From Moniliella sp. 'wahieum' (taxonomy: Eukaryota): DNA of 64,000 nt. The stretch's first letter is position 1, and every line of letters starts with the position of its first letter. The translations under genes and the position numbers were made by a program. The DNA lies in assembly GCA_003971905.1 (NCBI GenBank), contig RSEE01000047.1:248001-312000 (forward strand). The letters are read 5' to 3'. This document shows positions 1-64,000 of the stretch, piece after piece. The notes below the pieces were generated by a model. That model searched no databases. It saw nothing but the letters and a program-made list of their open reading frames with translations, and was not told where the DNA came from.

Positions 1-1071
1 CGGTTGGGCGCCCCCTCCCCACCCGGGCTCCAATCAGTCCGCTCATCCAAGCCGGTCTCAATGCCGCTAGCGAGGTGCACAAGGCCAAGCAAGCTCTCCC
101 ACCAAAACCTACATGACAATTCAGCGCAGCACCAAGAAGCCCAAGTCGCTGAGGAGCAAGCATGGTGCTCGTTCCGATACCAGGCCCGAGCCTGGATCAG
201 GACCAGGTCCCACTTCCAGTGTTGGGGGTGGTACTTCCATCTCCAACGCTGGTCCACCCATTTTGGTGGCCCCACAGCCGCGACATGCCACTGCTGGGAA
301 TGATCTCACGTCTTCGCTCTACAAAAAGAAAGCAGAGGAAGATGGGATCAAGAGCCATGAGAGCGTTCGCTCAACATACACGGGACGGAGCAAACAATCA
401 TCTCATCGGTTAAACGAGCGCTTCTCCGAGCCGCCTGTCGGGAGGGGTGGCCATGGAGGGGCTGCTGGGTTCGCATCTTGCCACCCTGGGTGCTGGCGGT
501 CGACCGAAATCGCGAGTTTCGACCCGGGCTGCTCGCTACGCCCTTCTTCGTTCCATCCTGAGACTCGTGGCGGGTCTCACAAGAGTCGTGCCGCCGGAAC
601 AAATACGAGTACGGGTACGGACACAGGTCCGGCGCGGGGTTCCCGAGGAGCATCTGTTGGCCCTGTACCCAATGGCTGCAGGACCAGGATGCGATCCAAC
701 CTCCGTTGGGACAGCACCTGGCGCCTAGCCAGTCGATGAGCAGTATCGGTAGCTCCCACAATCTCCTATCCCCTCGCATACAAGGGATGATGATTCCTGG
801 CTGGGCAGCGTTGCCCCAGGCGCCTCTGATGATAGGATCGGTGGCGCCGAGTAGCGTGGAGGTGCCATTGGGTGCAAGAGCAGAGCGAGGCACGCGACGT
901 GTCTGTTACCTCTCACAGCTCGGGCGTGCCTTCCCAGTTTCTTCTGCTTGCTGCGCCTACTCGCATCTCAGGCTGGTGTCTGTGCTCGGGGAACGGCGCC
1001 GGATCCTTTCCCAATTTCCACTAAGTACACATGAGGACACGGAATTAAATGGTCTCCTCGATCCTGGGTAA
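1..1071 (+). CDS. 3' part of a hypothetical Ser/Pro/Gly-rich protein (frameshifted, begins outside window)
   Basis: Overlapping + ORFs 113-739, 447-728 and 706-1071 have coding-like composition and are followed by a pyrimidine-rich UTR-like tract; no recognisable domain. Confidence 0.3.
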
Positions 1072-1289
1072 TTTTTCGTGCCTTCTGTGTCTTTCTTCCT
1101 GCGTTTGCTCGGCATTCCATCCTATTTGGCAAGAGCGTGGCGCACAACGCTCTGTTCTACCAAAAACCAACGCTGCCCTATATTTTCGACCCGCTTTGGG
1201 TATCTAACTTTTGTGCCCCTACCCCTTTGTACCCCCTATGTTTCTCCCCATCTATCCCACACTGCGCACGCGTGGAGTTGTCCGGTCTT

Positions 1290-1320
1290 GTGCTGTTGCT
1301 GTTGCTGCTGTTGCTGTTGC
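1290..1320. repeat. (TGY)n trinucleotide microsatellite
   Basis: tgctgttgctgttgctgctgttgctgttgc read directly. Confidence 0.8.
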
Positions 1321-1464
1321 GCTCTGTACTCTTTATCGTCTCCTTTGCGGGAGCCCATGTTCCGTGCCCACTGAAGGGCAGACGCAGTCCCTAATGATGT
1401 GCTTGCCCCAAGCCGTCCTGTTGGCTGTTGGTGTTGCAGGAGAAGTAGTGTAGCCCGCGTACCT

Positions 1465-1548
1465 TGATGCTTGAAGCTTGAAGCTTGACGTGTGACGTGT
1501 GACGCTTGATGCATGACGCTTGATGCATGATGCTTGATGCATGATGGT
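1465..1548. repeat. 12-unit 7-bp-period TGA-NNNN array
   Basis: TGA recurs exactly every 7 bp: TGATGCT TGAAGCT TGAAGCT TGACGTG TGACGTG TGACGCT TGATGCA TGACGCT TGATGCA TGATGCT TGATGCA TGATGGT. Confidence 0.9.
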
Positions 1549-1712
1549 TCCATGGCAAAGAGGAGGCAGGCAAGTCGTGCGACCCAGAAGCAGTCCTCTT
1601 GCTGACACTTCTGTCTGACGTAAGGCGCACATCACGTGACCGGGGCCGCACCTTGGCTGCTGCTTGCTCTGCCGACTGCGGGCGACCGTCTCTGCGGCCG
1701 TCATTGCGGACA

Positions 1713-2843
1713 ATGCAAGGCCAGCCCGGCCGGTACAGGCCGTGGCGAGTCGCGCGTCGGAGCAGCGGCTGCGATGCCGGCGGGTGTGGGAGGTGGTGTC
1801 GCATCCGGATCCAGCATCGGTGCTGGCACCACCAGCACCAGCGCCGCGCGGCTGCCCCCCGCTCTGCCGCTCGCTCGCAAACCCGCGCTCGCCGACGAGC
1901 TTGGGGGGAGCGCGAGCCAGGTGTTGTTCCCAAGGCAGCCGAGGTGCATCCGCCAAGCATGTGGGCGCCCGTCGCACCTGGCGTGTCCGATGGAGCTATG
2001 TAGGAACAAGCGAGGCCAACTACCCGTTCCTTCGCTCCTTGTGTCTCCGCAACATTTCTTCTCTCGCCCGAACCGCCGGCTGCGGACCTGTTGCTCCTTG
2101 CCGAGGAACAGAGGACCACCATCACCCATTTTAATCTGGCCCCCGATCCTGTTGTCATCCCCCGGGCGGGGGGGGACTGGACCACACTCTCGGACGGCAC
2201 GAATCATCCGAACCGCCTGTCGGTCGCCATGGGCGAGACCGAGTCGGACGTGCTCAACGTGCCTGGGATCGAAACGTTCATGTCCCCCTGGTTGACCATG
2301 ATCCGTTTTTGGATGATGTCCCTCACACCCAACTGGTGGATCCGCTCAGCATCTTTTGGTCGTCGTCCAACATTGTTCGGTCCATCATCAGCCCGCATAC
2401 GATCCAACGCGTCTGGAAGCACTGGTGGACGTACGCAACCACCCAACGGCAATCGTGGATGTGTAGGTGCCGCTTCCAGCTTGTTTTCGCTTCTTTCCCC
2501 CACTGACCTTGACCTTGTGATGATTAGATCGGGCGTGCACGAAGTGGGGGTCGTGGTGGGCTGTCTGCGCAAGCTGCAGCTATGGAACTTTGCTGGAATC
2601 TTGATTGAGTATCGTACGTTGCCGGGAGCCGAGCTCGGCCCGAACACGAACGGTTTATCGAAGTACGTCGTTCCTCTGAGTTGCATGGACTTGATCTACT
2701 TACTCATCCGCCCCCCCTCCTCCCCCCTCTCCTATCAGACGTTCGACATCGACTCGCTCACCTTACCTCCCGAACCGTTCATACCCAAGTGGTTGCTCTA
2801 CCGCCCCAAAGGCGCAGCCCGATCCCGGAGGAAGCCAACTTAG
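1713..2843 (+). CDS. Siw14/OCA-family (Y_phosphatase2) protein, probable pseudophosphatase (Oca4/Oca2-like); start uncertain
   Basis: Motifs PPSMWAPVAPGV..NYPFLRSLCLRNI, LEALVDVRNHPTAIVDV|SGVHEVGVVVGCLRKLQLWNFAGILIEYR, ERFIE|TFDID; introns 2463-2527 and 2663-2738; several frameshifts. Confidence 0.8.
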
Positions 2844-2877
2844 CAAATATGTAGCATGAATAACACTCTTCTCCTCC

Positions 2878-3635
2878 TCAGCGTCTCTTGTTCTTCTTTT
2901 TGGGTTTCTTGACAGGCTGGGGAGTTGGTTGCGGGGATGGAGGGAGAGAAGGGGCAGGGATAGGAGGCGTCCATTCAGACAGTCCTCGATCAGCGGCATC
3001 TTGTTGCCGTAGAGCAAGCACGCGGTCTTCCAAGTCAAATAGGTAACTGTCCTTGACATGGTCGCCCAAGTGCCGGACGGCTCGTCCGCAGTGCGCAGGA
3101 GATAATCGTCGTTCCGCCCACTTGGACCCGAGGTGTGAAGATGCGCTCAGCCAGCTCGTCCACCGGCTCGGGCCCAACAAAAGCTGGGTTGTCGGGCAAA
3201 CCGACATAGAAACACATTGTCCAACCTTTCTCCTCGCTTGCCCACACCGTTACCGTGTTTCGGTGTACCCGTTCTTCTCCCGCCAGTCCAAGTACCCTTT
3301 CACCGCCTCTGCATGAGCAGGGTCGATGGTAAAGCTGTACCCCCACACGATACCCCCTCGGGGGGCTTTCGCCACTCGCTCGTGCCAGTCTTTGGCGGTA
3401 ACAAGGGTTACCACCCGTCCGGGCCGTGCTGGGGTGCCTCTGTGGTCGATGGACGCTGAGCAAAGCGTCGCGCATAGCCTTTGATGAAGCCTGGCGTCGC
3501 ACCAATCACGTGGGGCGGGGGACGGAAGATAAGACTCCCATAGCCAAACACGTCAAACGAGCCTTCAGGTCGCTCGGTAAGGATGGGCAAGTCGGATGCA
3601 GGCACTGCTGGGGCAGCTAACAAGTCGGCATGCAT
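2878..3635 (-). CDS. ChaC-family glutathione-specific gamma-glutamylcyclotransferase domain (possibly the C-terminal part of a JJJ1 fusion)
   Basis: VFGYGSLIF, GFIKGYARRFAQ.S.DHRGTP..PGRVVTL, YLDWREKNGY (catalytic Glu), YVGLPDNPAFVGP, DSYLFDLE; frameshifted. Confidence 0.9.
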
Positions 3636-5139
3636 CTTTTCGTACTCGGGCGAATTCCATAGACTCTCCTCAGCCGAGCCCGGGGTAGGGCACCGTGTTG
3701 GAGGCCAGGTGAAGGCGTCACTTCTTCATCCTCCGAACCTTGAAGGGCAGCAGCAGCTGCTGCCGCTTTGCGTTGCGCTTTTGCCTTCTTCTTGGACTTT
3801 TTGCTCTGTCCCGGCGCTGGTGCTTCGTCATCAGAGACATCCCTGCATCTCGTGTGCCAAGATCTACCTCGTTCAACTGAACTTTTTCTCGTCTGCTTCA
3901 TCTCCCGCTGGAGGCGTCGAACTTGCTGATGTTCTTGCTGTGCTCATGGTTGCGCAAAGGCTCGGAGCGGAAGAACTTGTCACACGCAAAGCAGGTAAAC
4001 TCGTTTGGGTCGCCCCATTCAACCTGGTCCGCAGCACCTTCGCCAGCTTCGGCTTCAGCATCCGCCCCCTCTACCCATCGGGACCTTCGTCTCTATCAAT
4101 CGCCTCGCCATCCGACGAATCAAACTCGGAGTCGAGGAATGCGTCGTGCTCTTCCCATGCTTGGCGTTCAGCAGCATACTTGGCTGCTGCCTCTTGCCGC
4201 TCGCGCTGCCGAGCTGCCGCCTCCTCCCGCGCCTGCTGTTGCCGCTTTTGTTGGGCTGACGGCTCGGCGGCCATGCGTTTGGAGTACTCTTGGAACCGAG
4301 GATCGCGCTTGCGCACAAACGAAGCGAGAGCATGGACAGTGTCGTTATACTCCCGCCGCGCCCGATCACGCGCTTTTTTGTTGTCCTTCTCCATCAACCT
4401 CTTGAGCCGACGATCGGGGGGTCCGAGGCGCGGTACTGATCTGCCCAGCCAAAGCTCTTGCGGGTGTGGAAATTGAGCCAGGCATCGTAAAAGTCCTTGA
4501 CTTGGGGGCCGCTATGATCCCGGGGCAGTACATATGCGTCTTGAAGACCCCCAAAGAGAGGGTATTCGATTGGATCGCCATTGTCCTCTCCGGGGTAAGG
4601 AGTGGCAAGCGTTCCTCCTCTGCCAACCGCTCAAAGAGACGGCGATACGTCCCGTAGAAGCCGCTGCTCTCTGCCACTTCGGGTCGTAGCTGCGCTTCGG
4701 ACGCAAAGCTCGGATCAAAGAACTTCATCAGATGACGCACCGTCAATCCTGGGCCGGAAGGTTTGGCTGGAGCTTGCGGGTTTGCCTGTGCGCAGGTCAT
4801 GGAACGTAGCCGGGTCGACGTCCTCCTCGTCCTCGTCGGCAGCCAGGTCGTCGTTTTGTGGGTATCGTACCATGCACGTCCTGTTCGTCACTGAGGACCT
4901 CATATGCGCTTGGATCAAATGAAAGCGCCGATTGGCTTCTCCTCCTCGCCTCGGTTCTTGTCGGGGTGGTGGACAAGAGCCAGCTTGCGAAACGCCTTGC
5001 GCACCTCGGCCTCCGTCGCGGTCTCCTCGATGCCCAGCAGGGCATAGTAGTCCTTGGCACTGGGGCCCCCGGGCCACGCAGCATCGGGAACATCGCCTGG
5101 AGTTGCACCCCCTCGACTCGTCGACGCAGCAGCACCCAT
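3636..5139 (-). CDS. JJJ1: JJJ1/DNAJC21-type J-domain co-chaperone with C2H2 zinc finger
   Basis: [27 protein letters not shown] domain; [46 protein letters not shown] zinc finger near 3930-3995; several frameshifts. Confidence 0.88.
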
Positions 5140-6199
5140 GCCTAAAGAAGCGGGTCAAGTGCAAGATCCAAGGGCGGGACACTGGTGGTTGGTCCAAGTA
5201 AAAGCGCTCTCATCTCTCACAAGTAGCCAATGGCAGGCCGGCGAAGTGAAAAATTAGGTCATCGACCCGCTGCTCCGTCCCGCCGGGTGATCGACGGATG
5301 ATCCCCAGGCGCTATGCACATCGTCCCGGCTATAATATGCTACGCGTGCTATATAGGCCCAGCTGGGCCCGCGGCGCCTCTCCGCTTCAACCAGCTCGGC
5401 CGATCAGGCGCGCGTGCCTTCGTTCTCGTTTGCAAGCCAGCTGTCGGGCGGGATTCGCTGTGCTCCGATCCTCGTCCCCGCCTCCGTTCCCGTGACATGC
5501 AGTCCTGGCCAAGCTCTCCTTTCCACCGTGCACTCTCTGCCGGGCTGCCGTTAAAGGAGGATTAGATCCGTCATCAGCAGTGCACATGCACCCATCGCCT
5601 CGTCAAGAGCGTTGTGGTCCTGCTCTCTTTTTTCCCACCTCCTCTCAACGCCCTGCTCACCTTCAAGCGTATCGTCAGCTAGTCCGCATCTGCTCTTGGC
5701 GTCTATATAGATACGTAACCAGCCTGCCGTACCATCAAACTGACCAACGGAAGAGAGTTCAACTGGGTCTGCATTTTAGACCGGGGGAGGGTCTGGCTAC
5801 TTTTGGTAAATAAGCGCTAGAAGCCAACATAAAGCAGGGACAGGCCCTCGCGCGTGACCTGACATATCATGTGTATGTGGAGCGAAGTCACGCGCGTGGC
5901 GCTTGGCTAACAGACGACGGCAGTCGGACCATGATTCCCCCTCTCGTCCAGCGAGAGAGCAGTTCAAGCAGGCAAGAGGTGCGGGGCCAAAGGGGAAACG
6001 CTGTGGGTTCACCCAAACGGTCCGAGATAGTACCGATCCTCAAGCCGCGGGGGGGGATGAGGATGAGAACCACTATTGTCAGAGGCGGTCGGCTGGCCAG
6101 CCAAAACATCAACGGGCTCCAACCCTTCTCCCGCCCCGGTAGGAGCTGGACGCCAGGCAGAGTACATCCCCATCGGGCCCGTTTCGAGCGGGCCCGAAG

Positions 6200-8047
6200 T
6201 CAGAGAACGCGAGAAGGGCATAGTGCTTGTTGAATGCGAATCGGAAGGTGCGGAGAAGGAGGGAGGGAGGCGGGGTGATGAGCTGTGACTTGGTGTAACT
6301 GCTGCGTTTGTTCAGGTACCTGCGAAGTGGAAGGGGACGAGGTCGAGGTCATGGGCTGTAAGGCAAGAGCATGAGTAAGAGCAGAAGGCTTGCTAGCCAT
6401 CAGGTTTGGCTCAGGATTCGGGTGGGAGCGGTAGGAATACATCGGGCCCGACGGAAGGGCCTGATGAACGAGTAAGGGGGGATAGAAGGTCTCGGCAGAT
6501 AGATCAGCGGGCGGGGGACCGTGTGGTGTATATGTCAAACCAGAGGGGTTAACCTCCAAGCCCCGTCCCGTAGCAGAGTAGGGAAGAGAAGCATATGCTC
6601 CTCCCGATGTTCCAGGGGATGTGGAAGAAGAGGCAAGGTGGGACTCGTGGGCTTGGTTCGATGGGCCGGCAGGAACCGTGAACCCTGGAGGTTGAAGGAT
6701 AGGGGAAGGGGGAGCATGACCCTGTGGGGGAAGAGCGGGAGTGGAGGCGGCCGTTGCGGAGGCAGAGGAGAAAGAGGTTGGCAAAGTAGGTCTGCGCTCC
6801 TCCAGGAACGAGGCTGGAATGTGGCCCACGTCAGGCTCACTCACGTAGAGGAGGGTCCCGTCGTCAGCACGGCGCGTTTGGGGCGGCACTCGAAATTTGG
6901 AAGGGGGGTGAAGTAGATCTGGCGAGAGGGACAGTGTGCGAAGCGACGTCTCTGACGGGACACGGAGGCGATTGGCCCAAACATCTTCCAGCGTATAATA
7001 CGACACGAGGTGGCAGGTCCCTCCATCCGTCTCGACGGAGATGGTCTACAAAGTGACTGGTTAGATGCCCGGCACTGATATGTCCTTTAGTCCATATCCC
7101 TGAAAAAGAACGTACCTTCTTACAGAGTCCTCGCTCCACAAAGGGGGAAGCGGCCGTAACGTGGGCCATAGCGCGGGACGCCTGCTCCTTCCGTCTCGGT
7201 GCAGAAGAAGGACGTGTCAAACGAGGGGTCAGAATATCGAGACTTGAATCAAGACTCCCCGTGCGCTCACGCCACGGGGCTTTTTTGTCCAACCCACGAC
7301 TGACAGGTGGTTGCATCTCTGCACCCCGTAGAGGCCCCACGCCTGAAACGGTGGCGGTGCCGCTTCGGGAAGCCAGGGCACTTGGACGTATCCGTGCGAC
7401 CGTGTTGGAATCAGGAGGGGATATGGTGCAAGTGGCCCGCCGTTTTGGCGGCAGGTTGGGCAGAGGGGAGGAGCCTTCCGATCTCTCAGGAAGCTGGTAG
7501 AATGTGGGGGGGGCAGGGGGTTCGGGAAGACGCCCAACAATAGGTGAGAAAGATTTGCGCTCAATCTGGCGGTAGACCTGGAGGAATAAAGATGGGTCAG
7601 CCTAAGCACATAGTGGCTTGAACGTCAAATCTTTAGCAGAGACGGAGGGGAGATACTCACGAGAAAGTTCTGGAGAATCCGACTAGGACTCCAGAGCAGC
7701 CCATCAGTCCAACGCTTAATGCCAGTCTCACGTTCATTGAAGATGAAGACCTGACCGGATCGGATCAGAGAGCGGCGTTCATCATCCCGCAAACGCCGCT
7801 GGATCAGGGGAATAAGCCCTTGTCGCACGGCTTCAAGAAGCAAGAGTGCATCCAGAGTTGTTGACACGTATCCTTCCCACGTGCTGGGTAATGGGGGCCG
7901 TGCGTGAGCGGGTACCTCCTGGGGCCGAAGAAGGGCGTAACTGTGCTGGATCGGCCCAAGGGCCGGCAGTGAGCGGGGCGGGAAGGAGCGGGGCGGGGAG
8001 GAGAGGGGTGGGAGGCAGCGCAGAGGGTGTAACAGTAGGATGAGCAT
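6200..8047 (-). CDS. Gti1/Pac2 (WOPR-domain) transcription factor; 3' end uncertain
   Basis: TWEGYVSTTLDALLLLEA..RRLRDDERRSLIRSGQVFIFNERETGIKRWTDGLLWSPSRILQNFL|VYRQ (intron 7578-7660); GLCKK and SYYTLEDV..LRVPS WOPRb part. Confidence 0.92.
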
Positions 8048-8560
8048 TACTGCTGCGATTATCTGGCGTCTGGTCTAGATGACCAGGGGTCGGGACATGG
8101 AGAAAGGAATAGAGCGGGGTCAGGGCGAAAATGGCGTGCGGCAGAACTGGCCCGGTTCGACTGTTAGTCGTTCAATAGGAGGTTGTCGACTTGGGCAGCC
8201 GTGGCGTAGGGAAGGGCACGTGGGTCGTTTTGGATGAGGAGCCGATAATGTGTCGACTTCGTACAAGAGAGGATCGCCAGGCAACGCTCAATACCAGAGA
8301 GCGTGGCAGACGAGGGCGGGAAGGAACTGGAAATAGAGCAGGCGTGTAGGAAGGCAGGTTGAGCCCAGCAGGTGCATGTCGTTTCGTCCGACCAGCTGAG
8401 ATGAAGCAAAAGGCGTATACAGCAAACTTCAACGCCAAATCCCTACAACGAGCAGAGCAAGCGAGCGAGTGCGACCGCACACGTTGGTTGGGGGGGGTCG
8501 TTCGGGTGAGGCCGAGGGCCGAGGGAGCACCAAACGAACAGTGGTGCCGTGGGTAATACT

Positions 8561-8561
<1 letters not shown>

Positions 8562-8598
<37 letters not shown>
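8562..8598 (+). repeat. poly-G homopolymer (~37 nt)
   Basis: Read directly; exact length unreliable in this assembly. Confidence 0.85.
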
Positions 8599-11335
8599 CT
8601 AGGAAGGACTCCCACTCCACGGGCCACTGCACGGCAGAAGATGTGAATGCACCGGTAGATCCGAGGCACCCGAAAGGAGTTCTGGGGGGAAAAGAACAAG
8701 CCAAACACCAAATACGACACAAGTAGGCTTTGGTGTGTGGTGACAGCTCGGCAGTAAGCGCAGACCGATGATAATCCACAAAACTGCACCAAGATGGGGA
8801 GAAGAAGGATGCTGATGCGACTGAGGGCACAGTACCTAGGCACGGGTGGGGAGTAGTGCGCGCAGAAACCAGCAGCCAGACAAGTATCACAGCGGGCAAG
8901 GCACCACTGCGATCAATAACAGCGGAGCGGTATGAGCCGGGGGATCGAGGAAGACGCGGGCACCTCAGACGAGTGCTGGACTGAGCGCTGGTGCCAGTAA
9001 TAGGGCTGTGATAGCTGCGACGGGGGGGCACAGCAGACCCAGAGGAAAGAAGAACTCAAGGGGTGGTAGAAGAAAAAAGACGCTGTCATCGTTCGCAAAA
9101 AGGTTATGGCCGCGTGCGAGCATGGTGGCAGAAGGCCGATTGAAGCTGCAAGCTTCACGTCAAGCTTCAAGCTTCAAGGCGGGGCGAGACAACACTGGGC
9201 TCGGCCATGGAATGTGGAAGCCTCTCACATCTCAGATCTCGCCGCATACGGCGGCGGACTGTGCCTGTACGTCAGCCGAACCGTTTAAAGCTTAAAAGCA
9301 TAAGTTCTACCGTCTCCTAGTAAGGCGTAACGCGTAACGGGTAACCTGTAACAGGCAGGTAACCCCAAAAACCCACACGGCCTCAGACCTCAGGCTGAGG
9401 CTTCAAGCTTCGGAGGCTGAGGCGCCGAGGCCTCGCTGTTGTTGAATGTGTTCCCCAACGTGCAAGTGAAGCATAACGGTAGGCCGTATGGCCCAAGCAG
9501 GCTCACCGGACCAAGCCATCTGGCCACCGGCCCACGCCCCGGCGTGGCTGGCAAAGCTTGTGTTAACTTCCACTGCGCATGCTCCACGCTGGACACAGAT
9601 CTAGCTGCTATAATTAAGTTGCGGCCCGAACAGTGCCTGCATCCTACTGCCTCAGGCCCCAGTGTCCTCGGCACAGCGCTCAGCCTCAGCGCTCAGCCTC
9701 CGCGCTTGCTGATTAACTAACTTTCGCCCACATTGCTGGGCTCCTGCGGGTGATGTGATGCGGTGTGGGGGCAGGAAAGGACAATAGTGCGAAGCGGCTA
9801 TGACGCGTGTGAAACGGGATGTGTGACAGCATTGTTGGTGCTAGATGCGAGGTGGAACCTGGTGGAACATGGAAGGTGCCACAGGGCTTGTGGACCTCGT
9901 TTGGGACACCGAACCAGCCAGCGCCACTACAGTCCTACTCCTAAGACGCGTCTAGTAACTGCTATAGTAGCGATGTTGCGGACCCAAGTGGGGCGGACGG
10001 GATGAGATTCTGGGATCTAAGAATGTATCGGCCGAACCGATTCAACATGTCCAGTCGATTGTCGATGGCGGATGGTCGGTGTTGGCTGGGCAACCACACT
10101 ACGAGTCTCGTTCGTTCTCAGATCTGAGTACACCGAAGGTTGGTTGAACGTTCAGTTGAACCATGAAGCTCTTGAGGCTTGAAGAGCTTGAAGCTTGAAG
10201 CTTGAACGCTGGCGCTGAACGCGTTGAACTCTTCAGTCTGAGTTCTGAGTTCTCTGACTCGTACAGGCGTACTTCGTACTTCTTAACCATTACGCATTAC
10301 TCAGCACTCCAGCCGCAACTACCAAAGCTTTGATGCCTAGGGCGGCCGCAGTGGGTGGGGGCGGGGGCGAGGAGGGCCAGGCGTGGGACAGTCATGGTGT
10401 ATGGTGGCCGGTGCCGGTGGTACTCGATACAACGTTGCGACGGTCCGCACAAGCTTCGCAATTTGCCCGCTCCACTGTCACCCATGTCACAACTCACTGT
10501 GGTGCATGATGTGTCACATGCTCAACCTTAGGCCTTAGAGCTTAGTCCCTAGTCCCTAGTCCCTGGCCACATGCAACGAACGTCACACGCGTCACATGTC
10601 ACATGTCACACTGGACAAGACATCACTGGCAGCACGTCCCTCAGTGCCGCATGCCGCCCCCAACATTCAAATTCAACCGGCCCCCTGTTCTTGAGCTAAA
10701 CCCAATTGTGTCGCAAACATGCCGTTTGAAATTGCAGAATACTGCGATGCTATATGAAACTTTGCATGCCGTGGCATCCTATAGCGTCGGTGGTTCGTCA
10801 CGCACCACGCGCCACCTGAGGCTGCCTCACATGCTCATGCTCGCTGAATCTCTCTGTTCATTAATCTTTGAACACGCTGAACGTACGTTCTGATCCTGAT
10901 CGCTCAGCCTGGTCGCTCAGCCTGAGGTCACCGGCCTCACCAGTCAGGGCCTGAGCCTCAGTGGAGCCCCACAAGATCCCAAAGCTCACCAGCGTCTCGC
11001 GTCACGCGTCGCGTCATCCATCATGCATCATCCATCATGCGCATCATGCATCATGCATCATGCATCGCATGTCACATGTCACAACGCCACAACTGAAAGT
11101 TGAAAGTTCAATGTGACACGTGACAAGTGACACCAGTGACTAGTGACTAGTGACATGCAAGTCAGGCCACATGTCACATGTCATTATGTGTACCGTGTGA
11201 ACAGCAGACCAGACCATAAGAGGGGTAAGGAAGTTTTGAGTGGAGCGAAGAGGGGGCGGGGGTTCACGACACAGGACGGAGAGAGGAGACAGGAGACGGG
11301 AGGCCACGAGCACACGCGGGCTGCCCGCTGCGCCC

Positions 11336-11519
11336 TATAACAGTCGGGACTAAACGAGGGAGACCAAGGTCCTCAGAGGCGGGGGGAAAGGCAAGATCGT
11401 CGGAGCAGGAAACAGAAGGCATAGTCTCGGGCAGAGAACAAAAGCAAAAGGAAAGGGAAAGAGCGAGAGACACAGGATGCAGAATTGGAAATTGGAGCGA
11501 GCTTAGTCATTCGGTGACA
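11336..11519. mobile_element. solo LTR (~184 bp), family A copy 1
   Basis: TATAACAG...GGTGACA (TG mutated to TA), flanked by CGCCC direct repeats at 11331-11335 and 11520-11524; closely similar to 46093-46273. Confidence 0.88.
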
Positions 11520-12532
11520 CGCCCCTGGGGCGCACTACGTCAGCCTGCCAGGCAAGCCATCTATCTACGCCACAACACCTTAGGCCTTACACCTTACAAA
11601 GCTGATCCATATAGGACCCAGTGCTCCCGAGTTGCACTCTAGCAGTCCCTAGTCCCTCACTAGTCACAGCGCCAAGGTTTTAGAATGTTGTAGTGCACGG
11701 CCTGGGTCCCAAACCCGTCGGAAACTTGACGTGTGAACATGTGAAAACGCATGTGAATGTGGTGAATTATACAACAATCGGGCTAGGAATTTAGATGCGA
11801 GGACGATATAGTGGGAGGAATTTCAAGAGGTCTATAGTGCAGGCATATCATGTACAGAGCTGAGCTGAAGCTTCAGCTGAGTCTATTGGCCAAAGAAATG
11901 CCTACCAGAATCCCCCATCCTGCGTATGCTGTTAACCCGTGTCAACCCAATCACCGCCACAACGAAGGAAATATAAGTAACGGCAAAAAACAACCACAAT
12001 TCTCGAAAAAGCTTGAAAACCAAGCATTTGAACCGCATCATACCATAGTTGAAAGAGCTCAAGGAGGGGACAAAGAAACGCTGCGTGTAATAACCCAACC
12101 TGCTCATCCGGCGTGTGTTGCTTGTTGGCGTCAAAACCGTTTTAGGAAACCAGATGAACAGCCAGCAGATCAGGACTCTCTGAGCTCGTGTGGATACGAG
12201 TGTGAGTTGTGGTATTATGGACATCCGAGCGATGAACCATCTCCGTTAATTCTTTCCAGTGACCACACATATCGCTCGCCGTCTTGGTGGGATATAGTAT
12301 CCTCGCGTCTCATCATAACCAAAGATGGTATTCTCCGGCATAGAGTATTCACTTATTTGTTCTCCCCTTTCTCTCAGCTCTCCTTTTTGTTAGCGGATGT
12401 GTGATACTCTATCTCGAGTCATCGATTGTATCGGTCACGCCACTGGTAAGCGGAAGCCATCTCGACTTTCCGCCCATGCGCGTGCGCAGCATTTGCTGCG
12501 CGCGCGCCTCCTTCCCCTCTTTCCTCTTCTCC

Positions 12533-12751
12533 CTGTTGCATTGAAGATTGGACTAGCGTCAGGAGCTTACACGAAGCTATCTCTGACTGTTCCCATCTCT
12601 TTTGTGCACAGGTGAGCATCCTGTTCTTTCTCTGCCTGTTCTCCTCCTTCTGGCGTTTGGCCTTCTTCTCTGCTGTTGCATTGAAGATTGGACTAGCGTC
12701 AGGAGCTTACACGAAGCTATCTCTGACTGTTCCCATCTCTTTTGTGCACAG
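12533..12751. repeat. direct repeat: two identical ~79-bp copies, period 140
   Basis: ctgttgcattgaagattggactagcgtcaggagcttacacgaagctatctctgactgttcccatctcttttgtgcacag starting at ~12533 and ~12673. Confidence 0.92.
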
Positions 12752-12777
12752 TTTACTCTGTTGCACTAGTCCTTGGT

Positions 12778-12996
12778 CCATTGGAAGCTCGTAGCTATCC
12801 CGGTCCAACGGACGAGAGTTCTGAGTTCTTGGCCCATTGGAAGCTCGTAGCTATCCCGGTCCAACGAACGACAAGCTCTCAGTTCTTGGCCCATTGGAAG
12901 CTCGTAGCTATCCCGGGTCCAACGAACGACAATCTCTCAGTCCTTAACCCATTGGAAGCTCGTAGCTATCCCGGCGTTAACGGACGAAAGCTTCCG
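12778..12996. repeat. four-unit ~56-58-bp minisatellite with invariant 26-bp core
   Basis: CCATTGGAAGCTCGTAGCTATCCCGG four times, separated by related 30-32-nt linkers. Confidence 0.92.
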
Positions 12997-15900
12997 AGCG
13001 TTCTCCGGTGACCGACTCCTCGTCCTCACCCATCGATCGCTCCGCACGTACCCCCGTGCCTTGCCCAATTCTTACACTTTTCTCTTTGCGCTCCTCAACT
13101 GATTCAGAATCCCGTCTCACCTTTTTTCGGGTCATGCATCATTAATGTTTAACACCATTGATGACTCGCTCACACACATACGCGCCTTTACGCTGCCCTC
13201 ATTGGCCTGCTCATATACTATCCTGTATCACACTTCTATATAGCCACCCTCCCGCGAAGAGGGTCTTCGATGTTTGGTATTGAAGTACTTAAATTACAAG
13301 CTCTACGAAGCTTTAAGCTTGAAAGCGGGCCAACCCCTGTGTGATGACTATGACTGGGTAACATGGTAACATGGACAATAGTTAATCGACCGTCACCGTC
13401 ACCAGCGTCACTCCCCCTCAGGCCTCATTCTCGAGCCGCGATACGGTCTGAGATCTGTGAGTCTAAAAAGTACTAAGTACTGAGAGAACTGTTGCCACGT
13501 GTGTCAGTTTGAGTTGAATAATGAGACTGAAGAAGAGTATACTGTGAGCGCGTATGACTGAGTGCTGCTGAGTTCAGCATTCAATATTCACGGTATATCG
13601 CGATCAGCTCGATCATCTCGATCAATATGATCAATCGATTATCAAACACAGCATGTTATATTGCCTTTATACACACCACTGCACTTCTTCTATTGCTGAT
13701 GCATCAGTACATGGTGGTAATAATATATTAGTGACGCTGGAAAACAAGATGTTCCGACGGTGTGATTAGACCCCCTGACCGACTTGAGGCCGAGGCCATC
13801 CTGACCCATGTGTGCCTGACCCTTCTAGCTATCGATTCCAGGCCTGGTATGTCCGAGGAATCGTCAGATAGCGAGCACTATCGATTGCTCGCTCCGAGTG
13901 ATTGGCCGGCGATCGCAATGTGCAGAAAGAGGGAGAGAGTCTGAAAGCATCTCTATTAAGACACTACGCTCCCGGCTCCCGCCTCAGTGGAGGGGAGAGT
14001 CGAACCCTAAAGGAACGCCTGCTCTTGTGCTGCCAGAGCTTGAGTTCTGCTACGCCACCTCATTGACCATTTCCGATCATTAATATATGTTCAACGAGCG
14101 AGAGAGGGCCGCACAAGGGAACAGTCGGACGGTGATCGACACCGGCCTGTGCATGCAACTGTTGTCCGCAGCGCCAAAATCTGCCTGCTGCCAGATGCTG
14201 TCGGAGCTCGCGTTGCAAGAGAAGAAAAGTCAACGCTTGAGAATGAGTAGAAGCCCCCTCCTCACCCAGCATCACCTGTGCGGAAATGATCTACCGAGAC
14301 TCATAGCGCCAAGGGCATTATCAGTCGGGCGTTCGAAACCCAATATGATGTGTATTGTCCATTGGTGGTTGCTAATATAATGGGTTGTGGAGCCCATCGT
14401 GCTGATGGTCGAGTGTATATAGCATCGGTATCCAGAGAGGCCAACCCAAAGCTGGGAAAATTCAACATATTACTAGTATAGATTTCACCAACGCTTTCAA
14501 CACTGTGTGTGCGCCATCGCACTCTCTCGCCAATTGAACGCGCTCCACCGCTATACATGGCCCACACTTTTTCTTCATCGGAGGGCCAGTGAATCTATGG
14601 TACCTCTACCCAGCTTGTTGCTTCAGATAGAAACCCCAAAGGAGTCATCATGTGTGCGCGAATGTGTTGAACGGGAGGGGGGGGGGATCCAGAGGGGTTC
14701 GTTGTCTTTTAGGTACTTTAATTTGTGAGGACATAATGTTTGTCGCCTCTGTCGTCGCTTCAGGAGAAGGTGACGGAGAACTGTGAGGCAGAACATGCCT
14801 AAATGATGGCATTACCCTCCAGAAACACCTCAGTTATTGTGGCAATACTGTCCTCACCAACTTTTTGTCTCCTAATTTCCTCACCATATGCAGTGAGGGG
14901 GCGAGATGGACGATGTGTTGGCCACAATGTTGACGCTTTCCCATTTTTGAAGTTTCGACGGATTTGAGAGGGACGAGAATCCCAAGGGACATAGCAGGAG
15001 AGACTATCACTATTACATGTTCATGATCCTGACCCTTGGGAGGGAGGATGTGACTTCCCACTCCACTAGGACATTGAGCCCCTCTGCTGGGCATGCTGCG
15101 GGGCATGGTGTTTCGACTGTTGGAGCAACAAATCGGAAAGAACTTCAGAAGTACCAGGGACCCACTCAAGTGCCATTTTCGTTCTTCCCCTTGGTAAAGA
15201 CGACGCTTGGGATCTACAACACTCAGACAGTCAACAAGATGTTTCGCCACTGTGCACATGGTGTGGTTCATCCCTCACACACATGATGTCTACTACGCTC
15301 ATTCATGTGCAACACTCGCGCTACAATTGTGCTTTGGAAGCGAATGTCGGGGGTAGAGAGTGTCGAACTACTGGGGAGTCAACTGGTCCTTGGATTGTAT
15401 GGGCTGGTGCAACTTTACCACCGTCCATTGACCACAGCTTCTAATGACCAGATATGTTGGTCTTGCAGTTTCCTCTTCTGGGGCGAGGGTATTCACTGCC
15501 TTCTCTCGAAGTGCCGTTTCCTTCGGCGATGGGGGTCTCGATTGCCGTGCAACATTTTACAGTATCCAGCCAGTTTCCTTGCTGCAGATTCTGCTGTACG
15601 CCACCGTGTTGAGTTGTTACCGTGACAGAGGACTCGTCCCATATAATACCGTTTGATGCCGTATATATATAACTGCCTGTGCGTCTTCACCCGCGCCTCA
15701 TCCTTCTGTTGTGTGACGAAGACACTCTCCGCGGTATGCGCGATCCTAACAATCGCATCTTTATAGGATGTCGCTTGCCTGGGCTCCTTGAATGGCCTGG
15801 GCCACTCCGGGGCACTCGTTGGGGTTTATGAGCCTCAGAGAGGTGTTCGATGTCGATGAGGTCGATAGGTCGTGAGGCTGAGGGACCCAATGCGTGATAC

Positions 15901-18900
15901 ATGGAAGTGACGTGTGACGCCGGCAGTGGTGCCGGCAGTGGGGTCGTGTGGCAAAGGGGCAACACTTGGCTGGCGCAGTGCGGCGTACAGGCCCACGCGC
16001 TGTTGGCGCGCGTGCCACGCGTTTACCACGTTTAATTACCCTGTTGCCGAAGCTGAACTCCTGTCTTTGGGCTTCGCCCGTTTTATGTGGCCTGCCCCAG
16101 TGCTCGCCGCCCCCCCCTCAGCCCCCAGCTCCCAGCCCCACCTTCTTCCGCCTGTCTGCCGCACCTGTTCTTTGCTGCTTGCTACACATTCATCGACCGC
16201 CACACCGCCTCGCTTTGTCTACTGTCTCCCGTCCACATCCACACCGAGCGCAACATCTCTCTCTCCCCATCGTCGGCTTTCGCCTCAACAACAGACAATG
16301 CCTTCCAACATGCTCACCCCTCCGCCATGGGGTACCAGAACCCCTATCTGTCGCGACACTCCCCGCCCGTCTCGCCCAAGTCATTGGGCTACCCATGCAC
16401 CTGTTGACGACGGTAACAACGCTTCTTCCCTACTAGCTTCCCCTTGCGCCTCGTTGGCCCCTCCTCACCCCGAGCCAATGCCGCCTTATCACCAACTGCA
16501 TCCTTGCCCTTCTCCACGTCCAAGTTCGAGTGCTGCATCCTCAACGCTAGCTGCCCTATTGGGGTTCGATACTTCGTCTTTCTCATGTACACCCACCTCC
16601 CTGACTGACAACACCATGTTGAAGGGAACCTCCCTACCGTCGCTTGCGTCATTTCTCTTCTCCGGAACCAATCCCTGGTGGCACCGCACCTTCGACCTGT
16701 TCACATGGGGAGGATGAACTTGAACAGCTGATTTTCCAGTTTGAGGCGCAATGTATGCCCCATCAAGGCATCTATCTTCCGCGCTACTATCCCACGCGAC
16801 CGCCTCCCCCTGGCTCTCCGTCGAACTACCATCCCAAAAGTCGTCTGGTCCAACACTATACTGTGGGACCACCCCACTATCTTCCCCTCCCGATGAACCC
16901 TTACCCAAGCTACCTTACGCTCAGGAGGAGCAGATGGGCCCTCCATCATGCTCCCCTGGTGAAGGGGACTACATTCTCCACTGGCGGCTTCAAGTCCATC
17001 ATGCCCATCTTGTTGATCCGCCCCATCGGCCATACTGGGCTTGACTATCTTCTACACACCATGCTGCACTCTCTCTATCATCATTTTGTCTTGAGCTTCT
17101 ATATAGCATACTCCATCACCTGTCTAGATTTTCTATTGGGATGGCTATATCCCCCAACGTTGGGTATCGACTCGAGTTTTCCACATAACTTCTTATAAAC
17201 AGACTACTTTTTTCGACTCCTGATGTATTTTCTAGTCTTATTTTCGTAATGGTGTTTAAACTCTGATCGACCCCCCCGCCCGACCTTCTTTGACGTATCC
17301 GCTATACACAAGCACTCACATGGACCAAAACGTCCAAATATGCAGACAAAAGGGCTAGTGGTACCACATTATACACAACAGGAACAATGACCCTTGGAGA
17401 TGAAGTGACAGTGTGGCTTTGGACACGCAGGGAAGAAAACACCCACATCCTACTATACGACATAGCTAATCGAAATTTCTTGTGCACAATCTTGTGGGCC
17501 TTGCCCACCTTGAATTTTGTACGTATAGTCCTCACATATCCGTAACCTTGTTACCAGCGTTTTCGATTAGCTATGTACTGTTACCCATTAGTAGAGAGTC
17601 TGGGGGGCTCTTTCCCATCATATGCCTGGTAATTCAACTGTGACGACGTCAAAGAAGAAGGGATACGATTCCATGCAATCCACATCGAAAGATTCCCCAC
17701 AAAGACGTAACCACCATATATGGGCAGAGGTAAATACGCTGAGAGTATGTTTGGAAAGTGTTTTGGAATTTCTTCGTTCGTCAAGGTATTCTGCACTATC
17801 ATTATGTCTCGGGCGGGGGCAGTCAGGCTATTAGTAGGCTTTTGCCCGAAGAGTGTATAGGCCGTCGCCGCGGTACAATCCCTTTTTCAGGTACGAATAT
17901 TAATGGTCGAGATTCACGGTATTTCGTACTTAGACTTGTTGACGGATGTTAGCGGGGATTGGGACAAGAAATAAAGGCCTGTCGGCGCAAAGCAGAAGAG
18001 GTTACTTTTGAGGTGTGTGATGAGGCTGCGTAGGCACCGGTCTGGGGGAAGTATAGTGTCTGAAGCGGTCGTACTCGGGGACGGCGAAAGAGGCAGCGCG
18101 GGGATTAACACTCTGTTCCCCACAGTTGTCATGGACAGAGAAGCGGGAACTGGAAAGCTTCCCAGATGGGACCTAGAAAAGCCAGAAAACCCAGTGAAGG
18201 GCAATCTCAAGCTGCATATGGCAAGAAAACTGAAAGGCAAGACGAACAAGCGTAAGGGCCGTGATGAGGAGGTAACTTTGAGGAGATTTGCCAGTGCACC
18301 GTATGGATAGACAAAGATGGAGACACCAATACATTGGAGAAGACAGGAGTGAAGACGCCGATGTTGGGTCGTGGGGGAAAACCACGAAACATTGCTTACA
18401 TACAGGGATTAAAAGAGATGAGGGAAACAACGCGGTAGTAATAGACTCTCGAGAGAACAGGGGTAGACCAAAGGAACTGGGGAGCAGCCTCACAAGGGAG
18501 ACCGTTCCCGCGTGGGGAACAAAAAGGAAACAACGGGGGGTTTGCACGGCTCTCTATGCTGAGGACGAAACATATGGGTAACAAAACATCAGGTAATAAG
18601 AACAGAACATAACAAGCAGATAGGGGGGGGCTGCCGCCCCAAAAGGAAGGATACGTGGATTAATATGGCCGCTCGGGCCACCACCAGACAAGGCGCGACC
18701 GCTTTACGAAAAAGGGATTTGGTTGGCGTTAGGAAGAGGGGGCGTGTTAAAAGACTGTGGACAAAACATCACAGGCTTTAGATCTTTTGGATCGGATCGA
18801 GTCCCCGCGTAGGCCCGTAACGACACTCTTCTGCCCCCGTGTCTCCCTCTCTCTCCCCTGCACAAAACACACAGCCATACATACACCACTATATAGCCTT

Positions 18901-20356
18901 TCAGGTACTATGGTGAAATGACGTCTTTCGGCGACGCGGCGCGCAAAGTCTCACAGTACATTCATATATGCATTTTTCTAGGCGACGTATTTGAAGCGAC
19001 TGATATGGTGTACCGATGGAAGTGTGGGTGGGGCCCCAGCTGGAACTGGTCCGATCGTCCCTAGTGTGGGAAGATGGCTCATGTGCTCATGGGGCGGGGT
19101 TAATGGAACACCCTATACAACCCAATGTCCACGGCGGTCGCAACTTGAGCTTGACCGTTCACCGTATTCTTCAGCGTACATTACTGTTGACGTCAATCTA
19201 ATTGTGGCAGCATGTGGCAAGCGACACGTAGCGGCGAAGCGTGTCGCGTTCACTGAGCGCTGAGTCCCCGCAGTCCTGGATGTCACATGTCATCGCTCAG
19301 GCGCTCAGGCTGAGCTCGCTGAGCCTTGAGCTGAGCCTCATTCTCAGGTCAAGCGGCCAGGTGAGCGAGGTGAGCGGTGCCGGTAGCGCTCAGACTGAGC
19401 GCTAGGCCGCTCAAGCTGAGCGGCGATGTGGTCGCGTCATCCGCGTCATCGATCATCTGTGACGCTTTCCAGCCCCGCCGGCAGTCGCACGGCACGCAGG
19501 CACGAGCGAGCAAGCGGCCTGGTTACATACTGCCCCGCGGACGAAACATGACTCAGCCGCGGCCGCCACAGCCGCAAAAGATCTCGCTTTCGCCCATGAT
19601 TAAATGATTCTGATGAATGATTAATGACCCCTCCCCCACAGCCATCTCTGGGCAATGATGTCACTGGGAAGACAAGATCAAGCCTCAACCAACCGGCTTC
19701 AACCCCTCAACGATGATCAACAACCCCAACACGACGGAGAGAGGACACCTGGGGCGCGGTTACAATGCGCAGTAGCTTCTCTCGCTCTCAGAAAGAACTG
19801 CTACATCCTGCCGGTGGGACCGCCGTACGGATAATGCCGATGGTGATGACGGTGAAGGGTGCTGTCCTCAAGCTACAAGGCCCTTGCCCTCCTCTCTCTC
19901 CGGGGCCTGACTAATGTCTTTTTCACTATAGCCACTGTCTTGAAGAGCGCTGCGCATGCACCTCCCCCACCCTCATCGATCATCCTCCTTGATCGCGCGT
20001 CTGTGCTAACGCTAAACGCGCTGAGCGCCTGGGCGCAGACCCCGCCCCAAGCACCACTTTATTTGTGGCGGCAGGGACGCCCTGTGGTGGAGTGCCACCT
20101 CGCGCTCATTGCTGGCCAACAGGGAATGCCAACTCGCTTCTGTGTGGACCACATCGCACTAGGCTGTCGCCGTCTGTTGGACAAATGTCGAAGTGCACAG
20201 TGCCCTCGTGCACGCTCGTGCTGTCCAAAGGGTTAGACATCCCCCGACCGCGCTCGTTCCTGTTCCTCCATGTAAGGCACCCAAGGTGGCATATATAACC
20301 CCAAGCCCTGGAGGACGATCGCTCGTGTTTGCACCCCCCGTACCCAACCTGCCACC

Positions 20357-22647
20357 ATGACCTCGCAACCGCATACTAACGATGTGCAGGAGGACCCTAT
20401 TCGTCCAAACCCGAACACCGCCCCCACCACCTCCCCTCCGCCTACGTACTCCCCGCCGACGTCTCCGACCAACCATGGGCGCAGACGTAGCATCCCTGCG
20501 ACTGCCATCAGTTTCCTCTTCCGACCTGGAGACATGACAGACCAGACGGCTCCCCCACCCGAGGCACTGGACATGGGCCGTGTGGGTACGACGGGAACAG
20601 CAGCCACGGTTGCCACGGCCGCCAGCCAGCCAACTGAATTCCCCGAAGAGAAGCCTCCTGAGTGGCATGAAGATCCGACTCCCCCAGCGCCTGGGTCGGA
20701 CTCGGAAACTTCCCGCGAGAAGGCCGAAGCTCCAAACCAGGGTACTGTGGAGGACGCAGGACTGACGGCATTCCAGTACCCCGATGGACGGGTTAAGATT
20801 CACCACCCGGGGCTGGGCGAGCGGTTGCGGACCTATTATCCACACGAGATCAAGCGTATCGGGGGCAAAAACGATCTGCTCAAGTCGAATGCCGAAAAGG
20901 CAATTGAAGGAGAAGCCCAACTGAAGCCCGACGAGGATGGTAAGATCATTCTCAGTGAGCGAGCGGGCTACCTGGCGACGGGCTACTCCTTCCCTACCTG
21001 GAAAAAATGGATGGCTCTCTTCTACGGCTCTGATTCAAGTCTCGATGAATTACAACACGTCGTGTTACTCGAACGCCGTACCGGGAATCGTGAAGAAGTT
21101 TCACGTCAGCCCCCAGGCCGCGCGTGTTGGCCAAATGATTTACCTAGTCGCCTACAGCTTCGGTTGTGAGTTATGGGCGCCGTGGTCAGAGGTTTATGGC
21201 AGGAAACCCATCCTCCAGTTATCTTTGACACTTGTCAACAGTGCGTATGACCCCCCCCCTCTCCCACAGACTGCTGCGCTCTCTCTAAGAGTATGTATCG
21301 CTGACTTGTTTGGATTTCGGTAGGCTTCACTATTTTGGCAGCATTGGCGCCCAACTTTGGTTCAATTGTGTCTCGTTTCTTCTGTGGTCTCTTTACAGCC
21401 AATGGTGGTGTAACGCTCGCCGTAGTGGCCGACTTGTTTGAGCCAGACGAGCAGCAGTACGCTCTGGCGTTCATGGTGCTCTTTCGTGTTTTGGCGTTTC
21501 TGGTGGCGCGTTTATCGGTGGCTTTGTTGGCATGCCAGGCGTGCCCCTTGTGTGGAATTTCTGGGTTCAACTCTGCTTTAACGGTCTCGTTCAACTTCTC
21601 CATTTTTTCATCGTACCCGAAACGCGATCCACTATCCTTCTTGACCGTGAGGCCCGTCGCCGTCGCCGTGCCGGTGAGGCAAACATTTGGGGGCCTGACG
21701 AGGCAAAAGGGAGCCTCAACATCAAATCTCTGGCGACCCATTGGATCCGTCCGTTTGAGATGTTTGTCCGGGAGCCTATCGTCCTCTTCTGTTCTCTCCT
21801 TTCGGGCTTTAGCGACATGCTCATCTTTATTTTCCAAGAGAGTTTCAGCTTGGTCTTTGGTCAGTGGAAGTTTGGTGTGATCGAGGTGGGCCTCGCTTTC
21901 ATTCCCGTCCTTCTCGGCTACGTTATCGCTTGGGCAATCTATTTGCCGCGCTTTGCTTGGGAGCTTAAGCAACGCAAGCGCGACCGGCACGCGCTGATGC
22001 CCGAGGCCCGTCTGGTGTTGCTTCTCTTCCTATGCCCTTGGGAGACAATGGGACTGTTTGGTTTTGCCTGGACTTCGCTCGGCCCACGCCACTCCCACTG
22101 GATTGCTCCCATGATCTTCAGTGCGCTCATCTCGATGGCGAACTGGTCGATCTACTTTGCAACAGTATGTTTTTTTTTCTACCGTTCAATGTGGCTCCAC
22201 AGTTTCTGACGTCTTTGTTCCAGGTTGATTATATGATTGCAGCTTACGGTCCATACAGGTGCGTTCACGTTTCGTACATCCTTTGAGAGGTTGGATATCT
22301 GTTACTGACACCGAACTCTCCACAGTGCCAGCGCGTGCGGAGGAAATGCCCTTGCGCGCGATTTCCTCGCAGGCATTTCCGCCATGTTTGCTGTGCCCAT
22401 GTACGACAAGATGGGTTACGAGTGGGCGACAACCTTACTTGCTTTCGCTTCGGTCCTGATCATCTTCCCGATCTATATTCTTTACCTCAAGGGCCCCACA
22501 GTGCGGGAGAGATCGATCTTTGCCCAAACTCTGGCCGCTGGGCGAGAGCAGAACGACGGTAAGAACGTCGACTACGATGAGGATGTGGAAGCGGGCACGG
22601 TCTACACTCGCCGCAGGCGGATCACGCCGACGGTGTCGGTCGCGTAA
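20357..22647 (+). CDS. MFS multidrug transporter, DHA1 family
   Basis: GCELWAPWSEVYGRKPILQLSL, GGVTLAVVADLFEP, VPETRSTILLDREARRRR, RPFEMFVREPIV, PEARL, WIAPMIFS, MYDKMGYEWA; introns near 21241-21323, 22164-22223, 22259-22325; frameshifts. Confidence 0.92.
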
Positions 22648-23424
22648 TTGCCTGTTTTCTCCTTTTACCTACCGCCCTTTTGGGCTTTTTGTTACGATGT
22701 CATAGCCACTCCTCTTGTTAGTTTGGCTCCCCCCCACCTCGGTTTGTATATCTATACTCTTCTAAACACGTCTACTGCACACATCGTATAAATCCCCTTC
22801 ATTCTCATCGATGGTATATAGTCTTTTCGCGAGTATCATCAGATATCGTATTACCTGTGTTGTAATGATGATGTGGGCCCCCGGACGATCATAATATTGC
22901 CTGACGGAGACCGAAAGTGAGCCAGGCCTCTAACTTGTCGGCCAAGAGGACTTGGCGTAGGTCTGAAGAGCGAGTTTCAAACCAAATAGTCGTCCCCTCT
23001 GCCTTATGCTGGTGGTATCCTCCCTCTGTACTGAGTCCTACTGGTAGCGAGGCCGTTGTGCATCATCGTATTCTCATCATTCTGAACCCTTTACACTCCC
23101 CACTGTACCGACATTCAGTCTTCCGACAATTGTCCCACAAATTTGTGCTTCTGCCACTGCTCCCTTTTTTCGTCGCGCGCTCTCCCTATAATAGCCAAGA
23201 TTGGAGAGGGGGTTGGGTCTTTATTCAACACGATGGAGGAAGAGTCCAGTGAAAAGTTTTTAATAGCGACGCCGTCAAGAAGTTTCATATTCGCAAAATA
23301 CTGGAGCTCCGACAGACACTCCGATACTGCTTGGGGGTATCGCAGGGGACTGCTTGGAAAAGTATTGGCTGCGTCAGACCATTTCAGCTGCTTGCCACCA
23401 TGTCCAGTTTGCTTGCCGGCGCCC

Positions 23425-24213
23425 ATGTCCACCCCCGATTCTGACACGGAAAGTTCGCTCTTTGGGGGTGATGATTCCGAGTGCGACTCAGAACACGAGC
23501 AGGGCACCCATCGCCTTGCAGTGGGGGCAGAAGCGCCCCCGCCCTTGTGGCTGAGCAGGTGACCTTCCCGCTGGGTTTGGGAGATGGATGGACATGGCCT
23601 AGTTGGCTGCCCGAGATCAAGGGGTTGTACTACTTGCCGACTGTGCTTAGCCTGGACGTCCAAGGCGCAGTGCTGGATTCCCTGGTTGCGGCGGACTTGC
23701 TGGATAAGACGCGGGACCAAGCCATGGTTCCCGCGATGGGACGGCGGCTTGCCGTGCTGGGCTGAGACGCTTGTTGGGCATCTGAAGGAGGGTCTGCGCG
23801 GCTTGCCAGAGGACGTGTACCAGCTCCTGTTCCCACCGGCGGGGGAGGCGCGTCGTTTGCGGCAGCTCATCGTAAATGCGTATGCACCAGGACAAGGGAT
23901 CCGGGACCACGTCGACCTGCTGGACCGGTTCGACGACGGAATCATTGTGTGCAGCCTGCTGGGGCCGATTGCGATGGACTTGCGCAAGATGGGCGGGGAC
24001 GAGGCCGCGGCGCTGTATCTGCGGCCGGGATCGGTGCTGGTGATGGCGGCGGAGGCACGGTACGGATGGACGCATGGCATTGCGGCGCGGCCATCGGACT
24101 GGGTGCGGCGGCGGGCGTGCGAGGAGGAGGAGGCGGTGCACGCCGCGGCCCGGCAGCCGCGCCTGTCGGTGACGCTGCGCTGGATGCGTGATGAAGGCGA
24201 GGTGTTGCGGTGA
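23425..24213 (+). CDS. AlkB-family 2OG-Fe(II) dioxygenase
   Basis: QLIVNAYAPGQGIRDHVD (HxD), IIVCSL, LRPGSVLVMAAEARYGWTHGI, RLSVTLR; 5' part frameshifted. Confidence 0.88.
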
Positions 24214-24875
24214 GGGGAGCACTGAATGAACATTGCAATGGGACACGGAGTGAGCGCTGAGCATTGAACATTGAACATTGAACATGGGACAGTGAACGTT
24301 AAACACCAGACAGAGCGGCGCCGCACACGGCTGCTGGTCACGCGGTCACGTGGGTCCGATCTTGAAACACATCCCAGAGGGGCGCGCTGAGGCGCTGCAG
24401 CCTCAGCCGGGCGCGGAGGGCGGGGGCGCAGGCACGGGGGCAGTGGCGCGCCGGCTGCCCGCCCTGGGCGGCGACCCACTTTTGATGCGTTTGAACTGCA
24501 ATCCTAATCGGCAGCCGCCACCGCGCGCCCAGTCCGCAGCCTGCCGCAGCCCCCTAAGGCCTAAGCCCAGGAGCCTCCCCCACCACCACCACCAACCATG
24601 CATGCCGCTCCCCCACCGCCTGCCATCGCCCCCTCCGACGCCGAGTCCAGCCCGCTGGTGCCCGCCGCGTCCCCTCGCCCGAGTGGCCGCCCTCCTCACT
24701 CCTTTCCCCTCCAAGCCTCCGCCCCCACCCCGCCCCCGCCCGCTTCGCCCGCCCCCACTCGCCAGCGCGCCCACGCTCTTCCTCCCGCAACCCGTCCCGC
24801 TCACCCTCCCCGTCTCGCTCTCGCTCCACCTCGCCCACACCCTCCGCTTCGTCCGCCTTTGCCTCCGCCCGCTCC

Positions 24876-27646
24876 ATGTCCGACGACGAGCACCGCCCCC
24901 TTGACCCCGCCCAGAGCCCTGGCAAACTCAAGTCGGGCCCATCCTCCTTTGCTACTGCGGCCCCCCTCATACCACCTTCGCCACCCTTCCACACGAGATT
25001 CTACTTCAGATCCTGCGCCATGTCCAGACAGCCAGTCCTGCTGATCTCAACCAATGCCTTGTTGCCAACCGCCACTGGTGCTCGGCCGCCCTCGGACTGA
25101 TCTGGTACAAGCCCACCTTCTACACCCCCGCGCCTTTGATCGCATGGTGTCTGTTTTGGCTCACGCCTCAGGCCAACCGTTGGCTACTCCGCTCCAGTCT
25201 GCCCTCGCACTCCTCCAGCTCTCGGACCATGCTCGACAAGAGTCGGCCTCTTCCACCGCCACTGCTGCTGGACCCACACTCGAGCCTGTGCCCACTGGGC
25301 TGGATGTCATTGCACCTCCAGACGAGCCTGGTTTGATGACAGAAGTGCTCCCGCCACAGGTTACATCCGAGACGGGCACCCCACTTGCACCCCCACTTGA
25401 TTTGGTTTCTTCCTCCTCTTCGTCTTCCCTCACTTCAGCCTCCGTCTCTACCACCTCATTATCTCCCAATGGCGGGGAACCCGAACGGCAACAAGCCATG
25501 TTTCCCTACATGGAGTATGTGCGCCGAATCAACTGCTCTCCGATTGCGAAAGACCTGGTTGGTCCACGCGCTGATGCATTCCGCGCTTTGGGGAGTTGCC
25601 TCTGGCTGGAACGCCTCACATTGGCCGGGGCAAAAAAACTGCCCGATCAAAAAAAGCGCGCAGTGCTCCCCCAGTGCACCACCCTCGTCGCCATCGACCT
25701 CACCGATGTGGCGGAGTTGACCGATGAGACTTTGACGGCGATCGCCACGCTGTCCCCACCTCCAAGGCATCAATGTGACCAACTGCGCCCGTGTGTCAAG
25801 TAAAGGAATTGTCCCTCTTGCGCTTCTTGCCCGCTTCTGCGTAGGGTCAAGTTGGGAAATTGTGTTTTGATTGACGATCATGCTGTCGTGCGCTCGCCGC
25901 AATTGTCGCCATCTTCTCGAGGTCGATCTGAGGGATGCACCGAGGTCACAGACGTGGGTCTTGCCGCACTCTGGAGGCATACCCATGTGCTCCGTGAGCT
26001 CAGTTGACGGGCTGTGCCAGCCTCACTTCTACTGGATTTCCGGCCCATGATGCAGGCCTGATACGGCGCTCCAATATCCTTTCCAATGGCATTGTGCTCG
26101 ACAATGAGCAAGACGATATTACAGAAGGCGGCGAACAAATCCAACTTCTTGACGAGGATGATGGTCGCACGACTTCACTGTGTTCCTTGACTCCAATACC
26201 TCTACCCATCTGCCACTCCCACTCGTCCTGCTCCCACAATGCCCGAGACCACTCTCGTTGAAAGGAGTGCGCAAGCATTAGGCCCTCTGCCTCCTTTGGT
26301 GCGCCCCCCGAGACCTTCCCGCATTTTGACAGCTGCGCATCCTCGATCTTGGTAACTGCTCTCAAATTACCAACTCGGCCGTGGAGGGTATCATTAACCA
26401 CGCTCCCAAGTTGCGCAACTTGGTCCTTGCTAAGTGCTCGCTCTTAACCGACGACTCTCTCTACACCATTTCGCGGTTGGGCAAGAATTTGCATTATCTT
26501 CACCTGGACGGTGCGAAAGTATGAGGCTCCTCCTGCCCACGGGAATGATACTGACATGTTGTTTCCTGCAATTACTGATCGAGCAGTGAAGTATTTGGCG
26601 CACAACTGTACGAGGCTACGGTATATTGACTTGGCCTACTGTCCTCAATGACCGAGGCTGTGCGCGAAATTGGACTAAACTTGCCCGTTGCGTCGGATTG
26701 GGCTTGTCAAAGTGCAGGGTTGACCGATGCCGCGCTCGTCTCCCTCGTGGAGCGACACACCTCACTCGAGCGGATCCATCTCTCGTACTGCGATAGGTTG
26801 ACCGTACCCGGTGTATTCTATACCGTGCTCAAGCTCCCCAAGCTCACCCACCTCTCTCTTACAGGGGTCCCAGCGTTCCGCAAAAAGGAGTGCAGCGCAT
26901 GTGCCGAGCCCCCCGCCCGAGTTCAACGAAACCAACGGGCCACCTTCTGTGTCTACTCAGGACGAGGCGTGCATTCGCTTCGCGAACACCTTTCCCGCCT
27001 GTACATTGTCTGGGACGACGCAGCTTCTTCTCCCCGTCTCCTGCGGTGCAAGGGGGGGATTCTCAAGCGCGGCTGTATGAGGAGGCAAAGGCCGCCTGTC
27101 GTCTTACCCAGATCTCCGTCCCCATGGAAGGGAGCGGGCTGAGGATGTGTTCTCGCGTGCAGCGGACAAGCGGCTACCACGCTTGGTCTCGACCAATCCG
27201 GATCCCTGCTTCCAAAGGCATGCCATCCCTTCCCCCATCTCGGGCGCCGGGCCCCGACTCAGCCGAGCCTAGCACGGTTGCGCTGCTCATGTCCCTCGTT
27301 CGGCCCCAAGATGTGATGCGAAACGTGAGCTCTCCGGTGCCGGTCTATGTCCAGAGAATACAGCAGCGATGCGGGTTGCCCAGGCGTACCGTTCTGGGCT
27401 GATTGAGCCGGAAGGAGGAGCCACGGATGGGCTCGTCCGCTCATACGCTAGCGCAGGCCCAAATGAACTTGGTCTCTTTGGTCCGTTGCCCTTCCGTCCT
27501 CCGCGTGAGACCACCCGGCCTCCGTCTCAGGCCTCGCTACAGGCCCGCCCAAGCTCAGGCGTGGGCTCGCTCAAGCTCCTTCGCGCGCGGCGCAATGGGC
27601 TCTTGACCCCGATTGGTTGCCCGATTGGATCGTGTGCTCCGTGGTG
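24876..27646 (+). CDS. GRR1: F-box/leucine-rich-repeat SCF substrate receptor, Grr1-like
   Basis: F-box LPHEILLQILRHV..DLNQCLVANRHWCSAALGLIWYKP (~24985-25120); FPYMEYVRRIN, LERLTLAG, LVAIDLTDV, APKLRNLVLAKC, LERIHLSYCDRLT, LTHLSLTGVPAF, FCVYSGRGV; many frameshifts, so ends are approximate. Confidence 0.85.
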
Positions 27647-27869
27647 AAAGACCCCCTCGTCCACTCTAAACCAAAACCAACTCTTCCTTTCCCCTTGGCC
27701 TTGGCCTTCGTTTCGTCTGGCATTGATCATCTCACACTTCCTTTGACTCGATCCTATCACTTTGTAGCCGCTTGGACTCTTACGAATAGTTGATACATAT
27801 GTTGGTTCCTGCATGGAGGGGGAGATGTACGATCAAGACAATGCTCAAAAGGGGGACAAGCCTCAGAGG

Positions 27870-30800
27870 TCATGAAGAAAGGAATTGGGCACTGGCTTAG
27901 CCCCACCAGCCATCGTCGTCCTGACTGATGGTGCCACTGGCGACCCAGTCGTAGAGTTGTGTCGCAGGCTGGGCTTCCATGCTCGGAACTTCCTCCTGGG
28001 GGGTTGCTGTCTTGGTCGCAGCGGGGGCGCTTTGTGCTTTGGTACCCACGAGCGTCGTCTCTGGGGTCGGCTCGAGTTGGGCCCGCAACGCTTTGACTCC
28101 GCCCGGGCCGCCTCGAGCTCAGCACGTAGCCGGTCTGCCTCACCGTGGTCCTTCTCAGTTCAGAGTTATGGACTTGCGCAACAGTGCGGCTTCCTCCTCA
28201 GCCAGGGCCAATCGGCCCTCGAGTTTCTTCTGATCGTGGAGCGAAGCTGAAGGGCAAACAAAGGTCAGCCACAGCTTGATGTTCAACAAAACCGAGAGAC
28301 AAAAACCTACCTCGTCTTTCATGCGCACCATTTCTAGTTCCCGCTCCAACTCGTTGGTGTGAGCAATCTTGCGTCGCTTGACCCAGGCGCTGCTGAGCAG
28401 AGGCGGCCAGCTGCTTTTGAGTACTCAATGCTGGACCAAGCCTCTGACTTGCACCTCCATCTCCTTCACCGGGATTGGGCCACATCAGTGCGCCCTGTGC
28501 CGTCGCAGCTTTCTCCTCGCCGTGGTCACGTCGCTGGCGGCACGCGCCCCGTACGCGTGGGCATCATCAACATACGCATCCAAGCGGCCATGGGCTTCTT
28601 CGGTTCTTACTCGCGTCCAGGCGGGCACGCAAGTCGTTCTCTTCGTTTTGCGCATGGCCCGTTCCATCGCCCGCTCGTCGCGTTCCCGTTCAAGGCACGC
28701 ATGTCTCCACCCTTGCCTCGGCCAGTGAGGCAGAGGATTGGGCGCGCGACAGTCGGCCTCAGCAATGACCATCCGGCGACGGATCCGTCCCCCGCACGCT
28801 CGGCTGCGTGGCGTGCCTCCACTGCATCCCTCAGACGGGACTGAGCGTCACGGTGCTCCGGGCGGCGGTAGCGCTGGTCTGGGCCGTCTCGAGACGGTTC
28901 TCAAGATCCTCCATCATTTGATCATCGCAACATATTGGTTGGTTGCGTTGAGTCGGTCTTGGCTTGTTGGGCTTCCGTGCTGGCTTTGACCTGTGCCTTG
29001 GACGCCGCCTCGAGTGCATCGGCCCGTTTCAAAGCCATCTCCTCCAATTCCGAGATGCGCAACTGGGCCGCATGGTTCGCATCCGCCACGTGCATAAGCC
29101 GCTCAAGAATCAGGGCTTGGGTGTCGTGGGTTTCCTGGGTCGCCGTCAAAAACACGCCCGTCTTGGCGCCAGTGACGCCGGCAGGGCTCGCAGCGAACTG
29201 CCAATTCACCTTGTTGAGCCAACAGTTCCTTGCCAAGCCGCCACGTTCGCTCCTGCGCGCTCACCAGGGGATCCAAACCGGTCTACCACTGGGTCCAAAT
29301 TTAACCCCCCTTGGCCCGCAGCTCAGCGGCAAGCACTTTGGCCAACTCTGCCAGCGCCTCTGGTGTAAATCCCGTTTTCTCCTCCCCTCAGTTACATCTT
29401 GCACCGTTGTCGCGGCGGTAGCTGTATCAACGAGTCCGAGTCCCGCTGATGACGCGAAAGAGAGGAGGTGCTGCTTTCTATCGAATTGTTGAGGGGAAGG
29501 AAAGTGGGCGGGGGTAGCGACAGACGGCGTAGCGCCGCTTCGCGCGCCTCGTCCGCATCGTGCACCTGCGCTTGGAGATGAGCTTGCATTTGCAGCTGGA
29601 TCTGCGAGCGTAGATCGGCACGCAAGTGGCCCACCACAGATTCGGCAATCTGTTCGGGTAGGGTGTCGTGTTGCCCCTCAGCACGGGGACAAGTGCAGTG
29701 AGCACCCGCGCCGCCAACACTTCGCCATCGATGTGATCGGTCCGGGCCCGAAAGGCGTCCAGCTGCGGCTGGAGTGCGGCCACAATACTAGCTTGGACCT
29801 GTTCGGCCACCCCTTGGCCCGCCCGTTCCAATGCCTGTTTTGCCGCGTCAAACTGGCCCGGCACCTTCTGCAGCAACTGCCTCACTGCATCATGCGTCGA
29901 TGTGAACGAAGCAGTGTGGGCACGAATTGCTGCCTCCGTGTCCCCCAACACTCATCACCGCCGGCGACGGTTGCGCCATCGTTCGCAACAGCTCCACCTG
30001 GGCTGCATCGAGTGCTTCACGCACCCGGGAGTCCAATCGGTCGGCCAATACCCCAATCTCTTCACTGACAGGCTCACCTCCAGATCACGGGGCTCGGAAG
30101 GTGGCATAGCTGCTCCACGCCATCCGCAATCAAGGTCAGCACGTCGGTTTGCAGTTCACCCACTTTGGCCCGCAGCGTTTCCTCAACATAATCGAAGTCT
30201 AGCTCGCCCTTGGCATCCTCCATTCCCTTGCTCAGTTTAGGCATTCCATGGAGGTAGGAAGAGAAGGTCTCCCGCACCCCCTTCTGGACCCGGGCCAAAT
30301 CATCGCCATCGGAAATAGAACCAGGTGGGGGAGAAGAGAGGGCGTAGGTGTGGACCGGCGCGTCAGAGAGGTCGTGGGGGCCTGCAGTTGAGAGTGACAT
30401 AGGGCCCACCGTGCCCCCCGCGGTGGGATGGGTCATTTTTTGTCCGTTCAACCCGCTCCTCTTCCACCCGACGCATAATCCGCCGAGCCCACCCGTCCAA
30501 ACTTGAATCGAGTCGCCACAATCTGCTCCATCATCGCGCCATCGTCTCCCGTCTCATTTTCCCGCGCCTCACGCACAGCACAGCAACGGGGTCATGTGGG
30601 AAAGTCGTGGCCAGCGGTTCAGCTTCTGATGGTGGCACCTCATGGACAGAAAGTGCGGGGGACATTGCCTTCAGCTCCGATGCAGCCGGGTGCCCAGGCA
30701 AAGGGGCAAGCAGACGAGCCAGTCCTGCCCGTGCCGTCCAGGCCACATTTTGCACCGTGGTCGCCATACCGCTGGGGGGACTCTCCTGGGGGGACTCTCC

Positions 30801-33046
30801 CTGGGAACAGGCACAGATGGGGAGGGTGGGGAGACTGGTGCGGTAATGGGCAATCGTTCCCCTGTAACTGGTGCGGGTGAAGGTGGACAGAAGGGGGCAG
30901 GGAGGTACAAAGGTTGGGACCGACCTTCATCGATAGAGCGGAAGCGCTTTTCGCGTCCTTGCGCGTCACTACTGGAAATGGCAATACGAGGTGCGTTGGG
31001 CGGGGGGCTGAAGGTGAAGGGTACACTAGCGATGCCCGAGGGGCTCAAGGATGGCGCAATGGGCTCAAGGTTGCCCGGGCGGGGAGAGCGGGGAACGAGA
31101 GCTTTGGGCGCATGCATCGAGGATGACGAGCCCAGGCGGAAGTTAGGGGAGAGCTTGGGGCTCTTTGCCACCATTGGTATAACTGGAGGGAGCAAGGCCG
31201 CCGTGGTTGCGGTACCTGCTTCTGCCGCTGACACGGACGGAAGAGGCACATCGTACCCAAACCCGGCCCCCAAAGTTTGCCAAGCCGGTCGAACCGACGC
31301 TGGGGGCTGCGAAGACATTGGGGGCCGGGTCTCTGTTGAGACGGGATGGGTCATCTCGCCCATTTCATGGGGCTCGGCCGTTGTGCTGGGCCAGAATCCC
31401 AAGGCACTCAACATCGATGTAGGGGCAAACCTGGGTTCGGTCGAGGTCGGCACATCGGTGCCCGGGTCTGGGGAACAAGAGCTCTCCTTGTCCTTGTCGA
31501 AAGTTGAATCGCCATTCCTCGTCAAACTAAGGCTTGCCTTCTTTGCGGCGCCTCCAATGCGTTGAAGGAATGACATGGTCCCTGAGGGGGCGGTCCCGCC
31601 TCCGACCTGCGGGTGAGAGCCACGAGCGGGATCCTGCTCAAAACTTGATGGGTTGGCCCATGGTCCCGACAGCCAACGAGGGATGTAGTTCGTGGTCGAT
31701 GCGAGCGATGGCGTCTGCGAAGGTAACCCATCATAAGTTATAGTTACTACAGATCTAAGATCAAGTTGGGGATCGACGTACCTGCACTTGGCTCTTCGAT
31801 AAGGCTGGGTGAGTATCCGAGTCGTCAATGCCTTGCTTGCCGTAGGCACCATCCAAGGGAAGACCAGGCATATTATTGTTGGGGCTCAATCCCATCTGTG
31901 CCATCTGTTCCATATTCTTCAAATCGGCAGTGAGCTGGGCTTGGATGGCCAGCGCAGTGGCTCTCTCTGCTTTGTATTCTTCCCAATCTTGGCCCTGGAG
32001 GAAAATGTCAATCGTGTCAGGCAATCCAAGCGAAGTATACACAGTCATTGCTGAATGGCCTTTGGCCAATTCGGCCTCGAGTTCGGCTTCGTGTGCTTCC
32101 TCAGCCGCAACAACCTGTGCAGCTTCAGTTGCTTCGACGGCTGCCTCGTCCACACCGGGATCGTCCATATTCATCTCGCTAACCGCAGCGGCAGCCGCAG
32201 ACGCATCGGCCGCAGCCTCCAACAATCCGACGGGTTGAAATTGGGGGGTAGGACACAGTAGTTACCTCCTCCTCCAAAGGTTGAAAGGGTGGGAAAGAAC
32301 CGTCGATCATGGGAACACGGGGGGCCAGAGCGCTTGCACCTTCTCTTTACGGTCTTGAATAGAATCTTGCGATGAATTCGAGTCAGAAGAATCACCCTCC
32401 TGCCCCTCCTTGTCCTCATCACTTGATCCGCTCGAAGTGGATTGGGATGCGGAATCGGAATCGGAGTCTTCAGAGTCAGAACCGGGATCAGAATCAGAAT
32501 CGGTATCGGTATCAGACTCAATCTCGACGATGGAGGATCCAGTGGCGGATGAGGACAGAGAGGCAGAGAAGCCAAAGAGATGGTCCTGAGGGAGGCGGAC
32601 AATGTAGGACTTGCGCCGACGGACATGGCTGCTGAGAGCCATGCTGGGGGTGAGGGCGTGGTGGGGTGGCGGGGTGGTTACCATCTCTTCGACGGCAGGC
32701 TGGGGGGTGGGGTGAGGCCGAGGGCGGCCTGGGGTGTGGAGGGAGGGGTGGAGTGGGGCTGGCGGGGCTGCGTGACGGACATGTGGATGGGGACGGCGTC
32801 TGTCGCGAGACGAGCAATGGACGCGAGGGCGACGGGCGGTGGCGCAAAGTCAAGCGTGGCAGACAGCAGATGGGGGTGGGTGTGGGGCGTATACAGACAC
32901 ACGGGTGCGGCGTGTGTGGGGCATCGGGACGGAGAGGGAGGGAGGGGTGGGGCGGGGGCTGAGGCGGCGGCGGCACGCGCACCGCAGCCGCGCCAGGGCG
33001 CAGCAGAGGCGCAAGCGACCGCCAGATTATAGACTGGCCGAGCCAT
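27870..33046 (-). CDS. large hypothetical protein: acidic/Ser-rich N-terminus, Pro/Ser-rich middle, coiled-coil C-terminus (probably one gene)
   Basis: Chain of minus ORFs 32678-33121, 32307-32684, 31761-32225 (LPDTIDIFLQG), 30671-31852, 30074-30451, 29478-29951, 28922-29236, 28155-28349; GT..AG introns near 31714-31780 and 28248-28310. Confidence 0.6.
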
Positions 33047-33977
33047 CGCTCGGCCTTGGCTCGTGGATAGATTTGAGTACGATCGATCTGAGTGCGCTCG
33101 GACCGCCACCGGCTTGTCCATCGGCTGCGCCTCGTGGCTTATGGGACGAAGAGCGCCCGACGCAGGCCAATCCCCTCAAGATTAGAGGCGGCTAAGCGCT
33201 CAGGGGCTTATGTTGATGAGCGTTGGACAGCACTTGGCTGATCAGCCTCTGTTCCAACCATAGCCAGCAAATCGCGTGTTTTCTTCTGCAGCCGCAGACG
33301 CACCAGATGGGAACAGGGCCAGGCACCCCCCTAGGCATGCTGTTGCTGGGAACAGACAACAGCATCCATCAAGCAGCCTTGGCGTACAGCTCCCGACGAC
33401 GGCGGTAGTGGCCGTTATCTATTAACCTCGAGGCGGCCAGACCTGGCCACAGATCTCTCTCCCTGGACTTTCAGAAGAATAGTAGGGATCTTTTTGAAAT
33501 GTGAAAGTTGGCCCGTGTGTTGACGAAACCAACTGATGCCAGAGTAACAAATGGTCTGTCTATTAGGGAAGCTGTTGTCAATCCCCTCTCCCACGCAGTC
33601 TCTGGTCCTGGCCAGACTCTCCCTTTTTGGACGTTGACCAGTATCGTAATGCTGCACGTAGCGAAAAGCGGTCGAGAACTCCGCTGGCTTATAGCAACAG
33701 TCCACGCTAGGCTCACACTTTTGTGCCCTGGCCCCCGAAAGAAAGGATAAGACATCGGGACGCCTATATATAGACAATGGGATAACAGGTCTCTTGCGTT
33801 TTCCGACCACAGTTTAAAACCAATCTCCCGAGTGGCTAGTTTTATGCCCGTTGCTTGTTCTTTCTTCTTCCCGAGAAATTTGGGAACAGTAAGCCGTCGT
33901 CGCTCGGCTCGATCACTGCAGAATGGTTTTAGCAGTGCATAAGATATGTCGGCGTTCGTTTCTAACATATCCACGGA

Positions 33978-34601
33978 CTAGAAGCGTTGGCGCTGCTGTG
34001 TCTGAACGCGCGGGTCTCCCCGCTCAGCACGTTTCTTGAGTTTTTGCTGGCGCTTAGAAAGCTGCGCATCAGGTTCTTGAACAGGCGGCGCCGGGGCAGA
34101 AGCGTGCTTCTCTCTCCTCGCAAAGAAGAAAGACGCGATTGGATCCCGTCCACCCAGTACAAATGGGACGATGGCCTTGCGGTATACAGAAAGATAGCGT
34201 AGCAAGGCAAAAGCAGGAGAAGAAGCCAGAACTTGGTACTGATCAGAGCAGTAACCACGTGAACAAACCAGACGAGGTAAACGGCGTCCCACATGACCTG
34301 GGTCAACCCGGGCTGAGACAGATCATCGCCGGCCCGTGCCATTCGGAAGAGCACCATACCGATCAACTGCTCCAACAAGGCCGATAGCCCGAACAGGACC
34401 CAATCCCGCGTCCGCATAGCGTGGGCCCCTGGCCACAGGGCCTTGAGCACCACATGTAGCACGCCCGTGCTGAAGGAACCAATCAAGAGCCGCTTGACTG
34501 CAGCTGCGTTTTGATATGATACACGCTTGGCTGATGCCCGTGCCTGAGGCGGGGGTTAGATCAATAGGACCGCCGTGGCCATGGCACACTCCACGTACCA
34601 T
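33978..34601 (-). CDS. SND2: SRP-independent targeting protein Snd2/TMEM208 (DUF788)
   Basis: M|ARASAKR start (intron 34544-34598), GDDLSQPGLTQVMWDAVYLVWFVH, KFWLLLLLLP.YA, LSKRQQKLKKRAERGDPRV. Confidence 0.88.
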
Positions 34602-35091
34602 TGATGCACCGAGTTGAGGTTAAGAAGTTGGTGGTGTGGGTGTGGAGCCAACTGGGTTGGGGGGATCTTTCCGCCGCATGACACAATTTCCGCCCCAACA
34701 TGAAACGTTGCGTGCCTGGGCGGAACGGCCATTGTCGCTACAGTATTCCGCTCGTTTGAATGGGCAGCCGCGCCCGCGGGGCGCTACGTGTGCGGTTGGC
34801 CACCACCATCTCTCCTCATCTCTTCCACAGTGCGGAAACAAAAAGACTGCCTGATTCCTGTCTGGACAACAGTGCTCAGTGTACGGTGTCGGTCAGAACC
34901 CCTTCTGTCTGCGTTGTTTTCGCCATCCACTTCCGCCACCATCCTCAAGGGCGCAGCCTGAGCTCAGCCCCCTCTTCTTGACGCCCCCATAGCGCAGCAT
35001 TTGGAAGCACTCCTACCGATTGCTGCAACTAGCTCTCAATATCCCTTGTTCTACCTCCCCAACCTGATCCCAAACAACTCGTCTACAACCG

Positions 35092-36961
35092 ATGTATGGA
35101 TACTTTGCGGCTCCCGCACCTTACAGTGGTGCACCGTACGGTGTTACGGCATACCCCCCCCTTGTACCAGCCATGCCCGACATGGCCCATATTGTTCACG
35201 ACCCGCAAGCATTTGAGGCCTTCTTCATGGACCAGCTTCAGACACTCACCTTCAATAGCAAGGACATCATCAATTACCTCACTGACTTGGCCATCAGAAA
35301 CAATGTCCTCATGTCGTCTGTTGTTGGCCAGACGCTCGACTTGCATATCTCCCACGTAAGTTCCGGCCTTGTTAAGTTTTGAGTGGCAACCACTGACCTT
35401 TCGATCACCCCCCAGGCCCTTCCAGCCCACCGCCTTCCAGCCCTCTACTTGCTCGACTCGATCTGCAAGAACGGGGGGAGCCGTTCCCTAGCATGTGGTC
35501 CCCCCACGTTCCCCGCCTGTTTGCCGACACGTACACCGTCGTCGATGCTTCTGTACAGGCCAAGATGGAATCAATGGCGCGCACGTGGAAATCTGCTGGT
35601 TTGGGGGGACAGCCGCTTTTTGGAACAGAGGTTCAATCAGAGGTGGAGAATTTCCTTGCCTCACAGCAGCCGCTGGGCGGTGGCAGTCTTCTCTCATCTC
35701 GGATTGAACAACAGCTCCGCCTCACTCAAGAGCAGGCCAAGGCGGCGCCTTCTGCTGACCTGAGTCTCCGCATTAAAGCTCTTTCGGGCCTCAAACAGGT
35801 TGTGGATGTCGGTGATGTTGTACCTTCGGACTTGGCCAAGATCGATGCTCAGATTACGGTGCTTGAGAAACTCAATCCATCCCCAGTACCAAAGTCACCT
35901 AGCACTCCTCTGGCACCACCGGTTCTGCCTGTGGCTGCCGCAGCCAATGATTCTGCCGCAGCTGCTACTCAACCCCCTTCAAACCCCAATGATTTGTTCG
36001 CCAAGCTTCTTCAGTCCGGTTTACTCAGTAAGGTCTCCACAACGCCCAGTGCAGCAGCACAGGTGTTGCCCCCTCCGACGATTATCCCACCTGTTACAGG
36101 TCCACCAGATCAGGATGATTGGTACACGCGGGCGGTACTTGGTATGACCATCCCTTGGAAAACTCAGGACTTGCTAATGCTCAACTGGCCCGATGTAAGT
36201 CAAATTGGACTGAAGGAGTTGCCACTTCCTTGCAGGCAATGTGGGCGGCGTTTCCCAGATGGGCCAGATGGGCAGGAGAGTCTGCGCCAGCATCTTGACT
36301 GGCATTTCCGGCAGAACAAGGCGGTGAAGGAGTCGGTTGTACGTGGGCAGTCGCGGATTTGGTTCCCGCGCCTGTCCGATTTATTACAGGAGGTGCAGAC
36401 GACAATGTGGTTGCGGTGCAGCATGGAATGGGAGAGGCAGAAGCACATCGGCTGACAGCTGAGAAGGAGGCTGAGCTGCGTCGACTGTTTGTCCCCGCGC
36501 CCTCGGACCCAGTGGTAGCTGCGCTGCCGTGTGCGATCTGTAAGGAACTGTTCAAGTCCGAGTACAATGAGGAAGAGGAGGAATGGGTGTGGTACAATGC
36601 CATCAACAAGGGTGGCATCTATACCCATGCTACCTGCGACGCTTCTCAGCGCACCCTCTCGTCCAGCGTTCAACGCGACACTCCTGAGCTCTCCGAATTG
36701 GACCGTCTCCGTCGTGCACTGGCGCCTTCCGTTCCTGCCGCATCTTCCAGTGCGACACGAGCCAAGCGGCCTCATTCGGAGTTGGAGGCCGAGGAGCACG
36801 CTCCAAATCCCCTTGCAAAGACCACCGGCGAGGATGATGCCCCCTACGACCCCACCGCTGACGAGGCAGCTTACAGTACTACCAATCCCAACGCGCCCGT
36901 GTTGCGCTCTCGCGCGCGGATGGCCCTCCTCCAGCGAAGCGGCCATGTGCTCAATAGATGA
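35092..36961 (+). CDS. PCF11: mRNA 3'-end processing factor Pcf11
   Basis: CID LTFNSKDIINYLT..LPALYLLDSICKN (intron 35356-35415); CRQCGRRF..HLDWHFRQN..GQSRIWF; CAICKELF..EEEWVWYNA..HATC. Confidence 0.93.
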
Positions 36962-37863
36962 CTGCTTCACATGACTGGTCGCGCTGGGTTGATGGCGGTG
37001 ATGCATAGAGCAGCTCACTGTGGTGGGCAAAAACGTCTTCCGTTGCGGTGCGCGTTGTATATAAAAAGTTGACTGTCCATTCCCCACTCGTATACACAAA
37101 CCATTTGCATGTATATGGGCCAAGACAATGCACTTATAGTGGTCATAGTGAACGCTGGCCAGGCCGACTGCAGATATCCGGAGCCGGGACCAAGGCCAGG
37201 TTTTGTCACTTGTCAACGCCTGTCAACTAGTCAATGGAAGAGGCGCACTTCTACTTGCGCAGCTGGATGGGCATGCGAATGCGACCAGTCGTGGCTGTCC
37301 TGGTGCAGCGTGAATGTGAAATGCACTGGATAGACTGAACCATCGCGGAAGACCTCCCTGAGGAGACAGGCGTTGGGCAGTGTGCCTCCAGGAGAGAGGC
37401 GCGCGAGGCTGGGCGAGCTGCGAAGACCAGTTGGTAGCGCAGCGAGTGGGGATTGATGCAGATGATGGATGTAGGATGCATGATGCATGTTGATCGTTGA
37501 TCGATGTAAGCGGGTGGCGCGCTCACAGACACAGACGCCCTGCGGCGGGGCTGCACGGGCCGAGACGAGGCTGGGCGACGAGGCGGCGGCAGCCCACTGT
37601 TGGTGAGGACAATTGCTGAGACGCAGTGAGTACACTGAGGCGTGACGAGTGACTAGGACTGCCGGCTCCTGCCAGCCACTGCGGGCCACCCGCAGCTCCC
37701 ATCCCATCACAAGCCCTGTGCCTGAAATCTGGCCTCTGAGATCTGAACAGTGCCACCCGGCGCCTTCACCGCTTCACCCGTCTCGCACTCACCGCTCACC
37801 GGTTGGTTGTTCTCCATTTCTTCCACCCGCCTCTCCTCTCCTCTCCTCACTGCCTCCTCCGCC

Positions 37864-40511
37864 ATGGAGCCAGCCACGCCCACGGCGCCCTCGCCACGCA
37901 TCCTGCCCCCGACCACCTTCTTTGCCCGCCCCCCCACTGACGATGAGCCCCCAATCTCCCCGCGCTCGCCCACCGCACCCCCCTCCGCCCCGCCCCCACC
38001 GCGCGCTGGCCACGCCTTGACCAGCGGTCGCAGCTTCGAGCTCCCAAAGCGCTCCACCCCCGCCCCATCCCCCGCGTCTGCATCTTCCTTTGGACTTGGG
38101 TCTGCTCGTCCTGCTTCTGGTGTGCTGCTTTCCGAGGCCCACCCGGGCACCGGCACCGATAGTTCCGACACTGACACCGACGTGCGTTCGCGCGCCATCC
38201 TTGCTGCCCGGCCTGCTGGTGCTTCCACCCCCGGCCTCGTTACCGGCACCCCCTCCGTGTCTCAGCATGCTTCCCGCCGCCGCACGCCCAACCCCACCAG
38301 CTCCCGCCCCAGCACTCCTGGTCCCACTGGCCGTCCTTCGACGGGGTTCAGTACCTACCGTTCAGCCCAGTCCTCGGCCTATGGATCTGCCTATACCTCG
38401 GCGCGTCCCAGCATTAGCTCGCCTGTCGATACTGCCTACCACTCGGGTTCCGGGTCAGAGTCCGAGTCGCGCCATTCGCGCTCTGGCTTGCCCCGCCCCA
38501 CCCTCGTTCAGGGCCAGGTCTCAACCCCTGCGCCGAGCACCCCGGGCGCCATGCGGCGTGGTAGCCTCGGCTCGGCCAACAGCCTCACGAACCCACGACC
38601 GAACCCTCCCTTTGCCTATCCGGCCATGGAATCTACCAGGAACCGCGTGCAAGAGGCTCAAACCGAAGGCGAGGAAGAGCTGCGGTGGACCAGCGGCCCA
38701 GGAAGCACAGATGATGCTTCCTTTTCAGTGCGAACGGGACCCGAAACCGCGGGTGTCTCGCTGCGGAATCCACATGCTTCCGGTTTCGCCAAACAGGCTG
38801 TTTGACTGAGGAGCCCCCATTCTCTTTAGGATCGCACTCAGTTATTAACTCGGCACCGCTCCATGATCAGGCGATCACCTTACAGGAAGACAGCCCTCGA
38901 AGGAACTTCTTCTCAGATGTGTCTCCGGCCTCTGGGCTGGCTCCCGGACATGGTCTTTACCCACATGCTACTCCATCCCAACATTCACTGGCTTCCCTGG
39001 GACCGTCGCCCCACAGGGAGAGCGACCGATCGGGAGCACCACTTGTTCACCCCGAGCCGAAAACCCCTGTTACCCCTCCGCCCGTTTCCTCCAGCTCACT
39101 GGGGAATAGCCATTGGCGAGGCCGTCTTGTACCAGTAGCTCATCCGATGGGCACAAAACGAATCCGCAAGTATCGCAACTGGCCGGGTGGCAATCGCTTT
39201 ATTCTCGGTGGTTGGGGGGTCACGTCCCAGTCCCCCCCTTGGGCGGCGCTCGCGTCGTTTGCCCTTGTGCTAGCTCTGCCTGCGGTGTGGATGGCCTGGG
39301 ACGGGCGCTGGGTTTCCAACAACATCTCACCGGGTCCCATCGTCGTCCTCGCCTACTTTTGGATGGCGTCAATTGTGGCTATGATCCATACCGGTTGCTC
39401 AGACCCGGGTGTTCTGCCCCGTGATTTGGACATACGTCCTCCTTGCCAAATGCCTGGCCAAACGCGAGCAGGGGAAATACGGTTGGCAGACCCGGACGAC
39501 CCCTTAGCCGTGCCCATGCCTCGCAAAGTCCGCGTTGGTCCCCAAGGTCGGGTGCTCAAGCTGACCTGGTGCACGACCTGCCGCATCTACCGTCCGCCTC
39601 GAAGTTCCCACTGCCGCACTTGTGACAATTGCGTTGAAAACATTGACCACCACTGCACCTTTCTCAACAACTGTGTCGGGAAGAGAAACTATACCTCGTT
39701 CCTTTGGCTTCTCTTTGTCCTCACTGTGTCGCTGTTGTTGATGTTTTCCCTGTGCATCGCGCACCTAGTTATGCTCACCTGGGCCAAGGGCCATCCCTAC
39801 CCACGTCGTGGACACACCAGCCCTGGGCTCTCGTTTGGCGGCGCGCTCCGCAACACCCCCGCCTCGGCGGTGGTGGGATTGCTGTCGGTTGGCCTTTTGG
39901 GACCTGTGCTGACCCTCTTTGGGTACCACGCCCGGCTCGTATGGCTCAATCGCTCGACAGTCGAGCAGATCCGTATCCAGGCCGCTCGCAAAGTCGGTGC
40001 CCAGTCTTTGGGGTACGGCGAAGAAGACGATGCTGATGACGAGGATGAACCTGCGCCGCCCCCTGTGCCCTCTCGTATGCAAAACCTGCTTGGGGCCTTG
40101 ACCTTACCCTTCCGCCTCTTCCTCCCTCGTCTTCGAAACCAGGGGGAACAAGGGCGACGCAAGCGCCTGCGCTCTTCGGCGTCAACACTGGATCCCAACC
40201 CTTTTGTCCGCCCTGGTCACCCAGGCCGCAACATCCTCTCCGTTCTGTCTCGACCCTACCCTCTTTCGTGGATGGATCGGCGTGGATGGGTGGAACCAGA
40301 CCTTCGGGGCACCAACCCGGCCTTTCTGCCAGATTCGTCGCCTGCCATGCCCGACGTGGGCTCATCTGCGCCTCTTGGACGACCGGGCGCTGACTCGCAT
40401 TTGCCTGTTGGGCCTGCGTTTGCTTCTGCGCTGGGAATGCCGGCAACGGACGGCCCTACCCCACTGCATTTGCACCACGACGATGCGTTCGAAATGCGTG
40501 AACAGGCCTGA
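37864..40511 (+). CDS. ERF2: DHHC palmitoyltransferase, Erf2-like, with long disordered N-terminus
   Basis: [77 protein letters not shown]; one frameshift near 38800. Confidence 0.9.
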
Positions 40512-41536
40512 GGCTCGGGCCTGATGACCGATCCTCCGCAGGCACCGAGTGCCTGCTCAGCTCGATTTTGGACGCACTGGCCCATCTTTTCTTAACCCTT
40601 TGCATACGCGTGCTCCCTCTTTTTTTCCTTTCCCTTGACACTTGTCTTATTCTCGGCGGTACAAGCACAGTGACTAGTGACTTGGGACCCCAGCCGCTGT
40701 TCTCGTTCGCTGCTATACCATTGATCTTTTCACCGTTTTGCCATCCTCTCCTTTGGAGTTTACCGATGATCATAATCTACATGGGGTCTCCTCCTTGTCG
40801 TCTCATGGTCTTGCCATTGCGTCTGATGCGGACAAGGCATCTCTGTCCCTGATAAACGACTGGTTGCCGAGAGCCTGAAGTTGAACGCTGATGGATGGCG
40901 GTGGGAGGAGCGGGAGGACGTAGATGAGGGGGTAGGACGGGGAACAGATAACACATGTGAGGTATGAGAACTTTGATGAAAACTCAGTTGGGACACACAA
41001 GAGCCTACCTGTATTAACTCGAAGGCCCTGAGGCCTTTAGGTTCCCAGCCCTGCACACTTGCGCCTCAACGCCTCAATGTGAGGCTTCAGCGCCTCAGCC
41101 TCAGCCAATGCTCAGCCCCTCAGCGCCTTCAGCCAGCGGATGCCCAGCAGGCTGAGCGTGTATCCACCTGAGCTCAGCCTCATCGACCACCGTTGAGGCT
41201 GAGGCGCTCAGGCCACGAGCGGTGCCGGTGAGATTGAGAGCAATACAGTTGGTGCCAGAATGGCGTCGATGCCTGCCGAGCCCCCGCGAAGGGCAGCAGA
41301 GGGCCAGTGCAGCCTAGTGCTGGTCCAGACAAGTGCCCCCCAACACTGCGCCCGTGCGACACTTCGGCTGGCTTCCCCGGCTTCGTGCGCCTTCCCACCA
41401 TCACGCATCGAACACCATGCATCATCCATCCGGCTACGCACACCTGCTCCACACTGGCCAGATCCGTGTGTCGTTGCGCCGTCGCTTGAGCGCCTCGACG
41501 CCTCACGCTCGAGCCCCGCGCATGGGCCACTCTCTC

Positions 41537-41544
41537 TATAAAAT
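41537..41544 (+). promoter_or_regulatory. TATA box of HSP70
   Basis: TATAAATA ~65 bp upstream of the ATG, followed by a CT-rich leader. Confidence 0.65.
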
Positions 41545-41605
41545 AGGCGTCGCATCCCGCCTCCTGCGCTTTCTTCCTTCATCCTACCTAGACTAATCCT
41601 TCCTC

Positions 41606-43594
41606 ATGACCAAGGTACGTCCTGCTCTCCTTCGCGCCTCAGGCCACCTGCTGACCCCTGGATTCCTCCTTCGCAGGCTGTTGGTATTGATCTTGGCACC
41701 ACCTACTCGTGCGTTGCCGTGGCAGAACGACCGCGTTGAAGTCATTGCCAACGACCAGGGCAACCGCACCACCCCTTCTTATGTTGCCTTTACCGACTCG
41801 GAACGTCTTATTGGCGATGCCGCCAAGAACCAGACGGCCATGAACCCCCACAACACGGTGTTCGATGCCAAGCGCCTCATTGGCCGCAAGTTTTCTGACC
41901 CGGAGGTTCAATCCGACATGAAGCACTGGCCCTTCAAGGTTGTCGATGTCGGCGGCAAGCCCGTCATCCAGGTTGAGTACAAGGGTGAAACGAAGAAGTT
42001 CACGCCCGAGGAAGTTTCTTCGATGGTGCTCCTCAAGATGCGTGAGACCGCTGAGGCTTACTTGGGCGGCTCGGTGAAGGACGGCGTGGTCACTGTACCC
42101 GCTTACTTTAACGACTCGCAGCGTCAGGCCACCAAGGACGCTGGTGTCATTGCTGGTCTCAACGTGATGCGCATCATCAACGAACCCACAGCTGCTGCCA
42201 TTGCCTACGGTCTTGACAAGAAAACGGAGGGGGAGCGCAACGTGCTCATCTTTGACTTGGGCGGCGGTACTTTTGACGTTTCGCTCCTTACCATTGAGGA
42301 GGGTATCTTTGAGGTCAAGGCCACTGCTGGTGACACCCACTTGGTGGTGAGGACTTCGACAACCGCCTTGTCAACCACTTTGTCCAAGAGTTCAAGCGCA
42401 AGAACAAGAAGGACCTGACTTCCAATGCCCGTGCCCTTCGACGCCTGCGCACTGCCTGCGAGCGCGCTAAGCGCACCCTCTCTTCGGCCGCCCAGACCAC
42501 GGTTGAGATTGACTCGCTTTACGAGGGTATCGACTTTTACACTTCGATCACTCGTGCCCGCTTCGAAGAGTTGTGCGGTGACCTGTTCAGCCACACCATC
42601 GACCCCGTCGAGAAGGTACTGCGTGACGCCAAGTGCGACAAGGGCCAGGTCAATGACATTGTTCTTGTCGGTGGCTCCACCCGTATCCCTCGAGTCCAGA
42701 AGCTCCTCTCGGACTTTTTCAACGGCCGCGAGCTCAACAAGTCGATCAACCCCGACGAGGCTGTTGCTTACGGTGCCGCGGTTCAGGCTGCCATTTTGAC
42801 GGGTGACACATCTGAAAAGACCCAGGACCTGCTGCTTCTTGATGTTGCCCCCCTGTCGATGGGTATCGAGACTGCCGGTGGGGTGTTCACGCCGCTCATC
42901 AAGCGTAACACCACTGTGCCCACCAAGAAGTCGGAAATCTTCTCGACCTATGCTGACAACCAGCCCGGTGTGCTGATTCAGGTGTATGAGGGTGAGCGCG
43001 CGCGCACCAAGGACAATAACCTGCTCGGCAAGTTTGAGCTGTCGGGCACCCCCTGCTCCCCGTGGTGTGCCCCAGATTGAGGTGACGTTTGACGTGGATG
43101 CCAACTCGATTCTCAACGTCTCGGCTGCCGACAAGACTACGGGCAAGTCGCAGAAGATCACCATCACCAATGACAAGGGCCGTCTGTCGAAGGAGGATAT
43201 TGAGCGCATGGTCTCGGACGCCGAGAAGTACAAGGCGGAGGACGAGGCTGCGGCTTCTCGGATCAGCTCCAAAAACGGACTCGAGTCGTACGCTTACAAC
43301 CTGCGCAACTCGCTTAACGAGCAGGGTGTGTCGGACAAGCTCGACGCTGCCGACAAGGAGAAACTTAACAAGGCTATCAGCGAGACAATTGAGTGGCTCG
43401 ACAACTCGCAGGAGGCCTCTAAGGACGAGTACGACGACAAGCAAAAGGAGCTCGAAGGGATTGCCAACCCCATTATGCAGAAGCTCTATGCTGCAGGCGG
43501 CGCCCCCGGCGGTGCTGCCCCTGGAGGTTTCCCCGGCGGTGCTCCTCCCGGCGCCGGTGGCGATGACGGTCCTTCGGTCGAGGAAGTGGACTAA
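41606..43594 (+). CDS. HSP70: cytosolic HSP70 (SSA type)
   Basis: [14 protein letters not shown] (intron 41615-41676), [38 protein letters not shown]-terminal GPSVEEVD; frameshifts near 41720, 42345, 43050. Confidence 0.98.
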
Positions 43595-44845
43595 GGGTGT
43601 TCGCGCCGGCCCTCCAACATTCACGGACCATTCTTTCCCCTGCCTTCAATTCTTCCCCAACTTGCATGACCCCCCTTCCTCCATGTACAAAATACACGCA
43701 CGTGATTTGAGAGATGCGTTGGTATACAGAAAAGGTGCTATGGTGAGGCCGATGAAGTACATGATAGACGTGATGCAGCAAGGCGCGGATGGTGGGAGAG
43801 GATGAAAAGTGTGGAGGGCAGAGAGGGAGACGACGGACATGATAACGATGAGAAGGGAACGAAGACACGAAATCTGCCGCGCCCCGCACGCAGTATAACT
43901 GACTGTGAGTATACTGCAGTCACTAGTCACTACTAGTCCGGAGTGCCGAATGCAATAGGCAAACCGTATGCCGAAGCTGCTGAAACAACGTCTTGATCCA
44001 CCCGGCCGCGGAAACTCAGTTCAACAGGTTTTGGGGGCGCACCCGCCCATAAGCGGACATAATACAGGCTGGTATAAATATAAGCGCACCAAGAGAAGCT
44101 GCACCAACAGAGGCGTCAGCACGGAAGAAATTGTCGCCGCAGCAGGACCTCGGCGAACGGGCCTGCTCGGTCAAACGGCGATTGCCGGACGTCGGCGGCA
44201 ATGGGCGGATGACTGTCACATGTCGTGGGGGGTCCCGAGGTGGGAACCTCCTGCAGTTTTGGGGTATAAACCTTTGGACAGGTCTCAATCGGTGTGTCTC
44301 GTAAGTTAGGTCCTGCTCCAGATCCTGGTTGAACGTTCAACGTTGATACGTTCATGATTGGTATAGACAGAATGCGGGACACTTCCCAGAGAGGTAAAGA
44401 CTAATGCACAGAAGCCCTTGCTCTCCAAGGTGCTGCGGAGAGTCGGGCGCAGCAGGAAAGGCTCTGACAAGACTGGTCGCAATGGACACAAAGCATCGTA
44501 CCGTTAAGCCCATGCGACCATGGCGGGCCGCGGGTGATATCCGCAGCATGGATAAGATGTCGACTGGCTCTCTCTCGCTAGTCTAACGTCTAACAGAGGA
44601 CTGACGCGTGTTGGGCTAAGAGATGTGTCTACTATATGCGGGGCTCAGCGTCCGGAGATAATCGATAACCGGAGCACCCCGTAACAATGACCGATGATGA
44701 GATGTATGATGCTGCATGAAGTTCCGCGCTAAATCAGCTTGATCCCTCTGCCTGAGCACCAAGCACCAAATAGCAAGGTAGTATAAAGGGTTGAGAGCCA
44801 CACTCGTCAACCCAAGTCTCACCCCCACCATCCCTTACTGCTATC

Positions 44846-45634
44846 ATGTCCAACCTGGTTTGCCAGCACTGCCTCGATCTCAAGGAGATTCCCGGAACGC
44901 CGACGGGAAAGTATGACACGGTGGCCGGAATCAAGAGTTACATCAAACCCGGCAGCAAAAAGGGCACCGTCATCCTTGCCACGGACATTTTTGGACTTGG
45001 CATCCCCAACCCAGCGCTATTGGCCGACAAGTACAATGCCGGGACAGGCTTCACGGTCGTTGTTCCCGACCTGTTCAACGGTGATCCCTTGAGCCCTAGT
45101 GACTTCGAAGTCGAAGTGAAGAAACACTCTAGCGACACCGACCCGCAACCAATGCACGAGGCGGTTGGTCGTTTCCTGGTCTGGCTTGGCAACAACCATG
45201 GACTTGACAACACGCTTCCGTTGGTCGCTAAGTTAATTGAGCACTATGCCCCTCAGGGCCCAGTGGCCATCACGGGCTACTGCTACGGGGCCAAGGTTGC
45301 TGTGCTGTCAGCCATTTCAGGGGGTGCTACGGGCCCGCTTAAGGGCATCGTGCTTAACCACCCGTCCATGCTCCAGGCGGAAGAGGCCAAGCAAATCCAG
45401 GTCCCTACCCTGCTCAACATGGCTGAGACCGAACCGGTGTTCACCCCCGAAATCAGGGACGAGTGGATTAAGACGCTCGAGGCCAACAAACTGCTCGATG
45501 CGGCGTCGACGATCTACCCTGGCACAGTGCACGGTTTCACTTGCCGCCCGGACCTCTCGAGACCCGACTTGAAGTTTGCGTTTGAGTCGGCGGCGGAAAA
45601 CACCATTGCGTTTTTCAACAAGGTCTTGGCTTGA
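44846..45634 (+). CDS. dienelactone hydrolase family alpha/beta hydrolase
   Basis: Intact 262-aa ORF; TDIFG, VVVPDLFNGD, nucleophile GYCYG, HPS, YPGTVHGFTCR; TATAAA at ~44782. Confidence 0.93.
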   Translation: MSNLVCQHCLDLKEIPGTPTGKYDTVAGIKSYIKPGSKKGTVILATDIFGLGIPNPALLADKYNAGTGFTVVVPDLFNGDPLSPSDFEVEVKKHSSDTDPQPMHEAVGRFLVWLGNNHGLDNTLPLVAKLIEHYAPQGPVAITGYCYGAKVAVLSAISGGATGPLKGIVLNHPSMLQAEEAKQIQVPTLLNMAETEPVFTPEIRDEWIKTLEANKLLDAASTIYPGTVHGFTCRPDLSRPDLKFAFESAAENTIAFFNKVLA

Positions 45635-45999
45635 TCTGCGCCGTCATGCAGAAACGATCTACCCTGGAAAAGCGAGCGCCTTTTCGGAAGCAATCCGTTG
45701 TCTCTACAATAGTGCCTGATGGACACTACTGGGTGCATGTCATCATAGCCATCAACATGTACCCACAACTACTAAGTTTTATGATTTTACACGTGGTGGG
45801 ACAGAGGAGTGGCCGTAGTTATAGCTGTTAGGTGTCTCCTGCGCGTCCTTGCGCATCAACTTGCCACTCACTCCCATCCCAGCCATGTCTGTTCTCAACC
45901 ACAGTACTGACACATATGTTGACCTCAACCATTGCACGAAGTCGCCCACCAAAAGGTCGCTCATCTGGCGTTGCCTGTAGCTCGTTACGCACGCAAGCC

Positions 46000-46081
46000 G
46001 GTTCCATATTGTAGTTGGTTAGCAAGTAGGATTCTGATCTTTGAAATTCCTGAAACCTGGGTTCGAATCCCAGTGGGACCT
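46000..46081 (+). tRNA. tRNA-Gln(CTG) with ~10-nt intron
   Basis: Acceptor GGTTCCA/TGGGACC+T, D arm TTGT-AGTTGGTTA-GCAA, anticodon arm TAGGA-TTCTGA-[intron]-TCCTG, T arm CTGGG-TTCGAAT-CCCAG, followed by a T5 terminator. Confidence 0.88.
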
Positions 46082-46092
46082 GTTTTTGCTAT

Positions 46093-46273
46093 TGTAACAG
46101 TCGGGGCTAAACGAGGGAGACCAAGGTCCTGTCAGAGGCGGGGGGAAAGGCAAGATCGTTCGTGGGAGGAAACAGAAGGCATCAGGCAGAGAACAGAAGC
46201 AAAAGGGAAGGGAAGAGCGAGAGACACAGGATGCGGAATTGGAAATTGGAGCGAGCTTAGTCATTCGGTGACA
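46093..46273. mobile_element. solo LTR (181 bp), family A copy 2
   Basis: TGTAACAG...GGTGACA, flanked by GCTAT direct repeats at 46088-46092 and 46274-46278; homologous to 11336-11519. Confidence 0.92.
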
Positions 46274-47820
46274 GCTATCTTGGCTTTTTTTGTTACTTTT
46301 GGCGTCCGGGGGGGGGGGGCTACGGGCAACAGCAGCACACAGATGAGCGAGTCTGGTGGGCGCAGCGTTTCTTTGTCCCGGCGTTAAGCTCTGTGAACGA
46401 TATACATGCAACAGTAGGATTGGATACGGAGATAAAGGTGGTCAACGTATGAGCACAGGCAGAACCATCTCCAACGAGACTCTTCTCAGTCGGCTAGGCT
46501 GGCGCTGATGTTGGTTCCTCAATGCAATGTCTGTGCTGATGTGGCCAAAAAACAACTATAACAGATCATTTCGCACGCAGTTTCCCTCTTAGCTGGCAAA
46601 GTAGTATTCTCTCACGTCATTAACATGTTGCCATGTCAAAGAATATAACGGTTCTGGGGTACACCAGCTGATGTATGTGGTCCTGCCGTTCTTATCAACA
46701 CGGCACGCACAAGTCCACCTTTTGCATCATCATATAATATGGACACGTGTGCATGGAGATGTTTATCGCGGTGTACTAAATACCTATTCACTTTCACAAT
46801 GAATCCGCGTGAGGATTGACGGTCGGACCTCGTATGGAGCTCCGTAGTGATGACCTTTTCGACCCGTGTACAACCCAAAAGGCACTATCTATCTCCGCTA
46901 TAGCGCTTGAAGCTTGAACACGAGAGAAAAACAGCAAAGAATCCAAGGCTGGGAGCCAGTATGAGAACTACTCCATATTAGGAACCCGGACCATATGCAA
47001 AGGTCGGGCAGGAACTCCGCGGAGTGGTGTGTTTACATGAAAAGCTGAAAGGCACGTCATGCACGCAGAGCTGGAGAGATACCAGTACAATATAATGGAG
47101 ATTTTGTTTGCCATATAGGATCAATTTTCTTGGTCATTAGTACTTGTGGAGAGGATTGACATGGACCAAGTTAAAGCCGACAATGAGAGACTCTCCGCCT
47201 GCTGCGATGTGTTCCGTGGGGACGACGGACAGATTGTTTGATGGCAAAGGATGAAGCAACAGGGACATAACCTCGTTACAGAAGAGAGAGAGATAATGTA
47301 ACAGAGATAAAATGCATATAGTACCTGAGTTATCCGCAGGGCAGTTGCCACTATACCGCAGTGTGCCAGGCTACTGTTCGTGATATAGTCGGACTCGGTG
47401 GAGTTATCAAACGTCAGGCCGTCAGCAGTGGAAAGAGAGAAGAACATTCATACAGCAGAGCAGTCAATATATTGCCCTTTCTCAAATGTGGTGGCGTGCG
47501 CCGTTCACTACATTCACTCTGAGATACTCGCACAAATGGTGTATGTGTAGTGTGTGTGATGCATGATACACAAATTAATGAGATGGTGTCATTGCCATAT
47601 TTTCCTCGAATCTCTGTTTGCGGTGGCCGCCCCCCTTTTATTTTGGAGAAGAGGTCAAGATAATCGGAGTTAGGACAGGCAAGGGTATTATCATGCGCTT
47701 GTGGCCCTACTAGCATAGTAGTATCTACTTCTATACTCACAATCATCTCTATAAAAGCACAGATCCTGCCTGACCGTGGCTACTCCACACACCGCCCACG
47801 CCACTCCATTCTCCGCCATC

Positions 47821-49365
47821 ATGGCCCCACCAACCCTCACTGCGGACGCCCCCGCCGCTCCCCACACGCTGGCATCTACCCCGGTCCAGCCGCTGGTTGC
47901 TCCCACCAAGAGTACACCGGCCACCGAGACCCAGGCCCCGAAAGAACAGGCGAAGGAGGCTGCCCCCGTGATTGCGACCGAAGTCGCAGACGTCAAGGGT
48001 AAGGACCAGTCACAGGTTCCTATCTGGGCGCGCATCTACTCTGTTTCTCAGCCTCCCTTCGAGAAGGCCTCAAAGGGCCATCCTTTGGATGTGGTTCCCC
48101 CCACCGCGAGTGAGAAGAGCCCCGAAGCCACAGCCTCGGCGGAGGAGGTGGCGCAACGCAAGAAGGAGGTTGATGAGCTCAATGCCCGCAACGCCACAGC
48201 TAAGGCATTGGACGAGGAGCACAACGAAGGGTATGCCTATAAATGGGCGCTGCCTTGGTACGACCAGCGCTTCCAGAGCAAGTGGTACAAGCAGGAACAC
48301 ATCCCTCCCCACGAGCACCATGACCCCGCCCTGCGTGCACTTGCTCACCCAGACCCGGAGGCGTTCCTTCACAAGGATGGGATCCAGGTTGAATCTCTCT
48401 CCCCTCGGTTCGGCACCGCGGTCCGTGGACCTGGGATCAATTTGGCCCGCCTGACGCCCGATGAACTCGACGAGCTAGCCCTCTTTGTGACCCAACGCGG
48501 CGTGGTCACGTTTGAAAACCAACAGGACTTTATCAACTCGGGCCCGGAGAAGCTGGTGGAGTTCGGAAAGCACTTTAGCCAAGTTCTGCACCAACACCCC
48601 GTTGCCTCAGAAGTCAAGGGCTTCCCCGAGCTCCTACCAATCTACCGATCCGACACCTACAATGTGGTCAAGCCGGCGCTCAAGAGAACCCACGGTACCA
48701 ATGGTGAGTTGCCACCTTTTCTTCCCCTCTTTGCTTATTCCCCGTTTCTGACCGTACACACTCCCTCAGGCTGGCACACGGATATTACATTTGAAGCCCA
48801 GCCTCCTGGCATCACCACCCTGCTGCTCTTTGACCCTCCCGAGAGTGGGGGCGACACTGGCTTTGTGGATTCCGAGGAACTGTACCGTCGCTTGTCGCCC
48901 TACCTTCGCAAGGTTCTTACTGGCCTTTCTGCCGAACACGACTTTTTCAGTCAGCCTGGCCTGGTGCGAGCCTTTGCTGAGCGCCCGCAGAAGCGCACTC
49001 CTGTTTCTCATGTCCATCCTGCCGTGCGCACCCACCCGGTCACAGGGCGCCAGAGCTTGTTTGTGAATGAGAACTTTGTCACCCGCTTGGTCGAGCTCAA
49101 GGACGAAGAGTCGCAGGCCCTTCTTACGGTGCTTTCCAACTTGGCCTCGAAGGCGCACGATGCGCAAGTGCGCATCCGCTGGCGCCCCGGCTCGGTCACC
49201 TTGTGGGACAACCGCCGGACTCAGCATCGCATCATCCATGATGTAGTCGAGGGCCGGCGCCACGGCGTTCGCCTTACGCCTCAGGCGGAGCGTCCCTTTT
49301 ACGTTCGTACTTCGTACGACGAAGATCTGGAGAAGGAGGACAACGATGGGACCACAACTGCGTGA
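47821..49365 (+). CDS. TauD/TfdA alpha-ketoglutarate-dependent (sulfonate-type) dioxygenase
   Basis: LSPRFGT, LALFVTQRGVVTFENQ, WHTDITFE.QPPG.T, GGDT, HPAVRTHPVTG..LFVN, WDNRRTQH; in-frame 66-nt intron 48704-48769; TATAAAA at ~47750. Confidence 0.93.
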   Translation: MAPPTLTADAPAAPHTLASTPVQPLVAPTKSTPATETQAPKEQAKEAAPVIATEVADVKGKDQSQVPIWARIYSVSQPPFEKASKGHPLDVVPPTASEKSPEATASAEEVAQRKKEVDELNARNATAKALDEEHNEGYAYKWALPWYDQRFQSKWYKQEHIPPHEHHDPALRALAHPDPEAFLHKDGIQVESLSPRFGTAVRGPGINLARLTPDELDELALFVTQRGVVTFENQQDFINSGPEKLVEFGKHFSQVLHQHPVASEVKGFPELLPIYRSDTYNVVKPALKRTHGTNGELPPFLPLFAYSPFLTVHTPSGWHTDITFEAQPPGITTLLLFDPPESGGDTGFVDSEELYRRLSPYLRKVLTGLSAEHDFFSQPGLVRAFAERPQKRTPVSHVHPAVRTHPVTGRQSLFVNENFVTRLVELKDEESQALLTVLSNLASKAHDAQVRIRWRPGSVTLWDNRRTQHRIIHDVVEGRRHGVRLTPQAERPFYVRTSYDEDLEKEDNDGTTTA

Positions 49366-49704
49366 AGAACGTTATGCTGCGTGAAGAATGCGATACTGTA
49401 TATGAAGGACGTATATGCCGTGTTGTATGGTTAGCGCTGGAGCATTGAGTCCGTAGTAGTACTTAAAAGACTTCAATAACTACTACACCTTGAACCCGAC
49501 GAGCCCCGCGAACCTCTACTTATTATTGTTGGAACGCCGGACAAACGAGCCTCCTAGGCGAGGCGTTTCCCATGTCACTTTTCAAAAGCGATCAACAAGA
49601 CAGTGGCCACCTCGCCTGCAAACGCTGCCATACTGTCTTTGCGTCTGCCTATCATCAGGTGAAATGTGGCCCTACTTATTGGTAAAAATACATGCCAATC
49701 GGCC

Positions 49705-52141
49705 TTACGAAACGACTTCGAGTCCATACTCACTCATTGTCCCGGCCAACGCAGCCCCCAGGTCCGCGCCCGAGTCGGGTTCCGTGTCGTCCTGAAAAGC
49801 GGCCCACTGAGCAAGTGTTGGTGCGCCAAATCGTGGCACCAACGCTCGCGGATGTGGAAGTAAGGGTGCGGGGACACGGTGAGCTTCGAGCCGAGCCCAG
49901 TCCATCTTGGTGTCCTGGTGAGCAGCACTGGGGGGGATCGGATTCCTGGGCTCGCCTGCAAACCAAGCATGGCGCATCACGTCCTCAATCCCGCCAGGGA
50001 GACTGCCCAAACGGCGGCGTGGGTCAGGCTCAAGAAGACCCGCAATGAGGTGAGAAGCTTGTCGCATGGGCGAGTCCCTCCTCCCGAGGAAATGCCCGCT
50101 GGAAGTAGGAAAGGCAGCCTGCACCGCCCCTTCAACGTCCACTTTTTCGATCCCACGGAGGATGTTGGTGTACACAGGGGATGAGGGCACTGGGTGTACA
50201 GGAGGCTCCCTGTTGGGAGCGGGGTCGGCCGGGTGGGAGGAAGGGGGTGGGACATGGCCCTGTTCGTCGGTGGAAGACGAGAGGCCAGATGGAGAGCAGG
50301 AGACATCCGACCTGGAGGAAGACCACGATACTTGGGATCCAGCCTTGCGTGGAGGACCTTGTACGGAAAAGGGGGTGAACCCAGCTAGCATCTCGAACAC
50401 CAGCACACCCAGGGCCCAAAAGTCGACGGCTTGGTCGTGCGGGCGCCGAAGCACCATCTCAGGGGCCAAATACTCCTCCGTGCCACAAAGGGAAAACGTA
50501 CGACCATGTACCATACGGGGGGGCGCCTGCTCCCTCTGATCAACATTGCTGTTCGAAGCTGATCCCAAAGAAGGGGACGCGGGCTGGACCATGTCCCTTG
50601 GTAAAACTCTTTTCGCCAAGCCAAAGTCGCACAACTTGGGATACCCATCGGCCCCCAAGACAACATTCTCTGGCTTAAGATCGCGGAAGATGATGTGCTC
50701 ATCGTGTAGATAGCGTAAGGCGAGGAGGATGCAGGCGGTAAAAAACTGGGCTTCGTCCCCACGAAGGTGACCTGTGGGCAAGTGGCGAAGCAAATGAAAC
50801 AGATCGCCTCCTGGGATGTACTCGAGGACAAGGTAGCACCGTTTGGTATCTTGTCCAGACGCAAAGTACGACACCACCGATGGGTGTGCAAGGTCGACAG
50901 GAGATTCCGTTCTCGTAATGTGTTCTCCACCTGGTTGAGTTGGACGATCCGGCTCTTAGAGATGACCTTAACCGCATACAGTTGGCTCTTGTTTCCATTT
51001 TGGGGGTGACTCGTGCCGGGGTCAACCAGAAGGACGTGGCCAAAGGTTCCAACGCCAAGACTTTGAAGCACTGTAAGGCGACTCAGCTGAATTGGTCGGT
51101 TGTTGTGAAGAGAGGAAGCTGCGGAGGGAGAAGACGTGGACGCTCGCGGGGTGGGAGGACAGGCCAAAGCGAATGCACCGCCGCGTCGCCATGCGCTTTT
51201 TTCATCCCTCTGTTCCATACGCGATGGGCTACTTGAACTATCGTGGAGGTTGGGAACGGCAGAGCATGCTGGACGTGCAATGGTGGTGGTAAGTAAAGGT
51301 TGTGGAGTCGATCCTAATTGCTCCGAAAGAGCATCTCCCCGGGCATTGAGCTTGGTTGGGGTAGATTCCTGGGTCAGTGGAAGCGGGCGAAGGAACTTGG
51401 AGGGGGGCAAAGAGGAGCCAAGGTGATCAGGGCGGCGTTTTCGGGAGCCAGAAAGGCAGGGCAGAAGAGAGTGGGAAGAGAGGATTCCAGCGTCCTTGGC
51501 CCAGGCCAGGCACTCAGAGTTAAGCTGGGGCATGACCGAGGCCAGGCCCAGCTGGGCACGTACGCGATCACGTAAGTGGAGGGGAATGTGCCTGGAAGGT
51601 AAGGACCACAGAGGGATGTAGGGGGCGTTAGCGGCCATGGCGGCGGTCCGCTCCAGCAGGGCCTGGTCGGCCTGTTGGACGAGGTGGTGGAGACGCTGTT
51701 GCAAGGAAGGGGGCAGGGCAGGGGGCGAGGAACTGGTGGGCGCGATAGCAGGACTGGATGCAGAGGGGACATCGCTGGTGCCAGGTGCCAAGGCCACGGC
51801 CGACATCAGATCGAGCCCGGCCCAACGGATGTCATGCCCGCCCCGGGGATGGGGTAAACGGTGAGGTGTTTGCTGGCGAGCTCACGCTCTGCCGTACCAA
51901 AAGCGTCTTGCGGCTGGGGCGGAGGGGGGACAAGGGGGGACGAGGGGCGAGGAGCGGGCGGCATGGCGGGCGGCTGGCGTGGAGAGGCCGGGGGAAGAGG
52001 CTGGCTAGGCCCGGAAGCGGGCGTGCAGCAAGCGAGCGGCAGGAGGGCAGGAGGAGGAGGCAGCGGCGGCGGGTGGTTGGGCCGACGGCAGATGGGGGTT
52101 GGCGGCGTTCGGGCGGCCGGGAGGAGGCTTGGCGGTAGCAT
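49705..52141 (-). CDS. AGC Ser/Thr kinase, PKA catalytic-subunit-like (divergent); start uncertain
   Basis: LGVGTFGHV, YAVKVISKSRIVQLNQVENTLRER, LEYIPGGDLF, FRDLKPEN, DFGLAK, TFSLCGTEEYLAPE, VDFWALGVL; frameshift near 50880. Confidence 0.9.
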
Positions 52142-53020
52142 GATCTGTGTGATACGTGTGATCGGGATGATCGGGATGATCGGGATGATCGATGATTAAT
52201 GATTGATGCACAGCGGCCATGCGCCTACGAAGAATGATTAAATTTTAAGGAGTGCGATGTGCTGGCTGCCGCCGTGTCCCAGTCGCCGCCACGCGCCCCC
52301 CGCCTCTGCATCAGCCATTCCGCACCGCCAGCACCACGCCAGCCAACGCCCCTAGCCGAGTGCAGCTTGTGGTGCTCCCTGCAGTCTGCTCCAGGCGCCG
52401 CCGTGCCGAGTGCCTCGTGACTGTGACATGTGTGTCCTGTGCCATGTGACATGTGACACATGCATGATGCAGGCACCAACTGACGACGTACTGACGCTCA
52501 GGCGCTGCTTCAAGCTTCAGCCTGCGCTTCACTAGTAGCTGACTGCCTCACCAGTGCCGGCCCTGAGGCCGTCCCGAGGGCTGTGGCTAAGCACTTGTGG
52601 GGGTGTAGACAAAACGCCGAGCATCAACGCCATCCAAATAAAAGGTCGAGGGTTGCATTGGGTGCTGTGGACGATCGTGGACACTGCCAAGCTGGTGGCG
52701 CTGGCTACGTGCCCAACCTGAGCCCATGCACTCATGGCGTATCCCGCTGCAGAGAACGTCTAGTATGATACGGCGCTTCAATAACATCAAATCGTTTCCA
52801 GTCCGTGACGCGTTAATCAAGTGATTCTATACATACACAGCTGCCGATATCCATCAGCCATCAAGCTTCAAGCTTCCAGCTTCCAGCTTCAAGCACCGAT
52901 GGGCCAATGGAAGGGGCAGCAGCAGCCAAGGCCAACCCGCCGGGCCTAGGCAGACAATGGTCGCCCCCCCTGTGGTGCATGATGCAGATATACAGGATCC
53001 GAAGCATATGCACTTCCCCC

Positions 53021-54914
53021 TTAGGCATCCAACTTGGCCACCGGAGATTCGGCCGACGAAGGCGAGACAGGGTCCGAAAGGCCGTCCTTGTCGTCCGAGA
53101 CAGGATAGTCCTCCCCAAGAGTGTCACGCGGCACCTCTTCCTCACCAAGGTCGACAGCGAGCGTCTGCTCCATGTTCAACTTGGCGTCCGTCAGGAAGAT
53201 GGTCGCCAGAATGGGCACCACCGAGACAACGATCGCGATAATGAGCATAATGTGCCAGTACTTGGCATACGCCCCAATGAGCGCAGAGCGATTGGGTGTG
53301 CCCATGGCCCAACCCGGGTCCGAGATGACGTTAAAGGGGTTGCCCGCAGCCGCGGCCACCTCGGTGGGAGTCAGACTGGGTGCCAGCTTGGCGAGTTGAG
53401 CAGGCAGGACAGTCTTCTGGACCGCACCTGCTACGGCCGAGCCAATCGCACCACCCACTTCCGTCATGAGCAAGACGAAGGCGGTCACCATAGCCACATC
53501 GGCATGCGGGACCAAAACCTGCGCCGCCACTTGCAGTTGAACGCCCAAAATGCCACCGCCAAAGCCCTGGATGATCTGGGGAATGACAAGCTGAGCCGTA
53601 GTCGATCCTTCTCCGCGGTACCGGATCATCAAGCCAATGCCCACCATACGGACGCAGGCCCCAGCGAACATTTGCCACTTGTAGCGCATGGTGTAGGCCG
53701 ATAGGATACCGCCCATAATACCAAATACAGTCAAGGACAACGATTGGCAGTTGGAGAAGTAGTTTGCTTGCTGCGCGTTCCATCCTTTCACGACCATAGC
53801 CCACAGGTATGCGTTGGTCCACGAACAGTAGAATGCGAAGAAGTCGGTAACACCAATGATCATGGGAACCATCACTGTTATGGAGCAAAGACAGATCAGT
53901 AGCTGTCAAACGAAACAGAATGAAAACACGCACCGTCCTTGTTAGTCACATATCGCTGACGGATCAATGGCTCCAATGCACAAAACTTCTCCCACAACAC
54001 CAGAAGTCCCAAGCACGCGGGCCCAACCAAAATCATCACGATCGAGTGGGCTTGGCGCCACGTTTTCTCGCTACCCCCCGCCAAATCGATGGCCAGGAGA
54101 ATCAACAACCATCCAGCCACGACAAGAAGGATACCAGGGATATCGAGGGCGCGGAGAAAGGGGACCCATCCTACCCAACGTTCCCGCAACGAGGGTGTCA
54201 AGCCATTGCGCCGTGCGCTCCACTGCGACATGATCAAAATAGAAAGGATGGGAATAGCCACAACAGGAACAATGATGCTCATCATTCCGGCCCCCCAGCG
54301 CCATCCTCCTGTGGACGACTTGCTGCAGGTCATGGTGGGGCAGATGGCATTTACAATGCGAGGAACAACCGCAAAGTTAATGACATATGGCAACGATACC
54401 AGACCGATCGCCATACCGCGGAAGCGGTAGGTACCCAGTCGGCAATCACGATTTGCTGCATGATCTGAACGCCCGTGTTGCCTGTGGCGTAGATGGCTGT
54501 GCCAGCCCAGATGGCGCCCATGTTTTGGCTGGCCGCCACAATGATAAACCCAACAGTGTAAAAGCCAACCGAGAGACAGTACGCTTGGGCCCGCCCAAAG
54601 ACGTCAGCCAACCGCGCAATCGGTAGCTTCATGACGCCAATCAAGACTTGCTGCACAACAGAAAGGGCCGTGTAGGAGGACAGGTAGGTGCCAAAGTACG
54701 AGGTGGCAGCCGTGATCCAGGCATAGTAGGACTGGTTGTCCATCCCGTTGACATAGCTCATGAGGCCAATGCCAATCCAGGCGCCATAGAGGAGGTATCG
54801 GTTGCGGTGCGCATAGGCGCGGGCAGCCTCGGCCTTGGACACACCGCCCTGAGCGATGGATACCATTGCGGCAGCGTCCGAACCGGTCTGCTGCTTGTGG
54901 GGAAGAGAGAGCAT
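53021..54914 (-). CDS. siderophore-iron MFS transporter (ARN/SIT/MirB family)
   Basis: KLPIARLADVFGR, QQIVIAD, WRWGAGMMSII, LDIPG, QIIQGFGGG, QVAAQVLVPHADVAMVTA, EVGGAIGSAVAGA; intron ~53875-53933; one frameshift near 54420. Confidence 0.92.
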
Positions 54915-55257
54915 GGAAGCGGGGCGGCTCAGTGGGAGTAAAGGGATGGCTTCCGGGTCGCCGCGGTCGAAGGAAGAAGGGCGGAGGCGGGGGGGTGGTG
55001 GGACGAACCCATTGAGTGGGGCGGAGGGATGCTCCTTTTAGGCAGTGGCGTGTGGCGGCGGGCAAACGCGTCCAGGTCCCCGCGGGAGGTTGGCCGCGTA
55101 CAGCAGAATTTGGGGGGCAGGCACAGGCGTCAAGCTTCAGGCGCTGGGCCTCGAGAGGCTGACGACGCCGGATGGCGCTGAGCCATTTTTGCATACTCCC
55201 GCAGAGCCGCCCCCGCGCCAAGGCGCTGCTCTACAATTTCATTGCTCACAGCCTCTT

Positions 55258-55267
55258 CTTATCTGAT
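55258..55267 (-). promoter_or_regulatory. iron-responsive GATA-repressor site (ATCWGATAA)
   Basis: ATCAGATAAG on the minus strand, ~350 bp upstream of the siderophore transporter. Confidence 0.65.
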
Positions 55268-56999
55268 CGGACCGGTGCATCCGTCGCACTCAGCAACATT
55301 GAATTTTGCCCACCAAATTCCATTTCTTCGCGTCCGCACCGAGCGAGCAGGACGCCCACAATGCATGAGCGAGACGCGTGATGTCGCACACTCTCTCATT
55401 CGGACGTGCGACATGTGACGCGTGACGTGCCCAGACCCAGGCGCCCGAGCGGAGGCGCGCAGACCGGAGACCGTTGCGCTGTCTGCGGTGCCTGTGCTGT
55501 GCCTGCTGTGCCTGCTGTGCCTGCTGCGCCTGGCTGGTCTGGTATGCTATACCAGGCATCGACCGTCTGCGCTGCTCTTTTCTGCCGCCTGGAATGATCG
55601 ATGCTATGATGCAGAGGATGCTAGAGTGAAATGCTCTCAAACTCACACCCTAGTAGTTATTGATGCATGATGAGATCTGACAAGACGCAAAAAAAATATT
55701 CTCCGCGTTTGACCCCTTGGGCCTAGGGCCGCTGTGTGGTCTCTCCGGCCTCGGCCCCCCACAGACCACAGACCTCCAGTCCCTCCTCCCCCAGGCTACC
55801 CCTCCGCACAAGTCACTCAGGGACCTCACGTCTCAGCCACAGCCTCGACACCTCACGCATCGCGCGCCACGCCTCTCACAAAGTCACACCAGTCACAGAC
55901 GTATGGCAGGGGGTGCGTTCCAGGCCCCCTCTCGCCCAATCCAACTGTCGCCACAGTCCGTACTTTGGTGAGAAGTGAGTTTAATTACAGAAGCGTATTC
56001 TTATGGGCGCCCCTCTGCTATGCTCTTTTTGGGATCACCTGTCACATGTCACATGTCACAGCATACAATGACTGTTCTGTTGTAAAAACATGAAGAAGTT
56101 CATTTGCTTCGCTATAAACAGAACCTTTGGGACGCTGTGCACTATGCTACGGCACGGTCATCCCTTACGCGTGTTCCTTTGTATTCCATTTCGCTAGCGA
56201 TAGTTAGTACACCCTACCCTATATATGGGACTGAAATGCGACATGCACTCATGAAGCTTCAAAAGGTTCTACTTCAACCGTTGACCGTGTACACCAACAA
56301 CGTTCAACCTCAGACCTTAGGCCATCAGTGCAACAGTGTTGCCTCAGGCCCTTTTGGCAAAGTATCGTCCATCGCACCGTCCCCTCCTACTTTCCGGTAA
56401 CCAGGAATATAACCAGCAGGGGCATCGGAGAGAGATACAAATAATGTGAGACGCTTTCGTGACAGATGCGCCCTGGGGCCTCGACCTCCTTTTTGAGTAT
56501 AGTGCCCCAGAAGCCTCAGGCCGAGGCCTCATGTGACGTGTGAGTGTGACATATGCATAAGGAATGGGTGCAATCTGATCTCGATCTCATATGCATCATG
56601 CACCAGCATCATCAATCTTCATATTCAACGTCAACGGTGGGGTATGAATGTAATGCACTTTTCAGCCAGTTGTTTCAGGCGAATGGCCTCCTGTAGCATG
56701 AGCCCCCTGGACGCAACGGCCCCAATGCTGCACAGTGCCTGAACGTTGAACCTCCTCAAGCTGAGGCCCTGACGCCCTGAGGTGTTGAGCCGGGTGGCTT
56801 GTGCTTTGGCCAATGTCCCTTCAGTTCCACGTCAGGCCTAGGAGTTCCGCTGTTTTCTCCTGTTTTTTCCTTGTCCCGCAGCTTAGCCCCTGATGGCGAC
56901 TCGCTGCTTGGTCTTCCTCTGTAGGCTTTACTGGCTGCCGCACCACCACCACCAGTGCGATTGCATCACTCTTGAGGACCATCTGGACTACAGATCTCA

Positions 57000-57670
57000 T
57001 CATGAATCATGAGGCTTTAAGCTTTAACGTCCTTAACCCTTAAGGCCGGGCCTTAGGCCTTAGGTAGGCCTTAACGTCCGGAACTTCTGAATCGATCTGA
57101 ATACGTTCAGTTGTACGTTGAGATGGTGACAGCGTCTCAACGCACACAGGCCTCCGACCTCCGGGACTCAGGTACTCACTCAGGTACTCAGGCCTGAGCG
57201 CCTGAGCGCGCCCTGAGCGCCTGAGCGCGCCCTGAGCGCTCAGCTGAGCCCTCAGTAGTCCAGACTCCGGCCTCAAGTTGACCTCAGGCACTCAGAACTC
57301 AGTGCACGCAGTACAGACCATTAATCTAATCGATCGCATGTTAGCGGCTTCGCGCAAAGGCTTAGCATTTATAAATTTAACTCCCCAATAGGTACCTCGC
57401 CAAGGCTCGTCACGCGTCACGCGTCACACGTCACACGTCACGCGTCACGCGTCACACGTCACTAGTGACTAGTCACTAGCACTGCGACCCCGCTCACCGG
57501 TCACATGGTCACATGCATCATGCATCACATGCACAGGCCACAGGACATCGATCATCACCGGCCCATCACCGGTCAGCGTCAGGGCCAGCGTTTGACCCGC
57601 GAGCGCATTCTCGAGGATCAATGATCGATGATCGATGATTAAGACGATGATCGATGACCGGTGACCGGTA
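57000..57670. repeat. dense mosaic of short palindrome-based tandem arrays
   Basis: Successive blocks of AGGCCT, AGTACT-like, AGCGC, ACGCGT-C (57408-57460), ACTAGT, ATGCAT, ATCGAT-G, ACCGGT-G units. Confidence 0.85.
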
Positions 57671-58257
57671 CCTGGCTCTCAAACACAGTATGGCTTGGCA
57701 AAAAATGTTGTATGGTGGACCAGGCGGTGGCACAGAGGATCACCTAGCTTACTTTTGGCAGCAGGTCTTTTGGTATCCACAGCTATGGTGTGTTCTGGAA
57801 TCGGGAGGGTGGAGAGGCTCATTCGTATGTCTGGGTCATTTACTTGGTTGTCCCGGATCTGCCCCCTGAGGCCCAGGCCTGAGGTCTTAAGAATAACAAT
57901 AAGCTTCCAGTAATCATTTCTCTTCTCTGGGCCGTTTTCGATGGAGCAAGGGAAGTATAGATCTCCCCTCTAACGTGCATTTTCGGGTTTGGGGGGTCAA
58001 GTGATCAAAGCCTATGAACGTGTCGGTTCTGGAATTCCCACCAAGGCGCTATTTTACGCACACGTAGAAGCAGATCGTGTATTGGCAATCAGATCACAGG
58101 CAAAAGAGATAAACGATGGTTATATACGCGATGTTCCTGGGGCAGGTAGGTGGGAATAGGCAATTATTGCACAGGGCGACAACATCGCATGCAGTCAATT
58201 GTGGAGCGGCGGTGCCATGCGCACTTGAGCGCTGAGCATAGGAGGGAAACAGGTTGA

Positions 58258-60114
58258 TCACAGTTGGGGGCGGAGGGCTTGGGTGTGCTGTTGCAGTTCG
58301 GCTGGGTCGGCCGAGTCGTCAACCCAAAAGTTGCGCGCATTGTCAAGTTCCTCTCCGTCAATCCCGACGGACATGACGGCTGGGTGCTTACTAGGCCGTC
58401 CATGGGGCAAGAGCGGGCGCCCATGATCCAACCGATCTTGAAGTTGGGCCAGCGTCGGCATCCGCCCGATCCGCATCAACTCGGCCGCCTTCATCACTAC
58501 CGGGTCCCGACCCATACTGGCCACCGCTACAATCCGGCCTTGACGGTGATAGTAGGCGACAAAGCGCAAGTCCTGTACCTGGCCATCCAGCAAGATGCCA
58601 TCAAAGCCCGGGCCCGTGCCGTCCGACGCGTACCGCAGCGCCGCGCCGAGCGCCGACCAGAAGATGGGAATGCGGTCAAACTTGGCCGTCGACGGCAGCT
58701 TGCCTGCGATCCACTCGCCGACAAACCGGCCGTGGTTCGAAGCAACATTGTAGTGCTCTGTGCGGCCCAGTTTGGCGCCGTCGCGCGTGGGCGCCGTCGC
58801 AATGTCTCCAATGGCAAAAATTCGGTCCGTGTCAAGACCTTGCACTCGCATCGCAGCATCCACCACGACGCTTCCGTCGCGCTGAAGTTCGGGGAATCCC
58901 GGGGTGGCACGGAGGTACTCGGTCGCAGGCGCCACTCCCACGCCCAACACCACCACTTGCGCCGGCAGACGCACTTCGGCGCCTTGCTTGTCCTTGATGA
59001 TGACGGCGCTTACGGTGCCCTTGTCGTCGCCCTCAAAGCGCACCACACCCGCTTGCATGTAAAACTGAATCAGCGTCGTCTCCTCCAGGACGGAACGGAT
59101 GCCACCACCGACTTGGGGACCCAACACGCGCTCAAACGGCTCCGTCTCCATCCCCACCACCGACACTGACTTGGCGCGCTTTTGGGACGCCAGTGCCACC
59201 GCCGCCTCGCACCCAATGAACGACGATCCAATCACGACCACGTCCCGGTCCCCCTCATCGCCCAGAGCTTTGGTCAGCATGCTCACGTCCGAGATGCCGC
59301 GCATGGTGAGGATGTTGTCCAGCTGGCCCTCGCCCAGCTTGGCTCCAGGCAAGGGCAGCCGCCTCGGCGTACCGCCCGAGGCAAGGACCAGATGATGATA
59401 CGGCACCGTAGCACCCGATTCCAGCACCACTTGGTTCTGCTGTAGGTCGAGGCGCACGACCCGCGACTCGATGAGCAGTTTGACCTTGAGCACACGCTCA
59501 AAATGGGCAGGAGAGCGCCACGTGACAGGACCCGCGCTGCCCACCAACGCTTTGCTCAGCCGTGGCCGATCCACAGGGGGGTTGGCCTCGGCGGTAATGA
59601 TGGTGATGCTGCCTGTGTAACCGGCGGCGCGAGCCGCCTCGGCCACATTCAACGCGCCCGGTCCGCCGCCCACGACGACAATCCCGGGCGAAGGAGGGGG
59701 CGTGGCGGCGGCAATGGCGGAACCTGGGGCGGCGGCAGGAGCGGGACCCTCAGCTTTGCCCCGCAGCAGCTCTGGATCAGCTTGGACGAACACTTTGTCG
59801 CCCTCAATCGTGAGCGGAAGCGATTGGAGCGGGTTGAGCGCCGGCGCATCTTCTATGTCGCCCGTTTGAACGCGGAAGCACGCGCCGTGCCAGGGACAGG
59901 TCAGTCGGCCGCTCTTGGTCAGCACGCCGCCAGTCAAGGGAGCGCCATAGTGCGTGCACTTGGCCGACGTGGCATACAGCTTGCCGCCGGCCGGGTTGGA
60001 GATGAGCACCTGCACCGCATCCTTCTCCCCGGGCAGCTCGGCAAACGGCACGGCGACGGCATGGCCAAGCGGAATGTCGCTCACGCGGGCAACACAGCGC
60101 GTCTCGACGGGCAT
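58258..60114 (-). CDS. AIF-like Rieske [2Fe-2S] + FAD/NAD(P)H oxidoreductase (AIFM3 type)
   Basis: CTHYGAPL..CPWHGACF Rieske motif; VVVGGGPG, DRPRLSK, LASGG, VIGSSFIGCE, FAIGDIA, IPIFWS; intact ORF. Confidence 0.93.
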   Translation of the reverse strand: MPVETRCVARVSDIPLGHAVAVPFAELPGEKDAVQVLISNPAGGKLYATSAKCTHYGAPLTGGVLTKSGRLTCPWHGACFRVQTGDIEDAPALNPLQSLPLTIEGDKVFVQADPELLRGKAEGPAPAAAPGSAIAAATPPPSPGIVVVGGGPGALNVAEAARAAGYTGSITIITAEANPPVDRPRLSKALVGSAGPVTWRSPAHFERVLKVKLLIESRVVRLDLQQNQVVLESGATVPYHHLVLASGGTPRRLPLPGAKLGEGQLDNILTMRGISDVSMLTKALGDEGDRDVVVIGSSFIGCEAAVALASQKRAKSVSVVGMETEPFERVLGPQVGGGIRSVLEETTLIQFYMQAGVVRFEGDDKGTVSAVIIKDKQGAEVRLPAQVVVLGVGVAPATEYLRATPGFPELQRDGSVVVDAAMRVQGLDTDRIFAIGDIATAPTRDGAKLGRTEHYNVASNHGRFVGEWIAGKLPSTAKFDRIPIFWSALGAALRYASDGTGPGFDGILLDGQVQDLRFVAYYHRQGRIVAVASMGRDPVVMKAAELMRIGRMPTLAQLQDRLDHGRPLLPHGRPSKHPAVMSVGIDGEELDNARNFWVDDSADPAELQQHTQALRPQL

Positions 60115-60944
60115 GGTGGGTGCGCGGAGACAAGGAGGAGGTGGGGGTGGGGGACGATGGGGTGGCGATGGAGGGCTGTGGGGAAGACGCAGCTGGGGCC
60201 GTGATAAAAGCAAAGCAACGCAGGTCGCCCATCCGAAGCGCCGGGCCAGCGGGGATTGCCCGAGTCCTGAGGCCCAGGACGCAACTGAGTTTGAAAACGG
60301 ATTATGAATTTCCGGGCGGCAAGCGCGTTGCAACCCGGCGGCCCCGGCGCGGGTCGAGTAACTAGTAACGATTGGACATTGATCTTGGGCGCTCCGGCAG
60401 GCTGCCACCGGCTAGGACGCCTCCATTATCAGTACGCAGTACCCTCGGCAGAAAGCCCGCGGCAGCGCGCCTGCCAGCCGTTGGCCAGGCCAACTCCGCT
60501 GAACATTTCACACCGCCTGCTCCGTACTACGCCATACTCGGCCGTCGATTAATAATCGATGGATGGCGGATGATCAATCGCTCGCCTCCACTGCTCCACT
60601 GCCCTCCGGCCTCACCGACTCACCCGCCTCGCCCGCACACGCCGGGCCCAAGGCGGCTCTCGACAATCGCAGGCAGAAGGAACTGGGTACTGGCTGCCCT
60701 CCAATAGCGCGCCCCAGCACATATACCGCATAGACCTCCTACAGCCAGCATCCGTCTGTCTCTACCCTCAGGCCTGAGGACTCTGTACTTGTCGGCTTTG
60801 CGAACTGGGCGCACGTCAAAAAAAACACCAAACGCCCTTCTCCGCCGGTAGGGCGTCAGCTAACTGAGTCCGACGTGGCGCGTGACGCGTGACGCCTGCC
60901 TTGTCGCGCTTTCCGCGCTTGTCATTTTCTCTCAGAAGGCCATG

Positions 60945-63900
60945 TCATCGCACCGTGCGTGCGGCTGGCAAATCTCCGAATCGCAGGCGCCCTGGCGCCG
61001 CACAAGCCAGCTGAGCCGGTACGTAAAAAGGATGAAATGCAAACACATGAAAACAACAGGGGGCAAAGTAAAACCCAATGGACGCGCAGCGTGGCCGCGA
61101 GGAGGGGGAGGGAAGCAGGTAGTCGATAGAGAGGGAATGGGAAATGGGAAATGGGAGGGGGAGGGAGAAAGGGTTCAAGTTCAACGTTCCAACGTTCCAA
61201 TGGTCCAACGTTCCAATGGTCCAACCATTCAAGTCAAGCAGGTTGGTACCCATCTTCCAACCGAGCTTGGCGTCGGTCCAACTTACGTTGTTTCCGTTTC
61301 TTGTGCGACACGACCGAGTGGGCCGTCTCGGCAACGCGGAAGGCGCGACGCGCCTTGGTCTCTCTTCCACCACCACGCGCCGTAGGAGCGTTGCCAGCGG
61401 CACGCCCCGCGTCCGACTCACCGACTCGGTGCGCAGGGCCGGCGTAGCTTCCCACTCGCCATCTCGCTCGCGCTCACGGTCGCGCTGCTCCGACAGACGG
61501 GGGAGGAAGAGCGAGCTACCGATCGCACTGGAGGAGGAGGAGAGTGGGTTGGGAGAGAGGCCCTTGGGCAAAGGCCCTTCCCAGCGCAGGTCCAGCTGCC
61601 CTTGGCCCGGCGGACCGTACCACGACGAGACAAAGGCCGGCCCGAGCCAGTCGAGGGTATGCGCCAGGTCGAGTCGCTGGGCCGGGTTGGACGGTAGCCA
61701 CAGGTACCGGTCCAAGCGCGAACTGTGGGCCGGGGTCGAGTAGCGCGCCAAGTCGTCCGGACGGTCGTCCCAGATGATGGGCGGGTGGGGCCGGGCGAGG
61801 GATTTGGGTTGGGCAGAGGCAGGCGGCGAGATGACCAGTTTGGGAAGCATAAACGACGGTCGATGCTTCGGATCAGTACGTCCTTCCTCTCCGGTTGGTG
61901 TCAAGGGGGAGATGGTGACCGGAACCAAGGTAGCTTCGGAAGGACGGTTGCTAATGCCAGACGCATGCGTCGACACGGACCACGGTGGTGTGGCATGTGG
62001 CTTGACATCCCACTTTTCTTCGTCCCACGGATCGGCCTCCCACTCCGCGTCCCCCTTCTTGTACGGGGAGAGGGAGCGGCTGGGGACCGGTTGCGGAACG
62101 TAGAAGATTGATGGTACCCCGTTCGCTCCCACGGATCGGGTGGCAGCTGCCCGCGCGCCTTCCGACCACGAATGCCGAGACGCACATCGGATTCAGAAGC
62201 GGGATCCCACTCCATATCGTCCGAGCCTTCCTCCTCATCGTACATCCTCCGTTCATGAAGAGAACGGGTACCCAACGGCTGACGCAAATCGGTCGAGCTT
62301 TGAAACTGCGGGCGCGGCTCGTCACGGTTCGTCTCGGCTGCTTTGGACTTGAAAAAGACGTGCCTGGCAGCCCAAGTGGCCACCACCGAACGAATCACCG
62401 CCGGCGCCTTGGTATCCAGCTGGATTTGATGCTCCTCCAACAAGTCCCGTCGAGGCGTCGAGTACAATAGAGAGACCCATCCAGGCGAATCAATGCCGTT
62501 GGCACAAAACAGGTCAAGCCACCGATGGAAGCGAGCCCAGCGCGAAGGCTCCCTTGGCACCACTGGGATGCGCTGGGGGAACCGGCCGGCGGCCCGTGCG
62601 TCTTCAACTCCTTCTCGGGGGAGGAGGTCCTCGACGTTCATTTGAGGATGATACGCCTCCCTGAGTTGGACCCAGGAGGGAAGCGTGTCGATACCGCAGA
62701 TGGCATTCGCTTCGTCGTCGTCCAAAGAACGGCATTGAGAGACCCACAGACGCGTTCCGACCAGCTTAATCACTGCTGTACAGGGGATCAGACCGATGGT
62801 GAAAATAAGATACACGGCACGCTCCTTGGTCACGGCAAAAAAGATGGCCAGGACAACCTGAGCCACGATCAATCCGTCCAACGAAAAACGTAGCATGCGC
62901 TTCAGGTAGATCTGCCCTTGGTTTTCGTGGAAACGACTAAGGTAAACATAGGCCAGGTCTTTCTTGAACACGACTCTGTAGTTTTTTTAAACAAAGGCAA
63001 GGTCAGTACGTCCCCACGAGGAAGAAAAGTCAACAAGGCGAACGTACAAAGCGCACCAAAGGTATACCATGGCAAAGGGGATGACGAGTGGATTGAAGAT
63101 GGCAAAAATGAATACGATGGTCATGACGGTCAAATGGAGTGGGAGCCAAATCGCATGACCAAATTTGCGCGGCAATACCTTTTCCGTGCGTTCGCGTGGC
63201 GAACACGCGCCCACTGCTTGGGCCGCTTGCCACAGTCCAATCACCGCTTGGATCAACTCGGCACCCGTTTGGGTGGCAATGTTGAGCATCAGATAGGAAC
63301 AGAAAAAGGGTGCGGCCGACGGAAAGGCAAATGCGATCGAGGTCAAGACGGATCCTTGGTGGCTACTGTCCACACGAACCAGAATCGTCTGCAGCGTGGT
63401 GGCCCCCACGGAAAACAGGATGACGGTGTTACAGACAACAAACTTCCAGTAGCGACACAGACACTGGTCGTAAAGCTCGGTGCGAGTAAAGAACCGATGA
63501 GCCCGCAGGTGGATCTGGAAGATGAATTCGGGCACGAGCAACATCACCCCCGATACGATCAGGGTAGGCAGAGTACCCGAGACAAAACGCAGCCAGGCCC
63601 TGTGGTCGGAAAATGCCCGAATCGTGATTGTAGGTATGGGTGATACCGCCAATGTTGTTGAGCACGAAGCAGCCGCCTGGGTAGGAATCATCCAAAAGAC
63701 GGTGAACAGCCAGAAAAAGGTGCTTACCCCGAGACTGCGTACAATCTTTCCAGCCAGGGTCGTGTGCATGAGCCGGTCCCAGATGATGTCCTGCGCTCGG
63801 GGGCGAGGACAATGCGGGAGCAACTTGGTCGCTGAGCTCACGCCAAACAAGCCTTGCTTGGCGCGGTCACGGAAGGTGACAAACGCGACGGCGTGGCCCC

Positions 63901-64000
63901 ACTGATTGGCCGGGAGAGCACGCGCCGCGTCCACCAACGCATTGAGCAACTTGAACTTGGTCACGAGCAAGTCAATTGTTGGCACCACATCCCCCTTGTA
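60945..64000 (-). CDS. CSC1/OSCA/TMEM63 (RSN1_7TM, DUF221) membrane protein, 3' part
   Basis: AVAFVTF, P.AQDIIW, FFWLFTVFWMIP, RYWKFVVCN, PSAAPFFCSY, IFNPLVIPF, FKKDLAYVY..E.QG, LRFSLDGL; intron ~62976-63047; frameshifts; runs off window. Confidence 0.88.

What the first reader, a model, noticed from the sequence alone, without database searches (positions are those of the whole stretch)
1465..57670. Window-wide intergenic grammar of 7-bp-period arrays built from many different hexameric palindromes
Seen: most intergenic regions hold short arrays of a 6-bp A-xyy'x'-T palindrome plus one linker base, usually G or C, so each junction reads TGA or TCA. The palindrome varies while the rule holds: AAGCTT (1472, ~9150-9178, ~10185-10205, ~52862), ACATGT (~10590, ~11068, ~56042), ATGCAT (~11040-11065), ACGCGT (57408-57460), ACTAGT (~11139, ~43920, ~57461), AACGTT (~44330), ATCGAT (~57622), ACCGGT (~57657), AGCGCT, AGGCCT, AGTACT (~13469). 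Arrays switch core mid-run without losing phase (1465-1548 has TGA every 7 bp for 12 units) and flip orientation around TGA-NNNN-TCA dyads. They are almost absent from coding sequence. Inference: slippage alone does not explain one junction rule shared by a dozen unrelated cores. Candidates are a spacer-tolerant TGA-N4-TCA/TGA binding factor or chromatin/methylation code marking intergenic DNA, or a template-switching process that seeds arrays at palindromes.
Basis: partly seen in the sequence, partly recalled or inferred. Interest (0 to 1): 0.85.

Follow-up and report, generated by a model that had tools for sequence, protein, structure and literature searches.

The report
Palindromic seven-base repeats between fungal genes
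The DNA between the genes of this smut-related fungus is dotted with short runs of a 7-base unit made of a 6-base palindrome that starts with A and ends with T plus one spare base; the rule is real, is far beyond chance, was found described in no paper searched here, and its cause is still open.

Summary
The window is nuclear DNA of a basidiomycete nearest to Ustilaginomycotina. Of 53 exact tandem repeats of period 7, 26 have a unit made of a 6-bp palindrome plus one base (10.4% expected), and 25 of those 26 are of the A-N4-T class. TGA-pal4-TGA occurs 29 times against 0.87 expected and TCA-pal4-TCA 30 against 0.90. None of the 44 such loci lies in 16,666 nt of Pfam-supported ORFs.

Two refinements. 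The "G or C linker" reflects composition: TAA and TTA junctions are enriched by the same factor, so the rule is T-N-A. Self-complementary units are enriched only at period 7.

Two Agaricomycete metagenome contigs show the same grammar at low density, and paralogous copies there differ by exact multiples of 7 bp. The arrays therefore look like fast-evolving minisatellites.

Nearest-neighbour hairpin energies do not favour A....T over the other palindrome classes, so the unit rule is unexplained. A sequence-specific factor remains possible.

Nothing in six literature searches describes this. No reads or whole genome were available.

The parts
1463..1546 (.). 12-unit period-7 array with TGA in every unit. 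Cores are AAGCTT and ATGCAT, plus hybrid units (TGACGTG, CTTGATG).
9158..9178 (.). AAGCTT+C, 3 units
9320..9352 (.). ACGCGT+A (GTAACGC), 4.7 units. The last two bases drift between units.
10156..10206 (.). AAGCTT+G, 3.1 exact units preceded by degenerate units
10586..10610 (.). ACATGT+C, 3.6 units
11012..11083 (.). ATGCAT+C array that passes in phase into ACATGT+C
11113..11183 (.). GTGACAC/GTGACAA units, then ACTAGT+G x2.9, then ACATGT+C x2.3
13468..13481 (.). AGTACT+A, 2 units
24251..24305 (.). TGAGCGC followed by TGAACAT units (imperfect palindrome), 41 nt after the 2OG-Fe(II) oxygenase ORF
37461..37503 (.). ATGCAT+G units, then GTTGATC x2.1
40669..40682 (.). ACTAGT+G, 2 units
43918..43932 (.). 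ACTAGT+C, 2.1 units
44328..44354 (.). AACGTT units with a linker flip (TGAACGTTCAACGTTGA)
46905..46918 (.). AAGCTT+G, 2 units
52184..52208 (.). ATCGAT+G then ATTAAT+G, following a 9-bp repeat (TGATCGGGA x3.7)
52431..52458 (.). ACATGT+G, 4 units with variants
52859..52894 (.). AAGCTT+C array with variant units AGCTTCC
56035..56060 (.). ACATGT+C, 3.7 units
56999..57064 (.). Three short arrays: TCATGA+A (the only palindromic unit that is not A....T), AAGCTT+T and AGGCCT+T
57406..57483 (.). 10.6-unit array. ACGCGT+C alternates with ACACGT+C, then switches in phase to ACTAGT with one linker flip.
57512..57527 (.). ATGCAT+C, 2.3 units
57611..57669 (.). ATCGAT+G units passing into ACCGGT+G
60874..60895 (.). 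ACGCGT+G, 3.1 units

Best explanation
The arrays are young, fast-turning-over heptamer minisatellites of non-coding DNA.

- **Growth and loss.** They grow and shrink by whole 7-bp units, through replication slippage or unequal exchange. This includes blocks of 2 to 4 units.
- **Coding sequence.** They are removed from coding sequence because 7 is not a multiple of 3.
- **The unit rule.** The duplication step is strongly sequence-dependent. It works almost only on units that are a perfect 6-bp palindrome A-xyy'x'-T plus one base of any kind.
- **Simplest mechanism (inferred).** A slipped or free 3' strand of such an array folds back on itself. This gives 5-bp stems closed by a T-N-A triloop, then 6-bp blocks separated by N-N mismatches. 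The fold stabilises the out-of-register intermediate or primes on itself. [11 protein letters not shown] template switching keeps units palindromic and sometimes flips the linker (TGA to TCA).

**Shown:** the sequence rule and its statistics; the absence from Pfam-supported ORFs; unit-wise indels between paralogous copies in another basidiomycete.

**Inferred:** the hairpin or self-priming step.

**Unexplained:** why only the A....T class and only period 7.
For: - **Head-to-tail arrays with higher-order patterns.** Periods of 14, 23 and 30 overlie the period-7 arrays. At 57408-57462 the units run G,G,A,A,G,G,A at the variable position.
- **Direct repeats dominate.** 59 same-linker pairs against 13 flips.
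- **No coding overlap.** 0 of 44 loci lie in 16,666 nt of Pfam-supported ORFs. By my arithmetic this has a probability of about 2e-6 if placement were uniform.
- **Mostly arrays, not single sites.** After masking 3,436 nt of period-7 stretches, isolated palindromes are only weakly enriched: A....T 178 vs 158.6, odd palindromes with TGA centre 81 vs 60.8.
- **Unit-wise change in paralogs.** L079 is Lactarius-like (helicase ORF 85% identical) and holds copies of a ~5.5-kb segment that are 79-90% identical over most shared blocks. Between copies: CTGAGAT has 3 vs 2 units with an exact 7-nt gap. GGTAACC has 2.9 units vs a single diverged copy. TGAAGCT-type units number 3.6, 2 and 7. One array of 3.4 units stands where the other copy reads TGAAGTGTGAA.
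- **Predicted folds.** They are 5-bp stems with 3-nt loops. Four of the 7 arrays folded have z at or below -1.98 (-2.65, -4.40, -1.98, -3.24).
- **Not a dispersed element.** The arrays are not part of a longer dispersed repeat.
Against: - **No thermodynamic preference.** Mean folding energy of (P6+N)x3 is -2.96 kcal/mol for A....T, -3.10 for T....A, -5.29 for C....G and -5.40 for G....C. Yet 25 of 26 palindromic units are A....T.
- **Only period 7.** Self-complementary units are enriched only at period 7 (26 vs 5.5). They are not enriched at periods 4, 5, 6, 8 or 9.
- **Imperfect palindromes are not enriched.** 20 of 52 units have two of three pairs, against 57.8% of random heptamers (about 30 of 52), and 8 of 52 keep the A..T outer pair against 10.9% expected.
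- **Weak folds in some arrays.** Three of the 7 folded arrays have z of +0.42, -0.02 and -1.66.
- **T, N and A vary less than the core.** Mismatches per position within arrays are 2, 2, 5 against 8, 12, 9, 11. A neutral repeat would not show this, although two arrays supply 22 of the 49 mismatches.
- **Indirect evidence.** Unit-wise indels were seen only in another fungus, not in this genome.
Confidence: 0.45

Rival explanations
1. The arrays are binding platforms for a protein that reads T-N-A or A-N4-T at 7-bp spacing. This could be a transcription factor, or a chromatin or architectural protein. It would mark promoters or gene boundaries, and selection would keep the rule while individual arrays turn over.
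For: - T, N and A vary less between units than the four core bases: 2, 2, 5 against 8, 12, 9, 11 mismatches.
- The class is strictly A....T, and folding energy does not explain this.
- Cores change in phase: a different A....T palindrome stands at +7 in 6 cases against 0.42 expected.
- The same rule appears in two Agaricomycete contigs. That would fit a conserved reader.
- The densest cluster (9158-11183) lies upstream of a Gti1/Pac2 regulator gene.
Against: - A protein cannot require a core to be self-complementary while accepting any sequence for it. At least 11 different cores are used.
- The linker orientation is mixed within one intergenic region.
- A 7-bp spacing puts successive sites on different faces of the helix.
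- Paralogous arrays in L079 differ in copy number or are absent.
- Known odd-palindromic fungal sites (AP-1, Yap) have A-S-T at the centre, not T-S-A. This point is recalled, not tested.
- There are no expression, accessibility or conservation data.
Confidence: 0.2
2. An enzyme makes the duplications. A dimeric nuclease, transposase or recombinase would cut with a 7-nt stagger centred on T-N-A, or nick at the centres of adjacent A-N4-T palindromes. Fill-in and ligation would then add one unit per event, much as a target-site duplication is made.
For: - The period is strictly 7 and the class is specific.
- The dyad axis passes through the linker, as in the odd-palindromic targets of some transposases. 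Examples recalled, not tested: Tn10 NGCTNAGCN, and the 7-bp duplications of Galileo-type P elements.
- Perfect palindromes are enriched but imperfect ones are not.
Against: - No pair of inverted repeats of 10 nt or more within 40-4,000 bp is flanked by a direct repeat longer than 5 nt (311 pairs examined).
- No ORF of 110 aa or more gave a transposase family at E up to 1e-4 (219 ORFs scanned).
- A half-site preference would not make the core palindromic for many different cores.
- Arrays of up to 12 units, with higher-order blocks, look like slippage.
- Only 64 kb of the genome could be searched.
Confidence: 0.2
3. The arrays are an artefact of sequencing or assembly.
For: The assembly carries indel errors at homopolymers. 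The Hsp70 gene is split into three frames at a GGG run and at a C run. There is a 37-nt G run at 8562-8598. No reads could be laid.
Against: - The arrays have few homopolymers, at least 11 different cores, and lie only outside Pfam-supported ORFs.
- The same grammar occurs in independent metagenome assemblies of other basidiomycetes.
- Homopolymer miscalls do not create phased heptamers.
Confidence: 0.03

Closest known systems
Eukaryotic micro- and minisatellites that change by replication slippage, including hairpin-forming repeats
   Same: - Head-to-tail units and variant units spread in blocks.
- Restricted to non-coding DNA.
- Length changes in whole units between homologous copies (in another fungus).
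   Different: - Half of the period-7 arrays obey one symmetry rule: an A-N4-T palindrome plus one base.
- The excess is limited to one period and one of four palindrome classes.
- Folding energy does not predict that class.
Over-represented intergenic heptamer repeats of bacteria. These include the Xanthomonas and Nostoc G-rich heptamers (PMC4692102, abstract seen in the listing) and the cases noted earlier in this scan.
   Same: Period 7, an intergenic position, many short arrays per genome, and occasional inverted arrangement.
   Different: - Those are bacterial and mostly use one or a few non-palindromic units per genome.
- In the 106 metagenome loci not classed as fungal-like, only 7 of 134 neighbouring heptamer arrays had an A....T palindromic unit.
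- In viral contigs, ACATGT+S (3 loci) was no commoner than TGTACA+S (5 loci).
Palindrome-dependent self-priming elongation of short repeats by DNA polymerases in vitro (the 'hairpin elongation' model). Recalled from memory; no paper was read here.
   Same: A preference for palindromic or nearly palindromic units, and growth in whole units.
   Different: It is an in-vitro reaction at high temperature. No A....T or period-7 rule is known to me for it. Nothing here shows that it happens in vivo.
Odd-palindromic transposon target duplications (Tn10 9 bp; Galileo/P-type 7 bp). Recalled, not tested.
   Same: The dyad axis passes through a central base, and the duplication has a fixed odd length.
   Different: No element with such duplications was found in the window. 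The arrays reach 12 units.

Membership tests
Slippage-type micro/minisatellite | Head-to-tail copies of one short unit | tested here: met
   By my count 40 of 129 TRF rows have period 7. There are 53 exact arrays of at least 2 copies.
Slippage-type micro/minisatellite | Homologous loci differ in length by whole units | tested here: inconclusive
   Met in the Lactarius-like contig L079: gaps of 7 nt and about 13 nt between paralogs. It could not be tested for the window's own genome, because no relatives, reads or genome were available.
Slippage-type micro/minisatellite | Unit choice follows composition or general structural propensity | tested here: not met
   25 of 26 palindromic units are A....T. 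The enrichment is found only at period 7. Folding energy is no better for A....T.
Bacterial-type intergenic heptamer repeats | Prokaryotic genome with one or a few unit families | tested here: not met
   The window is fungal. It uses at least 11 palindromic cores.
Transposon footprints or target-site duplications | An element with terminal inverted repeats flanked by 7-bp direct repeats, or a transposase gene | tested here: not met
   None of 311 inverted-repeat pairs has a flanking direct repeat longer than 5 nt. No ORF of 110 aa or more gave a transposase family at E up to 1e-4 (219 ORFs scanned). Only this window was searched.
MITE or dispersed palindromic element | Copies of one longer sequence at many sites | tested here: not met
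   Self-BLAST finds only array-to-array matches and one 185-bp repeat.
Cluster of transcription-factor sites | A specific protein binds, and the sites are conserved among relatives | not testable with these tools
   No orthologous loci and no binding data. Paralogs in L079 are not conserved in copy number.

The most novel reading that the evidence does not exclude
Basidiomycete fungi may have a conserved, sequence-specific machinery that writes or reads tandem A-N4(palindromic)-T+N heptamers in non-coding DNA. It could be a nuclease or recombinase that adds 7-bp units at T-N-A dyads, or a protein that recognises the T-N-A-looped hairpin or cruciform. This exobasidiomycete-like genome would be an extreme case, with about 5% of the window in such arrays.
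Probability: 0.3. Interest if true: 0.8.

Novelty: new variant of a known kind. Interest (0 to 1): 0.6.

Why it matters
If the rule holds genome-wide, and in other basidiomycetes, it is a clean sequence signature of a mutational or protein-driven process that has not been described.

- It separates two palindrome classes, A....T and T....A, that have nearly the same predicted folding energy. That gives a sharp handle for experiments.
- Practically, the arrays would be abundant and highly variable markers for strain typing.
- They are a hazard for primer design and assembly.
- They are a cheap classifier of non-coding DNA in these genomes.

If the pattern is only a local oddity of slippage, it is a curiosity.

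Tried and rejected
- **Whole genome.** None is held for this window.
- **Public sequencing runs.** None was listed for 52300-58300, and no RNA holder was listed.
- **Wider sampling of the fungal contigs.** None of the five records asked for (L004, L026, L071, L079, L118) is held.
- **Relatives among fetched loci.** blastn and tblastx of the window against all 121 metagenome loci gave only array-to-array matches.
- **Universal A....T rule.** Rejected. In viral contigs: AAGCTT+S 58 loci, GAATTC+S 26, CTTAAG+S 6, TTCGAA+S 2, ACATGT+S 3, TGTACA+S 5, non-palindromic AGACTT+S 10. AAGCTT heptamers are a common family of their own in environmental DNA (more than 121 metagenome loci). That does not carry over to other cores.
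- **General 7-bp slippage bias.** Not supported. The 26 non-palindromic period-7 arrays are, by my rough estimate of about 7 expected, no more enriched than period-8 or period-9 repeats.
- **Hairpin stability as the reason for A....T.** Rejected.
- **Transposon with 7-bp target duplication in the window.** Not found.
- **Three-frame stop cassettes.** Every T-N-A junction is a stop codon on one strand, and period 7 visits all three frames. Reading coordinates by eye, the stop-bearing strand does not follow the neighbouring gene's strand. The idea also does not explain palindromy. I kept it as a remark only.
- **Coding map.** A map from codon usage and 3-base periodicity was too noisy to use. 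I used Pfam-supported ORFs instead.
- **Rfam.** Only one tRNA.
- **Literature.** Six searches found nothing on such arrays in fungi: heptanucleotide or heptamer repeats with fungi, Ustilaginomycotina, Basidiomycota, Exobasidiomycetes, and six literal array strings.
- **Earlier notes of this scan.** Five look-ups gave only bacterial heptamer repeats.

Full report
**What the window is.** The long ORFs carry eukaryotic domains: DHHC, RSN1_7TM, protein kinase, Hsp70, Gti1/Pac2 and F-box. The Rieske plus pyridine-nucleotide oxidoreductase ORF at 58258-60408 (-) has its best named relatives in Ustilaginomycotina. These are Acaromyces at 52%, and Exobasidium, Tilletia, Parajaminaea and Sympodiomycopsis at about 50%. 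Agaricomycetes follow at 41-47%. One unnamed record is 85% identical. The window is therefore nuclear DNA of a basidiomycete near the Exobasidiomycetes, with no close named relative. G+C is 49-64% along the window.

**Assembly quality.** The Hsp70 gene is read in three frames, with breaks at a GGG run and at a C run. There is also a 37-nt G run. No whole genome is held.

- By my count 40 of the 129 rows from Tandem Repeats Finder have period 7.
- Base identity at lag 7 is 0.278, against 0.262 at lag 8 and 0.261 at lag 10.
- Exact repeats of at least two copies number 61 at period 6, 53 at period 7 and 10 at period 8.
- Of the 53 period-7 units, 26 contain a 6-bp palindrome, against 10.4% of all heptamers. 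Of those 26, 25 begin with A and end with T. The exception is TCATGA+A.
- Against 100 dinucleotide-preserving shuffles, A....T hexamer palindromes number 275 against 175 expected. C....G (274 vs 305), G....C (292 vs 312) and T....A (176 vs 184) are not enriched.
- The same A....T palindrome recurs 7 bp downstream 20 times (0.04 expected). A different one does so 6 times (0.42 expected). Smaller excesses appear at 14 and 21 bp. The other three classes give 0, 0 and 1.
- TGA-pal4-TGA occurs 29 times (0.87 expected) and TCA-pal4-TCA 30 times (0.90). The two flips occur 8 times (0.94) and 5 times (0.91).
- Seven-base odd palindromes centred on TCA or TGA number 120 and 123, against 67 expected each. 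No other centre stands out apart from a slight excess of TAA.

**Position.** The 72 TSA-pal4-TSA sites form 44 loci. None lies in the 16,666 nt of ORFs that have a Pfam match. With 26% of the window in such ORFs, uniform placement would give zero with a probability of about 2e-6 (my arithmetic). The loci cluster at 9.1-11.9, 13.1-13.7, 19.2-20.0, 43.9-44.4, 46.9-47.6, 52.2-52.9, 55.1-57.7 and 60.8-60.9 kb, plus 1.46-1.55 kb. Long tracts hold few or none: 1545-9160 has none, and 24261-37736 has one site, at 28418. I could not build reliable gene models, so "most intergenic regions" is not verified. Period-7 stretches cover 3,436 nt, or 5.4% of the window.

**Refinements of the rule.**
- *The linker.* TAA-pal4-TAA (5 vs 0.12) and TTA-pal4-TTA (5 vs 0.11) are enriched about 40-fold. 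TGA and TCA are enriched about 33-fold. The preference for G or C therefore reflects how common these triplets are. The junction rule is T-N-A.
- *Arrays, not single sites.* With the period-7 stretches masked, isolated A....T palindromes (178 vs 158.6) and TSA-centred odd palindromes (75 vs 63.8 and 81 vs 60.8) are only weakly enriched.
- *Only period 7.* Self-complementary units are enriched at period 7 (26 vs 5.5 expected). They are not enriched at periods 4, 5, 6, 8 or 9.
- *Only perfect palindromes.* Units with one mismatched pair are not enriched: 20 of 52, against 57.8% of random heptamers. Eight of 52 keep the A..T outer pair, against 10.9% expected.
- *The rest is ordinary.* By a rough expectation of about 7, the 26 non-palindromic period-7 arrays are no more enriched than period-8 or period-9 repeats. 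The special object is the perfect A-N4-T+N heptamer, not period 7 as such.
- *Variation within arrays.* Mismatches to the array consensus fall mostly on the four core positions (8, 12, 9, 11) and less on T, N and A (2, 2, 5). Two arrays supply 22 of these 49 mismatches, and the changes are not independent events.

**What it is not.**
- The arrays are not parts of a longer dispersed element. Self-comparison finds only array-to-array matches and one 185-bp repeat.
- None of 311 inverted-repeat pairs has a flanking direct repeat longer than 5 nt.
- No ORF of 110 aa or more gave a transposase family at E up to 1e-4.
- Rfam finds only one tRNA.
- An artefact is unlikely. The known errors of this assembly are homopolymer indels. 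The arrays are poor in homopolymers, use at least 11 cores and avoid Pfam-supported ORFs. The same grammar also occurs in independent assemblies (next paragraphs).

**Related sequences: environmental DNA in general.** Most are not like the window. Their G+C runs from 29% to 66%, and the neighbouring heptamer arrays are variants such as AGCTTGC or GCTTGCA. In the 106 loci that I did not class as fungal-like (398 kb), 7 of 134 other exact period-7 arrays have an A....T palindromic unit.

**Related sequences: fungal-like contigs.** I classed 15 loci (about 100 kb) as fungal-like. For 13 of them this rests only on contig-name series and G+C. In these 15 loci, 6 of 14 other exact period-7 arrays have an A....T palindromic unit. 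Two loci were checked.
- L079 carries a helicase ORF 85% identical to a Lactarius protein.
- L047 carries a kinase ORF whose 34 hits are all Agaricomycetes or unnamed, and an Aspzincin_M35 match.
- L047 reads AAGCTTC x3 running in phase into ATCGATT x2.7.
- In L079, 5 of 7 exact period-7 arrays are A....T palindromic: AAGCTT+G three times, AGATCT+G and ACCGGT+A. One of these is the array that retrieved the locus, and two are paralogous copies.

These loci were chosen because they hold an AAGCTT array, and the density is far lower than in the window. This is a hint of a wider basidiomycete trait, not a demonstration.

**Controls in viral contigs.** There is no universal A....T rule. AAGCTT+S is found in 58 loci, GAATTC+S in 26, CTTAAG+S in 6, TTCGAA+S in 2, ACATGT+S in 3, TGTACA+S in 5 and the scrambled AGACTT+S in 10.

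**Dynamics.** L079 holds copies of a ~5.5-kb segment that are 79-90% identical over most shared blocks. This allows a comparison of homologous arrays.
- The CTGAGAT array has three units in one copy and two in the other, with an exact 7-nt gap.
- GGTAACC has 2.9 units in one copy and a single, diverged copy in the other.
- The TGAAGCT-type array has 3.6, 2 and 7 units in three copies. A further array of 3.4 units stands where the other copy reads TGAAGTGTGAA.

Arrays of this kind are therefore born, grow and shrink in whole units at a divergence of roughly 10-20%. In the window itself, blocks of variant units (G,G,A,A,G,G,A at 57408-57462) and overlying periods of 14, 23 and 30 fit the same process. 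I have no such comparison for the window's own genome.

**Mechanism.** I take the arrays to be fast-evolving minisatellites that change by unit-wise slippage or unequal exchange, with a duplication step that depends strongly on sequence.

The simplest physical reason for palindromic units is fold-back of a slipped or free strand. Predicted folds are 5-bp stems with T-N-A triloops. Four of the 7 arrays folded do better than shuffles (z -2.0 to -4.4). Three do not (z +0.42, -0.02, -1.66).

This account is incomplete. Nearest-neighbour energies of all 256 possible (P6+N)x3 arrays give A....T no advantage: -2.96 kcal/mol, against -3.10 for T....A and about -5.3 for C....G and G....C. It also does not explain why other periods lack the effect.

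A protein cannot demand self-complementarity of an arbitrary core. Palindromy therefore points to a nucleic-acid step such as fold-back, template switching or a cruciform. The T-N-A requirement points to something sequence-specific: a loop or hinge preference not captured by the energy model, a nuclease, or a binding protein. I put 0.45 on hairpin-assisted slippage, 0.2 on protein-binding arrays, 0.2 on enzyme-made 7-bp duplications and 0.03 on an artefact.

**A property noted but not adopted.** Every T-N-A junction is a stop codon on one strand (TGA or TAA, or their complements). Period 7 therefore visits all three frames. The strand carrying the stops does not follow neighbouring genes, as far as I could judge by eye.

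**Comparison with what is known.** The nearest known kinds are eukaryotic minisatellites and the over-represented intergenic heptamer repeats of bacteria. For the latter I saw the abstract of PMC4692102 in the listing, and earlier notes of this scan. Neither has the A-N4-T symmetry rule. In-vitro hairpin elongation of palindromic repeats and odd-palindromic transposon targets are recalled analogies only.

Six literature searches found no description of such arrays in fungi. The library lacks most subscription journals, so this is not proof of absence.

**Verdict.** This is a real, strong and apparently undescribed sequence rule. I class it as a new variant of a known kind (tandem repeats). The mechanism is open, and interest is moderate to high.

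Noticed in passing
window 41597-43591 (+): The Hsp70 gene is read in three overlapping frames. The breaks fall at a GGG run (about 42340) and a C run (about 43050). These look like homopolymer indel errors of the assembly, or a very young pseudogene.
   Followed up: partly
window 8562-8598: A run of 37 G. Thirty homopolymer runs of 7 nt or more occur in the window, mostly G or C.
   Followed up: no
window 46000-46081 (+), 46095-46273 and 11338-11519: A tRNA-Gln(CTG) gene is followed directly by a 185-bp sequence. That sequence recurs at 91% identity at 11338-11519, where no tRNA lies beside it. It may be a small dispersed element.
   Followed up: partly
window 12525-12987: An 88-bp segment is duplicated at 140-bp spacing (12525-12611 and 12664-12751, 98% identical). 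Next to it is a 58-bp tandem repeat of 3.6 copies (12768-12974).
   Followed up: no
whole window: Several hexamer palindromes occur at half the expected number or less: TCCGGA 8 vs 18.9, TCGCGA 7 vs 15.9, TTGCAA 7 vs 16.9, GAATTC 5 vs 14.5.
   Followed up: no
metagenome loci L001-L121; viral loci L122-L179: Heptamer arrays of AAGCTT+G/C are common in environmental DNA: more than 121 metagenome loci and 58 viral-contig loci. Palindromes of the same composition give 2-26 viral loci. The arrays usually sit beside arrays of related units such as AGCTTGC or GCTTGCA. This looks like a widespread repeat family of its own, mostly not fungal.
   Followed up: partly
L079 1-12020: A Lactarius-like contig holds at least two and a half tandem copies (~5.5 kb each, 79-90% identical over most shared blocks) of a segment that encodes a MOV10/SDE3-type RNA helicase.
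   Followed up: partly
window 49708-51881 (-): The protein kinase gene is spread over two overlapping ORFs in different frames (49708-50955 and 50388-51881). This may be an intron or another indel.
   Followed up: no
window 9380-9430 and 57190-57255: Runs of CCTCAGG, CCTGAGG and GCTGAGC-type odd palindromes occur with shifting phase and 8-, 11-, 12- and 19-bp periods. They are related in style to the heptamer arrays but are not period 7.
   Followed up: no

What the first reader, a model, noticed from the sequence alone, without database searches (positions are those of the whole stretch)
2878..5139. Candidate JJJ1 (Hsp70 co-chaperone)-ChaC (glutathione-degrading enzyme) fusion protein
Seen: both are on the minus strand with no intergenic space. 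The JJJ1 post-zinc-finger frame (..[29 protein letters not shown]) overlaps a frame that is open upstream of the ChaC Met ([32 protein letters not shown]). One indel around 3690-3720, of the kind common in this assembly, joins them. A Lys-rich tail (KKPKKKNKR) follows ChaC. Established: Jjj1/DNAJC21 acts in 60S subunit maturation and ChaC/Gcg1 cleaves glutathione; they are normally separate genes. Inference: a ~750-aa J-domain/zinc-finger/ChaC protein could couple ribosome biogenesis or Hsp70 activity to glutathione redox control.
Basis: partly seen in the sequence, partly recalled or inferred. Interest (0 to 1): 0.75.

Follow-up and report, generated by a model that had tools for sequence, protein, structure and literature searches.

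The report
Glutathione enzyme nested inside ribosome chaperone
In most smut fungi and Malassezia yeasts, the enzyme that breaks down glutathione sits inside a ribosome-building chaperone as one protein; this gene is a real example, already present in databases but apparently never studied.

Summary
The fusion is real. The window copy is broken by about 19 indels, only one of them in the Jjj1-ChaC linker (about 3690). A second copy in this genome has the missing base, and close relatives encode one open 771-aa protein. It is not an end-to-end join: ChaC is inserted between Jjj1's two zinc fingers. A zinc-finger-2 profile from unfused Jjj1 hits behind ChaC in 56 of 70 fused relatives. This lineage has since lost finger 2. 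The named fused proteins span Ustilaginomycetes, Malassezia, Microstromatales, Tilletia and Tilletiaria (U. maydis UMAG_10300). Exobasidiales and Agaricomycotina keep two separate genes. The fusion is the only ChaC and the only Jjj1 found in this genome. The main catalytic Glu is kept, and ChaC is the best-conserved part. The N-terminus fits a myristoylation motif. Most likely it is a tethered two-function protein, locked in once the free genes were lost.

The parts
2878..5139 (-). Single gene for a Jjj1/DNAJC21 protein with an internal ChaC domain (about 760-770 aa once sequencing indels are allowed for)
   Evidence: P0001 cluster of 4 intact 771-aa members
5122..5139 (-). N-terminal MGxxxS motif, probable N-myristoylation signal
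   Evidence: motif in 52 of 61 J-bearing fused and 111 of 120 unfused relatives; the Zymoseptoria tritici JJJ1 homolog F9XMZ7 is myristoylated by MS (PMC8341946 section 7). Not tested for this protein.
4860..5052 (-). J domain with HPD motif (approximate ends; three indels inside)
   Evidence: Pfam DnaJ E 1.1e-13 on the first piece; residues 30-93 of P0001
4290..4510 (-). Zuotin homology domain (approximate ends)
   Evidence: PF21884 pieces; residues 215-285 of P0001, E 1.5e-11
3925..3996 (-). Zinc finger 1 of Jjj1 (C2H2, jaz type; first Cys at 3993)
3560..3830 (-). Basic stretch and variable linker; holds the single junction indel at about 3690 and the non-conserved Met at 3635
   Evidence: linker has 0 of 59 invariant positions
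3015..3560 (-). ChaC gamma-glutamylcyclotransferase domain; FGYGSL at about 3548, Glu equivalent to human ChaC2 Glu83 at 3279-3277
2881..3010 (-). Pro-rich spacer and Lys-rich tail: the Jjj1 C-terminus, with zinc finger 2 lost in this lineage
   Evidence: the zinc-finger-2 profile finds nothing in six frames of window 1-8000 or of L002 but scores 49.9 bits in control L017; P0001 and P0002 also lack it

Best explanation
One intronless gene encodes a two-function protein. Early in Ustilaginomycotina, the lineage's own ChaC gene was inserted in frame into the acidic, low-complexity spacer between zinc fingers 1 and 2 of Jjj1 (shown by domain order). The N-terminal J domain, ZHD and finger 1 most likely act as in other Jjj1 proteins, recruiting cytosolic Hsp70 to late pre-60S subunits (inferred from family knowledge). 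The ChaC domain folds on its own on flexible tethers and most likely cleaves glutathione to 5-oxoproline and Cys-Gly (inferred from intact active-site residues). The site tolerates the insert because that region of Jjj1 is non-essential. Once the free genes were lost, the fusion became the sole source of both activities and was locked in. The main effect is co-expression and co-localisation with a probably myristoylated, ribosome-associated chaperone, not obligate mechanistic coupling. The breaks in this window are long-read deletions. The fusion itself is about 97% certain; the stated confidence is for the loosely tethered model.
For: 70 of 84 longer ChaC relatives have a Jjj1 zinc finger before ChaC. 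A finger-2 profile from 84 unfused Jjj1 scores over 20 bits behind ChaC in 56 of 70 and in front of it in 0 of 70; a finger-1 profile does the reverse, 70 of 70 versus 0. Four loci from independent contigs hold J, finger 1 and ChaC in one stop-free frame (L015, L017, L019, L020). In this genome ChaC matches only at the two fusion loci, and Jjj1 regions beyond the J domain match only there too. ChaC has 59 of 191 invariant positions over 50 fused proteins, the linker 0 of 59. The AlphaFold model of P0001 has confident domains, disordered linkers and pTM 0.43; its ChaC part matches human ChaC2 6ky1 with TM 0.83. In yeast, deleting the Jjj1 C-terminal charged domain or finger 2 leaves growth normal (PMC2854368, passages). 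Linker length varies from 120 to 267 aa (finger 1 to GYGS). ChaC has been released again by partial duplication in the M. sympodialis group.
Against: No activity, transcript or full-length protein has been shown for this organism. Retention across several orders, and a fusion-specific GSF motif just before ChaC (69 of 70 fused; 0 of 106 Agaricomycotina and 0 of 8 Exobasidiales-type free ChaC), could reflect selection for the tether. The position equivalent to human Glu74, whose mutation lowers activity (PMC7022552, passages), is Glu in only 41 of 66 fused proteins versus 103 of 105 free ones, and is Ala here, so the enzyme may be retuned or weaker. Two of the -1 events (P0001 residues 97 and 357) are shared by both genomic copies; I read them as systematic run-length errors, but that is not shown. 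The two own-genome searches give lower bounds in an indel-rich assembly.
Confidence: 0.58

Rival explanations
1. Functional coupling: the tether is selected because it places glutathione turnover at pre-60S particles or membranes, or lets Hsp70 cycling on the J domain, or zinc-finger redox state, switch ChaC on or off. This would link ribosome maturation to the glutathione pool.
For: Kept in named members of Ustilaginomycetes, Malasseziomycetes, Microstromatales, Tilletiales and Georgefischeriales. Fusion-specific GSF motif and shifted Glu74-equivalent. Conserved MGxxxS. M. sympodialis MSYG_0024 is about 2.3-fold higher in vesicles than in whole cells (log2 1.19, FDR 0.061, from 2-4 spectra per sample), although the authors' enrichment flag is 0 (PMC6004016 supplement file 2).
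Against: The linker is unconserved and varies in length. The model shows no fixed domain arrangement (pTM 0.43). Exobasidiales live with separate genes. The yeast region is dispensable.
Confidence: 0.27
2. The gene is fused, but the products are separated: an internal start, alternative transcript or linker cleavage releases free ChaC, so the fusion is a bicistron-like arrangement.
For: U. hordei locus NDA14_005975 has annotated isoforms that start inside the gene (503 and 821 aa) or end inside ChaC (753 aa). The linker is disordered.
Against: No conserved Met upstream of ChaC. Finger 2 and the basic tail of Jjj1 would be cut off with ChaC. The basis of those isoform models was not seen.
Confidence: 0.09
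3. The family fusion is real, but both copies in this genome are decayed pseudogenes.
For: 19 and 14 frame events in the two copies, two of them shared.
Against: Most indels are private to one copy and complement each other, leaving 5 events in the union. Aligned residues are 83% identical to P0001 with no in-frame stop. No other ChaC or Jjj1 locus was found. Neighbouring genes also give only partial Pfam matches.
Confidence: 0.04
4. Two adjacent separate genes were merged by the reader or by gene predictors.
For: M. sympodialis has a separately annotated 294-aa GCG1-like protein (P0038).
Against: That protein is an extra partial duplicate; the same genome has the 766-aa fused model SHO75692. 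Jjj1's own finger 2 lies behind ChaC. Single stop-free frames are seen in raw contigs.
Confidence: 0.02

Closest known systems
Ustilago maydis UMAG_10300 (XP_011389183, 932 aa), Tilletiaria anomala KDN53410 (822 aa), Malassezia sympodialis SHO75692 (766 aa)
   Same: Same order J - ZHD - finger 1 - ChaC, orthologous by trees; the window's closest relatives P0001/P0002 group with Tilletiaria (Georgefischeriales)
   Different: They keep zinc finger 2 after ChaC; this lineage has lost it. Databases name them 'uncharacterized', 'related to JJJ1' or 'ChaC-domain/gamma-glutamylcyclotransferase', never both.
Yeast Jjj1 / human DNAJC21 and unfused basidiomycete Jjj1
   Same: J domain with HPD, ZHD, jaz-type finger, basic tail
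   Different: About 190-aa ChaC insert: finger 1 to finger 2 spacing has a median of 422 aa in fused versus 177 aa in unfused proteins
Yeast Gcg1 (PDB 5HWI/5HWK) and human ChaC2 (PDB 6K95, 6KY0, 6KY1)
   Same: Sequence E 3.6e-37 to 6KY0, fold TM 0.83; G7, S8, H39, R40, E83, Y87, Y109 and Y144 equivalents invariant in 50 fused proteins, Y6 Tyr or Phe
   Different: These are free single-domain enzymes; the Glu74 equivalent is Ala here and variable among fused proteins
ChaC-PUA fusion of Naegleria (scan notes e1-682550, e1-635927; unchecked)
   Same: Another eukaryotic ChaC joined to a second domain
   Different: Different partner, and an end fusion rather than an insertion; not examined here

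Membership tests
Jjj1/DNAJC21 | N-terminal J domain with HPD | tested here: met
Jjj1/DNAJC21 | Zuotin homology domain | tested here: met
   two window pieces at E about 6e-4, each under the cut-off; intact P0001 E 1.5e-11, over the cut-off
Jjj1/DNAJC21 | Zinc finger 1 | tested here: met
   22.5 bits in the window (broken by indels), 40.7 in L002
Jjj1/DNAJC21 | Zinc finger 2 near the C-terminus | tested here: not met
   absent in the window, L002, P0001 and P0002; present in 56 of 70 fused relatives, so a lineage loss; dispensable in yeast. The protein is filed as a variant ortholog, not a canonical member.
Jjj1/DNAJC21 | Orthology by phylogeny | tested here: met
   J-part trees group the fused proteins with unfused Exobasidiales Jjj1, apart from Agaricomycotina Jjj1 (support 85/89)
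Jjj1/DNAJC21 | Binds pre-60S/Rei1 and stimulates Hsp70 | not testable with these tools
   needs bench work
ChaC glutathione-specific gamma-glutamylcyclotransferase | Full PF04752 domain and GGCT fold | tested here: met
   P0001 171 bits over model positions 3-174 of 176; fold match
ChaC glutathione-specific gamma-glutamylcyclotransferase | YGS loop, DHRG motif and catalytic Glu (human ChaC2 E83) | tested here: met
ChaC glutathione-specific gamma-glutamylcyclotransferase | Second Glu (human ChaC2 E74) that supports activity | tested here: not met
   Ala here; Glu in 41 of 66 fused versus 103 of 105 free proteins. One paper treats it as an alternative acid/base; it is not the family-wide catalytic residue.
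ChaC glutathione-specific gamma-glutamylcyclotransferase | Cleaves glutathione | not testable with these tools
   needs an enzyme assay
N-myristoylated proteins | Gly2 with Ser/Thr at position 6 | tested here: met
   (motif only; the consensus is recalled; homolog shown modified)

The most novel reading that the evidence does not exclude
Smut fungi and Malassezia have wired their only ChaC glutathione-degrading enzyme into a myristoylated ribosome-maturation co-chaperone, so that Hsp70 cycling or ribosome binding controls local glutathione breakdown. This would be a direct physical link between 60S maturation and thiol-redox or cysteine supply. The insertion, with its absence in Exobasidiales, would also serve as a rare genomic marker for the unsettled class-level tree of Ustilaginomycotina.
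Probability: 0.25. Interest if true: 0.78.

Novelty: new variant of a known kind. Interest (0 to 1): 0.47.

Why it matters
An intact enzyme nested between the two zinc fingers of a conserved ribosome-biogenesis chaperone, and kept across most of a fungal subphylum, is unusual. It appears to be overlooked because each database record names only one half. It changes how knock-outs and expression data for this gene should be read in U. maydis and Malassezia: deleting 'JJJ1' probably also removes the ChaC route of glutathione breakdown. It offers a clean split-the-fusion test of whether the tether matters. Its presence or absence is a discrete character for a tree whose class boundaries are disputed (PMC7451774, passages).

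Tried and rejected
Sequencing runs: no RNA holder listed, and two small-share DNA runs. Laying them gave no cover of the junction, so this is uninformative. Direction of change in Exobasidiales: trees of both halves nest the free forms among fused ones (0 of 200 bootstrap trees make the fused set one clade), but AU tests do not reject a single fused clade (p 0.084 and 0.245). Free Exobasidiales-type ChaC lacks the fusion-specific GSF motif (0 of 8), while Malassezia's secondarily free copies keep it (5 of 5). Secondary split versus never fused is therefore unresolved. The metagenome scan aimed at Exobasidiales ChaC loci, to test synteny or remnants, returned 68 loci; I examined 12, and none was recognisably an Exobasidiales locus. 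An intron at the junction was rejected: no branch-site match and one weak donor-like word, and relatives are colinear. An internal ChaC start was rejected. Independent fusions outside Ustilaginomycotina: only 7 of the best 150 representatives carry both parts, all already seen; some of these are unnamed. The supplement of PMC5389616 (1 file searched) had no JJJ1, GCG1 or ChaC entry; peptide-level tables that I could not see may show whether both halves are detected. No complex prediction was run. The genome-wide indel rate was not measured.

Full report
Observation. The minus strand from 5139 to 2878 carries, in shifting frames, a J domain, a zuotin homology domain, a C2H2 finger and three pieces of ChaC. 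The window lies in a 69.5-Mb assembly that has a second copy of the region, L002, 96% identical. Inside the aligned span the window lacks bases at 22 places and L002 at 17 others, mostly single bases. At the junction the window lacks one C at about 3691 that L002 has, and L002 lacks an A at about 3718 that the window has; taken together the frame runs from the basic stretch through ChaC without a stop. A frameshift-aware alignment to the closest intact relative P0001 gives 19 events in the window, 14 in L002 and 5 in their union. Only one window event (-1 at about 3690) lies in the linker, and no in-frame stop is needed. Two events are shared by both copies, which I read as systematic errors but have not proven. 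Public reads did not cover the junction.

The fusion is general. Searching longer proteins with the ChaC-side piece returned 84 hits; 70 have a Jjj1 finger before ChaC, and 61 of these also have the HPD motif. Named ones are all Ustilaginomycotina: Ustilago, Sporisorium, Thecaphora, Testicularia, Violaceomyces, Malassezia, Microstroma, Jaminaea, Sympodiomycopsis, Tilletia and Tilletiaria. P0001 stands for four separate contigs, each with a 771-aa product. At DNA level L015, L017, L019 and L020 hold J domain, finger 1 and ChaC in single stop-free frames of 772-861 codons (12 of 68 loci examined). The U. maydis ortholog is UMAG_10300 (932 aa) and the M. sympodialis one is SHO75692 (766 aa). MSYG_0024, 'similar to JJJ1', was detected with 5 peptides. 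Its coverage equals 126/766 exactly, so the detected model is the fused one, but the row does not say where the peptides lie (PMC6004016, supplement file 2, row and part 1). A profile search over 1.84 billion representatives gave 7 two-part proteins among the best 150, all seen before. Trees place the window's closest relatives with Tilletiaria, Georgefischeriales.

It is an insertion. Unfused basidiomycete Jjj1 has two fingers (two in 96 of 120 hits). A profile of finger 2 from 84 unfused proteins scores over 20 bits behind ChaC in 56 of 70 fused proteins (median 55.9) and never in front; the finger 1 profile does the opposite. ChaC therefore sits inside Jjj1, widening the finger spacing from a median of 177 to 422 aa, and the Lys-rich tail is Jjj1's. 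Of the 14 without finger 2, some are partial records. Tilletia and the window's lineage look like true losses: no finger 2 is found in six frames of the window or L002, while control L017 scores 49.9 bits.

Both halves look functional. In this genome ChaC matches only at the two fusion loci, and no unfused Jjj1 was found; both are lower bounds. Over 50 hand-picked fused proteins (of 70), ChaC has 59 of 191 invariant positions, the ZHD region 22 of 159 and the linker 0 of 59; partial records lower the J-domain count. Residues named as the active site of human ChaC2 (PMC7022552, passages) map to invariant positions, including the Glu83 equivalent at window 3279. Against this, the Glu74 equivalent is Ala here and Glu in only 41 of 66 fused proteins versus 103 of 105 free ones. 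The AlphaFold model of P0001 has mean pLDDT 76.8 and pTM 0.43, with disordered linkers; its best fold match is ChaC2 (6ky1, E 2.8e-15). The N-terminus MGAAAS fits MGxxxS/T, found in 52 of 61 fused and 111 of 120 unfused relatives. The Z. tritici JJJ1 homolog is myristoylated by direct MS evidence (PMC8341946, section 7 read). The motif thus predates the insertion.

Exceptions. Meira and Exobasidium have unfused two-finger Jjj1, and Acaromyces has a free ChaC, annotated as partial (Meira and Acaromyces are Exobasidiales). A partial Ceraceosorus record and a related unfused contig protein group with them. Trees of both halves nest these among fused forms, suggesting a secondary split, but AU tests do not reject one fused clade (p 0.084; p 0.245). 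The free Exobasidiales-type ChaC lacks the GSF motif that 69 of 70 fused proteins and 5 of 5 secondarily free Malassezia copies carry. The M. sympodialis group has an extra free copy derived from the 3' part of the fusion.

Mechanism. Shown: one reading frame, domain order, conservation, and sole copy as far as searched. Inferred: Hsp70 co-chaperone action on pre-60S, glutathione cleavage and myristoylation. In yeast the J domain and ZHD are required, while the charged C-terminal region and finger 2 are dispensable for growth, although that region mediates stable ribosome and Rei1 binding (PMC2854368, passages). The insert therefore landed in a permissive site. The simplest account is a tethered two-function protein locked in by loss of the free genes (0.58). 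Selected coupling (0.27) and release of separate products (0.09) remain open.

Novelty. The architecture is present in NCBI and UniProt records and in precomputed Pfam hits, so it is not new to databases. I found no paper describing it in searches for ChaC + J-domain + fusion + Ustilago (listing of 20 of 165), Jjj1 + Ustilago (one unrelated-looking listing, not opened), gamma-glutamylcyclotransferase + DnaJ + fusion protein + fungi, UMAG_10300 and DNAJC21/CHAC/glutathione/Malassezia/domain architecture. The library lacks most subscription journals. The scan's own notes had no such finding by words, sequence or place. Verdict: real, a new variant of known parts, moderately interesting and directly testable; interest 0.47.

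Noticed in passing
window 5122-5139 (-): Basidiomycete Jjj1 proteins, fused or not, mostly begin MGxxxS/T (111 of 120 unfused hits); a Zymoseptoria homolog is myristoylated by MS. A lipid anchor on a 60S maturation co-chaperone is itself little noticed (one search listed 2 papers with both words).
   Followed up: partly
window 2004-2843 (+): Convergent gene with a partial Y_phosphatase2 (Siw14/Oca-like name recalled) match; its frame ends at 2843, only about 35 bases from the fusion's stop.
   Followed up: partly
window 6200-8074 (-): Gti1/Pac2 (WOPR) transcription factor gene upstream on the same strand, broken into frames; PF09729 E 2.8e-35.
   Followed up: partly
L002 (G000:C10:764068-766476): Second copy of the whole region, 96% identical with complementary indels; the 69.5-Mb assembly probably holds two haplotypes or subgenomes.
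   Followed up: partly
P0039, P0046 (Malassezia equina, M. caprae): Free ChaC duplicates annotated as joined to an alpha/beta-hydrolase-like region, a few locus tags from the fusion gene; a real second fusion or a gene-model merge.
   Followed up: no
P0083: Unnamed 397-aa protein with ChaC plus YjeF_N (PF03853), another ChaC fusion.
   Followed up: no
window 1490-1530: Short tandem repeat of a CATCAAGC-like unit upstream of the phosphatase-like gene.
   Followed up: no
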